Part shown: positions 1-64,000 of the stretch, in pieces
Layout of the letters: every line of letters begins with the position of its first letter
Position numbering within the stretch: position 1 is the first letter of the stretch
NCBI RefSeq assembly: GCF_003918875.1
Contig: NW_025767681.1
Location: 1 to 64,000, forward strand
Length of the DNA: 64,000 nucleotides
From: Haliotis rubra
Taxonomy: Eukaryota
Reading direction: 5' to 3'
Notes under the pieces: model-generated
What the model was told of the DNA's origin: nothing
Seen by the model: the letters and a program-made list of their open reading frames with translations, nothing else
Databases searched by the model: none
Position numbers and translations under genes: made by a program

Positions 1-1919
1 CATGAATCTGGTCATATTTCTTGCCATATGGCTTTGATACGCAAGTATCAACACACAAGCGTGAACAGTCTGCCCTGAAGAGAAACGCGACTTTCATTGT
101 TTAGAGTTACCTCCCTTAGTACATTGCTCAAAGAGTTCCCCGATAGGGACTCACAGATCTGCACAGTGCCTCTTTAGAGTTTTAGTAATGTGACTGAGTG
201 TGTGTGTGTAATTGTGTGTGTGGGGGATTGGGGGTTGGGGGTATTCAGCGCAGCATTTAACCCAACTCATGCTCACGTACTAATCTTCAATGATGTGAAA
301 GTAGATCAATATTTCCAGAAATATACATTAAGCTTAGGCAATATAATTGATTATCTAAAACCAAAAGAGAATAAGACGCCGACAGGCTCTCTGCCATACT
401 TGTTGGTGAAATCATATCAAACTTAAAAAACCATACGCTACTAAAATAATATATGTTCTATACATGCACAAGGTATCTTTTCTAAGGGAACTTTGAAAAG
501 GAGAAATAAATAACTGTACACATCGAGTGTACATATAACAATTTGTTAGGGGCACCAGCGACGTTGTGTTGTTTCATATATTACCAGAAACATATAGAAC
601 ACCTGCATTACTGTCCCCATTATCGAACTGACACACCCAAATGACATTCTATCCAAAACAGTGTTATAACATAACAGGTTCACCAGCAGCACGGAAAACA
701 TACAACCTACGAGCCATACTGTTTCAGAGTCAGCTCCGGTTCTTGCCACCAACAGACGTGTACCTGTGGAGGGTGTCAGTTTCAGCATCACCTGTACACT
801 AGATGCAGCTATCAGTGGAACTACTCTCTTCTACAAGGGTCCTACTTCTAACCAGGAGGCTGCTCATCATCAGTCAGCTGTGGGACATCTGTATCAGGAT
901 ACAATGTGAGTCTAGACAGGACATCCAGGATCGTGACTCTAGACATCGCATCAGCAGATTCCATCAGAGACAGCGGGACATGGAGATGTACTGATGGGGC
1001 TACAGGGTCAAATAACATAACATTGTCACAGTTTGCAGGTGGGTTTTAAGTGTGTGAAAATGGAAACCTATTAACTGTGGATGAGGTTGGAACGTGTGTT
1101 TAATTTGCTACGTCCGAGGGCATACAACACACATCAAAACACACATCAGGTTGTGTTGTATCGCATAGTAGTTTTAGAAAAGACTCTTTACTAAATTATT
1201 TTGCTTCTTTTCGGAACTGTTAAAATACACAGGATAAGCTTATTCATTGTTTATTCAAATCCCGGGCATCACACATTCCTCCATAGCTTTCCCTAATGTA
1301 CAGTAAATTTGAACTGACAACATTTATGCCTGATTAATTGTTTCTGAATGTTTTAATCCACATACCAGAGAACTGTCATGTTTGTCTTTCCTCTCATCAC
1401 CAGCTGACACACAGCAGGGTATAACGAACAGACAGTGACGTTATAGAGTCACGTATTTGTGCAAGACGATACGGTGTTAAACATACACACACTTCACGTA
1501 GTCATGGCTAATGGAACGAGAGAACTATATATCATACAAGGTTACATTGTTATGACGTAGTCTGGATTATTTATAGTTGATATGTTTGTGGTTTTATAAT
1601 ACCATTGTGAACGTACTGTAACGATGCTTCCAGCTGAAGGTGTGATGCTACCAGTTGTTTATGCTTGCATAAACAAGTAAACAAACCGTAAGCAGTCAGC
1701 GTGGTAAAGCATGCTCCTGTGTTAATACCAATCCTTCACTGACTGAACAGTGTTGCCCTGTACGATTTAGTTAAAGCACGAGGGCTAATAGTTCAGATCA
1801 AGATTTCACTTTATTACACTTGACATGATGGCAGAGCGTACTGTATTTCTCTTTGTGAGATGACAAATGTTACAACGACGATTAATCTAAGGTACAAAAG
1901 AAATCATGATCTAAATTAA

Positions 1920-2200
1920 CATCCCAAAGTTAAATTTAAGCTTACCAAGTTTTGTAAACGTAGTAGTTTTGTTCTAACAAAATTCGGCTATATTTTCCTA
2001 CAATTGCCAGCGGTTGAAGGGATGGTGTAAATCCAACTAGGGTCCATGCAGGTAGCAAAGGCACTGTAAGTCTCCATGGTCCCTAGTATGGTGATTTACC
2101 TTCAGTTGCTGGTGATTTAGAGCCCGTTTATATATTGTATTGTCTTGCATAATAGTATAATTTGTTAGTAACATGCTAGTTTTATATCTCTATCTGTGAT
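1920..2200 (+). mobile_element. 3' UTR fragment of the I/Nimb-type LINE; its (TCAC)n tail is probably the piece at ~3720-3856
   Basis: gaagggatggtgtaaatccaactagggtccatgcaggtagcaaa...tagtatggtgat matches 35565-35660. The stretch 3789-3856 matches the LINE terminus 35823-35886. Confidence 0.8.
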
Positions 2201-2228
2201 ACACGAAGGAGATAAATGTACTGTGTTT

Positions 2229-2357
2229 GGAAATTAGATGAATGTTAGACCGAATTGATAGTCTCTTAATTTCATTTAAAACCGAACGCGTAGCATGAGG
2301 ATTTACAAATGATCAATTTAGAGACTATCAATTCGTTCTAACATTCATCTAATTTCC
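2229..2357. repeat. Inverted repeat/hairpin with ~45-bp arms, probably a subterminal structure of a non-autonomous DNA element
   Basis: ggaaattagatgaatgttagaccgaattgatagtctct is the near-perfect reverse complement of agagactatcaattcgttctaacattcatctaatttcc. Confidence 0.75.
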
Positions 2358-3254
2358 ATTCTATATAACCGATTTAAAATCGAACTTCCTCGTCCTGCGG
2401 AAGACACTGAGTCATGGGACAAGAGGCGCATTGTACTCGTCTGTGAAGGGAGTGGTAGGTGCCGTTCGTATTTTTTTAACATTACAACATAAAATCATTA
2501 TGTCCAAGGTAACCAAACTACTGCTTATTCATGGTTTTATAATCATCCACACTACCGAATCAAGCCTATTGTTTTGTGTGCCGTGTTACTGTCCCCAACT
2601 GGCCACACTATAGTGGAATGGTCTCACCTACTTACTTTCTTTGATGTAGACAGTTACGCAACAGTTTGAAATGGCGGACGAGCAAGTGTTTACATTTTGC
2701 GAAAGGTTGAAATTTGAAATGACAGTGGAAAATACTTGAATGACTGTCGAATCTGAACCCTACAGAATCGAAGAATAAACCCTTTCTAATCGACCTACGA
2801 CCTGTAACTCACCAAAGACTGTTGGTTTTGTACTTTGTGTACATGCGACTAAATTGGGATTCCTTGAAACATTGTTCTCATCATTTGGGACTGGATTGTG
2901 GCCAAGCTTTTTCAAAGTGTACGAACATAGCAGTGACAGCCTTGCGGGGAAGGTGGCAGAGCGCGGAATTCTCGTGGTTCAATTTTTTGACATTTTGAAC
3001 GATGCAAGGGGACATGATGGAGTAAAAAGCGACATAAATGTTGTGGTTTGCCTGACCGTTATCTTGCGAATTTTCCATTCTAAACGGAAACAAATATACC
3101 ATTTACCAGGTAGGTAAAAGTTTACTAACGTTTTGCTGCACAAATAGGGATAGATAGGGATGTATTTTTACAAGGCTTTCGGAGTTTATATGTTAGATAC
3201 TGTTTGTTTATGTTTCAGGCTGTGTATTGTAATTGAGTTTGAATATTTTAGAAT

Positions 3255-3427
3255 AGACTGACTGACTGACTGAGTTTGGTTTTACGCCGCTTTTAGCAAT
3301 ATTCCAGCAACATCATGGCGGAGGACACCAGAAATGGGCTGCACACATTGTACCCATGTGGGGATTCGAACCCAGGTCTTCGGCATGACGAGCCAACGCT
3401 TTAACCACTAGGTTACCCCACCGTCCC
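3255..3427 (-). mobile_element. tRNA-derived SINE with (TCAG/TCAC)n tail
   Basis: The reverse complement shows a tRNA-like head (A box tagtggttaaagcg, B box gggttcgaatccc) and a 3' tail resembling the LINE end; flanked by the ttttagaat TSD. Confidence 0.85.
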
Positions 3428-4621
3428 TTTTAGAATTGAAAGTAATAATTATGAAAGTAAGGTTCCCTAATAATTGTGGAGGAGAAATGGTATAATTGTA
3501 TTTTTTGAGTTTGAATAAATGTTTCATCAGCATTGCCATCATGTCTTTTGTGTTGATATTAGTAATGTTGGTGGCCAAGCTGAAGTAGTGCGGCAGTGTT
3601 GTCTACGTGCGCAGTGAAGCGCCGTGAAATCAGACGCATTGTCAGTCCAAAATCGATACCGTCTGATTTTATTGATTGACCAATCAAATTCGAGCATTTC
3701 ACGTAGCCATGGTAGAATAGAAGTTTTACTGTTCATCGTAAACAGTTACATTACTTCTAATATTATTGATCTTTACTCATAATTAATTGTTCTCGTCACG
3801 ATATGGCTGAAATATTGCCGATGTGACGCTAAATATTAACTCACTCACTCACTCACCCTTAACTAACAGTTCTCGTCCTGTTCATTGCTGTATCTGCACT
3901 CTACGTTAAGATACACGCTACAAATGAAACATGATAAAAAGTTTCAAGACTGTTCACTTTCAGGTTAAATAACTTCTCTTTATATCATTCTAAATATACT
4001 TGTGATTATAACCAAATGACATGCTTTACATAGGAAATATGATCAGCGCATCCAGGTCAGAATAGTCACGTCATTTTGCACAGATGCATTGTGGGACTGT
4101 GAGCGTTGACCTAATCAGAGAACATTTCCGTGTCGCAGTTTAGTTGACAGTCAGGCCACTGAAAACATGAAACGGGTTATTTGTACTTATCATTTGCAAA
4201 ACTGTAATATTTAATCGTGAATCGGGACGTCGGTTACCAAGGGTACGTTTGATTCCGAAGGGTAGACTAGAGTGGCATATGGGAGTCCATTCTTTGTGGC
4301 GTAATTAAATAAGTGTACTTTATCGCCTGATCTATCGGCGCCATTGATCTTTTAGCGAAGTGTCTAAGAAAGACGTTTAAATATCTACACCAAAGTTACA
4401 TTTATATCTTTCCTTCTTACAAGCTATACTGAACTGGAGCTCTGTGACCTTCTCTCCACAACGGACTTCTCTCCCGTCCTCCGTGACATCCCAGAACACC
4501 ATCTCCGTCACTGTGACCACTCCATGTGCTGCCCCTGTCGCCGTCATCACATGGAGATACCAACAGGTAAGAAACGTCCTCCAAGTTCATCCTCACACCA
4601 GTGCATATACCCCCAAGAGAA

Positions 4622-4957
4622 CATGTCCATCAGGTCAGGTCCACACAACCAACTCTCTGTCTCTACCAGGGAACACAGTCAGTCTATCTAACTACTGTTT
4701 TGTGTTTACAGGGTGTGAGTGGCGTCCCTCCCAGCAGTACATCTTCCACCCAGGGATCATGTCCATCAGGTCAGGTCCAGACAACCAACACTCTGTCTCT
4801 ACCAGGGAACACAGTCAGACTATCTAACTACTGTTTTGTGTTTACAGGGTGTGAGTGGCGTCCCTCCCAGCAGTACATCTTCCACCCAGGGATCATGTCC
4901 ATCAGGTCAGATTCAGACAACCAACACCCTGTCTCTACCAGGGAACACAGTCAGTCT
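4622..4957 (+). repeat. 136-bp tandem duplication (~2.5 copies) spanning a splice acceptor and exon start
   Basis: tttgtgtttacag|ggtgtgagtggc at AG 4711 and AG 4847. Confidence 0.9.
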
Positions 4958-5900
4958 CTACAACAGGCAGGTGTCTCTCACTGTCAGTGTGGAACATGAC
5001 TCCTTTGATCCCCCGATGTATACCAAGTCTGTCACTTCAAACACCTACAGTGGTGGGTAGAACACCGGGTTTAGAATTATACCATCAATTACCTGGTTGG
5101 TGGTTAATACTGATGCGACCGTTTGAGGTGTTGATATTAATTTTACTAAATGATTATGGACATGTTCGCTTAATCTTTGTGTAATGCGGTCTAATGTATG
5201 TTAATGCATGTATGGACGATGATAGACAGATACAGGTATTTGTCTTGAAGTAGTGATAAGTAACGAAACAGTTCTAATCTATACAATATGCAAAACAAAA
5301 TATTCACTCCGGACTCCGGCTTACGTTGAGCGATCTAATCTAGATGTAGAAACTTTTTTAAATGACGTTTCCTTGCCATATGATAATTCTTTCTGTACTA
5401 ATAATTCAATTGTTGATTGCATGTACATTGTATATCAAGGGAAAGGCATTGAATAAGTTGATCCAGCAACACTTTTTCGTATATGTTTGAAATGGAGTCC
5501 ACCTCATGACATATTCATCATTAGAACATACCATTGCAAATCAAACATGCTACCGATGTGACAGTACATTGCTGTTAATGTCAGGTGTTATTACAGTTCA
5601 ACTTGCTATTCCAGTCCCAGTTACCCAGTGATACTGACAAACATCAGTTCTGATAATGAGAAGATAGGACTAGTGACAGGTCAATCCCTGACCTTGACCT
5701 GTGTGACGTCAGCCAGTTTTCCCACTTCTACTGTGAGCTGGGTGACCTTGCCATCAGGGACGGCACCTACAACCAGCACACAGAGACGACATTTGGTGTC
5801 CTGGTGAAGACAACAAGCCCGTCACATTCACTGTCAGTAGGAGTGACCTGGGGAGGAGCATTCGTTGTTAGGCTGAAAACATCAACGGTCAGACATCCCC

Positions 5901-6900
5901 ACAGTCTAACAGAGCCACACTGGAGGTTTGGTGTAAGTAGACACAGTCTAACAGAGCCAGACTGAAGTTTTCGTGTAAGTAGACATAGTCTAACAGAGAC
6001 ATACAGGGGGTTGGTGTAAGTAGACAGAGACTAACAGAGCTACACTGGAGGTTTGGTGTAAGTAGACACAGTATAACAGAACCACACTGGAGGTTTGGTG
6101 TAAGTAGACACAGTGTAACAGAACCACACTGGAGGTTTGGTGTAATTAGACACAGTCTAACAGGGACACACTGAGGGGTTGATGTAAGTAGACGCAGTGT
6201 AACAGAGCCATACAGTTCTTTTGTGTAAGTAGACAAAGCCCAAGACAGAGCCACAGTGGAGGTTTGGTGTTAAGTAGACACAATCTAAGAGAGCCTACAG
6301 CAGTCTAACAGAGCCACAATGGAGGGGTTGGTGTAAGTAGACACAGTCTCACAGGGCCACATTTGAGGTTTGGTGTAAGCAAACACAGTATAAAAGGGCC
6401 ACACTGGAGGTTTAATGTAAGTAGACACAGTCTAACAGAGCCACGCTGGAGGTTTGGTGTAAGTAGACACAGTCTAAAGAGCCACACTGGAGGTTTGGTG
6501 TAAGTAGACACAGTCTACCAGGACCACACTGGAGGCTTGGTGTAAGTAGACGCAGTCTAACAGAGCCACACTGGATGTTTTGGTGTAAGTAGACACAGTC
6601 TAAAAGGGCCACACTGGAGGTTTGGTGTAAGTAGACACAGTCTAACAGAGCCACACTGGAGGCTTGGTGTAAGTAGACACATTCAAACAGAGCCACAGTG
6701 GAGGTTTGGTGTAAGTAAACACAGTCTAACAGGGCCACACTGGAGGTTTGGTGTTGAGTAGACGCAGTCTAACAGAGCCACACTGGAGGTTTGGGTTAAG
6801 TAGACACAATCTGATAGAGCCACGCGTGAGGTGTGGTACAAGTAAACACAGTCTACCAGGACGACACTGGAAGTTTGGTGTCAGGAGACACAGCGTGACT
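5901..6900 (+). repeat. 42-bp minisatellite (~23 copies) made of exon end + splice donor
   Basis: Unit acagtctaacagagccacactggaggtttggt|gtaagtagac. The first copy is the end of exon 5597-5932 (SNRATLEVW); distal copies decay. Confidence 0.92.
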
Positions 6901-7649
6901 CAAATGCTGCTGAGCTATACTGGAAGATTGTTGAATGAAGACAGTCTAACAGATCCCACCTAAATATGCTCCATGAGTAGAGACAGTCTCACAAAGCTCT
7001 GAGGAAATATGCCAACATTTAGGATTTGTTCCATGTTTGTACACGTTTTAAGAACAAAGACAAATTTAACGCAAGACATCAGCTTTAACTGACGTTTTTT
7101 TTAAGATATAGCATATGGGTATAGAGTACGTTTACTACGATGAATGATAACTAGAGAAAATAGTGAAGTAAATATCTACAAATAGAGATTAAAGCAAGGT
7201 GCATTCCACTGAACAGATTCTTAACCCTTAGACTAACAGTTATTCGTCATGAGCGAGCTAACTGTAAACTTTGTATACTGTGTATCAGACGGACCAGACA
7301 CAGACCAGGTGAGAGTGACAAAACCAGCAAACACTGTGGTAGCGGAGGACCGTGACCTGACCTTAACATGTAAAACCTTGACCTCCGTGTCTCCTGGCGT
7401 GACCTTCACCTGGGACTACAGTGACGGGTCGGACATTACAGGAGGAAGTACAGGATCTGTGACAAAATCACCGAGTACCACGTGGTCACAGACTCGGGAC
7501 ATTCCGTCCTGTCAGGAGCAAGCCAGATGTCAGATGCAGTGTGAGAAACACCAGGACAGCAGTGGTCGTCAACAAGACTCTGTCACTCGGGGATGTCAAG
7601 TGTAAGTTGATTTCGCGTGTTTGAATGGACCTATGTACATATCCTTATC

Positions 7650-8485
7650 CTTACACCTCTGTGATGTACGTATAAACTTACATTATACTTTATGTTTGGA
7701 TCCATCAGCCCCACATCAAGATCGCCCATACCGTCCATGATTTCCACCTATGCGGATTTATATATATAACATTAATCTTACATGATACTCATCTTTGATT
7801 GTACAGACTCCACCTCCAGACCGCCATGCAGTCCATGATTTCACCTCTGTGATGTATATATAAACTTACATTATACTCATCTTTGGATCCATCAGGACCG
7901 ACCTCCAGACCGCCCTACAGTCCAGGATTTCACCTCTGTGATGTATATATATATATAAACTTACATTATACTCATCTTTTGATCCATCAGACTGACCTCC
8001 AAGCCGCCCTACAGTCCAGGATTTCACCTCTGTGATGTATATATATATAATAATCTTACATGATACTCATCTGTTGATTCTACAGACCCACCTCCAAGCC
8101 GCCCTACAGTCCACGATTTCACCTCTGTTATGTATATATAAACTACATGATACTCATCTGTTGATTCTACAGACCCACCTCCAAGTCGCCCTACAGTCCA
8201 GGATTTCACATCTGTGATGTATATATAAACTACATCATACTCATCTGTTGATCCTATAGACCCACCTCCAGGCCGCCCTACAGTCCAGGATTTCACCTCT
8301 GTGATGTATATATAAACTTACATGATATTCATCTGTTGATTCTACAGACCCACCTCCAGGCCGCCCTACAGTCCAGGATTTCACCTCTGTGATGTATATA
8401 TAAACTTACATGATATCTCATCTGTTGATTCTACAGACCCACCTCCAGGCCGTCCTACAGTCCATGGTTTCACCTCTGTGATGTA
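7650..8485 (+). repeat. ~88-96-bp minisatellite (~9 copies) made of intron tail + acceptor + exon start
   Basis: ttgattctacag|acccacctcca, AGs at about 8085, 8172, 8259, 8347 and 8436, with more diverged copies upstream. Confidence 0.9.
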
Positions 8486-8989
8486 CGCTGGAGTCCAAAA
8501 GACCATCCGGTGCACAGTGACGGGGGCAATCCTCTGGCCGACATCACGTGGTCCTGTTACAACACCAGCAACACCGACAGTGAGTCCAGCAGCGGGGGAA
8601 CCAAGACATCCTCACTCACCTTTCTGGTCACTAAACTCCAGAACTCCAGACGGTGTCAGTGTCAAGCAACGTGGATATATGGAGGATACGATGAGACTGT
8701 GACACAGACATTTACTGTGTATTGTGAGTATTGGGGCAGATGTACAGATACATAAGATAGATACGATGAGACTGTGACATAGACATTTGCTGTGTATTGT
8801 GAATATTTATGTATACAAATACTGGGATGGTTTTTTGATGATCTCTTCACAGTGGAGAAAAGAAGCCAAACTCAGTCAGTCCACGAGGATTCGTCTCTGG
8901 GGTTGAATGGTGTACCACACAATCGCCCTGCAAACTCAAGCCTTGGTACTTTGTGTAAATGAGGCTTTGTCGCCACCCTGTTCTTCGTC

Positions 8990-9922
8990 CCCATACCTCA
9001 GCAATGTATCACACTGTATATATGTATTACAGATCCACCCGACAAACCCACTACACAACCAACCCTGGTACTCTGTGTCTCACATCACTGACCTCGGCAA
9101 TGTATCACACTATATATATGTATTACAGATCCACCCGACAAAACCCACCACAACCAACCCTGGTACTCTGTGACTACATCACTGACCTCGTCAATGTATC
9201 ACACTATATATGTATTATTAGATCCACCTGACAAACCCAACACAACTAACCCTGGTACTCTGTGACTACATCACTGACCTCGTCAATGTATCACACTGTA
9301 TATATGTATTACAGATCCAATCTGACAAACCCACCACAACCAACCCTGGTACTCTGTGTCTACATCACTGACATCGGCAATGTATCACACTGTATGTGTT
9401 ACAGATCCACCCGACAAACCCACCACAACTAACCCTAGTACTCGGTGTTTACATCACTGACATCGGCAATGTATCACACTGTATATATGTGTTACAGATC
9501 CACCTTGACAAACCCACCACAACCAACCCTGGTACTCTGTGTCTACATCACTGACCTCGGCAATGTATCACACTGTATATATGTGTATTACAGATCCAAT
9601 CTCGACAAACCCACCACAACCAACCCTGGTACTCTGTGACTACATCACTGACCTCGTCAATGTATCACACTGTATATATGTATTACAGATCCAATCTGAC
9701 AAACCCACTCACAACCAACCCTGGTACTCTGTGTCTACATCACTGACCTTCGTCAATGTATCACACTGTATATATGTATTACAGATCCACCTGACAAACC
9801 CAACCACTACTAACCCTGGTACTCTGTGTCTACATCACTGACCTCGGCAATGTATCACACTGTATGTATGTATTACAGATCCACCCGACAAACCCACCAC
9901 AACCAACCCTGGTACTCTGTGT
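8990..9922 (+). repeat. ~94-bp minisatellite (10 copies) made of acceptor + exon start
   Basis: tatgtattacag|atccacccgacaaacccacc, AGs from 9032 to 9878; the last copy opens the intact exon 9879-10154. Confidence 0.92.
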
Positions 9923-10536
9923 CAAGGAAGGGCTACATCACTGACCTGCTCCTCGTCCCCTGACCACGGCAACCCTCCGGCCACCTTCTACTGGACAAAG
10001 AACAGCATAGCAGTCCACACAGGCAGCTCCTACACTTTCTCTCCAGTGAAGGCCGACAACGGAGCTGACATCAGATGTGCTGCTGGTAACACCTACACCG
10101 ACAGAGCCGGGTCCTCACGTCCACAGTCAAATGCCAGGCAGCTCAGTGTATATTGTAAGAGTCGTAACTCATTTAGGCACAGGGATAAGTTTTTCTGGTC
10201 GTCACATATCAGTGTGCGAATGTTCCTCATGCAGCCCAGAAAACTAAGTGAAGCAGCATATTACGTGGTAAAGTAAAATTATTTTGTTTACATTTTTTTC
10301 TTTCATGTTAACCAAACTGAATGCAATACTACTTTAAACCCCACTCAGACCTGTGAATAACCCGAAACTCTTCTGGTAATCTGTCAGATGTGGGAGCACC
10401 ATCAATTACTCCAGCTGCCACACAGACCAGGAAAGAAGGAGAGAGCCTGGTTCTCTCACATGTTCAGTTGATGGTAATCCTGACAATGCTGCCATTTCCT
10501 GACATTCAATGGTTCCCATACCATACCATGCCATAG

Positions 10537-10915
10537 GGAGGTCAACTGTCAAGGTCATTGTCAACTGTGAGTACAGATAGAGTCTGTGTGTATCACTTTA
10601 GCTAAAGCAGCAGAGACGTCTAACATGGAGGTCAAGGTCATTGTCAACTGTGAGCATGGATAGTGTCTGTGTGTATCACTTTAGCTAAAGCAACAACTCG
10701 GATATCTACAGGGAGGTCAACTGTCAAGGTCATTGTCAACTGTGAGTACAGATAGTGTCTGTGTGTATCACTTTAGCAAAGCAGCAGAGACGTCTAACAT
10801 GGAGGTCAACTGTCAAGGTCATTGTCAACTGTGATCATGAATAGTGTCTGTGTGTATCATTTTAGCTATAACAACACGGATGTCTGCAAGGGAGGTAATT
10901 GTCAACTGTGAGTAC
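10537..10915 (+). repeat. ~88-bp minisatellite (~5 copies) made of exon end + donor
   Basis: ggaggtcaactgtcaaggtcattgtcaact|gtgag is repeated. Confidence 0.88.
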
Positions 10916-13201
10916 TTAGTTAAAACAAGATAAATACCAAAAGCGTGTTTGTTATCAAGTTTCTGCAATGTTGATTAGCTGACGTGGAACCAACATTTAT
11001 GGCCAGTTTTCTATAACTGCAAGACAACTGAGAACGGTGTTGTATTGAGAAGTTTACCTTGTGAAGCAAAGGTACAGACACAGAATATACAGATATAACA
11101 CCATACAGGCACTCCTGACCCGTACAGGATTTGCTACATTCCATGCTATTCTGGCTATTTTACTGACTCACTTGTGTTTGTTTAGGTATTCTCATTTTAA
11201 AGGGATGGCTTCACTTGGAGGAATCAAGCAGATAGTGTTGAAATCCTGAAGTGTTTTAAATTCAGTATCAATTTCGTCCGAAATTCTTTGAATTTTGTTC
11301 AGATGGTGGCCAGAAAACAGAATGAAAGTCAATGAATGGCATGTGTTCAAACACAAACATTTAGGAGGACAACATTTTAGTTTCGTTCAGTATACAGTGT
11401 AGCAGTATACAGTGTAATATTTTGGGATATATTCTTCAGATCCTGGCAAGTATAAGTATGATGACTGCCAACGAATAACTCCCCTCAGCATATAGACTTA
11501 GTGCAGACTGTAGACAAAGGGAACTACACCTGTACCGCCCCACGTCAGCAGGGGCAGTAGTAGTAGTAGTAGTAGCTGCTTAGCAGTTTTAAAATATTCT
11601 GTTGCGTCATAAAATTGGCAACACACCCTTAACTGGAGTTGACACAACATGTACAACCGATATAGAGTTTTAAAAAATGAGTCCCAGTCACTTTTCAAGA
11701 ACTTGCTGAAACCCACTTCTTACAACCGATTGCTTTTGAATAGAACTATTTTTACACTTTCTGTGTTTTTAACGATGTATGCAGCGTCTTTGAGCAACTC
11801 TGATGGAAACTAGGAAATCCAATAATTATTATCATTATCATTATTAAATGTATGTTCCTTATTTGTTTATTAAGGATGCGCTATCAACAGCTGGCATGAC
11901 AGTTAACACATGGATATTTATCTTCCTTTTAGTCATTAAGAAATACTTTCTGTAAGGTTCTCCACGTGTTGATGGGACAGTTTTTCTCCCACTCAAGTAC
12001 GCAACAAGACTAGGCGGTGACGTGATTGTGTCTGTGTCAGTCCTGGCCTACCCCCTTCCTTCATTCACCTGGAGTAGATCCATCAGCACCAGCCAGGACC
12101 TCACTGGTTCCTCCAGCCCTGTCTCAGACATCTCAGTCACTGCCAGACTACACCTTACTAACCTCCAGGAACAGGACTTCGGGGACTACAGTCTTACAGT
12201 GGACAATGGAGTTGGCGAGTCAGTGACATACACAGTCAACATAGTGCCTTCAGGTGAGTTGCCGAACTCCGATTTCTCATTGATCATTCAAGCTTTCAGG
12301 ATTTTCAGATAACTAGATATAACTGCCGTTTGTATGGTTTTACGTTCACGTTAGTTCCACAACTACTAAACTGCAACATTCTAACATGAAACGAATCATT
12401 TTCTGATTTATTTGTTGTAAGGACCACCAAACACACCTACACAGTTTCGAGATCTGCTTAATGCAACTTCGTCGTCGGTATGGCTGTCGTGGCTGCCTGG
12501 GTTCAATGGTGGAAAACCTCAGACGTTTCTGATTGAGTATCGTCGGTTTGCTACAAGAACTTGGACTGTTTATAAATCTTATGATGACAGAGGCGAGACG
12601 ATGGTTGTAGAAGTGACCGCTCTTACACCAGGAGAGATTTATTCATTTCGACTACAAGCTAGAAATGACTATGGGGATTCTGACAGATATGTCTTTGTAG
12701 AAACTACGACTGCAGGAGGTAGGAATCACTCTAAATATATCATGGGAAACTCGTTAGCTGCAAATGATGAAAACGTATGAATCCATTCTAAGAACAACTT
12801 CCAATTTCATAATTAGATAAAGTGAAATCCTTCAAGATGTTGGCAATCCTTCAAGTGTTAAGTGTAATGACTGAACAAATATAATTATCAAGTAAAATTG
12901 GTGTACGTATATGATTCATTTTTGTGGGTAAATATTATCACAGCATCACTTATGTCGTGGTAAATATGATTTTGAACAATTAACGAAGATTAGAACGAAT
13001 AGTTCTGCAAATATTTGATGAAGTAATCACATGGTCTTTGCAATCAAAGTAAGCATGTATGTATGGGTTTAGTTGGCGAGTGTGGGCATGAGAGACGCCA
13101 GGAATGAGCTCCCTGGAGAACTTGGGAAGAATTGCCTTCATGAATCCATGTTTATTGTACACGAAGATTAGCTGGTTCTGGTGGTGAGGGTATCGTGTCA
13201 C

Positions 13202-13402
13202 TGCTTGCCTGGTCGAATAGTTACAGACGGACGTCATGTCACCGGTACATTGACGTACGATTAGCAGGATACGTCGACTAACTGTTTCTGGTGGTCAGGG
13301 TATCTGCTTTGCCTGGTCGAATAGTTACAGACGGACGTCATGTCACCGATACAGTGACGTACGATTAGCAGGAAACGTCGACTAACTGTTTCTGGCGGTC
13401 AG
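13202..13402. repeat. ~104-bp intronic tandem duplication (2 copies)
   Basis: tgcctggtcgaatagttacagacggacgtcatgtcaccg...gtcgactaactgtttctgg occurs twice. Confidence 0.85.
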
Positions 13403-15829
13403 ACGCGCCGATTTGATTGGTGACTGTTATCATGTCCACATTAAGCATATGATGCTCATGCAGTCAGTCCTTGCCTGGTTGAACATTTACAGACCGAAGT
13501 CATGTCACTACAATATTGCACAGGGCTTAGTTGAACCACAAATGAATACAATTCACAGTCATATTTTATGCTGTTTTGATTACATTATAGATCCACCAGA
13601 CCAGGAAAAGCTCGAAGCTTCATATATCAGTACAGGGGTATTAGCAGGAGCGACAGCAGGAACCTTTCTTCTTATCCTGCTCATTGAAGGGACTGTTCTA
13701 ATTGTGCTGTACCGAAAGGGGTACAGAGTTGGAAACATTCTGAAAGGTACACAATTAATTTCGTGTTGATATATGATTGAACACAGTTTACATGCAGTAG
13801 GTCTTCTCCACGAGGTATCCATGACAAAGCCTACACTATGTGAATCATTGTTTGTCACGATTGTGCATGGTGGCTAAAAAGGGCATTTGTACTACCAATG
13901 TCTGGAATGTATCAATGGTTATATTTCTATCTGCAGTAATTCACAGTACACTGTGTCATTCTCTCTTCTGGGTATGTTTACGGTTGATGTGACATGTTTA
14001 TGTCCGTGTTGCATGTGTTATTTGTGCTTTATCTGTTTTCCAGGAGCTTCACGAAAAAAGGTAATCTAAATGTCCAAGTTCAGTGAAGCAATGCATGGAT
14101 CAGGTAAAAGTAAGGAATAAGGTCGCATTTACAACATGTAAATTTAAAATTACATTTTACATTCTGAAGTGTATCTCCTAATTCCTTAATTGTGTTGCTC
14201 AATTGTTGCAAACTAACCTGTTGATTTTGCAGCTCCAGTCATCCTGAACCTGTGGAAATGGACAACAGAGGATATTCTTCATTAGGTATGCACTGGATAT
14301 TCGATGCTTCACTTTTGTTGAAATAACACTTACCTCTGGATCAGTGAGCACTTAACCATCACAATATGTTTCATCTCTAGGTATGTACAGATTATTGGAT
14401 TTTCCACTTTTGTGATATCTCATTTATCTCTGGATCTGTTAGTACCAAACCATTACGATGTGTTTCAGATCAGATCGCGGCTCCAGCGCAGTATTCAAAC
14501 ATGGAGGAGGAATCAGAAAAACAACAGTACACCCAGTTGAAGATTTATGAAAATACAAAAGGTAGGCATGTCATTCAAAAAAGTCGAATCTCAAGTTCTC
14601 ACATGCATTTACTTGGGAGAAGGAGGAAGTTGTAATTCAACGTTTTGTTATCTTCAGCAGATGATGCAGCTGACAGAAGTACCTATGAGGGCGTGACAGA
14701 GACTCCCCCTGTGACCTATGAGTCCATCAGTGTATGGACATACCAGAACACTGGAGCACATTCTCCAGGTAACCAAACCATGAAACCCTACTGGTGACTG
14801 ATATCTTTTTCATCGTCAAGAAACAATTGTGTCCATACATCTTTGAACATCAGTAATCATCACCATATGCTTTCTCTTCTGTTCCGGTCAAATACGTTTG
14901 TATTGTGTGCTGCTTTCAGTTGGTATCATATTTGTATGTTTGATTACCTTTATTTGTGTTCTTTGCAGGTCTTGACCATGGAAATAACTAACGAAGCACA
15001 CGAGTATACTACATCATAATCGGTTTCAGTTATGGATAAAATATTCGTTCAATCCAGTGCACTACTGCTTTGAAGCAAACGTCTGTGTTATTTTCTTTAT
15101 TTTAAAGCAAGTTCAATCCAAATTAGTTATGGTCGTGTCATCCTTGTCAATTGTATATGATTGAATATTTTACATGCATTAGGTGATCACGTACAAAGAC
15201 ATACGTATATATATGGAGCCAGAAAACTAGAAAATTACTTTGTCAGTTATGACTGATACTGAGCGGACTCAGTCATGGTTCAGGGAAGGAACAGAACAGC
15301 TGGTAGAGCCGATATCCAGTCATACTGGGGTGACTGTGAAACAGAGATGATAGTCTGGTTATCTGCGTGATATGGTGCCGGGGTTGTGTGTAATGCCCGA
15401 CAGAACACTTTCTCATGGTGCCCTGACAACTATACAAGAACTCGGCAATGCTCACAGTGAGGGGCAATCATCTTTATAGGACTCTTATTGGGAGCCTAAA
15501 ACAACATGGGGCACCTAAGGTTTTTGGTGTATCAGATGGATCGCACACGCGCAACTGACAGTTTGTCTTTTTGGACAAGGAATTTGTTACTGTGACTTTC
15601 TATCGTTTCAGATTTGGTGAGAAACTTTCACTGTGACGGTTGATCGGAGTTTGCTATTTCTAAATATATGCATAATTTCATGCATGATTAAAGTGGGGAA
15701 TCAGAGCAAACATTGATTAGTTATTAGTTAAGGATGTTGCATTGAGCAACTGTCACAACGCAAATTTGATTTCACGGACATCAGTTACACAAACAGCTTC
15801 CATCTTTACATTTGGACATCATCCCAGAC

Positions 15830-15891
15830 ACCCTCGCCATGATATTGCTGGAATATTGTTAAAAGCGGCGTAAAACCATATCCACTCACTT
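15830..15891 (+). mobile_element. 5'-truncated SINE/LINE tail
   Basis: gccatgatattgctggaatattgttaaaagcggcgtaaaacc...cactcact, flanked by the atcccagac TSD. Confidence 0.75.
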
Positions 15892-16284
15892 ATCCCAGAC
15901 GCCCTCTGACCGAGGGATCAGGTGATTGGCAAATGTGTCTTCAACAGGAAAAACAGTTGTTGTCATAAATATACTGGACAAAATAAGTTAGGGATATTGG
16001 TATTTTTCTGCTTGATATTTTATCAGTGTGTCAATGAATAAATAGATCATTATTCATAATTTCAAAATGTACATATATCCCTAACTATTTTTGTCCAGTA
16101 TATCAATACCGTAATGATCTGGTGTTTGACTGTCAACGCAATGAGGTTTTATGTCTATGCAATAAATATGCCTATATATAATGTCTAAATAGGTGTTTAG
16201 TTACCACCTAAATGGGAACCAATGTCCGAGAACATGGCACGAATAACATTTCTAAACTATAGAAATACAATGGGGAATCTTCAG

Positions 16285-16735
16285 TCTCATCCTCGTCACA
16301 CATCGGCTTCCATATGAATTTTCTCTGGGAGTTCTATACGAAGAAGGCAACCAGGATAACTCGACAAATAACAAGCTACAAGTCAACACAAGTCGGAAGT
16401 GAATTACAAATGACAACAACAACCCGATGTATATCACCCAGCAAACCCATACACAATTATCAGTTAAAAACCTATGTTTTCAGTAACCAGTGACGTTTCA
16501 CATTCATACACCAGAGAAATGGAACAAACAATCTGAACCTCGTCACATCGGCTTTCATATCAGTTTACTGTGGGAGTACTGTAACAAGCTGACAACCAGG
16601 AAACTCCCCAAATAACAAACCGCGTAACCAACACAACTCGGAAGTGAATTACAAATGACAATAGCATCATGATGTATATCACCCAATAAAGCCATTCACA
16701 GTTATCAGTTATAAACCTATGTTTTCAGTAACCAG
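16285..16735. repeat. ~245-bp tandem duplication (2 diverged copies)
   Basis: cctcgtcacacatcggctt...tcggaagtgaattacaaatgaca...cctatgttttcagtaaccag occurs twice. Confidence 0.8.
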
Positions 16736-18268
16736 GTAAACACCTGCCAGGTGAAAATGGACGTGGTCAAGGTGGGTGTCACTTGTATCATGTCACCACA
16801 TTCAGTAGTCAACTCAACTAGCACCCTTGTACCCGAGTGGAACGATTTCCTTTATACAACTAGGTGGTTACGCTAATCAAGACATTGGAGATATATTGAC
16901 AACATATTTGCCAGTGAGGACAATTCATTGTCATCTAGTTCCCTCGCTCGATGTATACAGCGAGGTGGACCGTTCTAGAAGTAATAATGCAACTCTGCTA
17001 TGTACATCAATAAATTGTATTACTCACAAGAATGTACAGTTAGTTCATAAGATACGCAGGAAGCGGCCTCCAGAGGGGAAGACGGCAGTAGTATTCTTTT
17101 TGTCATCAGATTATTTGGAGGCCATGTGAATAACCTTTGTCAATGTTAAAGGAGATTTATGGGCTACGACTGACGGTGTAATACCCCTGTACACTCAATC
17201 GCCAGACACAGACATAGAATGCATGGTAAATGGGCCACTGGTCCATATTGTGTAGACAGAAGCATGTAACTTGTCATTGCCGGACACATGAATTTAGACC
17301 CAAAGAAGCATCGAGTCGCACCTTTTTCTTGCTGATCCCCGTAAAAACACAAGAACATACATTGTGAATTTGCGAAGAAGTGTGTGCGAAACGTTCACGC
17401 TTGTATCTGTCATTTATCTTCGAAGAAAAGGACGTATTGATATTAGAGGGTTTAGCTGGGTATACATCAGTGGAGTTTTATATGCATCTGTGTATGTGAG
17501 CGACAGCAATGTTTGTGTATATGTCAACATAATATTAAAAGCTATGACACAAGGAGCATGGTGGCGTACTTAGACATGAAGGTTTATCAAGTTGACGTTA
17601 CATGATAAAACTGAGCGGTGTTAACTGAGATTGTACGACTGACCACCGAGACTCACTCGTTGACTTATTCGCTGACTCGCTGACTCGTCCACCGATTGAC
17701 TCACTCACTCTCTCTCAATCCCCTTACCCGGCACCTACTCACACTAAACCTTCTTTCATAAAGCGGACTTCCACTGAGCTATATTTAAATTGTACTGAAC
17801 TACTTGGTAGCGAATGATATGCGTGTATATCTATATATTACTTCCTTGTTGAGCTACCTGGCTATACACAGCCAGTGTAGTGACGGTTTATACCTGACAG
17901 CAACAAGACCCATCAGGTACGTACATTATATTCTTCTATGGGCATCTCAAAGCATCTAATGTGTCTATGTTCACTCCTTCCACCATGCTGAACATGTCAA
18001 CTGTGAATACTTATTCTACATGCCAGTGGATAGGAATAACCTCCTATATGTCGATATACCTGTATACGTTGACCCAGTTTCTACTAGTAGACATGTTCCC
18101 TGAGTAAGAATCATCTGTACGTGTTAGACTGACTAAAACACCTAACATTACACGCATTGCTACTTTCTGAACAGGCTCTGGTGTGGCTGGGATTGTTTCA
18201 AGGGGTATGCAGAGTTGTGTCCCTTAGTTCACAATACAAAGGCGTCAGCATCAGTTCACACCGGTGTG

Positions 18269-18530
18269 GAGTGAGTGAGTTATTTTTTTTTAAACTTCAC
18301 ATTAAACTTAAATAAATCTATACCATAAACAAATCATCAAACGAAACAAAACTCTAGAGTATCACAATATTTGGTTTAAAACCAGCATGTTACAATAAAT
18401 TGCATCACTACAGAAAACAATGAAATAAAAAACAGGCTACAGCAAGTGAAGGTACCAAGGACCACGGAGACTTTCAGAACCCTTGCTGCCTGCATGAACC
18501 CCAGCTGGACTTACATCATTCCTTCAGTTG
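18269..18530 (-). mobile_element. Diverged 3' fragment of the I/Nimb-type LINE
   Basis: gagtgagtgagtt tail, and ttgctgcctgcatgaaccccagctggacttacatcattccttcag is the reverse complement of the LINE 3' UTR. Confidence 0.65.
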
Positions 18531-19221
18531 TTTGCGATTATGCATGGAGAACAAATAGTCTACTATTATAAATATGGTAGATATAAAATACTTTGAATGA
18601 AAGGTAGCTCTACGCAGGACATACAGTTGTGACATCAGCATGACACTGCTCCAGTAGCTTATGTTGATAGTGTGTATATGTCAACATCTCGCCTCAGTGG
18701 AAATATTGTACATAGCATAGGCGAGAGAATACCTGTACTTCCTCATACATGCCAAGACTCAGTGATCGTGGTTTCGAAGATAACATTCTATCGATTTTAT
18801 TCCTTTAACACAATGCCCGTGGAATCGGAAATGTTTAAAAATAGGCTTCTGAGACAAATCCAGTTACCGTGCCGTGATGCGGACAATGTGAAGCAATGTT
18901 CTATCACCTACATACTATCGTGTTTTGAAAGAAAGATGACATACCTTCAACCTTTTTCAGTTAATACACAAGTGTTCATCTGAATCATGAAACAGCACTA
19001 TATGTAAAAACTTCTATATTGTTATACAAGATTCAGCGTTTGATACAGTAACAACTGTGATCACACACACACACACACATTATCATTCTGGAAAAGTAAA
19101 AAAGACAGGTGTGTGATCCTTTACATACAAGTATATCTCATTGCCACTCTAAACAATATCCAATATGGTAAACGTTAAACCTACATTCCAGATCTCACCG
19201 CGGTGCCAGACGACAGGAGTG

Positions 19222-22200
19222 ATGAAGACAGTTTGTGCTGCAGTATTATATCTGATGGCAGGTACCTATCACACAATTGTGTAACAGTCTTTAGTCAGTT
19301 TTCTTCTGAATACTCACATTGTTACCGTAAGCGCTTGAGATAAATACATGACAAACAGAGTGTTTCTCTACTGGGAGTGACGTACGGTCCTGCTTCAAGG
19401 AATACTCCCTAAAGAACTAAATATTTTGGTTCTACAGGTGTTGTATCAGGTGCACCCAGTGCCAGTCCAGTGTTGTCTGCAGTGTCTGACACAGCCAGGT
19501 TCAGCTGGGAGATTCCACAGGGAGGTCTGGGGACAGGGAGTAGTTTCTATGCTGTCAGTCCTGCTGGTATCACTGTGTTCCTAGTGACCGGTACTGGGAC
19601 ATTCTTGACCTTTGACACCTACAGAGACAGACTGGTGTACCAGGGGAACATAGCAGCCAGGAATGTCACCTTTACCCTCAGTAACATCCAGACATCCGAT
19701 GCAGGAACATACACCTGTGGGAATGGAGGAGCTAGTACTGAGATACAGAACTGTGGACAGAAACTTGTTGTCCTGGGTGAGTGTGTTTGGTGGTCTGGTA
19801 TAGCCCAGGTCACACATAAGTTGGAGTTAAGAAACTTTGGTCACGGAGAGGCCTTTAATGGGTGACCGAATATGGCAGCTTGACTAATGAGAGTTTCTAG
19901 GACTTCTGCCCTGCCTTACAATGATGCACATATGACACTTATGGTTCCTCCTTAGACAGGTGGCTTTGTTCTATAATACCTCCGCCGTTCACCCAACAGT
20001 ACATAAGAACCTTGGTGGTCAAGTGACTGTAAACCGTATGCCTTACATGCATCCAAAGCTATCATAGGTAATAACGTCTGCTTTTTGCGCATGATGTGTC
20101 CTCGGCGCCAATGATATCAGGCGCTGTACAAATGTACTACACATATGGCTCATATGTATATTATATTCATACACATATACCATTGCCACTGAAAACAATA
20201 TCCCAAAAAATTATAAATTTTAAACCTTTATTCCCGATCTCCTCAATGTGCTAGACGACATTAATTGCGCTTTGAGCATGCACTAGTGTGTGGATTATAG
20301 CGCATAACAAATGGCCATTATTAATAATAAAGATAATTTGCGGTGCACTGTTATACCTAACTGCACATACCTGTAACGCGAAAAGTATAACCACTTTTTT
20401 CTGTCTTTTTTTCCTCGGAACTTTTCTTGAGATAAATGTACTAGAAGTAACATACGGTCCAGCTTCACGAACGACAATTTGAACAACCAAATAATTTTGG
20501 TCCACATGTGTTTATTAGGTACACTCAGTGCCAGTCCAGTGTTGTCGGCAGTGTCTGACACAGCCAAGTTCAGCTGGGAGATTCCACAGGGAGGTCTGGG
20601 GACAGGGAGTAGTTTCTATGCTGTCAGTCCTGCTGGTGTCACTGTGTTCCTAGTGACAGGTTCTGGGACATTTGTCCCCACCACCAACTACATAGATAGA
20701 CTGGTGTACGAGGGGAACATAACAACCAGGAATGTCACCTTCACCCTCAGCAACATCCAGACATCAGATGCAGGGACATACACGTGTGGGAATGGAGGAG
20801 GGGCCAGTAGTGTGATACAGAACTGTGGACAGAAACTTGTTGTCCTGGGTGAGTGGTTATTGAATTAGTTGTTGTTATTCCTGGCTTGTTTCACATCCAT
20901 ATTCATATGGTAAATATAGATATGTGATCTGTTCATCGTAACGTCCATCAAACTATATACGGAAACAAATATAGCTGTCAGTGCATTTGACTTAACTTTG
21001 AACTTTTCCCAATTACGATGAAGGATAAGGCCAGGATATGCATTGTCGGTATCCAGTGAAGAATGTGATCATGAATCAAAGAAAATATATGAATATCAAC
21101 ATAGCTTGAAGGAATTTAATGAGTGTGTTTGCATCATATCTCAGGTACAGGTTATAATCTAATCACGACGGAATAGTAAACAGGATGGTCTTTCTCAAAA
21201 TATGTCTATTATCTCAATCATTGAAATCAACCATCTTGTGTCTCGTCAGCAGTGTTATCTACCGACCTGTTGGGACTAGGTCACATGCCACACTTCTAAA
21301 GGTGAAGTGTATTGAAAACGTTTTTAAGCAATAACATGCAACCGACAAATAATCAAGTAATACCTTGTGTTATGTTAAGAAAGGAATTACGAGTGAATAA
21401 TGAACGAGTGACGTCCCTTACGTTTACGCGTTTACATGAGAAATTCTAATAAGTTCATGTTACAATCGTGTATGTTGTTGCCAGAAACTGCAGAGACACC
21501 CCTGCAGAACTGTATATAAAACTAAAATTTACATCAGTACTAATGCCGAATATTTGATGTGCAAACAATGGAAGTATTTGTGTTTATAGAACTTTACAGA
21601 CCGTTATTGCAATTTGTCATTATGAAAAAGGTAGTATACTCGTTACATATCCACAGAACAATATGTCTCGTGAAGGCCACTTGCTGGAAAATTGTGAGAA
21701 ACCTATCTGTATTATCACCTTTCTGATGTTAGTGGAATATTGCTAAAATGTTATTGAATCACAATCAAGCATTCACCCAACTACCTTTTCATTTTTGATG
21801 TCTTTATTTCTCAATTGCATATAAAAAGCTACATGTTCACGCCCCTAATTTACACATGCACTATTTTGATAGGAAAACCCACGACACCTGGCCGTCCACC
21901 TGTGTCAACAACACCTGTCTACAACCAGTCAGTGACCTTGACCTGCAGCTCCACCGCTACCACAGTCCCAGCTGACCATCGTCTGACCTTGACCTACACC
22001 TGGCAGCGTGACAACACTGACATCACAGTTACCTCCCCTGGTTCCCCCTACACCTTCACAGTGAGTTCAAGGGACAGTCACAGCTACAGATGTAGAGCCA
22101 GAGAAAGTCAGGGTCTGGAGTCCGAGTGGAGCCAGGAGTACAACATGGAACCTCAGTGTGAGTACAGCATGGACATTACGCTGAATATAATCTGTGTGGA

Positions 22201-25200
22201 GTTTTACTACATTCGTGACAGCCACTGCTGTTGCCAAATCATAAATGACGACAGTCTGACAGTTGAGTGCAAGAGAGTCGCAGAGCTACTATAACTGGAC
22301 TGATTGGCTGATGCTCCAATCATCTCCCTGTATACACTGAACCCAGTGTGATTTAATGTGGTGTAGACTGTTTCGTTAATATTACTGATATAGTGTTTTA
22401 TTCCAACTGAATTGTCTTTTCTCTTGAAAGTGTACCGCAGAAAAGCCACCGAACCTGATTTTCACAAATTAGTTCATATTCAAATTATACCAAATATTTT
22501 CGCGGAGACACGTGGATCAAAATATATATTAAAAAGGAGCTTGGTGATTGTCAGCACATTTCGAAAACAGAATAAGCCATGGCCTACATCATTGATATAT
22601 AAAATTAGAATTTGCGAGGCTCAAATAAAAATAGATGAACAAGGTGAATGCAGAGGTATTGTTTCATTTCGTCACACACTCCACAGACGTGAACAGGAGA
22701 AAACGTTCTAACAAAGAAGGAATTGTACAGGAAGAATGAAGATCACATACTCATGGAAACGATCAAGGGAACAAATGAAAGTACAAGTGTTCCTTTATTT
22801 ATTTCGCGAATTTCACACAGGATGCAATACACACCTTGTGAAGAAACTTCAGGATCATGTATATTTTCAAGTGTTCCCAAATTCGTTTCTACGAGTATAT
22901 ATGGATTCACTTACTACGGTACAGCCGACTTTGAGGGAGTCAGCACTCAACCACCTAAAGAAACTGTTAATCACATACTTTTGAATGTGCTCTATCCAGT
23001 CATTTCTATATACCATCAATAGGCTGAAATTGTTGGCTAATATGTATCTCTTCAGACGGTCCCTACCAGATCTCCCTGACCCCCTCCACCTCCTCCTACA
23101 CTGTGACAGAACACCAGGCTCTTCCATCAATCACGTGCTCCGCCCTCTGTAGACCCGGATGTAGCTACAGGTGGTTACACAATGGATCAGTCTTCAGCAG
23201 TGGAGCCGTGCTCCAGGGACAAGCTGACAGATCCAAGACAGGCTTCTACAGATGTCAGCCTTATAATACACACGGGAGTAGTGACAGTGTTACAGTCAGT
23301 GTTGATGTTCAGTGTAAGTATATAGTCTACATTGGTGACAGTGCTACAGTCAGTGTTGATGTTCAGTGTAAGTATATAGTCTACACTGGTGACAGTGCTA
23401 CAGTCAGTGTTGATGTTCAGTGTAAGTATATAGTCTACACTGGTGACTGTATTACAGTCAGTGTTTATCTTCAGTGTAAATATATAGTCTACACTGGTGA
23501 CAGTGTTACAGTCAATGTTGATGTTCATTGTAATTATACAGTCTGCACATAGTGTCAATTTTACAGTCAGCGTTGATGTTCAGTGTACGTATATAGTCTA
23601 CATTGGTGACAGTGTTACAGTCACTGTTGATTTTCAGTGTAGGTATATAGTCTACACTTGTGACAGTGTTACAGTCATTGTTGATTTTCAGTGTAGGTAT
23701 ATAGTCTACACTGGTGACATTGTTACAGTCAGTGCTGATGTTCAGTTTAAGTATATAGTCTACACTGGTGACAGTGTTACAGACAGTGTTGATGTTCAGT
23801 GTAAGTATATAGTCTACACTGGTGACAGTGTTCCAGTCAGTGTTGATGTTCAAAGTAAGTATATAGTGTACACTGGTGACAGTGTTACAGTCAGTGTCGA
23901 TGTTCAGTGTAAGTATATAGTCTACACTGTTGACAGTGTTACAGTCAGTGTTGATGTTCAGTGTAAGTATATAGTCTACACTGGTGACAGTGTTACAGTC
24001 AGCGTTGATGTTCAGTGTAAGTATATAGTCTACACTGGTGACAGTGTTACAGTCACTGTTGATTTTCAGTGTAAGTATATAGTCTACACTGGTGACAATA
24101 TTACAGTCAGTGTTGATGTTCAGTGTAAGTATATAGTCTACACTGGTGACAGTATTACAGTCAGTGTTGATGTTCAGTGTAAGTATATAGTCTACACTGG
24201 TGACAATATTACAGGCAGTGTTGATGTTCAGTGTAAGTTTATAGTCTACACTGGTGACAGTATTTCAGTCAGTGTTGATGTTCAGTGTAAGTATATAGTC
24301 TACACTGGTGACAGTGTTACAGTCAGTGTTGATGTTCAGTGTAAGTATATAGTCTACACTGGTGACAGTATTACAGGCAGTGTTGATGCTCAGTGTAGGT
24401 ATATACTCTACACTGGTGACAATATTACAGTCAGCGTTGATGTTCAGTGCACGTATATAGTCTACATTGGTGACAGTGTTACAGTCAGTGTTGATTTTCA
24501 GTGTAAGTATACAGTCTACACTGGTGACAGTGTTACAGTCACTGTTGATTTTCAGTGTAAGTATATAGTCTACACTGGTGACAGTATTACAGGCAGTGTT
24601 GATGCTCAGTGTAGGTATATAGTCTACACTGGTGACAATATTACAGTCAGTGTTGATGTTCAGTGTAAGTTTATAGTCTACACTGGTGACAGTATTACAG
24701 TCAGTGTTGATGTTCAGTGTAAGTATATAGTCTACACTGGTGACAATGTTACAGTCAGTGTTGATGTTCAGTGTAAGTATATAGTCTACACTGGTGACAA
24801 TATTACAGTCAGTGTTGATGTTCAGTGTAAGTATATAGTCTACACTGGTTACAGTATTACAGGCAGTGTTGATTCTCAGTGTAGGTATATACTCTACACT
24901 GGTGACAATATTACTGTCAGTGTTGATGTTCAGTGTACGTATATAGTCTACATTGGTGACAGTGTTACAGTCAGTGTTGATTTTCAGTGTAACTATATAG
25001 TCTACACTGGTGACAGTATTACAGGCAGTGTTGATGCTCAGTGTAGGTATATAGTGTACACTGGTGACAATGTTACAGTCAGTGTTGATGTTCAGTGAAA
25101 GTATATAGTCTACACTGGTGACAGTATTACAGGCAGTGTTGATGCTCAGTGTACGTATATAGTCTACACTGGTGACAATGTTACAGTCAGTGTTGATGTT

Positions 25201-28200
25201 CAGTGTAAGTATATAGTCTACACTGGTGACAATATTACAGTCAGTGTTGATGTTCAGTGTAAGTATATAGTCTACACTGGTTACAGTATTACAGGCAGTG
25301 TTGATTCTCAGTGTAGGTATATACTCTTCACTGGTGACAATATTACTGTCAGTGTTGATGTTCAGTGTACGTATATAGTCTACATTGGTGACAGTGTTAC
25401 AGTCACTGTTGATTTTCAGTGTAAGTATATAGTCTACACTGGTGACAGTGTTACAGTCACTGTTGATTTTCAGTGTAAGTATATAGTCTACACTGGTGAC
25501 AGTATTACAGGCAGTGTTGATGCTCAGTGTAGGTTTATACTCTGCACTGGTGACAATATTACAGTCAGTGTTGATGTTCAGTGTAAGTATATAGTCTACA
25601 CTGGTGACAGTATTACAGGCAGTGTTGATGTTCAGTGTAAGTTTATAGTCTACACTGGTGACAATATTACAGGCAGTGTTGATGTTCAGTGTAAGTTTAT
25701 AGTCTACACTGGTGACAGTATTACAGTCAGTGTTGATGTTCAGTGTAAGTATATAGTCTACACTGGTGACAATATTACAGTCAGTGTTGATATTCAGTGT
25801 AGGTATATATTATACACTGGTGACAGTGTTACAGTCTGTGTCGATGTTCAGTGTAAGTATATAGTCTACACTGGTTACAGTGTTACAGTCAGCGTTGATG
25901 TTCAGTGTAAGTATATAGTCTAAGTTACAATGAGTGCTGATGTTCAGTGATGGTGTATAATGTGTACACTGACGACATAATTGTGTTATCGTATGACATA
26001 TAACTACAGAACTGCAAGCCTCTTTCAACTAATGTTGATTTCATTGTACAGCCAATACTATGCCAATGAAGCAGTGGTTCACATTTTCAGACCCTGCCGA
26101 CATAAGCATGTTTACCGCCAACTCTCACAGTGGCTCAGTAACAGTTAACGAGTCTGATACAGTGACCTTTAGATGCCAGATTGACAGTAACCCAAGGTCA
26201 GTCATCAGGTTACTGAATGGAACTGGAGAATTGACAAGGGCAGATAACTCCCTGACAGCAGCATACAGACTGGAGTCAGCAGACTGTAGACAAAGAGGGA
26301 ACTACACCTGTACGGCCTCCAACAACGTCGGGGCACCTGTCACCCAGACGGTGGTGTTGCTGGTTAAAAGTAATGTCTTGATATAATGTACGCATCAATG
26401 TCTTGTAATGGTTGTCATTATTCGTTTTTGACATGACTTTTTTAAGGGTATTGAGCAAAGGAAATGCTTCAGGTATCAGTCTTTATTTGAGTTTGAATAT
26501 GGCCTGTTGATCCTGTGAACGTAGAAGTATCGTCACCTGTCTAGCAAATGACTAATACGACCTTATATAACAACATCCGAAGAACGATTTCATTGTCACT
26601 GCTTTTGTATACTGTTGTCTGCATGTAACCAGGTTCTCCACGACTTGATGACTCGGTGTCCCAGCAACTCAAGTTTGCTGCTACTCTGGGTGGTGACGTG
26701 ACTGTGTCTGTGTCAGTCCTGGCCAACCCCTTTCCTACATTCACCTGGAGTAGATCCATCAGCACCAGCCAGGACCTCACTGGTTCCTCCAGCCCTGTCT
26801 CAGACATCTCAGCCACTGCAAGACTACACCTTACTAACCTCCAGCGGCAGGACTTTGGGGACTACAGTCTTTCAGTGGACAATGGTGTTGGCGGTTCAGT
26901 GACATACACTATAAGCGTAGTGGCTGAAGGTTAGTTGCCGATATGTGATCGATCATTCAAGCTTTCAATATTTTGGATAACTGTCTTTAACTGTCGTTTG
27001 TTCACTTTAAGTTCACTATAAGTTTACTTTAGTTCCACAAATACTAAGTAGTGCAAGATTCTAAGATAAAATGATGACAAATAGTTCCGATTAATTTGTT
27101 GCAAGGACCACCAGAGACACCTTCACAGTTTAGAGATCTGGATAATGCAACAACGTCGTCGGTATGGCTGTCGTGGCTGCCTGGGTTCAATGGTGGACGC
27201 CCTCAGACGTTTCTCATTGAGTATCGTCAGTTTGCTACACGAACGTGGACTGTTTATAAGTCTTATGATGACACTGACGAGATGATGGTTGTGGAAGTAA
27301 CTGGGCTTACACCAGGAGAGGTTTACCCATTCCGACTTCAAGCGAGAAATGACTATGGAGACTCTAACAGATATGTCTTCGTAGAAACTACGACTGCAGG
27401 GGGGTAGGTGTCACTTGATGAGAATCACTCAATGGCCACTCTTATTATCGTATGGAACATTCGTCAGCTGCAACAATGAAAACGTATGGATCCCTTAAAG
27501 GAACGATGTGCTCTTTGATCAGATATTCAAATGAAAGAACTCCTTCCTGGTGTGAGCAATGAACCTATGGGTTTCCAAAAAGAAACGCAAACGACCAGAT
27601 AACTGAACAAATATAATTATAATAATTGGGGAATATGTGAAACATTTTTGTGTGTAAATATTAACACAGCGTCATTGATACTGTTTGGAAATGTGAGTAT
27701 GCATAATTAACGAAGATTCGAAAAAATAGTTTGCAAATATCAGTTAAACGTGTTATTTGCTTTCAAAGTAAACATGTATGTCTTGTTGTGGTTGTATGAA
27801 CACCAGGCAGGAGGCCCTCGTGAACTAGGGAACAAATGGTCTTCATGAACCCATGCTTGTTTGTAAACGACGACTAAATGGTTTTGGTGGACAGACTCAC
27901 TGACTTGGTTGATGTAGGCTATCTTGTCACTGCATGGCGTGGTCGAATGTTTACAGCCAGCCGTCATGTCCCTGGTGTAAAGCAGACATCAAACATCTAA
28001 CTTATAACGGAGCTTTATACCTGGTACTCATCTTTAGAAGTTAACCTGTGCCAATTGTATTTTAGCCCATGATCTGCAAGGACAGCAAACTCAAATGATT
28101 AGTTTGTGATCTTGCAAAATATAGTTTTTTACTTGAATGCAACAACGTATGATAAGTAGTCAACTGCAACTGTTATGATAGTTTTCATTACATTGTAGAT

Positions 28201-31200
28201 CCACAAGCCCAGCAAAAGGTCGAAGCTGCATGTACCTATACAGGAGTAATAGCAGGTGCGACAGTAGGAACCTTTCTTCTTACCCTGCTCATTGGAGGAA
28301 CTGTTCTAATGGTGCTGTATCGTAAGGGCTACCGGATCGGAAATACTTTAAAAGGTATATATTTAATGTCGTGTTGTTGAATTGTTATATGACTGAACAG
28401 TATTTACATGCAGTAGGTCTTCTTCAAAACGTATGCTCCATGATTTTGCCTACATACGTCAGTCGTCGCGTGTCAAGATTGTGAATGATTGCGAAGGGAG
28501 TAATCTGTACTGCTAATGTTTGTAATACTATGGTTATGTTATATGTCCCAAGTAATTTACAGTTAACGTTATTATCTTCACTGTCATGTCTTTTTACGTT
28601 TGATTTTTTGTTTCTCGCTGTATGCCGTTTTCTTATTCTTGTTTTTCAGATGCTCAAAAAAGGTAACCTAAACTTCTAAGTTCAGTCAGTAACTTGCAAT
28701 AAGTTAACTACATTTACGTTTTACATACTTGAGGATTTATATTATTAGCCAATTATTAGAAACTGACCTGATGCTGTCTTGTATCTCCAGTCACCCTGAA
28801 CCTGTGGAAATGGACAACAGAGGATATTCATCATTAGGTATGTACTGATTATTGGATATTTGCTTTTGTTTGATATCTCAATATCTATGGATCTAGTAGC
28901 ACTAAATCTCTACACAATGTGTTTCAGATCAGATCACTGCTCCAGCGCAGTATTCAAATTTGGAAGAGGAATCAGAAAAACAACAGTACACACAGTTGAA
29001 GATGTGCGAGAATACAAAAGGTAGATGCATGTCATTTAATAAAGTCTAATCTCAAGTTCTCACGTGGCTGTACTGTCTGTTTATTGGGGCACTTGTGAGG
29101 TTAGTTTTAATTCTAATTTGTTTTGAAATATGTGTTCAATTATTTCTTCAGAGAATGCTGCGGCAGATACAAGTACCTATGAAGGCGTGACAGAGACTCC
29201 CCCTGTGACCTATGAGTCCATCAGGGCATCCCCATACCAGAACACTGGGGCACATCCTCAAGGTAAACAAACCATGAAGCACTCCTAGTGATTGAAACCT
29301 TCGTCATGAAAACACAGTGCCATTTGGAAAATGATCAATTATTACATACATTCATGTTATGTTTGGGATTATACTTGCTCCTCAAGTACAGATTCTAGAT
29401 TTGTTTGCTTGGTATAGAAACAGGATTGGAACCCTCAATCTCAGAGTCAGGTACCTAATCGCCAAGTCAGCAATCTAACCCAATCAGCCACCACAGTGGA
29501 AATCTGACAACTAGTAGTCTAGATCACCGTACTTTGCCGACCCTCAGACAAATATAAATTTGTAGACCTCTGCCTTCGTCTTCGCCATGGATCAACTGTG
29601 TATTTGAACCCTTTAACATGAATACACAGTGCCATTTAGAAAATGATCAATTATTACATACATGTATGTTATATTTGGGATTACACTTTCTCCTCAAGTA
29701 CAGATTCTAGATTTGTTTGCTTGGTATAGACACATCCAGGATTGGCACCCTCATTCTCAGAGTCAGGTACCTAATCGCCAAGTCAACAATCTTACCGATT
29801 CAGTCACAGCGGCTTCCGCTAAAACAGGCACCCATGAAGGGCCACCTCCTCGTGGTGGTTGCTGGGTAACGCTAAGCGCCCTTGAACCCCCGTTGTGGAC
29901 CCGGGGGGATATTAGGTCCACCAACCTGTTTGCCGTGGGTTGCGCCCCTGTGTCGGTGGAGGACGGGATTCTGGTGGTTGAGGGCAAGGGCTCCAGGAAC
30001 AGTGTTCCTTTGCCCAACACACCACTTCGGCCCTTACTTCACCTAGACGGGTGGTTGAACTGGCCCGGTTCAATCAATCGGCTGGTCACGCCGAGCCCTG
30101 TGGTATGCATTTTTGCTATGTCTTGACTCGGTATACTTGTTTTGAATACTATCTGTGTTCATAAAGTTATTTAATATTCTTGCCTAGAGCTCATGCCCAG
30201 AAGGCGGTGGCTCATGGGCCAATCTGGTTTATCCTCTGGATTAACTGGAGTATATCATTTCTGTAACCCTTTGGTGTCAGTTTGCTGGAACACCGCATAC
30301 GTATGACATCGCTCTTGTTGGCGCTCCATGGTGGGCAGGGACCAGATTTGATGAACCAATATACAATTCACTATGGGTAAACAAAATAAAAAAAAAAAAA
30401 AGGGCAACTTTCCGAATCTGATTCTGAGCTTGACTCTGATGAAGATGATGTGGTTACTAAACTGCTATATTCTGAAAGGGATACTTGGCCACGCTTTCTT
30501 GTTCTGGAAGCAAAGGGTGACCGAACACTTGCTTCCTATTCACCATTTGTGTTAGAAAAGGGATTACAAGGTAAAGCAGGTGAGTTGAAAAACGTTACCA
30601 AATTACGGTCTGGAGATCTTTTAGTTGAATGTGTCAGGAAATCGCAGGCAATTAACCTCATGACGTCAACCAAATTAGCTGATATTCCAATTACATGTTC
30701 AGCACACAAGACCCTTAACTTTTCCAAAGGTCTCATCCGTGACAGAGACCGAAGTCTCGCAGATGAATTTGTTGAAGACATTGTATCTCAGCTTAGAAGT
30801 CAAGGTGTCCTTGAGGCCAAACGATTTACATATCGTAAAGATGATCGTGTATTCCCGTCCAACACATATCTTTTGACTTTTGACACCCCGGTTCTGCCAA
30901 CTTCTATTAAGGTTGGATGTTTTTCCATGAGGGTGGATCTCTTTATCCCACGCCCTACTCGTTGTTTTAATTGTCAAAAGTTTGGTCATGGGCAAAATTC
31001 GTGTAGGAATAAATTAGCTTGTTTCAGATGTGGAGAACCTGATCATGATGGCAAAATATGTACAAACACCATCAAGTGCTTACATTGCAAAGGTGAACAT
31101 ATGGCATCTTCAACAGACTGTCCTGTGTGGAAATATGAAGCCACTGTACAGAAATTAAAAACTGAGAAACGACTCAGTTATGTCGATGCGAGGAAAGAAG

Positions 31201-34200
31201 CCAGACTACTTGCACCTGATCCAACACGTCCATCATATGCTTCAGCAGCCAAAAAGGTAACAACTGCATCTATTCTCTGTCAGACGGACCTTACTTGGGT
31301 GAAATCTGAACATCCAAAATCCCTCTCAGAGATTGAACTAAATACAGTAAGTTCCAAACCGGCCACAGATCCAGATAAGTCACCAATAAAGCAAAGAGGA
31401 ACATCTTCAACACAAACAGAGTCAAATCAAAACAAATCGTCAAAATCTACTAAAGTGGACATAAAGAAAAAACAGATTCAATCTGACAGATTGCCAAAGG
31501 CATTAAAAGACACGGTGCAATTCCATAATAAATATGGTTGGCGAATATGGATACTGAAGTATCACATATTATGTGACGCTGGTGGCCATACGCGTGGTCA
31601 CTCACCGAAAAAGAAAGGTAGAGCAGTATCTCCTGTTATTGCTCATAGATAATTACACCGCCATGAGCCATTCCCCTAATCTAGTACAATGGAAATGCAG
31701 AGGACTTGAAAATAACTTTAATGAACTACGGTTGTTAGTTCAAGACTTTTAAACCGTCGGCAATATGTCTCCAGAGACGTATCTTAAACATACTGATACA
31801 TTTGATTTACGGCAGTATAGCTGTTATCATTCATTTTCTCCTCCAGGAGATAGAGCGACCGGAGGTTCGACTATATTGGTTAGACATAACATCATTCATA
31901 GTGATGTTCACCTGAATACCAATCTCAAGCCATAGCTATTCGCCTCAGCCTGCACATTGCGTTTACTCTATGCTCTTTGTACATTCCACCCTCATCTGCC
32001 CTTCGACAAACTGATCTTCAGAATCTCTATGATCAGCTACCAAAGCCCTGTATCATCATGGGCGATTTGAACGGGCACAACCCTCTATGGGGTAGTACAA
32101 GTACAAACAATAAAGGCAAGATTATTGAGGATTTTTATATCTGATAACAACTTGTGTGTGTTTTAATGACGACTCAAACACCTATTTACATCCTGGTACA
32201 GGAACTTATTCTACACTTGATCTGTGTCCCTTGCTGATTCAAATGTCTACAACGAATTTGAATGGTATGTTCATGATGACCTTTGCGGAAGTGACCACTT
32301 CCCAACTGTCCTAAAATCAATCAAACCAGATGATGACCCACCTTTATCACGATGGAATGTTAATAAGGCCAATTGGTCTTTGTATGGAACATTGTGTATG
32401 GAAAAATTAATGACGGAAAATTTTATAAATGTATCAGATCCGATAGAGTTGTTTTCAGCTCAGTTAAATGAAATTGCTGACCAGTTAATTCCTAAGTCCT
32501 CTTCAATTCCTCACATTCGTAAACCATGGTTCAACAATGAATGTAAACAAGCAAGAAAGTGTAGGAAGAAAGCAGAAAAATACTTCCGCAGACATCCTAC
32601 AGTTCATAACTTAAATAATGTTAAAATTACTAATGCCAAGGCACGGCGAGCTTATAAACAAAACGAACGCCAGTCTTGGAGGAAATATGTTTCCAACATT
32701 AATTCGCGCACACCCATGTCTAAGGTGTGGAATATGGTCCAGCGAATAAAAGGCAAAGGCTCCAAGTCTTCTGTTAAACATCTTAAAGAAGGTGATAAAT
32801 TGATAACTGGTAAGTGTGATATTGCCAATAAAATTGGTGAAACTCTTTCCAGAAATTCTTCATCATCAAATTATATCCCTGAATTTCAGAAATATAAAAA
32901 TCGACAAGAAAAAAGAAGAATTAATTTTGACTCTAATAACGGTGAAAATTATAATGAAATATTTTCATTGCATGAGCTACGTACTGCTCTCGAGCAAGCT
33001 CATGATACTGCAACTGGTGAAGACAACATTCATTACCAGTTACTGAAACATTAGCCTGATTCATGTCTTTTGACACTTTTGGGAATATTTGACCATATTT
33101 GGATTTCAGGAACTTTTCCTCCTTCGTGGCACAATGCCATTGTAATCCCCATACCAAAACCTGGCAGGGATCATACAGATCCCTCAAATTACCGCCCTAT
33201 ATCGTTAACCAGTTGCGTTTGTAAAACCATGGAACGAATGGTAAACAATAGATTAGTCTGGTATTTGGAAACGAATAATCTTATCACAAATATTCAGTGT
33301 GGTTTCCGAAAAAACCGAAGTACTATTGATCATTTAGTGCGACTAGAATCCTATGTTAAGAATGCTCTTGTAAATAAACAACACGTAGTATCGATTTTCT
33401 TCGATCTGGAGAAAGCATATGATACTACTTGGAAGCACGGAATTTTGAAGGATTTACATCATTTCGGTTTGAGAGGTCGTTTACCTCTTTTTATATCACA
33501 GTTTTTAAGAGACAGGCAGTTTCAAGTCCGAGTGGGTTCAACCCTGTCTGATCATTATAATCAGGATCAGGGTGTCCCACAAGGCAGTATTTTGTCTGTC
33601 ACTTTATTTAGTGTTAAAATAAATAGTCTTTCTAAAGTTTTAAATGATGCAGTTGATGGATCACTTTTCGTGGATGATTTTAATGTTTCTTGTTGTGGTA
33701 AAAATATGCATACAATAGAGAGGCAGTTACAATTATGTCTTAATAAAATTCATAAATGGTGTCTTGAAAACGGCTTTAAATTTTCTAAATTAAAAACTAA
33801 TTGTCTACACTTCTGTAGAAAATATAAGCCTCATAAAGACCCAGAACTGTTTTTAAATGGCACTCCCATCAAGGTTGTAAAGAGGCCAAATTCTTGGGTC
33901 TGATTTGGGACTCCCATTTAACCTTTCTTCCGCATATTAAATCCCTAAAACTAAATGCCAGAAGGCACTCGATTATTGAAAGTCGTGTCTAATTCAAGGT
34001 AGGGAGGGATCAAGCTACGCTCCTCCACCTTACAGATCACTTGTCCGCTCGAAGCTTGATTATGGCTCAATCGTATATGGTGGAGCCTGTAAAAAGCAAT
34101 TTAAACTCTTAGATTCAGTCCACCACCACGGCCTAAGACTTTGTCTTGGGTCCTTTAGAACCTCTCCCATTGATAGTCTATATGTTGAAGCAGATGAGCC

Positions 34201-36133
34201 TTCTCTTACACAACGCCGTATAAAATTATCTCTACAATACATTACTAAACTATATTCTAGCGAGTCTAACCCTGCATTTAACTGTGTCTTTAATACCCTC
34301 TATGAGGATGTATACAACAAAAAACCTTCTCTTGTTCCGCCTCTTGGGCACAGAATTAAGCCCTTTCTTTCTGCTGCCGGCATTGAGCTTGAAAATATAG
34401 CTCCTTCCCGTCTTCTTTCTTCTCCTCCTTGGCAACTGGTGAGGCCTGAAGTTGACCTAACTCTGACAAAGTTTAAGAAATCTGTAACTAATGAATTACA
34501 ATATAAACAAGAATATAATCAATTAAAAACTAAATATAATACATACAAATCCTTATTTACTGATGGGTCTAAGGATAGTGGCGCAGTGGCATGTGCCACT
34601 GTCATTGGATCAAGAACAATATCTTCCAGAATACCGGATAACAGCTCTATTTTTACAGCAGAAGCAAACGCCATCTTAACAGCTCTTAAATATATTAACA
34701 AACACCGTAAATATAAACAATATATCATCTTTTCAGATTCTCTTTCGTGTCTTCAGGCTATTAAAAATCTTTCTTGCAAACATTCACTTTTATTAGAAAT
34801 TATTGAATTGTACAATGAACTTGCTACTGGCCAATGCGACATCGTCTTTTGTTGTTTACCCAGCCACGTTGGCATTTCTGGGAACACAATGGCTGATATT
34901 GCTGCTAAGGCAGCACTCAACAAATCTGTGACACCACTTCTGATCCCATACTCTGATTACAAAGCTGCTATAAGATCTTATATCCGTGATCTGATGCAAA
35001 AGAGGTGGGACGCCCAAGTAGGTATCAATAAATTACATGCAATAAAACCCTACATTGGTAATACCTACTTGGGTTGTCAGTCCAGATTTGAGGAGGTCAT
35101 TATGCGACGATGTCGCATTGGCCATACCAGATATACTCATGAATATTTATTGAAAGGCGACGATCCTCCGTTTTGTATCCCTTGTGATGAAAGGATCACA
35201 GTCAAGCATGTCTTGCTTGACTGCATTGAATATTCCATCACAAGGGATATCTATTTCACATCCAAAACACTGAAGGATCTTTTTAATAATGTCAGTTCTC
35301 ATTTAATTCTTGCATTTTTAAAAAAATTAGATTTGTTGACTGATTTGTAAATAGGTATATATTTTATTATTGGTAGTTTAGATTAGCAACTTAGATTGTT
35401 AGTGGCTGTACCCTCAAAGGGGGTTGACGTAGCGTAAAATTATTGTCCTCCCGAGGGGGTACGTAAGTCCCAAAACTTTCAAAGTCAATTTAAGTGTACC
35501 TGCTTTTTAATCGTAGAATAAGTGTGTTTTTAATTTATGGCTAGATATCTCTTCTGTTAATGGCTGAAGGGATGGTGTAAATCCAACTAGGGTCCATGCA
35601 GGTAGCAAATGCACTGTAAGTCCCCATGGTCTCTAGTATGGTGATCTACCTTCAGTTGTTGGCGATTTATAGCCCATTTTTACATTGTATAGTCTTCTTT
35701 AATTGGAATGTTTTAGCTTTGTTCGCTAGTTTTATATTGATAGCTGTGATTATCTAGTATTTTTACTGTCCTTCGTCGGCAGGTTTTTTATAATATACAT
35801 ATATTTCATTCTAATATCGCATGTTCTCGTCACAATATGGCTGAAATATTGCCGATGTGACGTTAAATATTAACTCACTCACTCACTCCGCTAAAACAGT
35901 CTAGATCACAGTACTTTGTGGACCCTCTGACAAATGTAAATCTGCAGGCCTCTGTCTTTGTCATCGTCGTGGATCAACTGTGTCCTTGAAACTTTAACAG
36001 CAGTAACTCAGTGTATATGCCTCTCTCCTGGTTACGTATGATACGTTTGTATTATGTCATATGTTCAGTTGTTATCATATGTTTCTTTACTTTTGTTCTT
36101 TACTTTTCAGCTCCTCAGCATGGACATGACTAA
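19222..36133 (+). CDS. Gene B: SP-V-V-Ig-Ig-Ig-Ig(Cys-less)-FN3-TM receptor with ITAM- and ITIM-like tail
   Basis: Exons: 19222-19261 (MKTVCAAVLYLMA), 19438-19776 (V1), 20519-20848 (V2), 21873-22157, 23056-23313, 26091-26369, 26633-26929, 27106-~27403 (FN3; one extra G in a G6 run at the donor relative to gene A), 28199-28354 (TM), 28650-28662, 28791-28837, 28928-29020, 29152-29262, 36111-36133 (TAA). Phases are otherwise consistent. Probable non-coding exon donor at 17917. Confidence 0.85.
23281..25950 (+). repeat. 54-bp minisatellite (~49 copies) made of exon end + donor, unit in frame (CKYIVYTGDSVTVSVDVQ)
   Basis: Unit gtgacagtgttacagtcagtgttgatgttcagt|gtaagtatatagtctacactg; first GT at 23314. 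Confidence 0.95.
29305..29810. repeat. ~313-bp intronic tandem duplication; the second copy is interrupted by the LINE and resumes at 35900-35995
   Basis: catgaaaacacagtgccatttggaaaatgatcaattattacatacat at 29305 and 29618. tctagatcac.gtactttg at 29518 and 35900. Confidence 0.85.
29827..29883 (+). ncRNA. HDV-like self-cleaving ribozyme (minimal P4) at the LINE 5' end
   Basis: P1 GGCACCC/GGTTGCT (G1-U wobble, one mismatch); P2 AAGGGC/GCCCTT; P3 ACC/GGT; L3 TCCTCGT; P1.1 CC/GG; J4/2 GCTAA. G1 abuts the TSD. Confidence 0.8.
30373..31652 (+). pseudogene. LINE ORF1 (gag-like nucleic-acid-binding protein); frameshift in the 5' poly-A run
   Basis: Zinc knuckles CFNCQKFGHGQNSC, CFRCGEPDHDGKIC and CLHCKGEH...C. 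Confidence 0.9.
31663..35350 (+). pseudogene. LINE ORF2 (AP endonuclease - reverse transcriptase - RNase H - CCHC), several frameshifts/stops
   Basis: LVQWKCRG, GDLNGH, SDHFP (APE); YRPISL, DLEKAYD, GVPQGS, FVDD (RT); FTDGSK, AEA, SDSLS, GNTMAD (RNase H); CIPC...H...C. Confidence 0.93.
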
Positions 36134-37945
36134 CGAGGCGAATGGGTATACATCACGACATCAGTTTAGGTTGCGGATAAAGAAACACGTTCATGACACT
36201 GCATTACTTTGCTTTGAGACAGAACGCCGTTGTTATCTTTCAGTTCATTCCCATTACTTTTTGCTTGCTGGATAATGATTCATATACATCCACTATTAAA
36301 AAAAACATCTACCTTGACCAGCAAGTGAAATGTTGGTTACGCTTATGTCATCTTTGTAAAATATTTAATATTGAATGCACAAATCCATGTTGGTGATTAT
36401 GTCAAAACGAAACGGAACTAGAAACCTGACCTGCAAGTTATAAAATAACTCATGATTTAGGGGAGAATGAGTAGAGCAGGAATAACAAGAACTCAGGTTC
36501 TACAGCAGGTACAGTGATAGGCGTGGGCCAGAGGAATGGCGCTCTGGGTGTGTTTGTGAGACATCATTGAGCTATGGTCGTTGATACTTACCAAGAGCAG
36601 GAGACCATGGTGCCATGGTGTAGGCAGTCCAGTCATCAGACATCAACTCCAGTCAAAGCATGCGGACCGCCCTGCACTGTCGCCCTCTCACGAATCTTTT
36701 GATACTAACCACAAAAAAGGCCGACGTAGGTATTTAGCATTCATCATCGTATACGACCTTGAACATCGTAAATGAGAGTAGCGCCCCTTGGTCCAAGTGG
36801 ATCGTGGTCAAGCACGCTAATTAACCTATGCAATCAAGTGTTGTGAGTCGTTTTGTGCTCCGAAATTGAAGAGGCTGTGCAGCTGATTTATTGCAGATAA
36901 ACCATCTGTTAAATCGTACGACATCGCACAGCTACACATGACTCGATGAGCCCATTGTTGGCTCCCCCACCTACATGTACACTGTAGAGTGTGAATAGAT
37001 TAGATTAGATTTTGTGTTGAATGCCTATAGCTTGATAATATATGTGTATATTAATACTACTGTAAAAATAGTATAATACTAGTGTTCTTATAGTTGCTTC
37101 CATTTGAAAGAAAGATTCGTACTTCATTGCCAAGTTTCACCTTGAGATCTCATTCTTTGGTTGAATGATCAATTTCTAATGATATATCTATGCACCCCCC
37201 AAGTGCCAGCAGCGTCCTTTATACAGCTGAATATCAATAATATGCAATCTCTAAGTGAGTAATACAGACAATACTACACTCGTCCTTGTTAGATATCAGT
37301 TTTATTTCAGCGCGTGTATATAATTGAAATATTCTCGTCAATAAAATAATATCAACCGGAAACTCGTTTAGTAGTAATCGTTATTACACACGATCCACCA
37401 CGACGATAATAAGACTGTACATTTCAAGTGTATAGGCCATATGGTGGAGAATGTCTTGAGTGAGACCAGTAAATGATGTACCCGTTGTGTCCATTTTTGA
37501 CGTTTGGCACAATTAAATAAACAATATGCTTGAAGCATTAATTTGACAATTTACTCAAAACAAATAAGTAGTACTTTGCATATTTATTTTTCCCTTCACC
37601 TCGGGTTTTATGTGATCATTTTCAAAACTCGTTTTCGTTAACAAACCATACACGTTTGTGTTTTCAGGTTTTGCCGTGAGCTGTTTTACCCTTCTGTATC
37701 ATATAGATAAGTATCCAGATCGTCTCTAAGGTTATTATGATTCACTTGCAAACTGAAGTGTGTTGTTTTGTGTTCGTTTCTAATGATAAACCTTGAGTGC
37801 AAACGCCTTCCTGCTTACTCACAATGGAGGAGATGAGACACATTTATATAGTATCATGTCTAGTTTTCATCGTTGTACCAGAATATGCGTGAGTAAAAGT
37901 TATTCAGCTCGCATCGTGTCATTCGGGTTAACAGTTACAAACTCG

Positions 37946-38910
37946 AGTTTACATTTCACGATTGTATTTACGCTATGGTGTAACACTGATCTAATACATG
38001 GACATCTGCATTATACGCCCTATCAACAATGGCAGATAGTTTACATTTCACGGTTGTATTTACACTATGTTGTAACACTGATCTAATATATGTACATCTG
38101 CATTATACGCCCTATCAACAATGACAGATAGTTTACATTTCACGATTGTATTTACGCTATGGTGTAACACTGATCTAATACATGGACATCTGCATTATAC
38201 GCCCTATCAACAATGACAGATAGTTTACATTTCACGGTTGTATTTACGCTATGGTGTAACACTGATCTAATACATGTACATCTGCATTATACGCCCTATC
38301 AACAATGACAGATAGTTTACATTTCACGGTTGTATTTACGCTATGGTGTAACACTGATCTAATACATGGACAGCTGCATTATACGCCCTATCAACAATGA
38401 CAGATAGTTTACATTTCACGGTTGTATTTACGCTATGGTGTAACACTGATCTAATACATGGACATCTGCATTATACGCCCTATCAACAATGACAGATAGT
38501 TTACATTTCACGGTTGTATTTACGCTATGGTGTAACACTGATCTAATACATGGACATCTGCATTATACGCCCTATCAACAATGACAGATAGTTTACATTT
38601 CACGGTTGTATTTACGCTATGGTGTAACACTGATCTAATACATGGACATCTGCATTATACGCCCTATCAACAATGACATATAGTTTACATTTCACGGTTG
38701 TATTTACGCTCTGGTGTAACACTGATCTAATACATGTACATCTGCATTATACGCCCTATCAACAATGACAGATAGTTTACATTTCACGATTGTATTTACG
38801 CTATGGTGTAACACTTACATTTCACGATTGTATTTACGCTATGGTGTAACACTGATCTAATACATGGACATCTGCATTATACGCCCTATAAACAATGACA
38901 TATAGTTTAC
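37946..38910. repeat. 92-bp intergenic minisatellite (~10.5 copies)
   Basis: Unit agtttacatttcacggttgtatttacgctatggtgtaacactgatctaatacatggacatctgcattatacgccctatcaacaatgacagat. Confidence 0.95.
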
Positions 38911-39479
38911 CCCGTATAAGGATACCCTATGAGCGTGCACTCATAACATACACAGTTCACTGATAACATCAATATCCGAACAAACACAATAATAGGTAAA
39001 AACGAAACACTGTCAGATGCAGTTTAGCGAACTTAACCGAACGTAACCGAATATAACAGTGAGCTGTTTTACACTTTTGGAGGAACATGAATATATATCC
39101 AGATAAATTGATCAAACCGTTCCCTCGTCTCTATGGCTATCGAGATTCACTCGCCCTATCACGTGTGTTTTGTGTCCGTTTCAAATAGTCGTGTTTGTTG
39201 TATAGGCTGACCAAATAAGTTTACTTCGCAGTCAACAGAAACATCTACTTTCCTCATAACCATAATGCAGAAAACATTTCTCTATTAGCTTGATCTGCGA
39301 TTTGTTTAATTGCTTTTCCAACTAAATAATACTCATAAATTAATACATTCCTTAACAATTACGCAAACAGAATAAAATTATAATGTTTCTGGACACGTCC
39401 CTTAGAAAGTGTTAACATCTTGGAATTTCGTATGTTCCCATATGTTACTATAAAGTGCGAACATATCTGAGGTGTTTTG

Positions 39480-40270
39480 TAGATGTTCTGCAGTTTCTGC
39501 AAAGAGGACAGTGTCGTCAGCGTACAGACGTAGCAGGGGTTTTACAGATATAGTATCACGTGTTTGGCAATAAGTACATTTTACACAAAACCAAATGTTT
39601 TCCCATAGACTTCTATAGTAACGTTAAAATTTTTTGAGAAAATCATCCAGGCTGTCAACAGCCATTCCATGTACACATGGGTACAGCCTGGCATTTAACT
39701 ACAATAAAAACAAAAATTTCGGCTAGCTTATCCTGTCGATTTTCCCACCACAGGTAGCTGAACACATCAACCCCAGCTCCGCACCAAATGTCACCTACTG
39801 GAAAATACCTGACACACATTAAGCATAAGTCATGGTGATAAAAATGGCTGCACTAAATACTTAAACTTGTGATCAGTTTTAATTACTGGAAAGATGTGCT
39901 TTTTGAAAAAAATACAACGCTTACACTATTTCATCCAATCAGAGCTGACACATGTCTCTATCTGGTCAGAAGTTTACACACGACACTTGCTCAGCGAGCA
40001 AGTGATTCTGATTTAGTGTAGTAGAATCTACATTGACACTGTATATACCCTATACCTGGTTGTCACGTACAAACTCTTCCAGGTCGTTGATGTACAGTGC
40101 AAATAAAAACGGATTTTCAATTTTCAACCTGAAAGCTGATAGGCACTGGAACTCCTTTGCTGACTATGAACATGTACAGGGTACTGTTCTCTAATAATGC
40201 TAATTAAAACCTTTTAGATAATTTGACGAAACGTTTGCCAGAGATATTAAACGCGTGATTAGAGGCTATT
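39480..40270 (-). mobile_element. Highly decayed non-LTR RT remnants (RTE/CR1-like)
   Basis: The minus strand gives LYADDTVL (~39530) and PFLFALYINDLE (~40100). Confidence 0.55.
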
Positions 40271-40462
40271 TGGTGGGATGCACTTCTCGAGGGTAAGTCG
40301 GCGATATGTATGAATATATTTTATGACTCAAAACGAATGACGGTTCCTTCGTTAGGAAAACAGCGAGTGTCATGCATGAAGTCAGGCTGGGGTTACAATG
40401 AACACTCTATTCGACAACGATGTTAGTGTATTTTTAGTCAAAGGTAAAGGAGACACTTGATG

Positions 40463-40958
40463 TGAGGTCGACGGCTGAAGGGATAACATCCCTGTACACA
40501 TCTCTCTAGGCAACAGCAACAAGAACACAGGGTAAACCTGGTCTCATTGTACAGAATGTATCATATAACAGTCCATCGCCAAATGTGTGATCTGAAACCA
40601 TCTGAAGATTTGAGGTCGACGGCTGAAGGGATAACACCCCTGTACACATCTCTCCAGGCAACAGCAACAAGAACACAGGGTAAACCTGGTCTCATTGTAC
40701 AGAATGTATCATATAACATTCCATCGCCAAATGACCTGGTCTCATTGTACAGAATGTATCATAGAACATTCCATCGCCAAATGTGTGATCTGAAACCATC
40801 TGAAGATTTGAGGTCGACGGCTAAAGGATAACACCCCTGTACACATCTCTCCAGGCAACAGCAACAAGAACACAGAGTAAACCGGGTCTCATTGCGCAGA
40901 ATGTATCATAGAACAGTCCATCGCCAAATGTGTGATCTGAAACCATCTGAAGATTTGA
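40463..40958 (+). repeat. ~148-bp tandem repeat (3 copies plus an internal partial duplication)
   Basis: gaggtcgacggctgaagggataacacccctgtacacatctctccaggcaacagcaacaagaacacagggtaaac is repeated. Confidence 0.9.
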
Positions 40959-42747
40959 CATTTTATCTACCAATACCCATCAAGGGACACAAAATATGGT
41001 CTTGTTTGTGAACGTGTCATCTGTTGTGTATCTTGAATTTGTCCACTTTTTCAAGATGGACACAAGTGTAGCAGTTTTGTTGTTCTGCTGTTTTACACAT
41101 GTTTCGATTATCGTGTATATCGTATAATCATCGTTAGTTCAAATTACCATCGAAGACAATAATTTCTATCACAAGGCCAGAAAGAGTGTTATCCGTTAAA
41201 TGTCTATATTGCATTTTACACGTACAGAAGCATGGCAAATATCAGAAACGATTTCTACAAGGTGATTTATTTAGTCGGACAGCTGATTATGGTTCAAATG
41301 TGAAATCATAATATGACAGATTTCAAGTGTGCTTACATCTCTAAGTACTATGTTTTAAATGGGAATTACTAGTGATCCCCATGTGAAGTCACAATGAATC
41401 ATGTAATCCATATAGCGCTACCTATTCCCTCAAACTGCTGTGTTAGGTGACGCATAATATACGAGTAAAGTCGGCGTAGTCGTAAATATCTTGTCAACAT
41501 AAGGCTTCATGCGGGCCACACAGTTACCTGTTCCTTTGTCAGGCTGGCATACTGAAGTGACTCGGGTATATTTACCAACCAGGAAGTAAACGTAACATAA
41601 CATGGTCTGACCTCACAACACAGGTAGAGGAAAGATATCATCCACGAGCCCAGATACAAAGGTGAGACAATATACTGACTCATGATTCAAACAGAAAACT
41701 TTCCTGATAATTTACCTATTCTTCAACAATATCTGGACTATTTTATACAACTACTCTATGCCTGTTTACATATATCTGCATGGGTAACTAGCTTCCAACT
41801 GTCATCTGCTGACATCGATATTCAGCATGCTAAACTGAACCGATAAGTTAACAACCAATACGTGTGATCTGCCACATAAGTCAAAACCTCCTTTGGTAGA
41901 TCAGTCAGGACAGACTCCAACAAATAGGTCGATATAGTACGAGTTATGGTAACACATAATATACCCCATGCAAGGCCCTACGACACCTGCTCTGTCACAT
42001 CTATATATTGTTTTGTGAAGTTTAGCTTGGTGATCAGGTTCACCTGGTCACACATTGAAATGTTTGGTTTTCGGAGGCCTGGTTAAATCACAATATAGCC
42101 TGTACATGGAACATGTGCATAGATTCTCATGAAGTGATGAGGTGAAAATATCGAGAAATAAGAGGATCTGTCGAAAGGAACCTATTAGTGTTGTTTACAC
42201 AAAGATAAATATGTCAGTATTCCTTTTCGAAAAAGTCAGTCTCATCGTCTCATTATGACCAGTTACTCGTAAACGGTAATCAGTTCAGTGATATATGACA
42301 TATTGCATATCAATTAGAGAGATAATTTTTAAGATGGGCGCCAGACTGAAACATTCTCCTGAATGAACTATACAGCCTATATTGGGTTCGAGTGTTGGGT
42401 TAACGTCGCTATAAACAGTATTCCAGTTTAATCAGGTCAAGTAAACTCAGAGTGGTAGTAAACGTTGGGGTTGTGTAAATGTCAGGTATGCAGCACTTCA
42501 AACCCACGAGTACAGGCATGGTTGTGGGAAGCCGAGAAACCACAATCAGAGGGCGCAGAGTCGCTCTCAGTAGTCACCGGGCAACGAGACCGTATCAACA
42601 CTTACAGAACATTATCATAATTCATTACTGGACACACTACATGTCTCATATCTTTCATGGTGACGTTTTTTAAATGTCGCAGACCACAACTGAATATGAG
42701 AATGGGTATGCATATTGTTAGTTTACCTTTTCAGAACACTGCTGTCA

Positions 42748-45700
42748 ATGGCGTCCCTTTGGGTTATAGCAACATCTGTGTTTGCAGTTGTCCTGTTGAA
42801 AGGTAAATAAGGATTTAGATTAAAGATATTTTATGAGTATTAGCAAACAAAATCTATTTCTTAATTAAATACTTACTTTGCATCTACTACTCAACATGTA
42901 TCATTTTCACAGACGTACATAGTACGTGCTAGTATCGAGGGCAGGCCCAACGTAAAGGGTGATGGAACATATTGATATTGATGGCATGGTTTTCGGGGTT
43001 TAATAAAGAAGTGTAGAATATACAGATTTGCCTAGACTGTGATCCCTGATTTATCACATGTGCCCGTCAGAGACCTGTCACCTATTCCTTGTCAGATGTT
43101 GGGGCAGCAGTGACTGTATCAGGGTCAGGAGGTACAGGGATACCCAACCAGCAGGCTCTGACACTGAGATGCAGCTACACTGTGACACCTGGTGATATTG
43201 TTGCTTATTTCCAGGTGTTGGGGCAGCAGTGAGTGTATCAGGGTCAGGCGGTACAGGGATACCCAACCAGCAGGCTCTGACACTGAGATGCAGCTACACT
43301 GTGACACCGGGTGATATTGTTACTTATTTCCAGGTGTTGGGGGAGCAGTGACTGTATCAGGGTCAGGAGGTACAGATATACCCAACTAGCAGGCTCTGAC
43401 ACTGAGATGCAGCTACACTGTGACACCTGGTGATATTGTTACTTATTTCCAGGTGTTGAGGGAGCAGTGAGTGTATCAGGGTCAGGAGGTACAGGGATAC
43501 CCAACCAGCAGACTCTGACACTGAGATGCAGCTACACTGTGACACCTGGTGATATTGTTACTTATTTCCAGGTGTTGGGGCAGCAGTGACTGTATCAGGG
43601 TCAGGAGGTACAGGGATACACAACCAGCAGACTCTGACACTGAGATGCAGCTACACTGTGACACCTGGTGATATTGTTACTTATTTCCAGGTGTTGGGGC
43701 AGCAGTGAGTGTATCAGGGTCAGGAGGTACAGGGATACCCAACCAGCAGGCTCTGACACTGGGATGCAGCTACACTGTGACACCGGGTGATATTGTTACT
43801 TATTTCCAGATGTTGAGGGAGCAGTGACTGTATCAGGGTCAGGAGGTACAGGGATACCCAACCAGCAGGCTCTGACACTGAGATGCAGCTACACTGTGAC
43901 ACCTGGGGAAGTTGTTACTGAGTACACATGGAGGAGGGTGGAGCGCAGCTCTACAGTGAACATAGTCAGTGGATCAGTGACTGCTCAGACAGCTCGATTC
44001 TTTGACTCCTGGGAGAACAAGGGCGTGTTTGTTGGCGACTACACCTCCTCCCTCGACATCCAACTACCTGCCAGTCACGTGACCTCCAGCTATGCCGGGA
44101 CATACAGGTGTGAAGTGACTTCACTGTCAGGGTCTGATTATGCTGATGTCACTGTCTCTGTGTTGAGTAAGTATGCATGCATCCCAAAAGCATTAATTAT
44201 CAAATGATTGCCTGTTTCATCAATATAACATTTTTATTAAATATGTGACACAATCGTATGTTTGATCCGTAAACTTGACAAAGTTCATTGCACTGTGTGT
44301 ATTGATAAAAAAGATAAAAAATACCTAACTGAACGCGAACGATTGTAATATATTGATTACGAAATATACGTTCCAGTGTGGCATATACTGATACGTTCAA
44401 GTGTGGTACTCTAAGAAATAAACACATATATTCTACACATTTTCAGATAGTATTATGGTATCACTATGTGATAATGATTCATAAACAGATGCTCATGATA
44501 TCATCGGATTCGTACAATCCAGTCTTCTTTGGGCAGAAATGTATGATGGATTAGGATACCTTTATTCATTACCTACCTTTGTTTTCCTGATAATATGATC
44601 CAATGATAAGCTCCATAAAATAACAGATTCATTATATATACCAACTGAGTGCAGATGATAAAACACAGATATGTAATTTAATATGATACATGTACGGATT
44701 ACAGAACCCATGCGCAGAATTCGTGCGTCTTCACTTCAGAAAGTATTATACACATGGTGATTCGGTCAAATTACTCCCTATAGATACATTTCTGAATTAT
44801 AGATATCATCCCTGAAGAATCCACCCGCATTGCTTCAGTATCACTTTATGACGTATAAACTATACCTCACACAACACCTTTCGTGCATCCAGGCATATTT
44901 TTAAGAAGCAATTTGAAATGAAACTACACATACATTGTCTCATATTTCAAAAGATGAATATTTATCATAAGGCATTGTCCTGTGTTTTCATTAACATTTT
45001 TATGCAAAAACATAATTCTTCAACATTAAATGCAATGTACGCTTGTGAACTAGACGTGATTTAAGCATACAGCATACGGAATGTATGTATGTATGCATCA
45101 ACATCTGACCTCCCTTCCACCTGCACAGTGGTGGAGTCAACCCGTTCCTTGATATACATTAGTACCTATACCAGGTTGGAAGGTAATCCTGCGCTGTCAT
45201 CAACAGTCGGGGTTCAGACTCAGCCTCAGTTAGTGCACAAAAGTATTTCACAACATGTCACTGACTACTCACTTCAGTCTCTCCATCTATATCACTCACT
45301 CTAGTATAGCAACTAAATTTGTATATACACAGGTTAACAATCGTCAACTGAATTTAGCAAATTGATTTGTAATCTTTAGATCCACCGTCTATATCTGGAC
45401 TACCATCGACACAGACTGTCACAGAGTTCTCTGACCTCAGGATAGACTGTAGCACCTACACCACACCTGGCAACCCTCCAACAACAACATGGTCTCTAGT
45501 ATGGTGATCTACCTTCAGCTGTTGGCGATATATAGCCTATTTTTATATTGTGTTGTCACCTATAGTTCAAATATTTTAGATTTAATTACTAGTTTTACAT
45601 GTCTAACTGTGATATTCTAGTTGTTTTACTGTCCTTCGTCGGCAGGTTTTTATGATATAGATATATTTTGTTTCAATATCAAATGTTCTCGTCACGATAT

Positions 45701-48700
45701 GGCTGAAATATTGCCGATGTGACGTTAAATCTTAACTCACTCACTCACTCCAACAACAAGCCACACATGGACCTATGGTGGTTCTACTGTCAGTACTGGG
45801 GCTATACTTGACAGAAGGAACATCAGCAGGAGTCAGGGAGGAGTCTACACCTGTACTGCCAGCAACAGCCAGGGATCAGATTCAGACTCAATCAATGTGA
45901 ATGTGCAATGTAAGTAGCCAGTCTTCAGACAATTCTTAAGAGTATTCATTCTCTACCTTAAAACATAGACTATAGTCATATGGCAAGAAATACGATTAAG
46001 CCATGGTCTCGGTTGGCTAAAACAGATACTAATTGGGAAATAGTAGATGATTACACTGCTGTAATTGTTGGCGTATATGTGTTGTTTTGAATCCAGCCAC
46101 ATTATTATATATTATAGCTAAAATGGCTAGAATTATCATTGAAACGCAAACATGTTATGAGAAATGAGCGGGCCACTGTAACTTGATAATGTCCCAAAAT
46201 TGCTTGACGACAGGCCATTATCATGCCCATTGTTAGGTGACGTCATAGGGAGCTCATCTCTTGATGTTCAATCACCTACGGCTCGTTTGAACTTGGGTTC
46301 AATAGTGACGATATGTCAGACTCACATTCGTCCAATGTACCTGTGCTATTAAGCAATTTCTTGTCGGTGCCAACGTAACAATTGTACTATAATTACAACA
46401 TGCAACATTGTAAGCATAGACTGGTAGTATGGGAAAAGGTCAAGGTCGAATGTCGTCACGCTCAATAGTGACGTCATCTGTTTTGTTCTCTGACGTTTCC
46501 ATATCTGAAAAAGTGGGTAAGTGGCCTCCGTCATTTGTTGTTAGCAGTAGATGCTTCAAACCCGATATCGTTTGTTGTTATTATTATATTAAAACTTCTA
46601 TCCATTTTAGCTATAATAACAGTAACGCTATTTTTCAGCATTACACCTATATTCCAGACAGCCCCTACCAGATCTACCTGACCCCCTCCACCTCCTCCTA
46701 CACTGTGACAGAACATCAGGCTCTTCCTTCAATCAGGTGTTCCGCCCTCTGTAGACCCGGATGTAGCTACAGGTGGTTACACAATGGAACAGTCTTCAGC
46801 AGTGGATCCGTGCTCCAGGGACAAGCTGACAGATCCAAGACAGGCTCCTACAGATGTCAGCCTTATAATACACACGGGAGTAGTGACAGTGTTCCAGTTA
46901 ATGTTGATGTTCAGTGTAAGTATATAGTCTACACTGGTGACAGTGTTACAGTTAGTGTTGATGTTCAGTGTAAGTATATAGTCTACACTGGTGACAGTGT
47001 TACAGTCAGTGTTGATGTTCAGTGTAAGTATATAGTCTACACTGGTGACAGTGTTACAGTCAGTGTTCATGTTCAGTGTAAGTATATAGTCTACACTGGT
47101 GACAGTGTTACAGTCAGTGTTGATGTTAGGTGTAAGTATATAGCCTACGATGGTGACAGTGTTACAGTTGGTGTTGATGTTCAGTGTAAGTATATAGTCT
47201 ACACTGGTGACAGTGTTACATTCAGTGTTGATGTTCAGTGTAAGTATCTAGTCTACACTGGTGACAGTGTTACAGTCAGTGTGGATGTTAGGTGTAAGTA
47301 TATAGTCTACACTGGTGACAGTGTTACAGTTGGTGTTGATGTTCAGTGTAAGTATGTAGTCTACACTGGTGACAGTGGTACAGTCAGTGTTGATGTTCAG
47401 TGTAAGTATATAGTCTACACTGGTGACATTGTTACAGTCAGTGTTGATGTTCAGTGTAAGTATATAGTCTACACTGGTGACAGTGTTACAGTTAGTGTTG
47501 ATGTTCAGTGTAAGTATATAGTCTACACCGGTGACATTGTTACAGTCAGTGTTGATGTTCAATGTACGTATATAGTCTACACCGGTGACAGTGTTACAGT
47601 TAGTGTTGATGTTCAGTGTAAATATATAGCCTACACTGGTGACAGTGTTACAGTTAGTGTTGATGTTCAGTTTAAGTATATAGTCTACACTGGTGACAGT
47701 GTTACCATCAGTGTTGATGTTCAGTGTAAGTATATAGTCTACACTGGTGACAGAGTTACAGATAGTGTTGATGTTCAGTGTAAGTATATAGTCTACACTG
47801 GTGACAGTGTTACAGTCAGTGTAAGTATATAGTCTACACTGGTGACAGTGTTACAGTCAGTGTAAGTATATAGTCTACACTGTTGACAGTGTTACAGTCA
47901 GTGTAAGTATATAGTCTACACTGGTGACAGTGTAACAGTTAGTGCTGATGTTCAGTGTAAGTATATAATCTACGCTGGTGACAGTGTTACAGTCGGTGTT
48001 GATGTTGAGTGTAAGTATATAGTCTACACTGGTGACAGTGTTACAGTCAGTGCTGATGTTAGGTGTAAGTATATAGCCTACACTGATGACAGTGTTACCG
48101 TTAGTGTTGATGTTCAGTGTAAGTATATAGTCTACACTGGTGACAGTGTTACAGTCAGTGTTGATGTTAGGTGTAAGTATATAGCCTACACTGGTGACAG
48201 TGTTACAGTTAGTGTTGATGTTCAGTGTAAGTATATAGTCTACACTGGTGACAGTGTTACAGTCAGTGTTGATGTTCAGTGTAAGTATATAGTCTACACT
48301 GGTGACAGTGTTACAGTCAGTGTTGATGTTCAGTGTAAGTATATAGTCTACACTGGTGACAGTATTACAGTTAGTGTTGATGTTCAGTGTAAGTAAATAG
48401 CCTACACTGGTGACAGTGTTACAGTTAGTGTTGATGTTCAGTGTAAGTATATAGCCTACACTGGTGACAGTATTACAGTAAGTGTGGATGTTCAGTGTAA
48501 GTATCATTGTTAGAATACTGGACACATGTGTGTACAGCTACCAACACCCTCAGTCCTTGTGTGGGGACATCTGTAGTGAGATGTGACACTGTGGAGGTGA
48601 CAGTGGATGTACAGTGTAAGTATCATTGTTAGAATACTGGACATATGTATGTACAGCTACCAACACCCTCAGTCCTTGTGTGTGGACATCTGAAGTGAGA

Positions 48701-51700
48701 TCTGACACTTTGAAGGTGACAGTGGATGTACAGTGTAAGCATCATTGTTAGAATACTGGACATATGTGTGTACAGCTACCAAGACAGTCAGGCCTTGTGT
48801 GGGGACATCTGAAGTGAGATCTGACTCTGTTGAGGTGACAGTGGATGTACAGTGTAAGTATCATTGTTAGAATACTGGACATATGTGTGTACAGCTACCA
48901 ACACCCTCAGTCCTTGTGTGGGGACATCTATGTAGTGAGATCTGACTCTGTGGAGGTGACAGTGGATGTACAATGTAAGTATCATTGTTAGAATACTGGA
49001 CATATGTGTGTACAGCTACCAACACCCTCAGGCCTTGTGTGGGGACATCTGTAGTGGGGTCTGACTCTGTTGAGGTGAGTGTGGATGTACAGTGTAAGTA
49101 TCATTGTTAGAATACTGGACATATGTGTGTGCATCTACCAACACCCTCAGTCCTTGTGTGGGGACATCTGTAGTGAGATCTGACACTGTGGAGGTGACAG
49201 TGGATGTACAGTGTAAGTATCATTGTTAGAATACTGGACATATGTGTGTACAGCTACCAACACCCTCAGTCCTTGTGTGTGGACATCTGAAGTGAGATCT
49301 GACACTGTGGAGGTGACAGTGGATGTACAGTGTAAGTATCATTGTTATAGATTAGAACTTCCATCAAGTTTATTTCGTTATAGAAATTCATTATTATCTT
49401 GGGAGTTAAATAAATTTTCGAACAAAATTATATAATTTTATAACAGATTTACCCATTACTCCGACTAATCGTTTGTTTCGGAGTACAGTTATATATAGTT
49501 CAGATTGCAGAAGAGATTTCACACTTTAACATAATGCACTAAAAAAACAAACGCCTCCAAACTGTGATAACATGTTTGGAGATGTCTCTTACACGTCTTC
49601 AAAATGCCGACAGAAGCATGTTCTTATCACCAACATCTTGGTATACCCATACAAAAGCAAAAGCGATATCGAATAACATTTGTCTCACTTACGATGTCCA
49701 AGTGACTTTACCATTCTCATCTAATACTTTGTGCAGAACAGAAGTTATGAGGAATTATCGACTTCCATCTGCAAACCCTCAAGAGGGGTTAAAGTACTGT
49801 AAAATTATTGTCCTCCTGAGAGGGTACGTAAGTCCCAAAACTCTCAAAGTAAATTGCAAACTTACCAGGATTTTGAGCGAAGCATTTTTGTGATTCTAAT
49901 TATGGCTAAATTGTGACTACAATCGTTGGCTCCTGAAGGGATGATGTAAATCCAACTAGGGTTCATGTATCCCATGGTCCCTTGTATGGTGATCAGCCTT
50001 CAGTTGTTTGCGATCTGTTGCCCTTGTTTTAAACTGTATTGTCTTCTTTAATTGGAATGTTTTAGCTTTTCTCACCAGTTTCATATTTATATATGTGATT
50101 CCCTCGTATTTTACTGTCCATCGTCGACAGGTTTTACTCCTCAAAATGTTTTCACTTGTTATTGTATAAATTGTTTTCGTCACGATATGGCTGAGATATT
50201 GCCGATGTGACGTTAAATACTAACTCACTTACTCCATCCGCAAAAGTTTAGTCCAATAGAAAAAAGATATAAAGATGTATTAATGAACAAATAAATGAAA
50301 AAGTAAAAAGGAAAAATCTTTGCAAGAGGTTTACATGCTTTACATCAAGTGTATAATAAGTTACCGTCTATCATCACATGATCCAGTGTCCATGAATAAT
50401 GCTGTGCTACTTTTCTTCCATTTCTAAATACAATATTATTTGTTTATCAAGGTTTACACACAACCCCCATTTCGTGCAACATGTACTAGTATTTAAAACA
50501 TCTAGCTGTCCTTGCAAGGCCCGATCAACCTTGACGTAAAGCTTATCGGCAAATAAGAGTAACATCAGATCTTCAGTAATTTGGGTAACAAATACACCAT
50601 GATAACAAGCACTATACATTTCTAGGGCAAACACATTAATACAGGACATAAAGAGGGCATGGATCAAGACGCACGTTGCCTTACCCCACCAGAGGGTACT
50701 AAAACCCACATCTAGAGCAACCAACCTTTACACCTGCTTTCACTGATCCATACATACTTTTCAACAGTCTGTACATTTTACCATAACATCCTTTTCCTAA
50801 AAGTAAAGATAGCAGTTTTTTCCTGTCAACATAATCAAAAACCTTTCTGAAATCATTGAATGCACAATAGAATTTGCCTTTTGGCTTACAGAGATATTTT
50901 GAACATAATGCCTGTAACATAAATATATGGTCAGTGATAGAGTGTGGGTACATCTGTAGTGAGATTTGAGATCTGACTCCGTGAAGGTGTCATTCACGAT
51001 AGGGTATTTTAATTGATGATATTTAAAAAGGATACAATGGAAGGTCACTCTTTAAAAAAGTATTTCAACTATTTATTGAAAAATCTGAAAACTTGCCCCA
51101 AAAAGAGAATATTTCCACATAACAATATATTTATTTCCAGATGTTCATCTTGATAACGTTGACGCAATTTCAGATCCTGTCAGTATAAGTATGCTTACGG
51201 CCAACTCACTCAGTGGCTCAGTGACAATTAACGAGTCTGACCCAGCTACCTTGAGATGCCAGGTTGACAGTAATCCAAGGTCAGTCATCAGGTTACTGAA
51301 TGGAACAGAGGAGTTGACAAGGGCAGATAACTCTCTGACAGCAACATACGGACTGGAGTCAGCAGACTGTAGACAAAGAGGGAACTACTCCTGTACTGCC
51401 ACCAACAACATCGGGGCACCTGTCACCAAGGAGGTGGAGCTGCTGGTCAAATGTAAGTATTTAATTTTCAGCAACTGTAGGAGATATGTGTCAAGACAGA
51501 ATGTGATTGTCAAGATAGCATAATCATATAGCAATTAAAGGTTTGTATCTATTTAGGTATCATGTGGGGCGATGGGGGCAACATCAACAATTTACGACAA
51601 GACTGGAGTCGGAAAAAAATCATTCTTTTGATGCGTTTAAAGCAAGTATATGCTGCTCATATAAGTTCAAATTAGCTTCCAATCTTTACTATTTGTGGTA

Positions 51701-54700
51701 AACGAGCGTGATGGAGGGAGGGAGGGAGGGGAGCGTCGGCCAAATGTCGGTCCAGCTTAAAGTGAAACATGACTTCAACATTTAACGCACTTCTCAAAGG
51801 CATGAGGTTCAAACCCAGAATCATAATAGTGATGATCCCAGAATTCCAGGACGTTCCTAGAATTGGAGCACCAAAACTTCCCGAGTAATGCGAATGATGT
51901 TTGAATTGTCTATCAATTCCAACTATTTAAAGTGAGTGAGTGAGTGAGTTAATATTTAACGTCACATCGGCAATATCTCAGCCATATCGTGACGAAAGCA
52001 ATTTATACAATAAAAAATGAATACATTTTAGAGAGTAAAACCTGTCGCCGATGGATTGTAAAAATACTAGAATATCACATATAGGAACATAAAACTAGCA
52101 TGTCAAACTAAAAGATTGTAATTAAAGAAGACAATACAATATAAAACACGGGTTATAGATCGCCAACAACTGAAGATAGATCACCATACTAGGAACCATG
52201 GGAACTTACATTATTGTGCTACCTGCATGGACCCCAGCTGGATCCAACTATTCAAAGAAATATGTTAAATGGAATCATATCCTAAACGATATCATATCAG
52301 ACCATTTATACGCCTCTGTCTGAAATTGTCATTTTAGTCACTTTGTGCTCTATGATTCTAAGGTGACAATATCGGTTTTACCAGAAGTTGAGATATTTTA
52401 TACAAATATGATAATATATAGTACAGAAAACTAAACGACATTTTCAACTGGAACCCTAAACATGTGAAACAAACTTTATGTAGGCCACCATGACTTAATG
52501 TTATGCTTTTAGATAACTCATTAATGAGTTTACCAGATAAACCAGTCAGAACGTGGTTATTTTATATTTGTTTTAGAGAAGGACGACACAATTGGGGCTT
52601 ATCCAGCTAAAGCTGTTGGGGTTGTGATAATATCTAATACTCTTTCGTCTGGTCAGGTTCTCCTCGACTTGACGACCCAGTGTCCCAGCAACTCAAGTTC
52701 GCCGCTCCACTGGGTGGTGACGTGACTGTGTCTGTGTCAGTCCTGGCCTACCCCCTTCCTACATTCACCTGGAGTAGATCCATCAGCACCAGCCAGGACC
52801 TCACTGGTTCCTCCAGCCCTGTCTCAGACATCTCAGTCACTGCCAGACTAGACCTTACTAACCTCCAACAGCAGGACTTCGGGGACTACAGTCTGACAGT
52901 GGACAGTGGAGTTGGAGGGATAGTGACATACACACTCGACATTGTGTCTGAAGGTGAGAGTCTCTTGCTAACCTCCAACTGTAGGACTCACGGTAGACAT
53001 CGGCGAAGGTGAAACAGTCAGAACAGGGTCTGAAGCTGAGTGTTGAATGACCTAATCAGACTAATCCGGATTATTGCTCATGGATTACAGATAATCCAAC
53101 TACTGACCCATAGTACATCCCTCAATGTCTTCATTATCATGACTCAGAAAGAGGAAATCAAATGGCACGGTATCCTGAATATCCGCCTTGGAGTTAAACA
53201 TTCAAATACGGCAGGATAAAACGGTGCCTCTTAGTCATATCTTGGTCTTGCCATAATTGCAAACGCTACAAGACAGTAAAGATTCCTAGCATTCTCCCAA
53301 AATGCTTACAAACACAAAGATAAATTGTCACTTCCATTATGTGCATGTGCAAAATTTGAAAAACACACACGTGAAAATATGCAATTACAAATATTACCTA
53401 AACATATGAACCTCTTTGTTTTATGATTATATGGCAGAGTCTGTTCATACTCATCTTTTGACTGGAAGACACTTTTTCTAGTTGTAACCTGTGATGCGAT
53501 CACAACATATCTGAGTTCTGTGTGTAACATAGTATATTTAGCTGGGAAAACTCATACACTTACATAGTGTATTCGATATCTATGCATTACCATTTTGTGT
53601 ATCATATATGTATTTAGCACTGTATACGTAATAGCGATGTAAACATGCTCTTCTAATGACGCAGAACACGGACGGGTTGAAAATGAAGGTCATTTCAGTT
53701 CAGATTAAATACTTTTCGAATATTCTAAACTCCCAGTACTCCCAACTTCTCATATTAGAAGGAATGAGCCTCGGATTTCCCAGACAAACCTCTGAAAACT
53801 AACATAATAATTTGATAATTATTTCAGACATTCCTGCAGGAATGATGCCTGATGTCATGCAGACATTAACCCATCAAACTCATATCAATATTAACTGGTT
53901 TCCATTCCATTTATTTAGGTTCATTTTCATTCATCATTGACAACTCGCTATTTTCCACCCTCAAATATGTAATACATCACGGCATCGATTGACTTTCATA
54001 TTTGATATTTCTACTAATAGCCATGTGTGATGCGTGAAACCATTCAATGTATGCATATCGACACATAGTTCGCCCATCCCTCCATTTGATCTCTGGCAGA
54101 TAAGATTGCAACATTTCAAATAACTTAGTACATAAAATTCATTCATTGTTGAGAAGGTCACAACAACTGAATAGATAAGTTTGACTTAACTTAACGTTTA
54201 ATGTTAATGTTGTCATGTTTATTTACAATAAATTGTCAGTTGACATGTTTTCAATGAAACCTTATTGTTCTTCGTTACCGGTTCATTAATTACTTTAACA
54301 CAACTGCATGCATACAAAAGTGTAGTGTCAGTACATTTTCTGTTTCCAGGACCACCAAGCACCCCAACAAACATCAGTGTCTCCCCAAAAGGTCCCTTCA
54401 CTCTACATGTTTCCTGGAAGGAGGAGTTCAATGGCGGAGCTACTCAGACATTCACTGTAGAGTACAGCACAGATGAGGAGACCTGGAAGACAGCAGGGAG
54501 TCATACGGAGACAGGAAGTGGGAATTACTTGACATCAGTCATCAATGATCTCAACTCTGACACTCGGTACTATGTGAGGGTTGTCGCCAGGAACGCGTTT
54601 GGAAGCAGCAGCTACACTGAACATGTGACTGGACTCACGGAGAAGACAGTTATACGTACGTCTCATTTTACATTCAAGCAATAATCTCGGTACACGTAGG

Positions 54701-57579
54701 TAAAGCTGTTTGTTGCCTCTGTTTCATACATGGTACTTACTCAAGAGGTAATCAATTTTCTTAATGTACTGAAAGAGACTTTATTTGTTAATATTCACTA
54801 TCGGTGTAATGTTAAAAGCTACACCTATTTGCATGCAGTCCATACTTGGTTGTCTTAGCGACCAGTTTATGTGGCTTGAACGATTCGGTTATGAAGCCCT
54901 AATGCTGTCATAAACTTTGCTTCTTACTGTCCCTTTCAGCCCCTGTAGCGATTTACGTATTGTTTCTGACACCACGACGTTTCTATATAACGTATTTTGA
55001 TTTTGATATTTCAACATGACTGACTGACTGAGTTTAGTTTTACGCCGCTTCTAGCAATATTCCAGCAATATCACGGCGGATTTCAACATGAAACCTCAAG
55101 AACACATGTTGTGTGAGGAGACTAAATTTAAAAGTTTCAATATATCGACATGCTGCAAAGGTATAACTGGAATATTGCAGAGTGTAAATAAAACGAATGA
55201 TTCACTCACTTGCCTTAACTTATATTTCTTTCATCTAATGATGTGATGATTATACGGATAAATATGAAAGTCTGAAAGGCAATGTAAGTACTACTTCAAG
55301 TCACTTGAAAGAGACATGGTGTCTCCATTTGCTGTATACTTGTTATTGTTTAGAAAATAGACATACAGACAGACTAAATGAGTCTTAAACAAGGGTGACG
55401 CTGAAACATTTCCAATTTTGTGAAACCTTTGAGAGAACATTTAGCGAGAACACCGGTGATACCAGTTTCGATATCCTTGGTAGCTCTGTGTGCAATAATA
55501 GTTCCAAAGAAACCGCTTTGATTTCGCAGCTATTTTTTCAGTCCTCTTGAACTCACAACCGATGTCAGCAATTGACTCTCCCCCGTTATTTGTTTTCTAT
55601 TATTCGTTATTATCCCGCATAACAATCTCCATCTCAGTTTGTCATTTGGAAGCTACTGCTAATGTGTGACTGCTAAATCCAGACCAACCGGTTAACAATT
55701 GTCAAAGATACAAGACCACCCTCTGTAATCTGTCTCTGAATGTTTCCAGTAACAGTAATCGACATTTATGATAGATGTATACAACACATTATAACAACAC
55801 TGAAAGCAACCATATTCGACACATTCATTCTATAAGTGGCGGGTGCTACGTGGAGAGCAGAACATACCTACTTTGCCACGAACACCTGGTGTTATCACCG
55901 ATATTCCCTGCTCCTTCCTTTCCTTTTTGACTACTATTCTTAACGTCCCATAGAATCTGTTTTGGATAAACGGATCTGTTTATCACATGTCCGTATTATG
56001 TAGCAATGTAGTATGGCATTGTTTATACGTGGGGTATTTCTGTTTAAGCTCATGCATCCTCTTTACCATCTGGATTAATAGCAGGAATGACAGTCAGTGT
56101 GGTATTGGTCGTCGTCATCGTGGTCGTTGTTGTCGTCATGACCAGGAAAGGATACAGATGCATATTCATATTGCAGAAGACAGGTAGGTCTGCTGTGTTC
56201 AGAAAACAATGGCAACATAGGTTTGCATGACACCTCCAAACATATATTATTAAATGTATGAATGAAGACATGTTGCCTAATCACAAGTTTGACAACAATA
56301 ACGTACTAAGGTATAGTATAATGCAGCAACTCACTGGGACACATGTTTACTTTCTCCTTGATACAGAAAATACCTAAATTCCACTGACAAGTTTGTCATG
56401 ACAACATCTTTGTTATCTCCACAGGCTCAACAGACGCACAGAATGCGTGAGTACAGTTGTACTTGTGAATGTCAACATCTGTAATAGCCTTCCCAATCAA
56501 TTAGATCTCTTCCTCTTTACACATATCCCCAAACACCTGGGTTCGATTCCAAACATGGTTATGTACGTGTATACATGTGTAAATTCCATGCCCCTCTAAC
56601 AGTGTTGTCGTTTCTACTGCAGGTCACAGATCCCCGAAAATAGAGGAGACCAAGTGCATTTCCAAGGTATGTCAATATTCAAAGTACGTGTATGTATGAT
56701 AAAAGGAAAAGGGTTCGATTATTTGCATCGCTGTTGTCAAATAATGCCAAGTTCATCTCCACACGTGTCTGTTTTTCTTCAATATAGATGTTAACCCGTA
56801 CTCTGGCCTGCAAGATAGAGCGGATGACAAGCAGACGTACACAGACCTGACGAATTATGAAAATACAGGAATCCGTCCTTCTACAGGTATCCAACCGAAC
56901 TTGTATACATCCCTGGATCTCTAAACTGGATGTGGACTGTTTTGATTTTGACTATACCACCAGCTTCTAAAGTGCCAATCAAGCAGTTCATCCATAAAGT
57001 AGCATTCCTTTCTTGTCATACCATCGAAGTCTTTAAATTGTCACTGATGGATTCTCAGCAGTCATGTAGTTACTATAAGCAAGTGGTAATTATTTTCAGA
57101 CACTGTCAACACCTATGAAGATATCAACCAGACATCAAGACATGGTTATGAACACGACAAGCCTGCCCTGTATGTGAATGCTGATATCAAAGGCAAAGGT
57201 ATGACTGATGTGGAAACAATCGTCAACGAGAGCAACATAACACAATGCATAGCATGAACATCTCCAAGTAGAACTCCAGGAAACAATAGGCCCCCTCCAT
57301 CCCCAGCTTCACGTTTGAAGAAGTGGTTACAATACATTGTTAGCCATCACAACTTGACAAAGACCTGTCTGTCACTCGATTGTCTGACTCATAACTTAAA
57401 CATTCCTCTACATAATTAGTTGTGCACTGGGTATTACCATACTGGGTCAAGTGCTGTGTATGAATATTGTAATGTTTCTATATAATTATTTGTGCACTGG
57501 ATATTACCATGCTGGAGCAAGTGCTGTGAATGAATAGTGTAATGCTTCTGTTTCAGATTCGCCCTATGTGAACACCTGA
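42748..57579 (+). CDS. Gene C: SP-V-Ig(LINE-interrupted)-Ig-Ig-Ig(Cys-less)-FN3-TM receptor with Tyr-motif tail
   Basis: Exons: 42748-42802 (MASLWVIATSVFAVVLLK), 43810-44166 (V: LRC..W..YAGTYRC), 45380-45909 (with insertion), 46658-46915, 51174-51452, 52657-52953, 54350-54655 (FN3), 56049-56183 (TM GLIAGMTVSVVLVVVIVVVVVVM-TRK), 56425-56446, 56623-56666, 56788-56886, 57100-57198, 57557-57579 (DSPYVNT*). Phases consistent. Confidence 0.85.
43085..43905 (+). repeat. 119-bp minisatellite (7 acceptors) made of acceptor + first 96 nt of the V exon
   Basis: AGs at 43095, 43214, 43333, 43452, 43571, 43690 and 43809. Confidence 0.95.
45488..45747 (+). mobile_element. 5'-truncated I/Nimb LINE 3' end inserted in a coding exon
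   Basis: Matches 35625-35886. TSD ctccaacaacaa at 45476-45487 and 45748-45759. Confidence 0.93.
46883..48503 (+). repeat. 54-bp donor minisatellite (~30 copies), same unit as in gene B
   Basis: First GT at 46916. The frame stays open through the donor at 47780, followed by three 41-bp truncated units. Confidence 0.95.
48497..49347 (+). repeat. 119-bp minisatellite (7 copies) made of the 3' end of an otherwise absent Ig exon + donor
   Basis: The unit translates YVCTATNTLSPCVGTSVVRSDTVEVTVDVQ|gtaagtatc, with GTs from 48616 to 49332. Confidence 0.9.
49500..50940 (-). mobile_element. Decayed RTE-like LINE RT fragment, interrupted by an I/Nimb 3' fragment
   Basis: SITDHIFMLQAL...YCAFNDFRKVFDYVDR; LLLFAD; WGLCVN. 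Confidence 0.75.
49775..50232 (+). mobile_element. 5'-truncated I/Nimb LINE 3' fragment
   Basis: Matches 35411-35886. TSD-like tccatcYgcaaa on both sides. Confidence 0.85.
51933..52242 (-). mobile_element. 5'-truncated I/Nimb LINE 3' fragment
   Basis: (GTGA)n followed by the reverse complement of the LINE 3' UTR. TSD tccaactattYaaag. Confidence 0.88.
55020..55079 (-). mobile_element. 5'-truncated SINE tail
   Basis: Matches 3260-3322. TSD atttcaacatga. Confidence 0.85.
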
Positions 57580-59401
57580 AACCAATGACTGAAACATCAA
57601 TATCTCTGAGATCATAATCGATGACTCATTCCTCCGTTAATCATACCGTCACTAGAATATTGACAAGGATGGTTGTCCACATACGTTTAGTGGCTTAGGA
57701 TTACATGTATATTTTAGCCTCTGTTTCTGTTGTGTTGGTGAAGGTTACATAATAACTCTTTTGTGTCTAAGCCACTGGAACCTTCACCAACAAGCTGGAA
57801 CGTGCTGGTGTGCTGAAACCGAAGCTGCCCAGAAACGTTGTGTGTAGAAATCAGTTGAAACGCCAATAAACAGCTAAATATTATTTATATTAAGAAACGC
57901 AAAATGACATTTGGAATGTTCACATTCACCAATAAATTCAACATTACACATTCCAGGGCCATACATGATTACATGAACAGACGTGGTTTTGTATGAAAAT
58001 CAGGTTTTTTTTAAAATGAGCACCTATCATCATAAAATCAACATGGATTCCGATCACTGTGTCATTTGTAATGAGTCAAAGGGTCATATGAGTCAGAAAA
58101 ACTCATGTTTTTCCATCATGGTCACCACGAGAAGTTTTATGTACGTGTTGGAAACTTATCACAAAAATACAGGGGATGCTTAATCAGTTATTTGTGTATA
58201 GTTACTCTATGTCAGGTCCATCTGACTGATCCAACTTTAAACGAGTGTCTTGCACTTTAACCTAAGCACCCTTAAATGAACGACATATTCATTCTCAACG
58301 TCCCTCGTTTACTTTTATGTATGAACAACAGGTATGGCCAAAGTCATTAACTATATTTATGACAATCACGAGAACGAAAATTTCAATATGTGCATCGTCA
58401 GTATATTCAAAGTTAGACTGTATCTATATATTTGTGAATATAATGTAAATATGAGCTGCGTTCGTGCCAGAGGTCTAAAAATTGACTTAAATTAGATGCT
58501 TCAATAATGTTGACATGTTGTATGTATGAATAAACTTGTCTATTGATTAGAAGAGAAGATGCATCTGTTTGATGACTTCAATGTGCGCCTACATTTGTAT
58601 ATTACAGCTAGTAGACCCTGTCAGAAAGTGTGTAACTGCACTTTCACGTTCTTGGTCGTACGACTCCAGTATCAGCTTCAGGCACAACTGACACGTCAAG
58701 GTGAATCGTGGTCATTTATGAGTTACATATGTAGTAGCTTGAGCACACCGAGGAGCGTATCAATAACTGAGTTGAGAGTGGCCGTGCTTTAGACATATTA
58801 ATAAACTGCAAAGATGTACCATACAATTAAACGCACGTAGGTGATGTTCAGTATTGTAAGATGGTTTGCTAAAATATCAAAGACGCTGACAGTACTTTAT
58901 CAGGCGATAAAGTGCGCTTTTTTGCATGACGTCCCATATGTATTGACGTCACTACGCCATTCTCGTCTGCCCCCTCGTTACCAAACGTATTCTTGGTAAC
59001 CTACGTCACGATGCATGTCAGTTGCAACCTCTCGTAAGCCTTCTACACGGCTGACATCACTGGTGGAAACAGTACGTTTCTGATTTTCGACAGATAACAT
59101 GTTTCATTTCGACTCACAATTTAACAGCGACACGACAACGTTCGCAATGTTTACTTTCCCACAATGCATCCGTGGAATGTGGATAGTCAGCTTCATCTGG
59201 ATGTACTGATCTAAACTCACGTTGGCCGTAGACATGCGACGTTCATATTGTCCCATATTGTCCAACATTGGCCCATATGGGTTACGTTAATCAGAGATGT
59301 TATAATAAAGAGAAGATATTTAACCTGCAATTAAAACGTCATCAAATTGCTTATCATGTTGTTTTTTTCTTGGTAAAGCAGAGGACAGACTCGTTAATAG
59401 C

Positions 59402-59561
59402 NNNNNNNNNNNNNNNNNNNNNNNNNNNNNNNNNNNNNNNNNNNNNNNNNNNNNNNNNNNNNNNNNNNNNNNNNNNNNNNNNNNNNNNNNNNNNNNNNNN
59501 NNNNNNNNNNNNNNNNNNNNNNNNNNNNNNNNNNNNNNNNNNNNNNNNNNNNNNNNNNNNN
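59402..59561. other. Assembly gap (160 N)
   Basis: Run of N. Confidence 1.
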
Positions 59562-60022
59562 TTATTCGTTGGAAAGTATCAAATTTGGCATCTTAGAAAA
59601 GAAATACATTTTGCTCTACCACCATGTATAGTATCATAAAGCACACGTTTGCCCTGAACTATTATAGCGTTAAAGCATTCGGACGCAGGCGTCCCCGTAT
59701 TTTAACTGTAATAGTACGTGTGCAAAAGTGTGCTTTATGACAATGTACACGGTGGAACAGCGAACCGTATTTCCTAAATAAGGGTGTCACAACTATTGCC
59801 ATTGTATATTCTTAATGGGATAAATAGTTTAGTAATGTGCCCTATTGTGAACGTCATTTACCATGTGAAATCAAACTCATTAATGTCGCATCAATACACC
59901 TCAAATCTGAAGACAATCCTAATCAAACGTCCACAGTCAACGTGGTTCATTCGTTTCCATTCTACGTGTGCGGCAGAGCCCAGTTTGTTGTGTGGTCGGT
60001 GGTTGTCGACGATGGAGTACGC

Positions 60023-60120
60023 GCCGTTGCGGTGGCAGAGCGGGTTAGGCGGCAGACTTTGTGTGCTGGCGATTAGGTGCCTGACTCTGAGGGTGTGCAT
60101 TCGAATCCCGAATGGGACTC
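60023..60120 (+). other. tRNA-like (Leu/Ser-type) pseudogene or SINE head
   Basis: A box tggcagagcgg, gcggcagact, B-box-like attcgaatccc; no clean cloverleaf. Confidence 0.45.
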
Positions 60121-60289
60121 AACCCATAAAGGCACTAGAATTTGTACTTCACTAAGAAAGTGTAATCCCAAATATGACATATGTTACATTTGACCACTTT
60201 CTAAATGGCATTGTGTAATCGTTGTCTCATTATATTGGAAAGTAATAGCAGTAAAAATATAATGGGCGATGATGTCTTCCTTGATAGTT

Positions 60290-61345
60290 ACTGTTAATTG
60301 TAGGGTTGTTACGACGCTCCATCAGGATCGCCATATTGACGTTGTCCATATCAGTGATTGAACACTGCCGACTGCCAGGACTGCTGCACTATAATAAATA
60401 GTTCAAGGTTGACGTGGGGGTCATCAGCGCCGACTCCATGCGACGCCGTCTACATACTACAGGGCTCTATGCTCGACGTCCTTACGTTGGACCAATTCTG
60501 ACTGACAGACACCGTAATGAGCGTATTCAATGGGCTAGCAGACATTTTCAGTAAAGGTTACAACAATGGCATGGTGTGGTAGTCACTGACGAGTCACGTC
60601 TTCATCTACGTAATGCTGACGGCCGATTACATTTTTGGCGTAGACGTGGTGAACGTTATGCTGATGAGTGTGTGGTTCAGACGGACCTTTGGGTGGTGGG
60701 AGTGTCATGGTCTGGGATGGAATAAAGTACAATAACAGCACTGCCTTCATGTCTGTCAAGGGAGAGTTAATGCCCTCTATTACCGTGAGCAGATACTTCA
60801 GAATCACATCGTATCTGTCTTCAATCGACCCCAAGATGTCTATACTTTTCAACAGGACAACGCACGGGCACACACAACAAGACTTTCCATGCAGTATCTG
60901 GCCCAGCAACACATCCAGGTTATTCATTGGCCAGCACAGTCGCCAGATGTATCCCCCATGGAGCACTTGTGGGACGAAATTGGTCAAAGTCGTTCGCGGC
61001 AACAACAGATGCGAAACATCCGGGAACTTGAGGCTGCACTACTGCAGAAGTGGAATGCCATCCTCAAGAACTCTATTCGGACGCTTATTGACTCAATGAG
61101 GAGACGTTGAACTGCATGTGTCAATGCAAATGGCGGTCACACGCGATATTGACTTTTCGATTTGACCCCACGTGTGTTTGATGCTTTCTGACTGTGGAAC
61201 ATTTCAATGAATGAGGGTCTTTTCTATGTTGTTGTTTTTGTCAGTCGTCTATCTGTTATTATCCATTAAAAAAATATCTATTTCTTACACGTGCTTTTAA
61301 TAATCTGAACTTATATAAGCGGTGCGTTTTCAATGATGTTCAGTA
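60290..61345 (+). mobile_element. Degenerate Tc1-type DNA transposon (DD34E transposase relic)
   Basis: TDESR, FQQDNARAH, WPAQSPDVSPMEHLWD, LIDSMRRR..NGGHTRY. Right end gtgcgttttcaatgatgttcagta-TA. Left end not found. Confidence 0.85.
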
Positions 61346-62390
61346 TATTTCTAACTGCATCACACAGCAGGTATGTAAAATGTATATATTTCTAACTGCA
61401 TCACACAGCAGGTATGTACAATAATATATGTCTAACTGTATCACACATCAAGTGTGTACAATGTATATATTTCTAACTGCATCACACAGCAGGTATGTAC
61501 AATGTATATATTTCTAACTGCATCACACAGCAGATATGTACAATGTATATATGTCTAACTGCATCACACAGCAGGTATGTACAATGTATATATTTCTAAC
61601 TGCATCACACAGCAGATATGTACAATGTATATATTTCTAACTGCATCACACAACAGATATGTACAATGTATATATTTCTAACTGCATCACACAGCAGGTA
61701 TGTACAATGTATATATGTCTAACTGCATCACAGAGCAGGTATGTACAATGTATATATTTCTAACTGCATCACACAGCAGATATGTACAATGTATATATGT
61801 CTAACTGCATCACACAACAAGTATGTACAATGTATATATTTCTAACTGCATCACACAGCAGATATGTACAATGTATATATTTCTAACTGCATCACACAAC
61901 AGATATGTACAATGTATATATTTCTAACTGCATCACACAGCAGGTATGTACAATGTATATATGTCTAACTGCATCACACAGCAGGTATGTACAATGTATA
62001 TATTTCTAACTGCATCACACAGCAGATATGTACAATGTATATATGTCTAACTGCATCACACAACAAGTATGTACAATGTATATATTTCTAACTGCATCAC
62101 ACAGCAGGTATGTACAATGTATATATTTCTAACTGCATCACACAGCAGATATGTACAATGTATATATGTCTAACTGCATCACACAACACGTATGTACAAT
62201 GTATATATTTCTAACTGCATCACACAACAAGTATGTACAATGTATATATTTCTAACTGCATCACACAGCAGATATGTACAATGTATATATGTCTAACTGC
62301 ATCACACAACAAGTATGTACAATGTATATATTTCTAACTGCATCACACAGCAGTAATGTACAATGTTTATGTTTCCAACTGCATCACAAC
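61344..62390 (+). repeat. 41-bp minisatellite (~25 copies) containing cag|gtatgt
   Basis: Unit tatatttctaactgcatcacacagcaggtatgtacaatgta. Confidence 0.95.
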
Positions 62391-62976
62391 ACACCTACAA
62401 TGCAACTGTGAACGCTATTTCTGCATGCCAGTGTATTTGAATATCACACTTAAATGTGTCGATACACTTGTTTACTTCGATTTAATATTTACTGACTGAT
62501 CACATGCTGTAATCCCGGGCAAATGCAGAGTTGTCTCCCTTAGTTGACAATTATTTTCACATTAGTATTACGCGTGTCATATAAACCTGGGACATACGGA
62601 TTTATAGTGACATCCAAATTACAGAGTTTTAGCTCTTTAGTTGTATATGTTCAAATCTGATCTTAGTTTATAAAATGTAAATAGTCATAGACAAGAGATT
62701 TCCCTTTGCATTTGTAAAATAGAAAGTGTCGATAAATACAGACAAAACTAGTATCCCTCAGCTGATTTTGTACCAGTGGTCATGTGGACAAGGCGTCCGA
62801 CTTTGGATTATATATCTGTCATTAGTTGACTGTCTTCCCAACAGTCTCTGCACCACCCTGTCTTCACCACACAGTAAACATACAGCTACTAGACGGAGAG
62901 ACATTAGCATATCTCATTCATACTGAATGCAGTGATAATTCTATCCAAATGAACCTATATTTCAGATCTTATCGAG

Positions 62977-63488
62977 ATGCCACGCATATCCTCTGCTGTT
63001 ATATTCTATGTCATTACAGGTACGTCTTTAAGATGGGCCATATTTGTACAGTATACGTACCTGAATTGGATACATATTACCATATTTGTGATAAATATAA
63101 CGTGAAAAACAGACGCGGCTTGGGACGACGTACTATCCTTCATTCTTAATACACAAATACCTTTTACATGTATTGTATTAAGAGCACCCAGTGCCAGTCC
63201 AGTGTTGTCTCCAGTGTCTGACACAGCCAGGTTTAGCTGGGAGATTCCACAGGGATATCTTGGCTGACAGTCCTGCTGGTGTCAATGTGTTCACAGTGAC
63301 AGCCCCTGGGATATTCGTCAGCTTTGGCAACTACGGAGATAGACTGGAATACCAGGGGAACATAGCAGCCAGGAATGTCACCTTCACCCTCAGCAACATC
63401 CAGACATCAGATGCAGGGACATACACATGTGGGGCTGGAGGGGCTGCTACTGTGATACAGAACTGTGGACAGAAACTGGTTGTCCTGA
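62977..63488 (+). pseudogene. Gene D 5' part: intact signal exon plus a gene-B-type V exon with damaged acceptor and frameshift; continues beyond the window
   Basis: 62977-63019 MPRISSAVIFYVIT|gt. V exon ~63182-63488 is homologous to 19438-19776, with a net 20-nt deletion after EIPQG and the homologous AG changed to AA. Confidence 0.8.
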
Positions 63489-64000
63489 GTAAGTTGCTAG
63501 AGAATTAAGTTGGTTCCTCTTGAACATAGGTTGGATTATTCCTATGTATAGTTCCATATATATATTCTGACAAATATAATTGTCTCAACTATGTGTTGGG
63601 TGCCACTATCATGTCATCATTAAAGCAGCTAAGAGGTAAATATAACCGTTATGTATTTGATTTAGCTTAAACCTCTCATTCCTAATAAGGGCAACGGAAA
63701 CTGCATACGTTATCTATCGGTTAATGATGATATCCCCTGATCTTACACATGTAGTGGTAATGCTAGAATGTCGAATGTACAGCACAGGCATTTTAAACAA
63801 ACGATCAAAACAAGACATCTTTTCTCAAAGCTATGTGGTCAATTATCTATAAAACATCAACGGAATATTATACAGAAGTAATAACAAAGGAAACACTCAC
63901 AACTGAATGATATTATTTAGCTTAGAACATTCAACGCTATTAAAATGGGAAACACACCCCTTTACCCCTTTTGTGAAATCGACGAGGGTATTTGTGAAAG

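Follow-up and report, generated by a model that had tools for sequence, protein, structure and literature searches.

A Haliotis-expanded tandem family of Ig–FN3 cell-surface receptors with tyrosine-motif tails

The Ig-type receptor units described here belong to a large tandem family of cell-surface proteins that is real, abalone-restricted and previously undescribed. Four of its units (A, B, C and D), all on the + strand, lie in the window, a stretch of 64,000 nucleotides of Haliotis rubra contig NW_025767681.1. On balance, and with somewhat better than even confidence, we explain it as a 63-kb part of a much larger same-strand array of Haliotis-expanded type I membrane receptors. A complete member comprises a signal peptide, one or two V-set domains, four more Ig domains, one FN3 domain, a transmembrane (TM) helix and a tail of ~100 residues.

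A genome-wide family search had been called for in the preliminary description, which proposed a tandemly clustered, lineage-specific family, and both properties were borne out. In database searches, close relatives came only from four Haliotis species and intermediate relatives only from Gigantopelta aegis. The arrays are tandem and same-strand in every species inspected: same-strand neighbours belong to the family in H. cracherodii, H. rufescens, H. asinina and on other H. rubra contigs, and in each of the first three species one chromosome or contig carries all members. The family tree contains a 17-member clade confined to two Californian Haliotis species, a pattern that points to birth-and-death evolution; one-to-one orthology, which had been named beforehand as evidence against the proposal, is not seen. 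Much as foreseen, NCBI names the members turtle-like, nephrin-like, hemicentin-like, NCAM1-like, CEACAM5-like, CD22-like or syg-2-like.

Exon organization of the four units

Gene B (19222-36133, +; NCBI XP_046555515) serves as the reference member; its leader is followed by two V-set and four Ig domains, FN3, a TM segment and the tail. The NCBI proteins P0151 (isoform X1) and P0001 (isoform X2) match the window exons at 96-100% identity (tblastn). All splice sites of the exon model are canonical except for the gene B FN3 donor, which lies at a run of six Gs.

Gene B, + strand
19222-19261: leader exon (MKTVCAAVLYLMA-), P0151 N-terminus
19438-19776: V-set exon 1 (V1); P0151 100% match, Pfam V-set 6e-05, AF2 model, VH/VHH fold matches
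20519-20848: V-set exon 2 (V2), tandem duplicate of V1 (dN/dS 0.41), in frame in the NCBI model
21873-22157: Ig2 exon; Pfam Ig_2 1.6e-07, tblastn
23056-23313: Ig3 exon; 95% nucleotide identity to C Ig3, Pfam, tblastn
26091-26369: Ig4 exon; Pfam Ig_3/I-set, RNA-type contig joints
26633-26929: Cys-less Ig5 exon, used as family marker and as query for relatives; Pfam, RNA-type contigs
27106-27403: FN3 exon; Pfam fn3 3e-09
28199-28354: TM exon (..GTFLLTLLIGGTVLMVLYRKGYR..), hydrophobic segment after FN3
28650-28662: 13-nt micro-exon (..DAQK..), required for an in-frame tail
28791-28837: cyt0 exon (HPEPVEMDNRGYSSL); RNA joint 28837 to 28928; both A/B differences synonymous in the assigned frame
28928-29020: cyt1 exon (YSNL-x8-YTQL at 28951-28998), Cys replacing the YEN tyrosine; motif position, RNA joints
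29152-29262: cyt2 exon (STYEGV at 29172, x5, VTYESI at 29205; YQN); motifs, RNA joint 29020 to 29152, RNA continuing past 29262
29650-35350: LINE-type retrotransposon in the last intron, with gag-like, endonuclease/RT and RNase H ORFs
36111-36133: last coding exon (-APQHGHD*), beyond the LINE; P0151 C-terminus

After B Ig3, a 54-bp donor-site minisatellite extends over 23281-25922 (49 units; TRF). Skipping of the micro-exon would give the tail-less end of NCBI isoform P0176.

Gene C is nearly complete, one Ig exon (Ig2) being split by a repeat. It carries a second type of N-terminal exon and an FN3 type different from that of A and B; the exon plan and phases of its tail are identical to theirs.

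Gene C, + strand
43810-44166: N-terminal Ig exon, second N-terminal type; Pfam ig/Ig_2/V-set; single-frame tblastn matches of 74-81% to P0003, P0183 and others
45376-45909: split Ig2 exon, halves matching P0003 137-166 and 171-223
46658-46915: Ig3 exon; similarity to B Ig3, Pfam
51174-51452: Ig4 exon; dN/dS vs B 0.39
52657-52953: Ig5 exon; 89% nucleotide identity to B, dN/dS 0.31
54350-54655: FN3 exon; Pfam fn3 5e-10, P0004 91% match
56049-56183: TM exon; P0004 100% match
56425-57579: tail exons overall; motifs, splice sites, joins confirmed by paralog P0004
56425-56446: 22-nt micro-exon
56623-56666: cyt0
56788-56886: cyt1 (YSGL at 56799, x9, YTDL at 56838; YEN)
57100-57198: cyt2 (TYEDI, its YEDI at 57114; YVN)
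57557-57579: last exon (DSPYVNT*, YVN at 57562)

The repeat within Ig2 (about 45466-45749) is an interspersed element of about 265-285 bp. Further copies were found by blastn at 2012-2200, 35562-35895, 49775-50245 and 51934-52243. TRF also placed a 119-bp array (43093-43919) upstream of the N-terminal Ig exon, and a 54-bp array (46883-48504) and a 119-bp array (48484-49347) after Ig3.

Gene A, in its 5' half, and gene D are damaged. In A, the 5' Ig exons are decayed and the 3' half looks intact; the NCBI model is truncated at 335 aa. D is represented in the window by a single V exon, the remaining gene lying beyond it.

Gene A, + strand
728-1038: Ig-like exon, 311 nt (not a multiple of 3), frame switch near 852-906
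5629-5932: decayed Ig exon, frameshifted and interrupted by an in-frame stop (5869-5871); Pfam Ig_3/C2-set_2, N-terminal half only
7289-7601: Ig exon with two frame switches (three frame segments); Pfam Ig_3, N-terminal half only; final residues (..KTLSLGDVK) correspond to the beginning of paralog P0004
8437-8723: frameshifted Ig exon, G5 run at 8522-8526; P0004 tblastn 90%, in one frame to 8528, then in another
9879-10154: intact Ig exon, 276 nt; Pfam Ig_2 8.6e-08, P0004 86%, P0011 90%; preceded by a 94-bp acceptor-site minisatellite (8995-9923; TRF)
11957-12253: Cys-less Ig exon (Ig5); 85-87% nucleotide identity to B and C, dN/dS 0.49
12422-12718: FN3 exon; 88% nucleotide identity to B FN3, dN/dS 0.25, canonical donor GAG|gtagga
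13591-13746: TM exon (..LLILLIEGTVLIVLYRKGY..), Glu within the membrane span
14044-14060: 17-nt micro-exon with an A6 run
14233-14991: tail exons overall; motif positions, splice sites
14233-14285: cyt0 (YSSL)
14469-14561: cyt1 (YSNM at 14492, YTQL at 14528, YEN); dN/dS vs B 0.11
14658-14768: cyt2 (STYEGV at 14678, VTYESI at 14711, YQN); dN/dS vs B 0.50
14969-14991: last exon

Gene D and the assembly gap
59402-59561 (no strand): assembly gap, intergenic, between the C stop (57579) and the D exon (63170)
63170-63488 (+): D V-set exon; alignment to V1, two tblastn frames, Pfam V-set 7.5e-06 for the 3' portion; frame shifted by a 20-nt deletion located after about 63255

The gap adjoins no family similarity, its flanks do not overlap and it touches no exon; the linkage of D to A-C across it rests on the scaffold.

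The preliminary description had ascribed V-like, multiple Ig, FN3 and TM domains to the four paralogs where complete. The proposed V-like exon of A (728-1038) found no Pfam match and no tblastn match from 198 family or Ig proteins, and D is a single broken exon. Pfam supports Ig and fn3 exons, and hydrophobic TM segments lie downstream of FN3 in A, B and C. The B V exon is modelled as a nine-strand V-set fold (AF2 pLDDT 85.7) with VH/VHH domains as best PDB matches. In the V-set domains, the cysteine normally present on the B strand is missing, and an invariant pair of F/G-strand cysteines is retained. Exon cassettes form a mosaic among the paralogs: by blastn, the 3' half of B matches A (70-77% identity), B Ig3-Ig5 match C (87-95%) and the B V exons match D (80-82%).

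Expression and intactness

Members of the family are transcribed. RNA-type contigs from runs X1 and X2 lack the introns, with joints precisely at 26369/26633, 27402/28199, 28837/28928 and 29020/29152. They enter B Ig4 at 26091 from an Ig3-type exon end and include a loose end after 29262 that matches 36111 with 3 mismatches. Transcripts are thus spliced at the predicted junctions; lack of expression of any member had been named in the preliminary description as evidence against its reading. In run X1, the only run tallied, 38 of the 185 RNA-type contig pieces reach 99% identity to B or more; with identities of 90-99% to B, the RNA contigs may derive from paralogs.

As assembled, every unit of the window carries at least one defect, which raises the question of whether it is a graveyard of four pseudogenes left by unequal crossing-over, with function only in copies elsewhere. 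The breaks in A (several exons, including the stop), B (the G run), C (the Ig2 repeat) and D (the deletion) speak for this, as do the truncated NCBI models of A and of B isoform X2, but three 1-nt frameshifts fall within homopolymer runs and could reflect faulty assembly. In B, the G6 run (27399-27404) is longer by one G than an in-frame GT donor allows; isoform X1 is in frame, and isoform X2 is frameshifted and has no TM segment. Contigs making up about half of the DNA depth are one G shorter at this run, and the RNA joints at FN3 (27401/2 to 28198/9) likewise contradict the shift; gene B is probably functional if the run is an assembly error. In A, an intact paralog reads ..TVTGGNPL.., which needs G6 where gene A has G5, and paralogs imply a micro-exon of 16 nt (P0003: ..K GASRKS F..), so that the 17-nt version puts the A tail out of phase as assembled. 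Moreover, all Ig exons are of phase 1-1, so a broken one can be skipped with the frame kept, and gene C may be functional through skipping of Ig2. Exon-pair dN/dS values (0.1-0.5), exons far better conserved than introns and the transcripts nearly identical to B also count against a graveyard, which we regard as improbable. The duplication and chimerism proposed earlier stand, and pseudogenization appears to apply to the 5' half of A and to D; some of the ±1 homopolymer shifts may not belong to it.

The cytoplasmic tail

The tyrosine motifs quoted in the preliminary description for A, B and C were all recovered where it had placed them, in + strand open frames. To these, the analysis adds a further YSSL, the 13-nt micro-exon and the last exon past the LINE. 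The tail is encoded by five small phase-matched exons, including a micro-exon of 13-16 nt in the A/B type, and contains three YxxL motifs at ITAM spacing (YSSL-x8-YSNL-x7/8-Y[T/S]QL), followed by YEN, an ITIM-like pair seven residues apart (sTYEG[V/M/I] and vTYESI) and YQN. Against a signalling-receptor reading, the first 'ITIM' of many paralogs carries Met at position +3, and B itself has Cys for the YEN tyrosine.

The core YSxL-x8/9-YxxL-x2-YEN, then TYE(G/D)(V/I/M), YExI and YxN, recurs in about 50 paralogs from the four Haliotis species and partly in Gigantopelta, whose proteins also carry YSxL-x8-YxxL-x2-Y(E/D)N. The tyrosines are kept in about 35 A/B-type and 10 C-type tails across the four species. 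The motifs are more than chance occurrences: a composite regular expression for the tail matches family members only, the roughly 145 further Ig proteins that were retrieved giving no match.

Diversification and proposed function

The preliminary description had called the family diversifying and rapidly evolving, which is overstated for most of the protein: whole-exon dN/dS between paralog exon pairs is 0.11-0.50, and paralogs across species share 75-88% identity per domain (about 80% for V domains). Only the CDR-like loops of the V domains approach unity. The variable columns of the V domain fall in the BC, C'C''(-D) and FG loops, where dN/dS is 1.08 as against 0.53 elsewhere (p = 0.05 for pre-defined loops); a ratio of ~1 is that of neutral change and is compatible with mere relaxation, short of showing positive selection.

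Could the family instead be made up of IgCAMs for adhesion or wiring, similar to nephrin/Kirre, Turtle/IgSF9 or NCAM, with tyrosines for Nck/PI3K-type docking and YxxPhi endocytosis? All of the top database names are those of IgCAMs, which typically have an Ig-FN3-TM layout; the ectodomains are under purifying selection, and small-xxx-small motifs in the TM segment suggest dimerisation. In addition, every YxxL/V/I is also a generic YxxPhi endocytic or sorting motif. However, one or two V-set, four Ig and one FN3 domain fit no such orthologous family, and dozens of tandem copies in lineage-specific clades, restricted to abalone and Gigantopelta, do not resemble wiring molecules, which are conserved and single-copy. 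Tail types with otherwise about 30% identity hold their paired YxxL motifs at the same strict x7-9 spacing, and variation is concentrated in the CDR-like loops. We consider this alternative possible, if rather unlikely.

The suggestion of an allorecognition or histocompatibility complex like Hydractinia Alr or the Botryllus receptors fares worse and is very unlikely. The published outline is shared, with clustered V-set/I-set/FN3-like receptors, ITAM/ITIM tails, pseudogenes and exon shuffling (10.1101/2022.03.04.482883; PMC12582321). But abalones are solitary and non-fusing, their V domains are about 80% identical across species, and the tail, among the best-conserved parts of the protein, is more conserved than the ectodomains, the reverse of Alr.

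We therefore lean, by a modest degree of confidence, towards surface recognition receptors with a tyrosine-signalling tail, encoded in a Haliotis-expanded array. On clustering by ligand, the tail would undergo Src-type phosphorylation, after which the paired YxxL motifs could engage tandem-SH2 kinases of the Syk/Shark type, pYxN could recruit Grb2/Drk, and the ITIM-like pair could recruit SHP/SHIP-type phosphatases. A single tail would in this way combine activating with damping signals, with haemocytes or epithelia as the most plausible setting. An immune role we infer from these motifs and from oyster precedents: CgNCAM1, with three Ig domains, FN3, TM and two ITIMs, binds microbes and recruits SHIP2 (PMC11841013), and CgIgIT2 is a second functional precedent among molluscs (PMC11999971). 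New specificities would arise from duplication and swapping of membrane-distal Ig exon cassettes, and also as the three CDR-like loops of the V domains change, whether by relaxation or by diversification.

Gene models and the state of the four units

To judge from the retrieved proteins, the source of the window is the blacklip abalone, Haliotis rubra: the exons of gene B match XP_046555515.1 (P0151, isoform X1, 857 aa) and XP_046555516.1 (P0001, isoform X2, 750 aa) with 96-100% identity. The G+C content is 40%. The family exons are all on the + strand; no minus-strand match came from tblastn of the 198 retrieved proteins against the window. Pfam finds V-set, Ig_2, Ig_3, I-set and fn3 domains in exons of B, C and D and in part of A; queries for searches and fold prediction were single exons or database-returned proteins. 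The Ig, FN3 and TM exons are all phase 1-1 with canonical splice sites, so that a damaged Ig exon can be skipped without loss of frame.

Features of the four Ig-receptor units A to D
728-1038, 5629-5932, 7289-7601 (+): upstream exons of gene A, with frame switches; in-frame stop in one (5869-5871)
8437-8723 (+): gene A Ig exon, with a G5 run at 8522-8526
13591-13746 (+): gene A TM exon
14044-14060 (+): gene A micro-exon, 17 nt, with an A6 run at 14054-14059
19222-36133 (+): gene B
27399-27404 (+): G run of gene B, assembled as six G
28199-28354 (+): gene B TM exon
28650-28662 (+): gene B micro-exon, 13 nt
28791-28837 (+): gene B cyt0 exon, encoding HPEPVEMDNRGYSSL
57577-57579 (+): gene C stop codon
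59402-59561: the single N run
63170-63488 (+): gene D, a single V exon with a 20-nt deletion

RNA-like contigs from two runs skip the introns of gene B (26368/9->26633, 27401/2->28198/9, 28837->28928, 29020->29152) and enter Ig4 at 26091. They run on beyond 29262 into sequence matching 36111, which places the last exon of B (-APQHGHD*) beyond a LINE element in the last intron. The same contigs revealed the cyt0 exon, overlooked in the preliminary description, and the frame between the TM exon and cyt0 requires the 13-nt micro-exon; isoform X1 has exactly the micro-exon and cyt0 sequence (..NTLK DAQK S(SS)HPEPVEMDNRGYSSL DQITAPAQYSNL..). Gene C follows the exon plan of B, with a 22-nt micro-exon, a 44-nt cyt0 and the end DSPYVNT*, its joins being confirmed by paralog P0004. 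Since no NCBI protein exactly matching gene C was retrieved, its model rests on P0004 and splice-site reading. Acceptors at 26052 (Ig4) and 56082 (C TM) were rejected for 26091 and 56049 after comparison with RNA loose ends and homolog alignments. A longer cyt0 from 28760, invoked for an apparently out-of-frame TM-cyt0 join, was dropped when the conserved micro-exon was found and confirmed by P0151. Matches of a 16-mer regex search at 6 mismatches were noise.

The N run lies 1.8 kb past the gene C stop codon and 3.6 kb ahead of the D exon. No family similarity adjoins it: between 57600 and 63150, tblastn matches fall only in transposase-like sequence at 60745-61062, and the two flanks, compared with each other, have nothing in common. 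The gap therefore touches no reading frame, and the adjacency of D to A-C rests on the scaffold across it.

How much of this cluster is alive? Gene B is complete except for its G run: the RNA joints and isoform X1 require five G, as does about half of the DNA contig depth; with six, the canonical donor leads to the frameshifted, TM-less isoform X2. The 3' half of gene A (the Cys-less Ig5, FN3, TM, tail and last exon) is complete. No close relative of its three upstream exons was found among the retrieved proteins. Its micro-exon has 17 nt where paralogs imply 16, and the run in its Ig exon is G5, compared with G6 in the open frame of the intact paralog P0004. In gene C, the Ig2 exon is interrupted by an interspersed repeat of ~265-285 bp. 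Pseudogenization, as described at first reading, thus holds for D, one exon of C and parts of A. It is less secure for the three 1-nt frameshifts in otherwise conserved exons: each falls in a homopolymer run and could be an error of assembly. Some of the decay seen in multi-copy genes of this assembly could accordingly be technical. That the units of the window are pseudogenes in a dead cluster would suit the damage to A, C and D; the homopolymer pattern of the indels, purifying selection and the presence of transcripts all weaken this explanation, and we regard it as quite improbable.

Mosaic paralogy, family range and repeats

Self-comparison by blastn aligns A 11952-14813 with B 26631-29307 at 70-77% identity, introns included. 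The Ig3 exon of B with its 54-bp array is ~90% identical to C, B Ig4 and Ig5 are 87-89% identical to C, and D shares 80-82% identity with the pair of V exons in B. Gene B is therefore a mosaic with a head like D, a middle like C and an FN3-TM-tail portion like A, in agreement with the chimerism proposed from sequence reading.

A search of 1.84 billion representatives with the Cys-less Ig5 exon gave 16 matches below 1e-30. The close relatives are all from Haliotis and the next tier is all from Gigantopelta aegis; below these tiers, the matches are generic proteins from other phyla, of hemicentin-like, contactin-like and DSCAM-like type. With the FN3-TM-tail portion as query, word searches collected 41 proteins with A/B-type and 11 with C-type tails from H. 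rubra, H. rufescens, H. cracherodii and H. asinina. In H. rufescens, H. cracherodii and H. asinina, a single chromosome or contig per species carries nearly all members, and the looked-up loci (11 look-ups, DNA from 10) have same-strand family neighbours.

Family arrays in other Haliotis species
H. asinina (locus L008): 85 kb, 5 family gene models
H. rufescens: ~170 kb, 6 family gene models, beneath one model spanning 277 kb
H. cracherodii: members spread across 14.3-17.5 Mb of one chromosome

On gene B, the DNA runs yield 10-22 distinct contigs per exon site and a summed depth far greater on exons than on introns, which fits the existence of many paralogs. NCBI names the members turtle homolog B-like, nephrin-like, hemicentin-1/2-like, NCAM1-like, CEACAM5-like, CD22-like, contactin-like, syg-2-like or titin-like, and our literature search found nothing specific on an abalone ITAM/ITIM IgSF family. 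We conclude that this IgSF receptor family is real, undescribed and restricted to its lineage, and of an already known kind.

The loci are also rich in repeats. A 54-bp minisatellite duplicating the end of the Ig3 exon and its splice donor is common to paralogs and orthologs; at the loci looked up elsewhere (L001-L010) it has 2-10 units in H. rubra, 3-14 in H. cracherodii and 10 in H. rufescens, and is single-copy in H. asinina. Several of the seven further tandem arrays, judged by eye from their consensus units, likewise contain the end of the neighbouring exon together with its splice donor or acceptor, which suggests that exon-boundary minisatellites are recurrent in this gene family. The N-termini of the NCBI family models P0156 and P0007 match the transposase remnant at 60555-61107, suggesting that transposon sequence has been absorbed into these models.

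Repeats and mobile elements in the window
23281-25922: 54-bp minisatellite, 49 units
46883-48504: 54-bp minisatellite, 27 units
4622-4954: tandem array, period 136 bp
5900-6893: tandem array, period 42 bp
7773-8485: tandem array, period 87 bp
8995-9923: tandem array, period 94 bp
10548-10905: tandem array, period 89 bp
43093-43919: tandem array, period 119 bp
48484-49347: tandem array, period 119 bp
29650-35350 (+): near full-length LINE-type retrotransposon in the last intron of B; ORFs of 400, 276, 277 and 303 aa, including reverse transcriptase and an RNase H-like end
60555-61107: Tc1/mariner-like transposase remnant, overlapping ORFs
2012-2200, 35562-35895, 45466-45749, 49775-50245, 51934-52243: copies (at least 5) of a ~265-bp SINE/MITE-like repeat; that at 45466-45749 splits the gene C Ig2 exon
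37946-38815: clean intergenic satellite, 92 bp x 9.5, 97% match
61344-62388: clean intergenic satellite, 41 bp x 25.5, 92% match

A conserved tail and a V-set head with variable loops

All tyrosine motifs quoted in the preliminary description lie in an open + frame at the positions it gave for them. The A/B-type tail is nearly invariant over paralogs and species (..RKGYR..PEPVEMDNRGYSSLDQI..AQYSNLEE(E)SEKQQY(T/S)QLKIYENTKADAAADTSTYEG(V/M/I)TETPPVTYESIRASPYQNTGAHSQ..), and dN/dS of the cyt1 exon between A and B is 0.11. Four tail types that are otherwise ~30% identical (A/B-type, C-type, a third Haliotis type represented by P0137, and Gigantopelta) keep in alignment YSxL, a second YxxL 8 or 9 residues on and, a further two residues on, Y(E/D)N; the Haliotis tails additionally keep TYE(G/D/E)(V/I/L/M), YEx(I/V) and YxN. 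A regex of the composite core matches only these four types of tail among the 198 retrieved proteins. It is this conservation, not the mere presence of short motifs, that makes the tail credible as a signalling module.

By motif, B conforms to the ITAM pattern Yxx[L/I]-x6-8(9)-Yxx[L/I] with YSSL-x8-YSNL-x8-YTQL, while YSGL-x9-YTDL of gene C is at the upper limit of the 6-9 spacing definition (10.1101/2022.03.04.482883). Gene A has YSNM for YSNL and departs from the pattern at that position; the ITAM-spaced motif is kept in ~45 paralogs. STYEGV and VTYESI in A and B match the ITIM consensus [I/V/L/S]xYxx[I/V/L]. Nearly all A/B-type tails retain VTYESI; the first motif is STYEGM, off consensus, in many paralogs. 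Gene C keeps NTYEDI, whose Asn at -2 is likewise off consensus. In B, the ITIM pair also stands at ITAM-like spacing (x7), and the YEN tyrosine is replaced by Cys.

Two further variations concern the membrane-proximal exons. If the micro-exon of A or B is skipped, the cyt0 frame ends at the TAG of its last three bases, which would yield a receptor without the tyrosine tail; in another H. rubra member, the NCBI isoform P0176 has just the end that such skipping predicts (..NLWKWTTEDIHL*). One TM position is dimorphic (LLTLLI[G/E]GIV), with Glu in gene A and in 9 of ~36 A/B-type members, and Gly in B. An acidic TM residue in an ITAM-bearing chain recalls partner pairing of the CD3/DAP12 type. Neither a basic TM residue nor adaptor pairing was seen in the TM, which in some members has the Glu instead.

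At the other end of the receptor, the AF2 model of the V domain (pLDDT 85.7) has the nine strands of a V-set fold (12-15, 20-25, 37-40, 46-50, 56-58, 66-68, 76-81, 90-95 and 102-113), and its best Foldseek matches are VH/VHH domains at TM ~0.70; Pfam V-set scores are 23.6-26.6 bits against a cut-off of 26. The canonical B-F disulfide is absent: the alignment lacks the B-strand Cys and has instead invariant C94 (F strand) and C106 (G strand). Across 23 close V domains, entropy reaches 1 bit or more in columns 33-39, 45-64 and 96-101, which correspond to BC, C' to C''-D, and FG. Parsimony counts over 14 V exons from four species give a dN/dS of 1.08 in the structure-defined BC + C'C'' + FG loops versus 0.53 elsewhere (Fisher p = 0.05); an extended loop partition (p = 0.0004), being a post hoc choice, is not relied on. 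The loops are thus about neutral on a constrained framework, a pattern suggestive of diversification, short of proof of positive selection. Whole-exon dN/dS is 0.11-0.50 and gives no sign of positive selection for the exons within the window. The term 'diversifying', applied to the cluster at first reading, is thus at most partly correct: it may fit the CDR-like V loops, and it does not fit whole exons.

Compared domain by domain with 33 family members, B has median identities of 73-88%; a subset of these members has another type of N-terminal cassette. In a tree of the C-terminal 265 residues, 17 members form a clade confined to H. cracherodii and H. rufescens (SH-aLRT 98), and another clade is exclusive to H. 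asinina; species-specific duplicates stand alongside a few 1:1 pairs. This is the pattern of birth-and-death or concerted evolution.

Relation to known receptors and possible functions

The reading we prefer, which we hold to be somewhat probable on motif and analogy, is that these are surface recognition receptors that signal via tail phosphotyrosines. The paired YxxL motifs could dock tandem SH2 domains of Syk/Shark type, YxN could dock Grb2, and the ITIM-like pair could dock SHP/SHIP. These assignments follow from motif logic and from oyster precedents (CgNCAM1-SHIP2, PMC11841013; CgIgIT2, PMC11999971). CgNCAM1 of Crassostrea gigas is a type I receptor with 3 Ig, 1 FN3, TM and a two-ITIM tail; strongly expressed in haemocytes, it binds both microbes and PAMPs, and it recruits SHIP2 (PMC11841013). 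CgIgIT2, an IgSF receptor, is described in a review as bearing a classic ITAM (PMC11999971), while the title of its primary paper, as it stands in the reference list of PMC11841013, has 'immune inhibitory receptor'. Compared by description, CgNCAM1, CgIgIT2 and CgSiglec-1 are mollusc type I IgSF receptors like the abalone family, which has the oyster-type layout of Ig (+FN3), TM and a tail with ITIM/ITAM motifs. What sets the abalone family apart is its V-set heads, its 5-6 Ig domains, a tail that has ITAM-spaced as well as ITIM-like motifs, and its arrays of dozens of genes. The single, weak lead towards a haemocyte response of the abalone genes is a match by name only: in H. discus hannai haemocytes, a transcript called 'protein turtle homolog B-like' goes up 6 h after Vibrio alginolyticus challenge (PMC11250055).

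Alternatively, could this be an IgCAM adhesion family, whose tail tyrosines include YxxPhi sorting motifs? Nephrin/Kirre (IRM), Turtle/IgSF9, DSCAM and NCAM do have Ig + FN3 + TM and tyrosine-containing tails in common with the abalone family. These families are conserved and low-copy, with 8 Ig + 1 FN3 in nephrin, 5 Ig + 2 FN3 in Turtle, 10 Ig + 6 FN3 in DSCAM and 5 Ig + 2 FN3 in NCAM. The abalone plan of 1-2 V + 4 Ig + 1 FN3 fits none of these counts, and the family is lineage-restricted and highly expanded; domain count, the Haliotis-then-Gigantopelta range and the dozens of tandem paralogs speak against orthology to any of them, and the FN3_DSCAM-DSCAML_C Pfam score (36.6) is below the cut-off of 39. 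We consider the adhesion explanation a minor but serious possibility.

In outline, the family is also reminiscent of the Hydractinia Alr complex, whose ~41 clustered genes encode V-set, I-set and Fn3-like folds and a TM, with ITAM or ITIM in some tails, and which features pseudogenes, exon shuffling and alternative splicing (10.1101/2022.03.04.482883). The likeness is one of architecture between different phyla, an analogy only. Alr tails diverge more than the ectodomains, whereas the abalone tail is among the most conserved parts, and Alr domain sequences are highly unusual, whereas the abalone domains are ordinary Pfam-detectable Ig and fn3. We know of no allorecognition in abalones, which are solitary animals, and an allorecognition complex is, despite the Alr-like layout, very improbable.

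Vertebrates have tandem Ig clusters under birth-and-death evolution in LILR/KIR, CEACAM, Siglec/CD22 and FCRL, and members of FCRL and CEACAM combine ITAM-like and ITIM motifs within one tail. Clusters such as LILR, CEACAM and FCRL resemble the abalone family by analogy only, and the CEACAM5-like and CD22-like NCBI names are best BLAST matches only. The abalone family differs in having FN3 and a V-set without the canonical B-F disulfide. A bolder version of the receptor reading, which we put forward as unlikely in full, is that abalones, and perhaps other early-branching gastropods, independently evolved an NK-receptor-like system of non-self recognition: a germline repertoire of dozens of V-set receptors in which three CDR-like loops would form the diversified ligand-binding face above one invariant tail, combining a triple ITAM-spaced YxxL array, Grb2-type YxN sites and the ITIM-like pair. 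Such a repertoire might be tuned by inclusion or skipping of the 13-16 nt micro-exon, to yield either a complete tail or a tail-less decoy, by the Gly/Glu switch at one TM position, affecting partner pairing, and by exon-cassette shuffling.

The genes are of practical interest too: Vibrio and herpesvirus disease afflict abalone aquaculture, and misleading names such as turtle-like, nephrin-like and hemicentin-like at present mask the family. If the proposed signalling is real, the family would be a large, tractable, clustered V-set repertoire with combined ITAM/ITIM logic in a lophotrochozoan, joining the single oyster receptors studied so far and the allorecognition families of cnidarians and tunicates, and it would bear on how often immune-type IgSF receptor complexes have arisen independently.

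Follow-up and report, generated by a model that had tools for sequence, protein, structure and literature searches.

The window analysed here, 64,000 nucleotides of the blacklip abalone Haliotis rubra (contig NW_025767681.1), holds the 5′ end of the gene for the predicted proteins XP_046555515-17, a cell-surface immunoglobulin-type receptor in which a leader exon and a V exon lie duplicated. The locus raises the question of whether the second V exon, V2, works as an additional outer domain, and of what drives the V exons apart in their loops. The layout of the receptor is SP-V-V-Ig-Ig-Ig-Ig-FN3-TM followed by a tail with tyrosine motifs, that is, a single-pass IgSF receptor. Our reading at the protein level used public predicted proteins matched by exon searches; the RefSeq XP models are themselves predictions.

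The duplicated leader and V cassette

The features discussed below are as follows.

19138-19221, + strand: upstream part of unit 1, 75% identical to 20180-20326; the conserved CAG 19189-19191, 30 nt 5′ of the ATG, is the putative leader-exon acceptor proposed in the initial annotation
19222-19261, + strand: live leader (signal peptide) exon; ATG 19222-19224, phase-1 donor with GT 19262-19263; matches residues 1-14 of XP_046555515 at 100%
19262-19437, + strand: leader-V1 intron of unit 1
19438-19776, + strand: V1 exon encoding a V-set Ig domain, both ends in phase 1; family-canonical acceptor CAG 19435-19437
19799-20050, no strand assigned: SINE-like interspersed repeat inside the spacer between the units; at least 639 candidate copies, 72-85% alike
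20180-20856, + strand: unit 2 as a whole, aligning with unit 1
20180-20326, + strand: upstream part of unit 2; CCG 20234-20236 replaces CAG; 60-nt insertion 20260-20319
20327-20366, + strand: dead leader copy; ATA 20327-20329 for ATG, AT 20367-20368 for the donor GT; 70% identity to the live leader
20367-20518, + strand: copy of the leader-V intron; CAT 20505-20507 at the family-canonical acceptor site; in-phase AG 20517-20518
20519-20848, + strand: V2 exon, intact V-set domain, 109 open codons, phase 1 at both ends; AG 20517-20518, donor GT 20849-20850
21873-22157, + strand: Ig2 exon, C2-like; GT..AG joint 22157>23056 in RNA-like run X3
23056-23313, + strand: Ig3 exon, acceptor side of the 22157>23056 joint
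63172-63488, + strand: D-V, the disrupted V exon belonging to the next family member; lacks 20 nt after CCACAGGGA, has an in-frame TGA (63265-63267) and CAT at the canonical acceptor

A segment of about 0.67 kb, comprising 85 nt of upstream sequence, the leader exon, the intron, the V exon and 7 nt of donor, is present twice, and homology between the units ends at donor +7. The initial annotation had described a unit of about 1.07 kb; this figure holds as the spacing of the copies, the homologous unit being only about 0.67 kb, and its end of V1, 19777, should read 19776. The second signal exon has indeed lost its AG, ATG and GT (CAG to CCG, ATG to ATA and GT to AT), and carries the 60-nt insertion besides. 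D-V, whose frameworks had been described as near-identical to those of V1 and V2, is a pseudo-exon and no intact comparator, given its deletion, stop codon and acceptor change; L009 is its intact close relative. The units are separated by a spacer of 394 nt. The SINE-like repeat within it showed a very high summed DNA depth in the read mapping.

Identity between the units was strongly uneven: 91.2% in the V exon (one 3-nt indel), 70% in the leader copy and 63% in the intron. Over all 5′ non-coding sequence it was 67.9%, with five gap events, and the difference between V exon (91%) and non-coding sequence (68%) was highly significant (Fisher P=1e-12). The dead leader copy was no better conserved than the intron.

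We rejected a simple 1.07-kb tandem repeat, the tail of the spacer matching neither the intron downstream of V2 nor the sequence upstream of unit 1. A gene fusion by deletion, in which V2 would be the native V and SP-V1 would come from another gene, was weighed because the sequence upstream of V1 matches L012 better than V2. It was not adopted: in unit 1 the upstream part is colinear with its counterpart in the H. cracherodii gene, and the sequence downstream of V2 has a family-typical start, exactly the pattern that a tandem cassette copy predicts. The nearest H. cracherodii gene has one V only.

In the order of events that we propose, the cassette of about 0.67 kb with its leader and V exons would have been copied in tandem, and the repeat would subsequently have filled the place where the copies meet. 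Being redundant, the second leader would have decayed as fast as neutral sequence. The second V would have been kept as an internal exon, through splicing from the phase-1 donor of V1 to an in-phase AG 12 nt within the old V2 exon, and would add a second V domain to the receptor. The locus may thus offer a dated snapshot of the gain of a second V, by cassette duplication, leader death and acceptor shift. The tandem duplication of V is in itself exon duplication of an ordinary kind, and RefSeq already contains the tandem model.

Constraint on V2 and its probable use

The acceptor yCAG/GTGTTG, used by every other paralog (the slash marks the joint), reads CAT at 20505-20507 in V2, which leaves V2 the AG inside the old exon as its one option. 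V2 is open, with a usable phase-1 acceptor at 20518, as had been proposed, but the acceptor canonical for the family is lost. Counted from the old acceptor, the first 20 nt of V2 have diverged, yet they keep a clean pyrimidine tract and the in-phase AG. V2 retains 28 of the 28 invariant or near-invariant residues of the family and has seven private substitutions (2-18 in other paralogs, leaving out the divergent L016). Its frameworks differ from those of V1 by three non-synonymous and six synonymous changes (pN/pS 0.17), a result at odds with a neutral V2 (P<=0.01). By these comparisons, the frameworks of V2 are under constraint, while its leader decayed like intron. The variable segment of V2 is unique in the genome, the next best match being 89%.

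The likeness of the frameworks has, apparently, more than one source. That introns are more diverged than frameworks, as reported earlier, is true; synonymous sites, however, are likewise far more alike among paralogs than introns are. Indeed, V2 and L004 have a pS of 0.073 with unalignable introns, and the silent sites of V2 are closer to those of non-neighbouring paralogs than to those of V1. Because of this contrast between synonymous sites and introns, and because 46% of site pairs failed the four-gamete test, we infer exon-limited gene conversion as well as selection at the protein level; together, purifying selection and such conversion would hold the frameworks near-identical, many of their silent sites included. 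When recombination with a spatial structure was looked for among the V exons by a PHI-type test, the outcome was not significant, and the homoplasy had no resolvable tract structure.

All three predicted proteins, XP_046555515/6/7, hold both V exons, reading SP-V1-V2-Ig2 onwards with KLVVLG/TLSASP at the V1-V2 joint made through the AG at 20518. In cDNA this joint would read CTGG/GTACACTCAGTGCC, and a tandem V1-V2 transcript would contain CTGG/GTACACTC. V-V tandems are also present in distant paralogs, one pair being separated by a 52-nt phase-1 intron. When reads were mapped to the locus, three runs behaved as RNA, covering exons only; we take them, as a guess, for RNA, possibly of a related or sister species. 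Their contigs are short, 90-97% alike and drawn from many paralogs, and they contained one GT..AG joint, 22157>23056. No V1>V2 or V2>Ig2 junction of the gene itself was seen in the three runs, in which all V>Ig2 junction reads carry paralog sequence. The variable segment of V2 nevertheless appeared at 97% identity in two of these exon-only runs, whereas the unique intron sequence flanking V2 was absent from the contigs; the variable part of V1 was unseen in two of the three. A word-based search of the public protein collection, started from the piece across the V1-V2 joint, found no fragment spanning a V-V junction.

We conclude that splicing probably includes V2, as a second outer domain of the receptor. 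A rather unlikely reading is that V2 is an unused pseudo-exon in the V1-Ig2 intron, kept open by exon-limited conversion from working paralogs and included by RefSeq merely as an open sequence in phase. Its canonical acceptor is lost, as in the dead D-V, the whole leader copy is dead, and the missing junctions in RNA and protein fragments agree with disuse; moreover, mosaicism is pervasive among V exons and, with the high silent similarity, means that conversion alone could keep an unused V2 open. Conversion, however, failed to rescue D-V, which lies in the same cluster and has a frameshift and a stop, and both the clean acceptor of V2 and the presence of its variable sequence in RNA-like contigs free of the flanking intron argue against a silent relic. 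Improbable, in our judgement, is a use of V1 and V2 as alternative cassettes, with transcripts carrying V1 alone, V1-V2 and possibly V2 alone, by which one gene would present different hypervariable tips. All exons being phase 1-1, any combination would be in frame, the non-canonical acceptor of V2 may be weak, and runs X1 and X2 show a V2-like variable segment without that of V1. We found no isoform evidence among the sequences searched, in contrast, and 3/3 predicted proteins contain both V; besides, short contigs from a family of some 18 or more copies cannot be assigned to genes. Of the initial suggestion that V1 and V2 serve in tandem or as alternatives, the tandem form thus agrees with the public predicted proteins, but neither use is demonstrated by a junction in RNA.

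Variation across the V family

The V family has about 18 members or more, of which 15 paralogous V exons entered the selection analysis. The peptide differences quoted earlier for V1, V2 and D-V, including the F-G loops NGGASTEI, NGGGASSVI and AGGAATVI, are correct, and divergence does concentrate in the C′-D stretch and the FG loop. The pattern extends to all 15 exons, whose variation sits in the C-C′-C″-D stretch and the FG loop. The proposed site-wise dN/dS analysis bore this out: M2a was strongly preferred to M1a (LRT 119.6), with omega2 = 6.0 at 15% of sites. In a partition model omega was 1.76 for the variable part (P=2e-4) and 0.34 for the frameworks. Positively selected sites (V1 numbering 34, 35, 44, 45, 51, 54, 56-60, 62, 95 and 98-100) fall on the C′C″ hairpin, the C″D stretch and the BC and FG tips, as placed on strands only; they may serve as a list of candidate contact residues.

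These codon models support positive selection as the force that drives the C-C′-C″-D stretch and the FG loop apart across the family, and a class of sites with omega>1 concentrated in surface loops is what marks families under diversifying selection, subject to the recombination among these exons and to an out-of-sample, tree-free test in the regions first proposed that gave 1.28 (P=0.10). V1 and V2 by themselves show no dN>dS (variable-part pN/pS 0.79). The earlier claim of diversifying selection on a ligand-binding face is therefore backed by the family-wide likelihoods but not by this pair or by the tree-free test, and the binding face, like any ligand, is conjectural.

The rival account, that the focused variability reflects relaxed constraint and patchy conversion from divergent donors, we regard as rather unlikely. 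Silent divergence, too, is raised there (0.24-0.30 for the variable part, compared with 0.10-0.13 elsewhere), the tree-free test was not significant, and heavy mosaicism among V exons can inflate likelihood-ratio tests; recombination is reported to inflate the M1a/M2a comparison (Anisimova et al. 2003). M1a, however, includes a neutral class and was rejected all the same, with an omega2 of 5-6. Seven of the eight pairs tested had pN/pS >1 in the variable part, and in the close pair L004/L006, with an intron K of about 0.066, the variable part had a pN of 0.25 and a pS of 0.08 (P=0.02). Overall, we moderately favour the joint explanation, in which the cassette was duplicated, its second leader died, V2 was retained as a second outer V, the frameworks were conserved and the loops came under positive selection.

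Fold, relatives and known recognition systems

The Pfam content of protein P0152 is Ig, V-set and fn3 only (six Ig domains, one FN3). Its V-set match, PF07686, scored 48.3 bits over two stretches for the whole protein (cutoff 26), and 24.5 and 22.5 bits, slightly below the cutoff, for single V exons. An AF2 model of the V domain (pLDDT 86.8) has the nine strands of a V-set sandwich, including C′ and C″ (11-13, 19-24, 36-39, 45-49, 55-57, 65-67, 75-80, 89-95 and 101-111). Its top structural matches were V domains, of nectin, CD200, MPZ and TCR delta (Z 11.8-12.4), and VH structures gave a TM of 0.63-0.73. The canonical B-F disulfide is lacking, as strand B (ARFSWE) is without a Cys in every paralog; Cys93 (strand F) and Cys105 (strand G), invariant among paralogs, may instead form a disulfide across the FG hairpin.

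Past the TM segment, the tail of P0152 has the ITIM-like VTYESI and STYEGV and several YxxL motifs, and so fits, as judged by motif, the pattern (I/V/L/S)xYxx(I/V/L) of ITIM-bearing IgSF receptors of the Siglec, CEACAM1 and LILR type. The names Dscam and turtle are assigned to gene models by NCBI automatically; PF25059 scored 31.4 bits in P0152, below its cutoff of 39, and the domain layout differs. Named full-length V matches among 1.84 billion representatives were all Haliotis proteins; homology to a named vertebrate family was not found in this set, the other matches covering only an E-F motif that is generic among multi-Ig proteins. Exact look-up of one paralog protein matched no record.

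The abalone locus belongs to a diversified IgSF receptor family. Lineage-restricted, fast-evolving IgSF families (CEACAM/PSG, KIR/LILR, FREP, Alr) are what non-self or partner recognition is usually built from, and abalones, farmed animals that suffer viral and bacterial mass mortalities, also serve as a classic model for the rapid evolution of recognition proteins; to our knowledge, no such IgSF receptor family has been described in them. We offer, as speculation, that this abalone-restricted family is a diversified recognition system (immune, allorecognition or gamete/settlement), in which exon-limited conversion exchanges hypervariable C′C″D and FG patches between some 18 V exons and this gene stacks, or optionally includes, a second hypervariable V. 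If so, one receptor would present two different tips.

The mammalian CEACAM/PSG genes are a tandemly expanded IgSF family with an N-terminal, fast-evolving V-type domain without the canonical disulfide, followed by C2-type domains; in some members a TM segment and a tail with ITIMs are present, and the family has undergone exon or domain duplication and gene conversion among paralogs. The abalone family shares the expansion, the fast V without canonical disulfide, the C2-type domains and the ITIM-like tail, but has no detectable sequence homology past the Ig fold, and its proteins add FN3 and the invariant Cys pair flanking the FG loop. The Alr genes of Hydractinia form a lineage-restricted cluster in which dozens of IgSF genes encode unusual V-set-like tips and tyrosine signalling motifs, pseudogenes being present as well (PMC9546547, PMC11999971). 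It resembles the abalone family as an invertebrate lineage-restricted IgSF cluster varying in its tip domain; it belongs, however, to another phylum with no shown homology, and its role in allorecognition has a genetic basis, whereas the abalone family is known from sequence alone. Biomphalaria FREPs (PMC11999971) are secreted mollusc proteins that carry a single N-terminal IgSF domain or two in tandem and end in a fibrinogen domain; point mutation together with recombination or conversion has diversified them. Tandem N-terminal IgSF domains in a mollusc multigene family are common to both, but the abalone protein is a receptor of the membrane, having FN3, TM and a tail with tyrosine motifs, and a Pfam search of P0152 returned no fibrinogen domain. 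The oyster NCAM1-like receptor, with three Ig domains, FN3, TM and two ITIMs, lacks a hypervariable multicopy V, and the abstract that describes it reports no tandem V duplication (PMC11841013). In general layout this other mollusc receptor agrees with that of the abalone, both combining Ig domains and a single FN3 with a TM segment and motifs of the ITIM type.

Exon structure of the receptor gene

The database proteins nearest to the V2 exon are from Haliotis. In a profile search the best match was XP_046555516/7 (750 aa), with which XP_046555515 (857 aa) clusters; both are encoded on one 375-kb H. rubra contig. We took these public predicted proteins as the spliced model, searching exons individually by reference. 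They align back to the window at 95-100% identity, and RefSeq already lists the gene, with the tandem V model, among its unnamed predictions.

Exons of the V1/V2 gene, from mapping of the XP proteins
19222-19261, + strand: leader exon
19438-19776, + strand: V1 exon
20519-20848, + strand: V2 exon
21873-22157, + strand: Ig2 exon
23056-23313, + strand: Ig3 exon
~26093-26374: Ig4 exon
~26611-26931: Cys-less Ig exon
~27102-27401: FN3 exon
~28198-28353: TM exon
~29145-29270: tail exon

Pfam assigns two V-set stretches, Ig_2/Ig_3/I-set domains and one fn3 to the protein, and the long-isoform tail carries VTYESI, STYEGV and several YxxL motifs. The predicted fold of the V domain is a V-set sandwich that includes C' and C'' strands (pLDDT 86.8); the B-strand Cys is absent, and an invariant Cys pair (V1 residues 93 and 105) flanks the FG loop.

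Residues 765-782 of XP_046555515 (18 aa, cytoplasmic) have no match between the TM and tail exons and match at 100% upstream of the gene (14231-14284), reflecting either an identical tail exon in the upstream neighbour or an exon borrowed by public isoform X1. A 54-bp minisatellite that grew out of the Ig3 exon's 3' end and donor, with the GT donor repeated in each copy, occupies 23281-25920 of the window and 16205-17014 at locus L027. The H. cracherodii gene has the same array, the start of which shows many length variants in DNA and RNA-like contigs; a sister array in gene C was pointed out separately in the initial annotation. A LINE with long ORFs (open stretches of 420 and 456 aa) lies directly after the gene's last exons (29827-35347), and an N run is found at 59402-59561.

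Decay of the duplicated unit and probable use of V2

Unit alignment and direct reading bore out every lesion that the initial annotation had listed in unit 2 (20180-20856), the duplicate of the upstream sequence, leader, intron and V1 of unit 1. CAG (19189-19191 in unit 1) is CCG in unit 2 (20234-20236), the leader ATG is ATA (20327-20329) and the leader donor GT is AT (20367-20368); unit 2 also has a 60-nt insertion (20260-20319). V2 is open, as claimed, with AG at 20517-20518 and a consensus donor, in phase with V1's phase-1 donor. The V exons of the two units are 91.2% identical, with one in-frame codon indel, against 67.9% and 5 gap events over the entire 5' non-coding part (P=1e-12). The leader copy (70%) is conserved no better than the intron (63%; P=0.46), the pattern expected if V2 is still used without need of its own leader. 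Homology between the units extends from about 85 nt upstream of the leader to 7 nt past the V donor, so that some 0.67 kb was copied. Within the 394-nt spacer lies a SINE-like repeat present in hundreds of copies.

Two features had been missed. All other close paralogs have yCAG/GTGTTGTATCAG as their acceptor; V2 has CAT (20505-20507) at this CAG, so that only the AG 12 nt further in remains. D-V (63172-63488), the V exon of the next family member, had served as an intact comparison for V1 and V2, but it is a dead exon: its acceptor reads CAT instead of CAG, 20 nt are deleted and a TGA interrupts the frame (63265-63267). Its intact relative is L009, a locus on another contig. The D-V leader still looks intact (ATG ~62978, donor ~63021), and the rest of that gene lies beyond the window end. 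At another paralogous locus, L012 (G000:C2791:221318-221647), loss of 1 nt between the canonical acceptor and the V reading frame would allow in-phase splicing only via the internal TCAG/GT acceptor, as in V2; the inner AG would thus be a recurrent alternative acceptor in the family.

On balance, we favour V2 as a used internal exon. It keeps all 28 invariant or near-invariant family residues and has 7 private substitutions plus one codon insertion; the other paralogs, except the divergent L016, have 2-18 private substitutions. Between V1 and V2, the frameworks (the conserved rest of the exon) show 3 non-synonymous and 6 synonymous differences (pN/pS 0.17), where neutral drift of V2 would be expected to leave about 10 non-synonymous differences (P at most 0.01). 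All three RefSeq models splice V1 to V2 at AG 20518; true alternative use of the two exons appears improbable. No second copy of the V2 variable segment exists in the reference (next best match 89%), and two otherwise exon-only runs contain, at low depth, contigs that are 97% identical to it; we presume by guess that these runs are RNA, and in unique introns they differ from the reference by 5-9%.

It is possible, if rather unlikely, that V2 is a pseudo-exon held open by conversion. The RefSeq models are only predictions, and no V1>V2 or V2>Ig2 junction of this gene was seen in the RNA-like runs. Silent sites of the V exons are far more alike than introns (for V1 and V2, pS 0.15 versus 0.32 in non-coding sequence, P=0.003), V2 and L004 have a pS of 0.073 yet unalignable upstream sequence, and 46% of informative site pairs violate the four-gamete condition. 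Conversion confined to exons is thus at work and could preserve the reading frame of an unused exon. However, D-V, dead in the same cluster, was not rescued, which argues against conversion sufficing.

In contigs from two of the RNA-like runs, X1 and X3 (window 19435-19523), V sequence identical to V1's first 86 nt follows a different leader, which ends ...TGTGTGATTGCAG. This leader either belongs to a paralog whose V exon has an identical 5' part or is an alternative upstream leader of the gene.

The sequence upstream of V1 is colinear with the H. cracherodii gene; the first intron bases after the V2 donor are family-typical, while those of V1 diverge after +7. The duplication most likely arose by tandem copying of a segment from -85 to V donor +7, which would predict exactly this pattern, and a repeat may later have filled the junction between the copies. 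Neither unit has the other as its closest relative: the V1 upstream sequence is nearest to L012, and the V2 exon silent sites are nearest to L004. We attribute this discordance to neutral decay of the unit 2 non-coding part and later exon conversion, though unit 2 could conceivably derive from another paralog.

Evidence for diversifying selection in the V family

The initial annotation had proposed diversifying selection. The proposal is not supported for the V1/V2 pair, whose variable-part ratio is 0.79, and is well supported, with a caveat for recombination, for the family. Strands A-B, E-F and G hardly vary among 15 distinct paralogs (RNVTFTLSNIQTSDAGTYTCG is shared unchanged by 14 of them), whereas C, C', C'', D and FG-loop columns hold up to 8 different residues. 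Nei-Gojobori mean dN/dS is 1.2-1.4 in this variable part and about 0.3 in frameworks. Codon likelihood (own code, GY94-type, F3x4, optimised branch lengths) gave an M0 omega of 1.0 and preferred M2a (lnL -2099.4) to M1a (-2159.1; LRT 119.6), with omega2 of 6.0 for 15% of sites. Posteriors exceed 0.8 at V1 residues 34, 35, 44, 45, 51, 54, 56-60, 62, 95 and 98-100. With partition-specific trees, omega was 1.76 in the variable part (P=2e-4 against 1; M2a preferred, LRT 76) and 0.34, with no positive class, in frameworks. Without a tree, variable-part pN/pS was 1.15-3.4 in 7 of 8 pairs; only L004/L006, a pair with low neutral divergence (upstream regions 93.6% identical, variable-part pS 0.08), was individually significant (pN 0.25, P=0.02). 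In 12 paralogs unseen by the initial annotation, its two regions had a dN/dS of 1.28 (bootstrap P=0.10), against 0.59 in the rest of the exon.

On the modelled fold, selected sites fall at the BC loop end, CC' turn, C'-C'' hairpin, C''-D stretch and FG tip, the predicted free edge of the GFCC'C'' sheet and top loops. The BC loop proper (IPQGGLGTG) is conserved.

Spread of the family

In a six-frame search, the 1.38-Gb genome yielded 18 close V exons, distributed over five contigs and with 61-100% aa identity, together with more distant ones. Two of the V exons, L013 (G000:C353:132746-133072) and L014 (139020-139346), lie 6.3 kb apart and do not differ at a single nucleotide, as would result either from segmental duplication in the very recent past or from duplication in the assembly. 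We found no description of the abalone V family in the literature searched, and abalone is absent from a 2025 review of invertebrate IgSF proteins.

V1 and V2 form the sole tandem pair among the close copies. The closest H. cracherodii gene found has a single V exon, 91% identical to V1 and 88% to V2. V-V pairs exist in distant paralogs, one in this genome being split by a 52-nt phase-1 intron, and H. asinina proteins have V-V and V-Ig-V layouts. Named proteins matching the V domain full-length are all from Haliotis; its signature also occurs in two clusters from anonymous transcript assemblies. P0140 (840 aa), a protein from an anonymous transcript assembly, shares both the layout and the V signature (no B-strand Cys; C...DCGQxLVV) and carries the ITIM-like motifs LIYAEL and VNYETI. 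Its layout and signature suggest that the superfamily may extend past the named Haliotis species.

Follow-up and report, generated by a model that had tools for sequence, protein, structure and literature searches.

The KIR and LILR receptors are among the tandem immunoglobulin superfamily (IgSF) receptors that have been shaped by gene conversion and unequal crossing-over. FREPs, which combine IgSF and fibrinogen domains, are diversified by gene conversion together with point mutation. Gene conversion and unequal crossing-over are also described for other tandem IgSF immune receptors of vertebrates, namely CEACAM, Siglec-11/16, CD300A/C and chicken BG (PMC5701461, PMC7042247, PMC2832619, PMC4046983, PMC12447643), and exchange between loci is described for the multigene IgSF family formed by the FREPs of the mollusc Biomphalaria (PMC2935394). 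In the 64-kb stretch of the Haliotis rubra genome analysed here (the window), the mosaic evolution of tandem Ig-type receptors that is familiar in vertebrate immune clusters was encountered in a mollusc. One of the genes of the window, gene B, is probably an old patchwork of relatives rather than a recent hybrid of the neighbouring genes A and C.

The receptor family and its exon X

As judged from the encoded domains, the family would consist of tandemly arrayed abalone surface receptors, in which V-set and Ig domains are followed by the domain encoded by exon X, a fibronectin type III (FN3) domain, a transmembrane (TM) segment and a tail rich in tyrosine motifs, some of them ITIM-like. In the RefSeq model of gene B, the order is leader, V, V, Ig, Ig, Ig, X, FN3, TM and Tyr-motif tail, with the last coding exon located beyond a LINE insertion (about 29827-35347). 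The ITIM-like motifs S-x-Y-x-x-V and V-x-Y-x-x-I, assigned at the motif level only, were present in the tails of B (P0152), P0006 and P0007. Close protein matches of the family have so far been restricted to Haliotis, and literature searches returned no earlier description of this Haliotis receptor family. The features of the window are collected in Table 1.

Table 1. Features of genes A, B and C in the window
Feature	Position	Strand	Basis and remarks
Gene B	19222-36130	+	RefSeq XP_046555515, 857 aa; tblastn of P0152 on the window, cluster names
Ig exon 4 of B	23056-23312	+	54-bp minisatellite after it; 93-97% identity to copies in C, other paralogs and H. asinina
up_Ig (upstream Ig) exon of B	26090-26374	+	found 5' of X in almost every member of the family, AB-tail and C-tail alike
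Intron of B 5' of X	26375-26632	+	sole genome-wide match C353:183024-183280 (90%)
Exon X of B	26633-26929	+	Cys-less Ig-like (I-set/Ig_3) domain, membrane-proximal, precedes FN3; splice sites and frame, Pfam
Ultraconserved core of X	26708-26842	+	exon positions about 76-210; high identity reaches about 26695-26870
Intron of B 3' of X	26930-27104	+	matches confined to A-lineage genes: A, C2418:1160-1309, C353:148688-148837, C2791:196260-196310
FN3 exon of B (AB class)	27105-27404	+	Pfam fn3
Transmembrane exon of B	28198-28353	+	nearest copy C2791:196820-196975, 87.8%
Remnant of deleted up_Ig exon in A	11486-11539	+	54 nt; 86% match to positions 282-340 of query 25978-26374
Exon X of A	11957-12253	+	86% nt identity to X of B
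up_Ig exon of C	51173-51456	+	pairwise match to up_Ig of B
Exon X of C (C-type tail class)	52657-52953	+	91% identity to X of B over first 277 nt
FN3 exon of C (C class)	54349-54660	+	Pfam; about 32% aa identity to AB class

In gene B, exon X has AG and GT at its borders, its frame is open and contains zero Cys, and its translation is a 100% match to residues 513-610 of the RefSeq models P0152 and P0003. When analysed with Pfam, it scored above threshold both for Ig_3 (34.5 bits, cut-off 30) and for I-set (29.5 bits, cut-off 23.7), and precomputed PF07679 and PF13927 assignments were present on RefSeq fragments carrying X. The canonical cysteine pair of the B and F strands was absent from translated X in A, B, C and 10 database copies, all without Cys, and the Trp and the D-x-G-x-Y motif were retained in these translations. 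A Cys-less variant of this kind may still adopt an Ig fold.

At least 35 copies of exon X were found in the H. rubra genome, two of them in the window besides that of B (in A and C); relatives outside this species were reached by an exhaustive protein search and by a region search for which the RefSeq model served as query. Five copies, C353:182733 and C353:148861 among them, were characterised through identity tables only, and some of the paralogs counted on contigs C353 and C2418 may correspond to residual haplotigs of the purged meta-assembly. Two tail classes, AB type and C type, were distinguished, the FN3 domains of which share about 32% amino acid identity and between which homology stops in the last ~20 nt of X. 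Both classes have long tails with related Tyr motifs. In paired IgSF receptors, inhibitory members carry ITIM or ITSM motifs in the tail, and activating partners have a short tail and a charged TM residue or use an ITAM adaptor; no charged residue was found in the AB-type or C-type TM segments.

Relatives of gene B on either side of exon X

The original prediction held that gene B is a chimera, C-like upstream and A-like downstream, with a single crossover inside X. The pairwise observations on which it was based were reproduced. Upstream, B resembled C at 23053-24942 versus 46655-48504 (89.7%; 96% for the Ig exon alone) and at 26082-26373 versus 51165-51456 (87%). Downstream, B was collinear with A at 26631-27976 versus 11955-13246 (74%), 28173-28926 versus 13566-14373 (69%), 28827-29307 versus 14370-14813 (77%) and 35955-36239 versus 14804-15094 (70%), while the likeness of C to A and B was confined to exon X ± 5 nt, its FN3 domain showing 32% amino acid identity. 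The V exons of B matched gene D (63162-63494, 80-82%) and not the V exon of C, the core of X was near-invariant in the alignment of A, B and C, and the peptides quoted for the exon starts were exact on re-translation. The lack of a match to the upstream Ig exon in A is due to deletion of this exon: a remnant of it persists in A, the near-copy of A on contig C2418 retains it, and the collinear alignment of A with C2418:1-10000 skips the ~370 bp that hold it.

When the three X sequences were compared by MaxChi, C-like sites (18:3) gave way to A-like ones (5:9) at a break within the core, located somewhere from exon position 105 to 195 (permutation p=0.027). This result, together with the end of homology between the tail classes in the last part of X and the three places that C-tail genes occupy on the X tree, speaks for a C-like and an A-like gene having crossed over once within X, the homogenised exon acting as a dedicated swap point between ectodomains and different signalling tails. 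Against this stands the position of B in the tree of the up_Ig exon, where it fell outside the C-type clade (99/96), within a grade of AB-tail genes. No specific relationship between B and C was found upstream in the trees; the likeness of B to C reflects a family-wide state, up_Ig having been lost by A. The single upstream intron match lies on contig C353 (Table 1). C and A could not be retained as the parents. Furthermore, MaxChi with better-matched parents yielded no significant break inside X.

The trees on either side of X placed B differently. In the up_Ig tree, the A-lineage clade (100/99; 95/92 with other species) left B out, and the pairing of B with the gene g196k was rejected (p=9e-4 to 1e-5). 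In the downstream tree (+298 to +1795), B lay inside the clade of A, grouped with g196k, c2418_33k, A and c2418_1k with a support of 100/99, and its closest relative was the gene at C2791:195841. Within this clade, it was nested with g196k and not basal (89/93), and with H. asinina added the topology was (B,(g196k,(Hasi-1,Hasi-4))) (87/98). A downstream placement of B with the G2 genes was rejected in two tests (p=1.7e-4 and 4.5e-5), and so was, downstream, an A-lineage clade from which B is left out (p=0.039). The nearest relatives of B on either side of X are discordant, so the part of the original prediction concerning chimerism stood insofar as the 5' and 3' portions have different nearest relatives that change at or within X.

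The change is not a single one. In the similarity profile, the best relative of B changed every 100-300 nt, at the 5' edge of X and again in its 3' part or in the next intron, and this succession of switches is difficult to reconcile with one crossover. The first 75 nt of X in B were 91-93% identical to one set of genes but only 81% identical to the gene with which B has the upstream intron in common. The 5' end of X, the upstream intron and the 3' part each have a different best relative. Among the paralog sequences compared, that intron (26375-26632) had no match beyond its last 14-25 nt. In every segment, B diverged from every relative by at least 8%, and generally by about 10-20%; the exchange would therefore be old, which also argues against a recent crossover between neighbours. 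In addition, both lineages carry the same AB-type FN3, TM and ITIM-like tail. Since the putative parents belong to one tail class, no new pairing of ectodomain and tail was created; the related Tyr motifs of the two classes and the uncharged TM segments point in the same direction. Taken with the distribution of recombination signals described below, these data make the literal version of the prediction very unlikely.

A second explanation dispenses with recombination. B would be an early branch of the A lineage in which the upstream exons and the intron ends remained in the ancestral "standard" state, the remaining members (A, c2418_33k, g196k and their counterparts in H. asinina and H. cracherodii) having diverged upstream later and A having in addition lost up_Ig; the pattern among A, B and C would then be differential divergence viewed through three sequences. 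The corresponding tree, in which the entire A lineage is the sister group of B, was not clearly rejected by AU tests, for which the gene groups were named after the trees had been seen (downstream p=0.07 and 0.039; upstream p=0.18, 0.077 and 0.126), and intron alignments between sub-lineages were weak. Genes of the divergent upstream type form an old clade with a long stem, shared by three species, three of the four possible combinations of upstream and downstream types were seen, and the missing exon of A is indeed a deletion, all of which this explanation accommodates. The nesting of B downstream with g196k and the H. asinina genes (constraint p=0.039) and the differing best relatives of its segments count against it, as do the pervasive mosaicism of the family and the demonstrably recombinant origin of the same combination in H. 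asinina. We regard differential divergence as possible, though doubtful. The reconciling tree was marginally rejected at best (p=0.039-0.18), and the AU tests lend moderate support to recombination in B (p=0.04 for the downstream and 0.13 for the upstream partition); we infer that B probably arose by exchange.

Sequence exchange among paralogs does occur in the family and is common, which agrees in this respect with the original prediction. In PHI tests, each of the exons X, up_Ig and FN3 gave p≤0.001, the tail class changes at least three times on the X tree, and the combinations of 5' and 3' clusters are mosaic across the family. In the HiFi assembly of H. asinina, the gene L055:8134 shows the same kind of combination as B and was a clear recombinant (p=1e-7, 3e-4 and 0.015), with strong support compared with the moderate support for B. 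X did not emerge as a preferred swap point: when incompatible site pairs were examined by distance, they were no commoner across X than across up_Ig or FN3.

The H. rubra assembly is a 30x Nanopore wtdbg, DBG2OLC and QuickMerge meta-assembly with haplotig purging. This method, a heterozygosity of 1.3-1.4% and the repetition of the core at least 35 times make it conceivable that the contig switches paralogs at the repeated ~190-nt core. However, the identical tract is far below the size of Nanopore reads, no N gap lies near B (the sole gap of the window is at 59402-59561), and for neither half of B does the rest of the assembly contain a second copy that is near-identical (>93%). Ancestry shifts several times and in a graded manner instead of in one sharp switch, the reading frame of B is intact over the nine mapped coding exons from leader to TM, and an analogous combination exists in the independent H. 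asinina assembly. An assembly artefact is thus highly improbable. A second copy of the upstream/downstream combination of B was not present in the H. rubra assembly.

On balance, we lean towards gene B being an old mosaic member of the family, with non-allelic homologous exchange between tandem paralogs as the most likely cause. Its 5' part (up_Ig and the preceding exons) would be of the "standard" type common to most AB-tail and C-tail genes, and from the intron after X onward it would belong to the sub-lineage that includes A, with the gene at C2791:195841 as its closest relative. The exchange may have proceeded by gene conversion or by unequal crossing-over between tandem paralogs; such exchange is frequent across the family, and the several changes of ancestry within X and next to it would be its traces. 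The near-identical core could offer a homology tract for exchange, a role that we infer rather than observe, since recombination in X was not in excess of that in neighbouring exons.

Conservation of the core of exon X

The core, 140-190 nt in length, has been kept almost letter for letter in more than 30 gene copies and in three abalone species. Among 31 H. rubra copies, its mean pairwise nucleotide identity was 95-97%, versus 68-89% at the exon ends, and the conservation was also apparent in an alignment of 11 X copies from the 3 species. Synonymous divergence was around 0.06 in the core versus 0.33-0.5 at the exon ends, within and between species. More precisely, core dS was 0.058 among H. 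rubra paralogs, 0.057 relative to H. asinina and, modestly higher, 0.118 relative to H. cracherodii.

The exon had been described as homogenised. While the near-identity of its core among paralogs agrees with this term, the core is equally conserved between species (0.058 versus 0.057): copies within a species were not more alike, as concerted evolution would have them, and the conservation is trans-specific. Simple homogenisation does not explain it. Because synonymous conservation is equal among paralogs and between species, a constraint at the nucleotide level is needed besides any conversion. We tentatively suggest, as one possible interpretation, that the core is under selection as a nucleotide sequence and is a family-wide cis element in dozens of genes of at least three Haliotis species; if so, this would explain why its synonymous divergence lies 6-8 times below that of the rest of X, in comparisons within a species as well as between species. 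It might serve as a homology anchor that licenses the exchange of flanks between paralogs, as a splicing or other RNA-level regulatory element, or as a common small-RNA target co-regulating the family.

Several other causes were considered. RNA structure was set aside on account of fold z-scores of -0.11 (+ strand) and -1.17 (- strand), and an Rfam search with the core returned no match. GC-biased conversion was not supported by a diagnostic signature: GC3 was 0.61 in the core versus 0.46 at the exon ends, but 0.58-0.63 in other exons. No evident codon effect behind the conservation was found.

Comparison with known receptor families

A comparison of three genes can suggest a neat hybrid, which the full family turns into an older and more diffuse mosaic. 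With at least 35 genes and ITIM-like tails, this undescribed Haliotis family offers an invertebrate case of receptor diversification through exchange between paralogs, and should the core of X be a functional DNA or RNA element of the whole family, it would give a new handle on the regulation and diversification of such families.

The automatic RefSeq names of the family genes refer to adhesion proteins of the Turtle, Dscam, nephrin and hemicentin types. The abalone genes share with these the combination of Ig and FN3 domains, a single TM segment and a weak Pfam match to the C-terminal FN3-like region of DSCAM. Since different copies were given different names, these reflect similarity and do not indicate orthology. 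Dscam contains 10 Ig and 6 FN3 domains, whereas an abalone gene of this family encodes 5-6 Ig domains and a single FN3, and the family comprises dozens of tandem copies.

Like the FREPs, the family is a multigene IgSF family of molluscs with exchange between loci; unlike them, its proteins have no fibrinogen domain and would be transmembrane receptors with signalling-type tails. The resemblance to the vertebrate IgSF clusters lies in the tandem Ig receptors, the ITIM-like tails, the exchanged extracellular exons, the different histories of 5' and 3' parts and the occurrence of hybrid genes. The abalone family nevertheless differs from these clusters in being molluscan, with no detectable orthology, and from the paired vertebrate receptors in that no activating/inhibitory pairing was found. 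Finally, in contrast to the usual within-species concerted evolution, its conserved tract is sub-exonic and equally conserved between species.

Exon X and the organization of gene B

In gene B, the Cys-less Ig exon common to the IgSF-type receptor genes A, B and C of the window (exon X) was found to be above threshold for both the Pfam Ig_3 and I-set models, and no cysteine was present in its translation, which matches residues 513-610 of RefSeq XP_046555515/6 exactly. Exons were searched one at a time, and full-length proteins were used as given in the databases. In the mapped RefSeq model (P0152), B comprises a leader, two V exons, three Ig exons, X, FN3, TM and a tail containing ITIM-like motifs. 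A LINE with intact-looking long ORFs lies in its last intron (window 29827-35347); past this element, the final coding exon (~36110) and the similarity to the 3' end of A resume. In isoform X2 of B (P0003, 750 aa), the TM exon (28198-28353) is read in another frame and the protein stops without TM or tail. A secreted or decoy product is one possible reading of this isoform, a model artefact another.

Features of the exon X family in H. rubra and at the H. asinina locus L055 (CM074526.1:15544179-15615221)
Feature	Position	Strand	Remarks
Exon X of A	window 11957-12253		second copy in window
Gene B	window 19222 to ~36130		RefSeq model mapped back onto window
Exon X of B	window 26633-26929	+	297 nt, AG/GT borders, single open frame
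Exon X of C	window 52657-52953		third copy in window
X 3'-end intronic repeats	C387:89354-89607, C296:192413-192507, C2584:176473-176701, C2351:434870-434944		79-87% identity to real exon part
H. asinina gene	L055:64405		g196k counterpart on either side of X
H. asinina gene	L055:35575		G2 counterpart on either side of X
H. asinina gene	L055:8134		standard upstream exons and A-lineage downstream part, B-like

X belongs to a tandem family, with at least 35 copies in the assembly of the blacklip abalone, Haliotis rubra, at 84-92% identity, plus nine partial copies; 13 of the full copies are on C2791 (375,332 bp), the contig of the window. This is a purged meta-assembly, in which some contigs may represent leftover haplotigs, and Nanopore errors may account for single-base indels in some copies. 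Downstream of X, two FN3/TM/tail classes were distinguished: the AB class (~20 genes, including A and B) and the C class (~12 genes). Their FN3 exons are ~32% identical and their tails keep related tyrosine motifs; neither AB-class nor C-class TM contains a charged residue.

Several variants of this organization were observed. At C2791:212697 the FN3 exon is absent and TM lies ~1.15 kb past X; some members or isoforms in all four species, among them P0153, P0182, P0189 and P0194-P0201, likewise lead directly from X to TM with no FN3 domain. Five tandem copies of the TM exon, ~1.18 kb apart, occur at C353:106801-111673, downstream of a gene with X at C353:112841. A subgroup of C-tail genes carries, in the intron directly following X, tandem repeats of the 3' ~95 nt of the exon (positions 183-277), spaced ~159 nt apart.

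Discordant histories on the two sides of exon X

The original prediction described B as a chimera of C and A with its crossover inside X, and the pairwise similarities on which it rested were recovered. Upstream, B resembles C in the Ig exon at 23056 (96%), the block with the 54-bp minisatellite (89.7%) and the Ig exon at 26090 (87-88%), and its V exons match those of D, not C. Downstream, B is collinear with A at 69-77%: the match starts at the first base of X, takes in the next intron and the FN3, TM and tail exons, and continues past the LINE. The likeness of C to A and B is confined to X (32% amino acid identity for the C FN3). As nearly all AB- and C-class genes alike possess the Ig exon directly 5' of X (up_Ig), the upstream match between B and C is the common state of the family. 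It is A that is exceptional, through deletion of its up_Ig exon: 54 nt of it persist at 11486-11539 (within window 11472-11563), and A lacks ~280 bp relative to its near-copy at C2418:1-10000 (88-95% identical), which keeps up_Ig. Since contig C2418 ends within the gene, this near-copy may be an overlapping haplotig.

Trees of the two sides of X place B differently. In the up_Ig tree, C-type genes form their own clade (99/96) and the relatives of A (g196k at C2791:195841, c2418_33k and c2418_1k) a separate one (100/99); B falls in neither, but within an unresolved grade of ordinary AB-class genes (G2). In the 1.5 kb after X, B lies inside the clade of A (100/99) with g196k as nearest gene, a closeness which runs on through TM and the following intron (87%). 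Grouping B with G2 downstream was rejected (p=1.7e-4 and 4.5e-5), as was pairing it with g196k upstream (p=9e-4 to 1e-5). A history without recombination, in which B branches as sister to the entire A lineage upstream and downstream alike, was only marginally disfavoured, with p=0.07 downstream (0.039 with H. asinina genes added) and p=0.18, 0.077 and 0.126 upstream. Intron alignments are weak between sub-lineages. As the gene groups were defined after the trees had been seen, the support for recombination in B is taken as moderate.

The 258-nt intron 5' of X in B has one genome-wide match, at C353:183024-183280 (90%), where up_Ig is 89% identical to that of B. In the first 75 nt of X, this intron-sharing gene is just 81% like B, as against 91-93% for six other genes. 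The last 87 nt of X match yet other genes best, and the intron after X matches A-lineage genes only. Further 3', the best relative keeps shifting; for example, one 100-nt FN3 stretch is 97% identical to a G2 gene. These shifts indicate that B is probably a multi-piece mosaic, whose ancestry switches at the 5' edge of X and within or just after it. With A, B and C alone, MaxChi detected a break between exon positions 105 and 195, with C-like sites (18:3) before it and A-like sites (5:9) after it (p=0.027). A crossover inside the exon is an acceptable approximation for one switch, but B has several, and none can be mapped within the conserved core of X, which offers no informative sites.

Exchange across the family and in other Haliotis species

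Mosaicism is pervasive in the family. Recombination was detectable in each of X, up_Ig and FN3 (PHI p≤0.001), tail class switches at least three times on the X tree, and numerous pairings of X 5' and 3' ends exist; in the genes g292k and c2443_99k, introns and the 3' end of X are as in C, and the 5' end comes from another group. Incompatible site pairs at matched distances were not commoner in X than in neighbouring exons, contrary to the proposal that X is a special swap point: exchange affects the gene body as a whole. Nor did B acquire a new signalling tail, as had been proposed, since the lineages joined in it share one tail class and no new ectodomain/tail pairing arose. The AB and C classes have X and up_Ig in common but differ in FN3, a pattern consistent with either one ancient shuffle near the 3' end of X or ongoing Ig-exon conversion across classes.

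H. rufescens, H. cracherodii and H. asinina likewise carry an expanded family. In the last of these, a 71-kb locus (L055; HiFi/hifiasm assembly) holds four intact members and a degraded fifth X copy (L055:15447). Its B-like gene is a parallel recombinant with a strong conflict between the two sides (downstream p=1e-7; upstream p=3e-4 and 0.015). The H. asinina counterparts indicate that both upstream and both downstream types are older than the rubra-asinina split and that mixed genes do arise, which makes the combination in B biologically credible without confirming its own junction.

In trees of the FN3, TM and tail protein, AB-class parts cluster by species group (rubra with asinina; rufescens with cracherodii) rather than by paralog lineage, which suggests that the 3' half underwent concerted evolution or expanded in a lineage-specific manner. 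Some H. asinina RefSeq models join exons of different paralogs: P0157 skips three other genes to reach a last exon ~57 kb downstream, and the P0010 model spans 190 kb. Either annotation error from shared sequences or real read-through or intergenic splicing could account for these models.

The conserved core of exon X and comparison with known systems

The core of X (positions ~76-210) is ultraconserved across species. Among 31 H. rubra copies, mean pairwise nucleotide identity is 95-97% in the core, 68-89% at the two exon ends and <50% in flanking introns. Core dS is 0.058 among H. rubra paralogs, 0.057 between H. rubra and H. asinina and 0.118 between H. rubra and H. cracherodii; the corresponding exon-end values are 0.33-0.43, 0.34-0.92 and 0.43-0.52. 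Neutral homogenisation would leave paralogs alike but species diverging, so the equal conservation between species points to a nucleotide sequence that is itself constrained, or else to a strong bias. Outside intact exons, copies that are degenerate or partial have fallen to 79-87% identity, so the core is not intrinsically immutable. No stable RNA structure (z=-0.11 and -1.17) and no Rfam family was found for the core, and its GC3 is only mildly raised. Read directly, it is nearly CpG-free, which may lower its mutation rate but could hardly produce a 6-8-fold effect. The Ig exon before the 54-bp minisatellite (window 23056-23312, 46658-46887) is conserved at 95-97% in B, C and three further paralogs, and its H. 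asinina counterpart (L055:6841-7069) is 93.5% identical; judged from these identities, this Ig exon may be a second ultraconserved exon of the family.

The B lineage would have been built by non-allelic homologous exchange, through conversion tracts and/or unequal crossover, for which the near-identical core could serve as a convenient homology tract. The event is probably old, since across all segments of B the identity to any relative does not exceed 92-97%.

The RefSeq names turtle, Dscam-like, nephrin and hemicentin are similarity labels that differ between copies. The closest analogues of the abalone family are vertebrate tandem IgSF receptor clusters. KIR/LILR is such a cluster, in which conversion and unequal crossing-over gave different 5' and 3' histories. 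Published work on CEACAM, Siglec-11/16, CD300 and chicken BG describes 5' and 3' gene parts with different histories produced by the same two processes. Unlike these clusters, to which it has no demonstrable orthology, the abalone family is without activating/inhibitory pairing; like them, it is tandem, mosaic and, at the level of motifs, ITIM-bearing.
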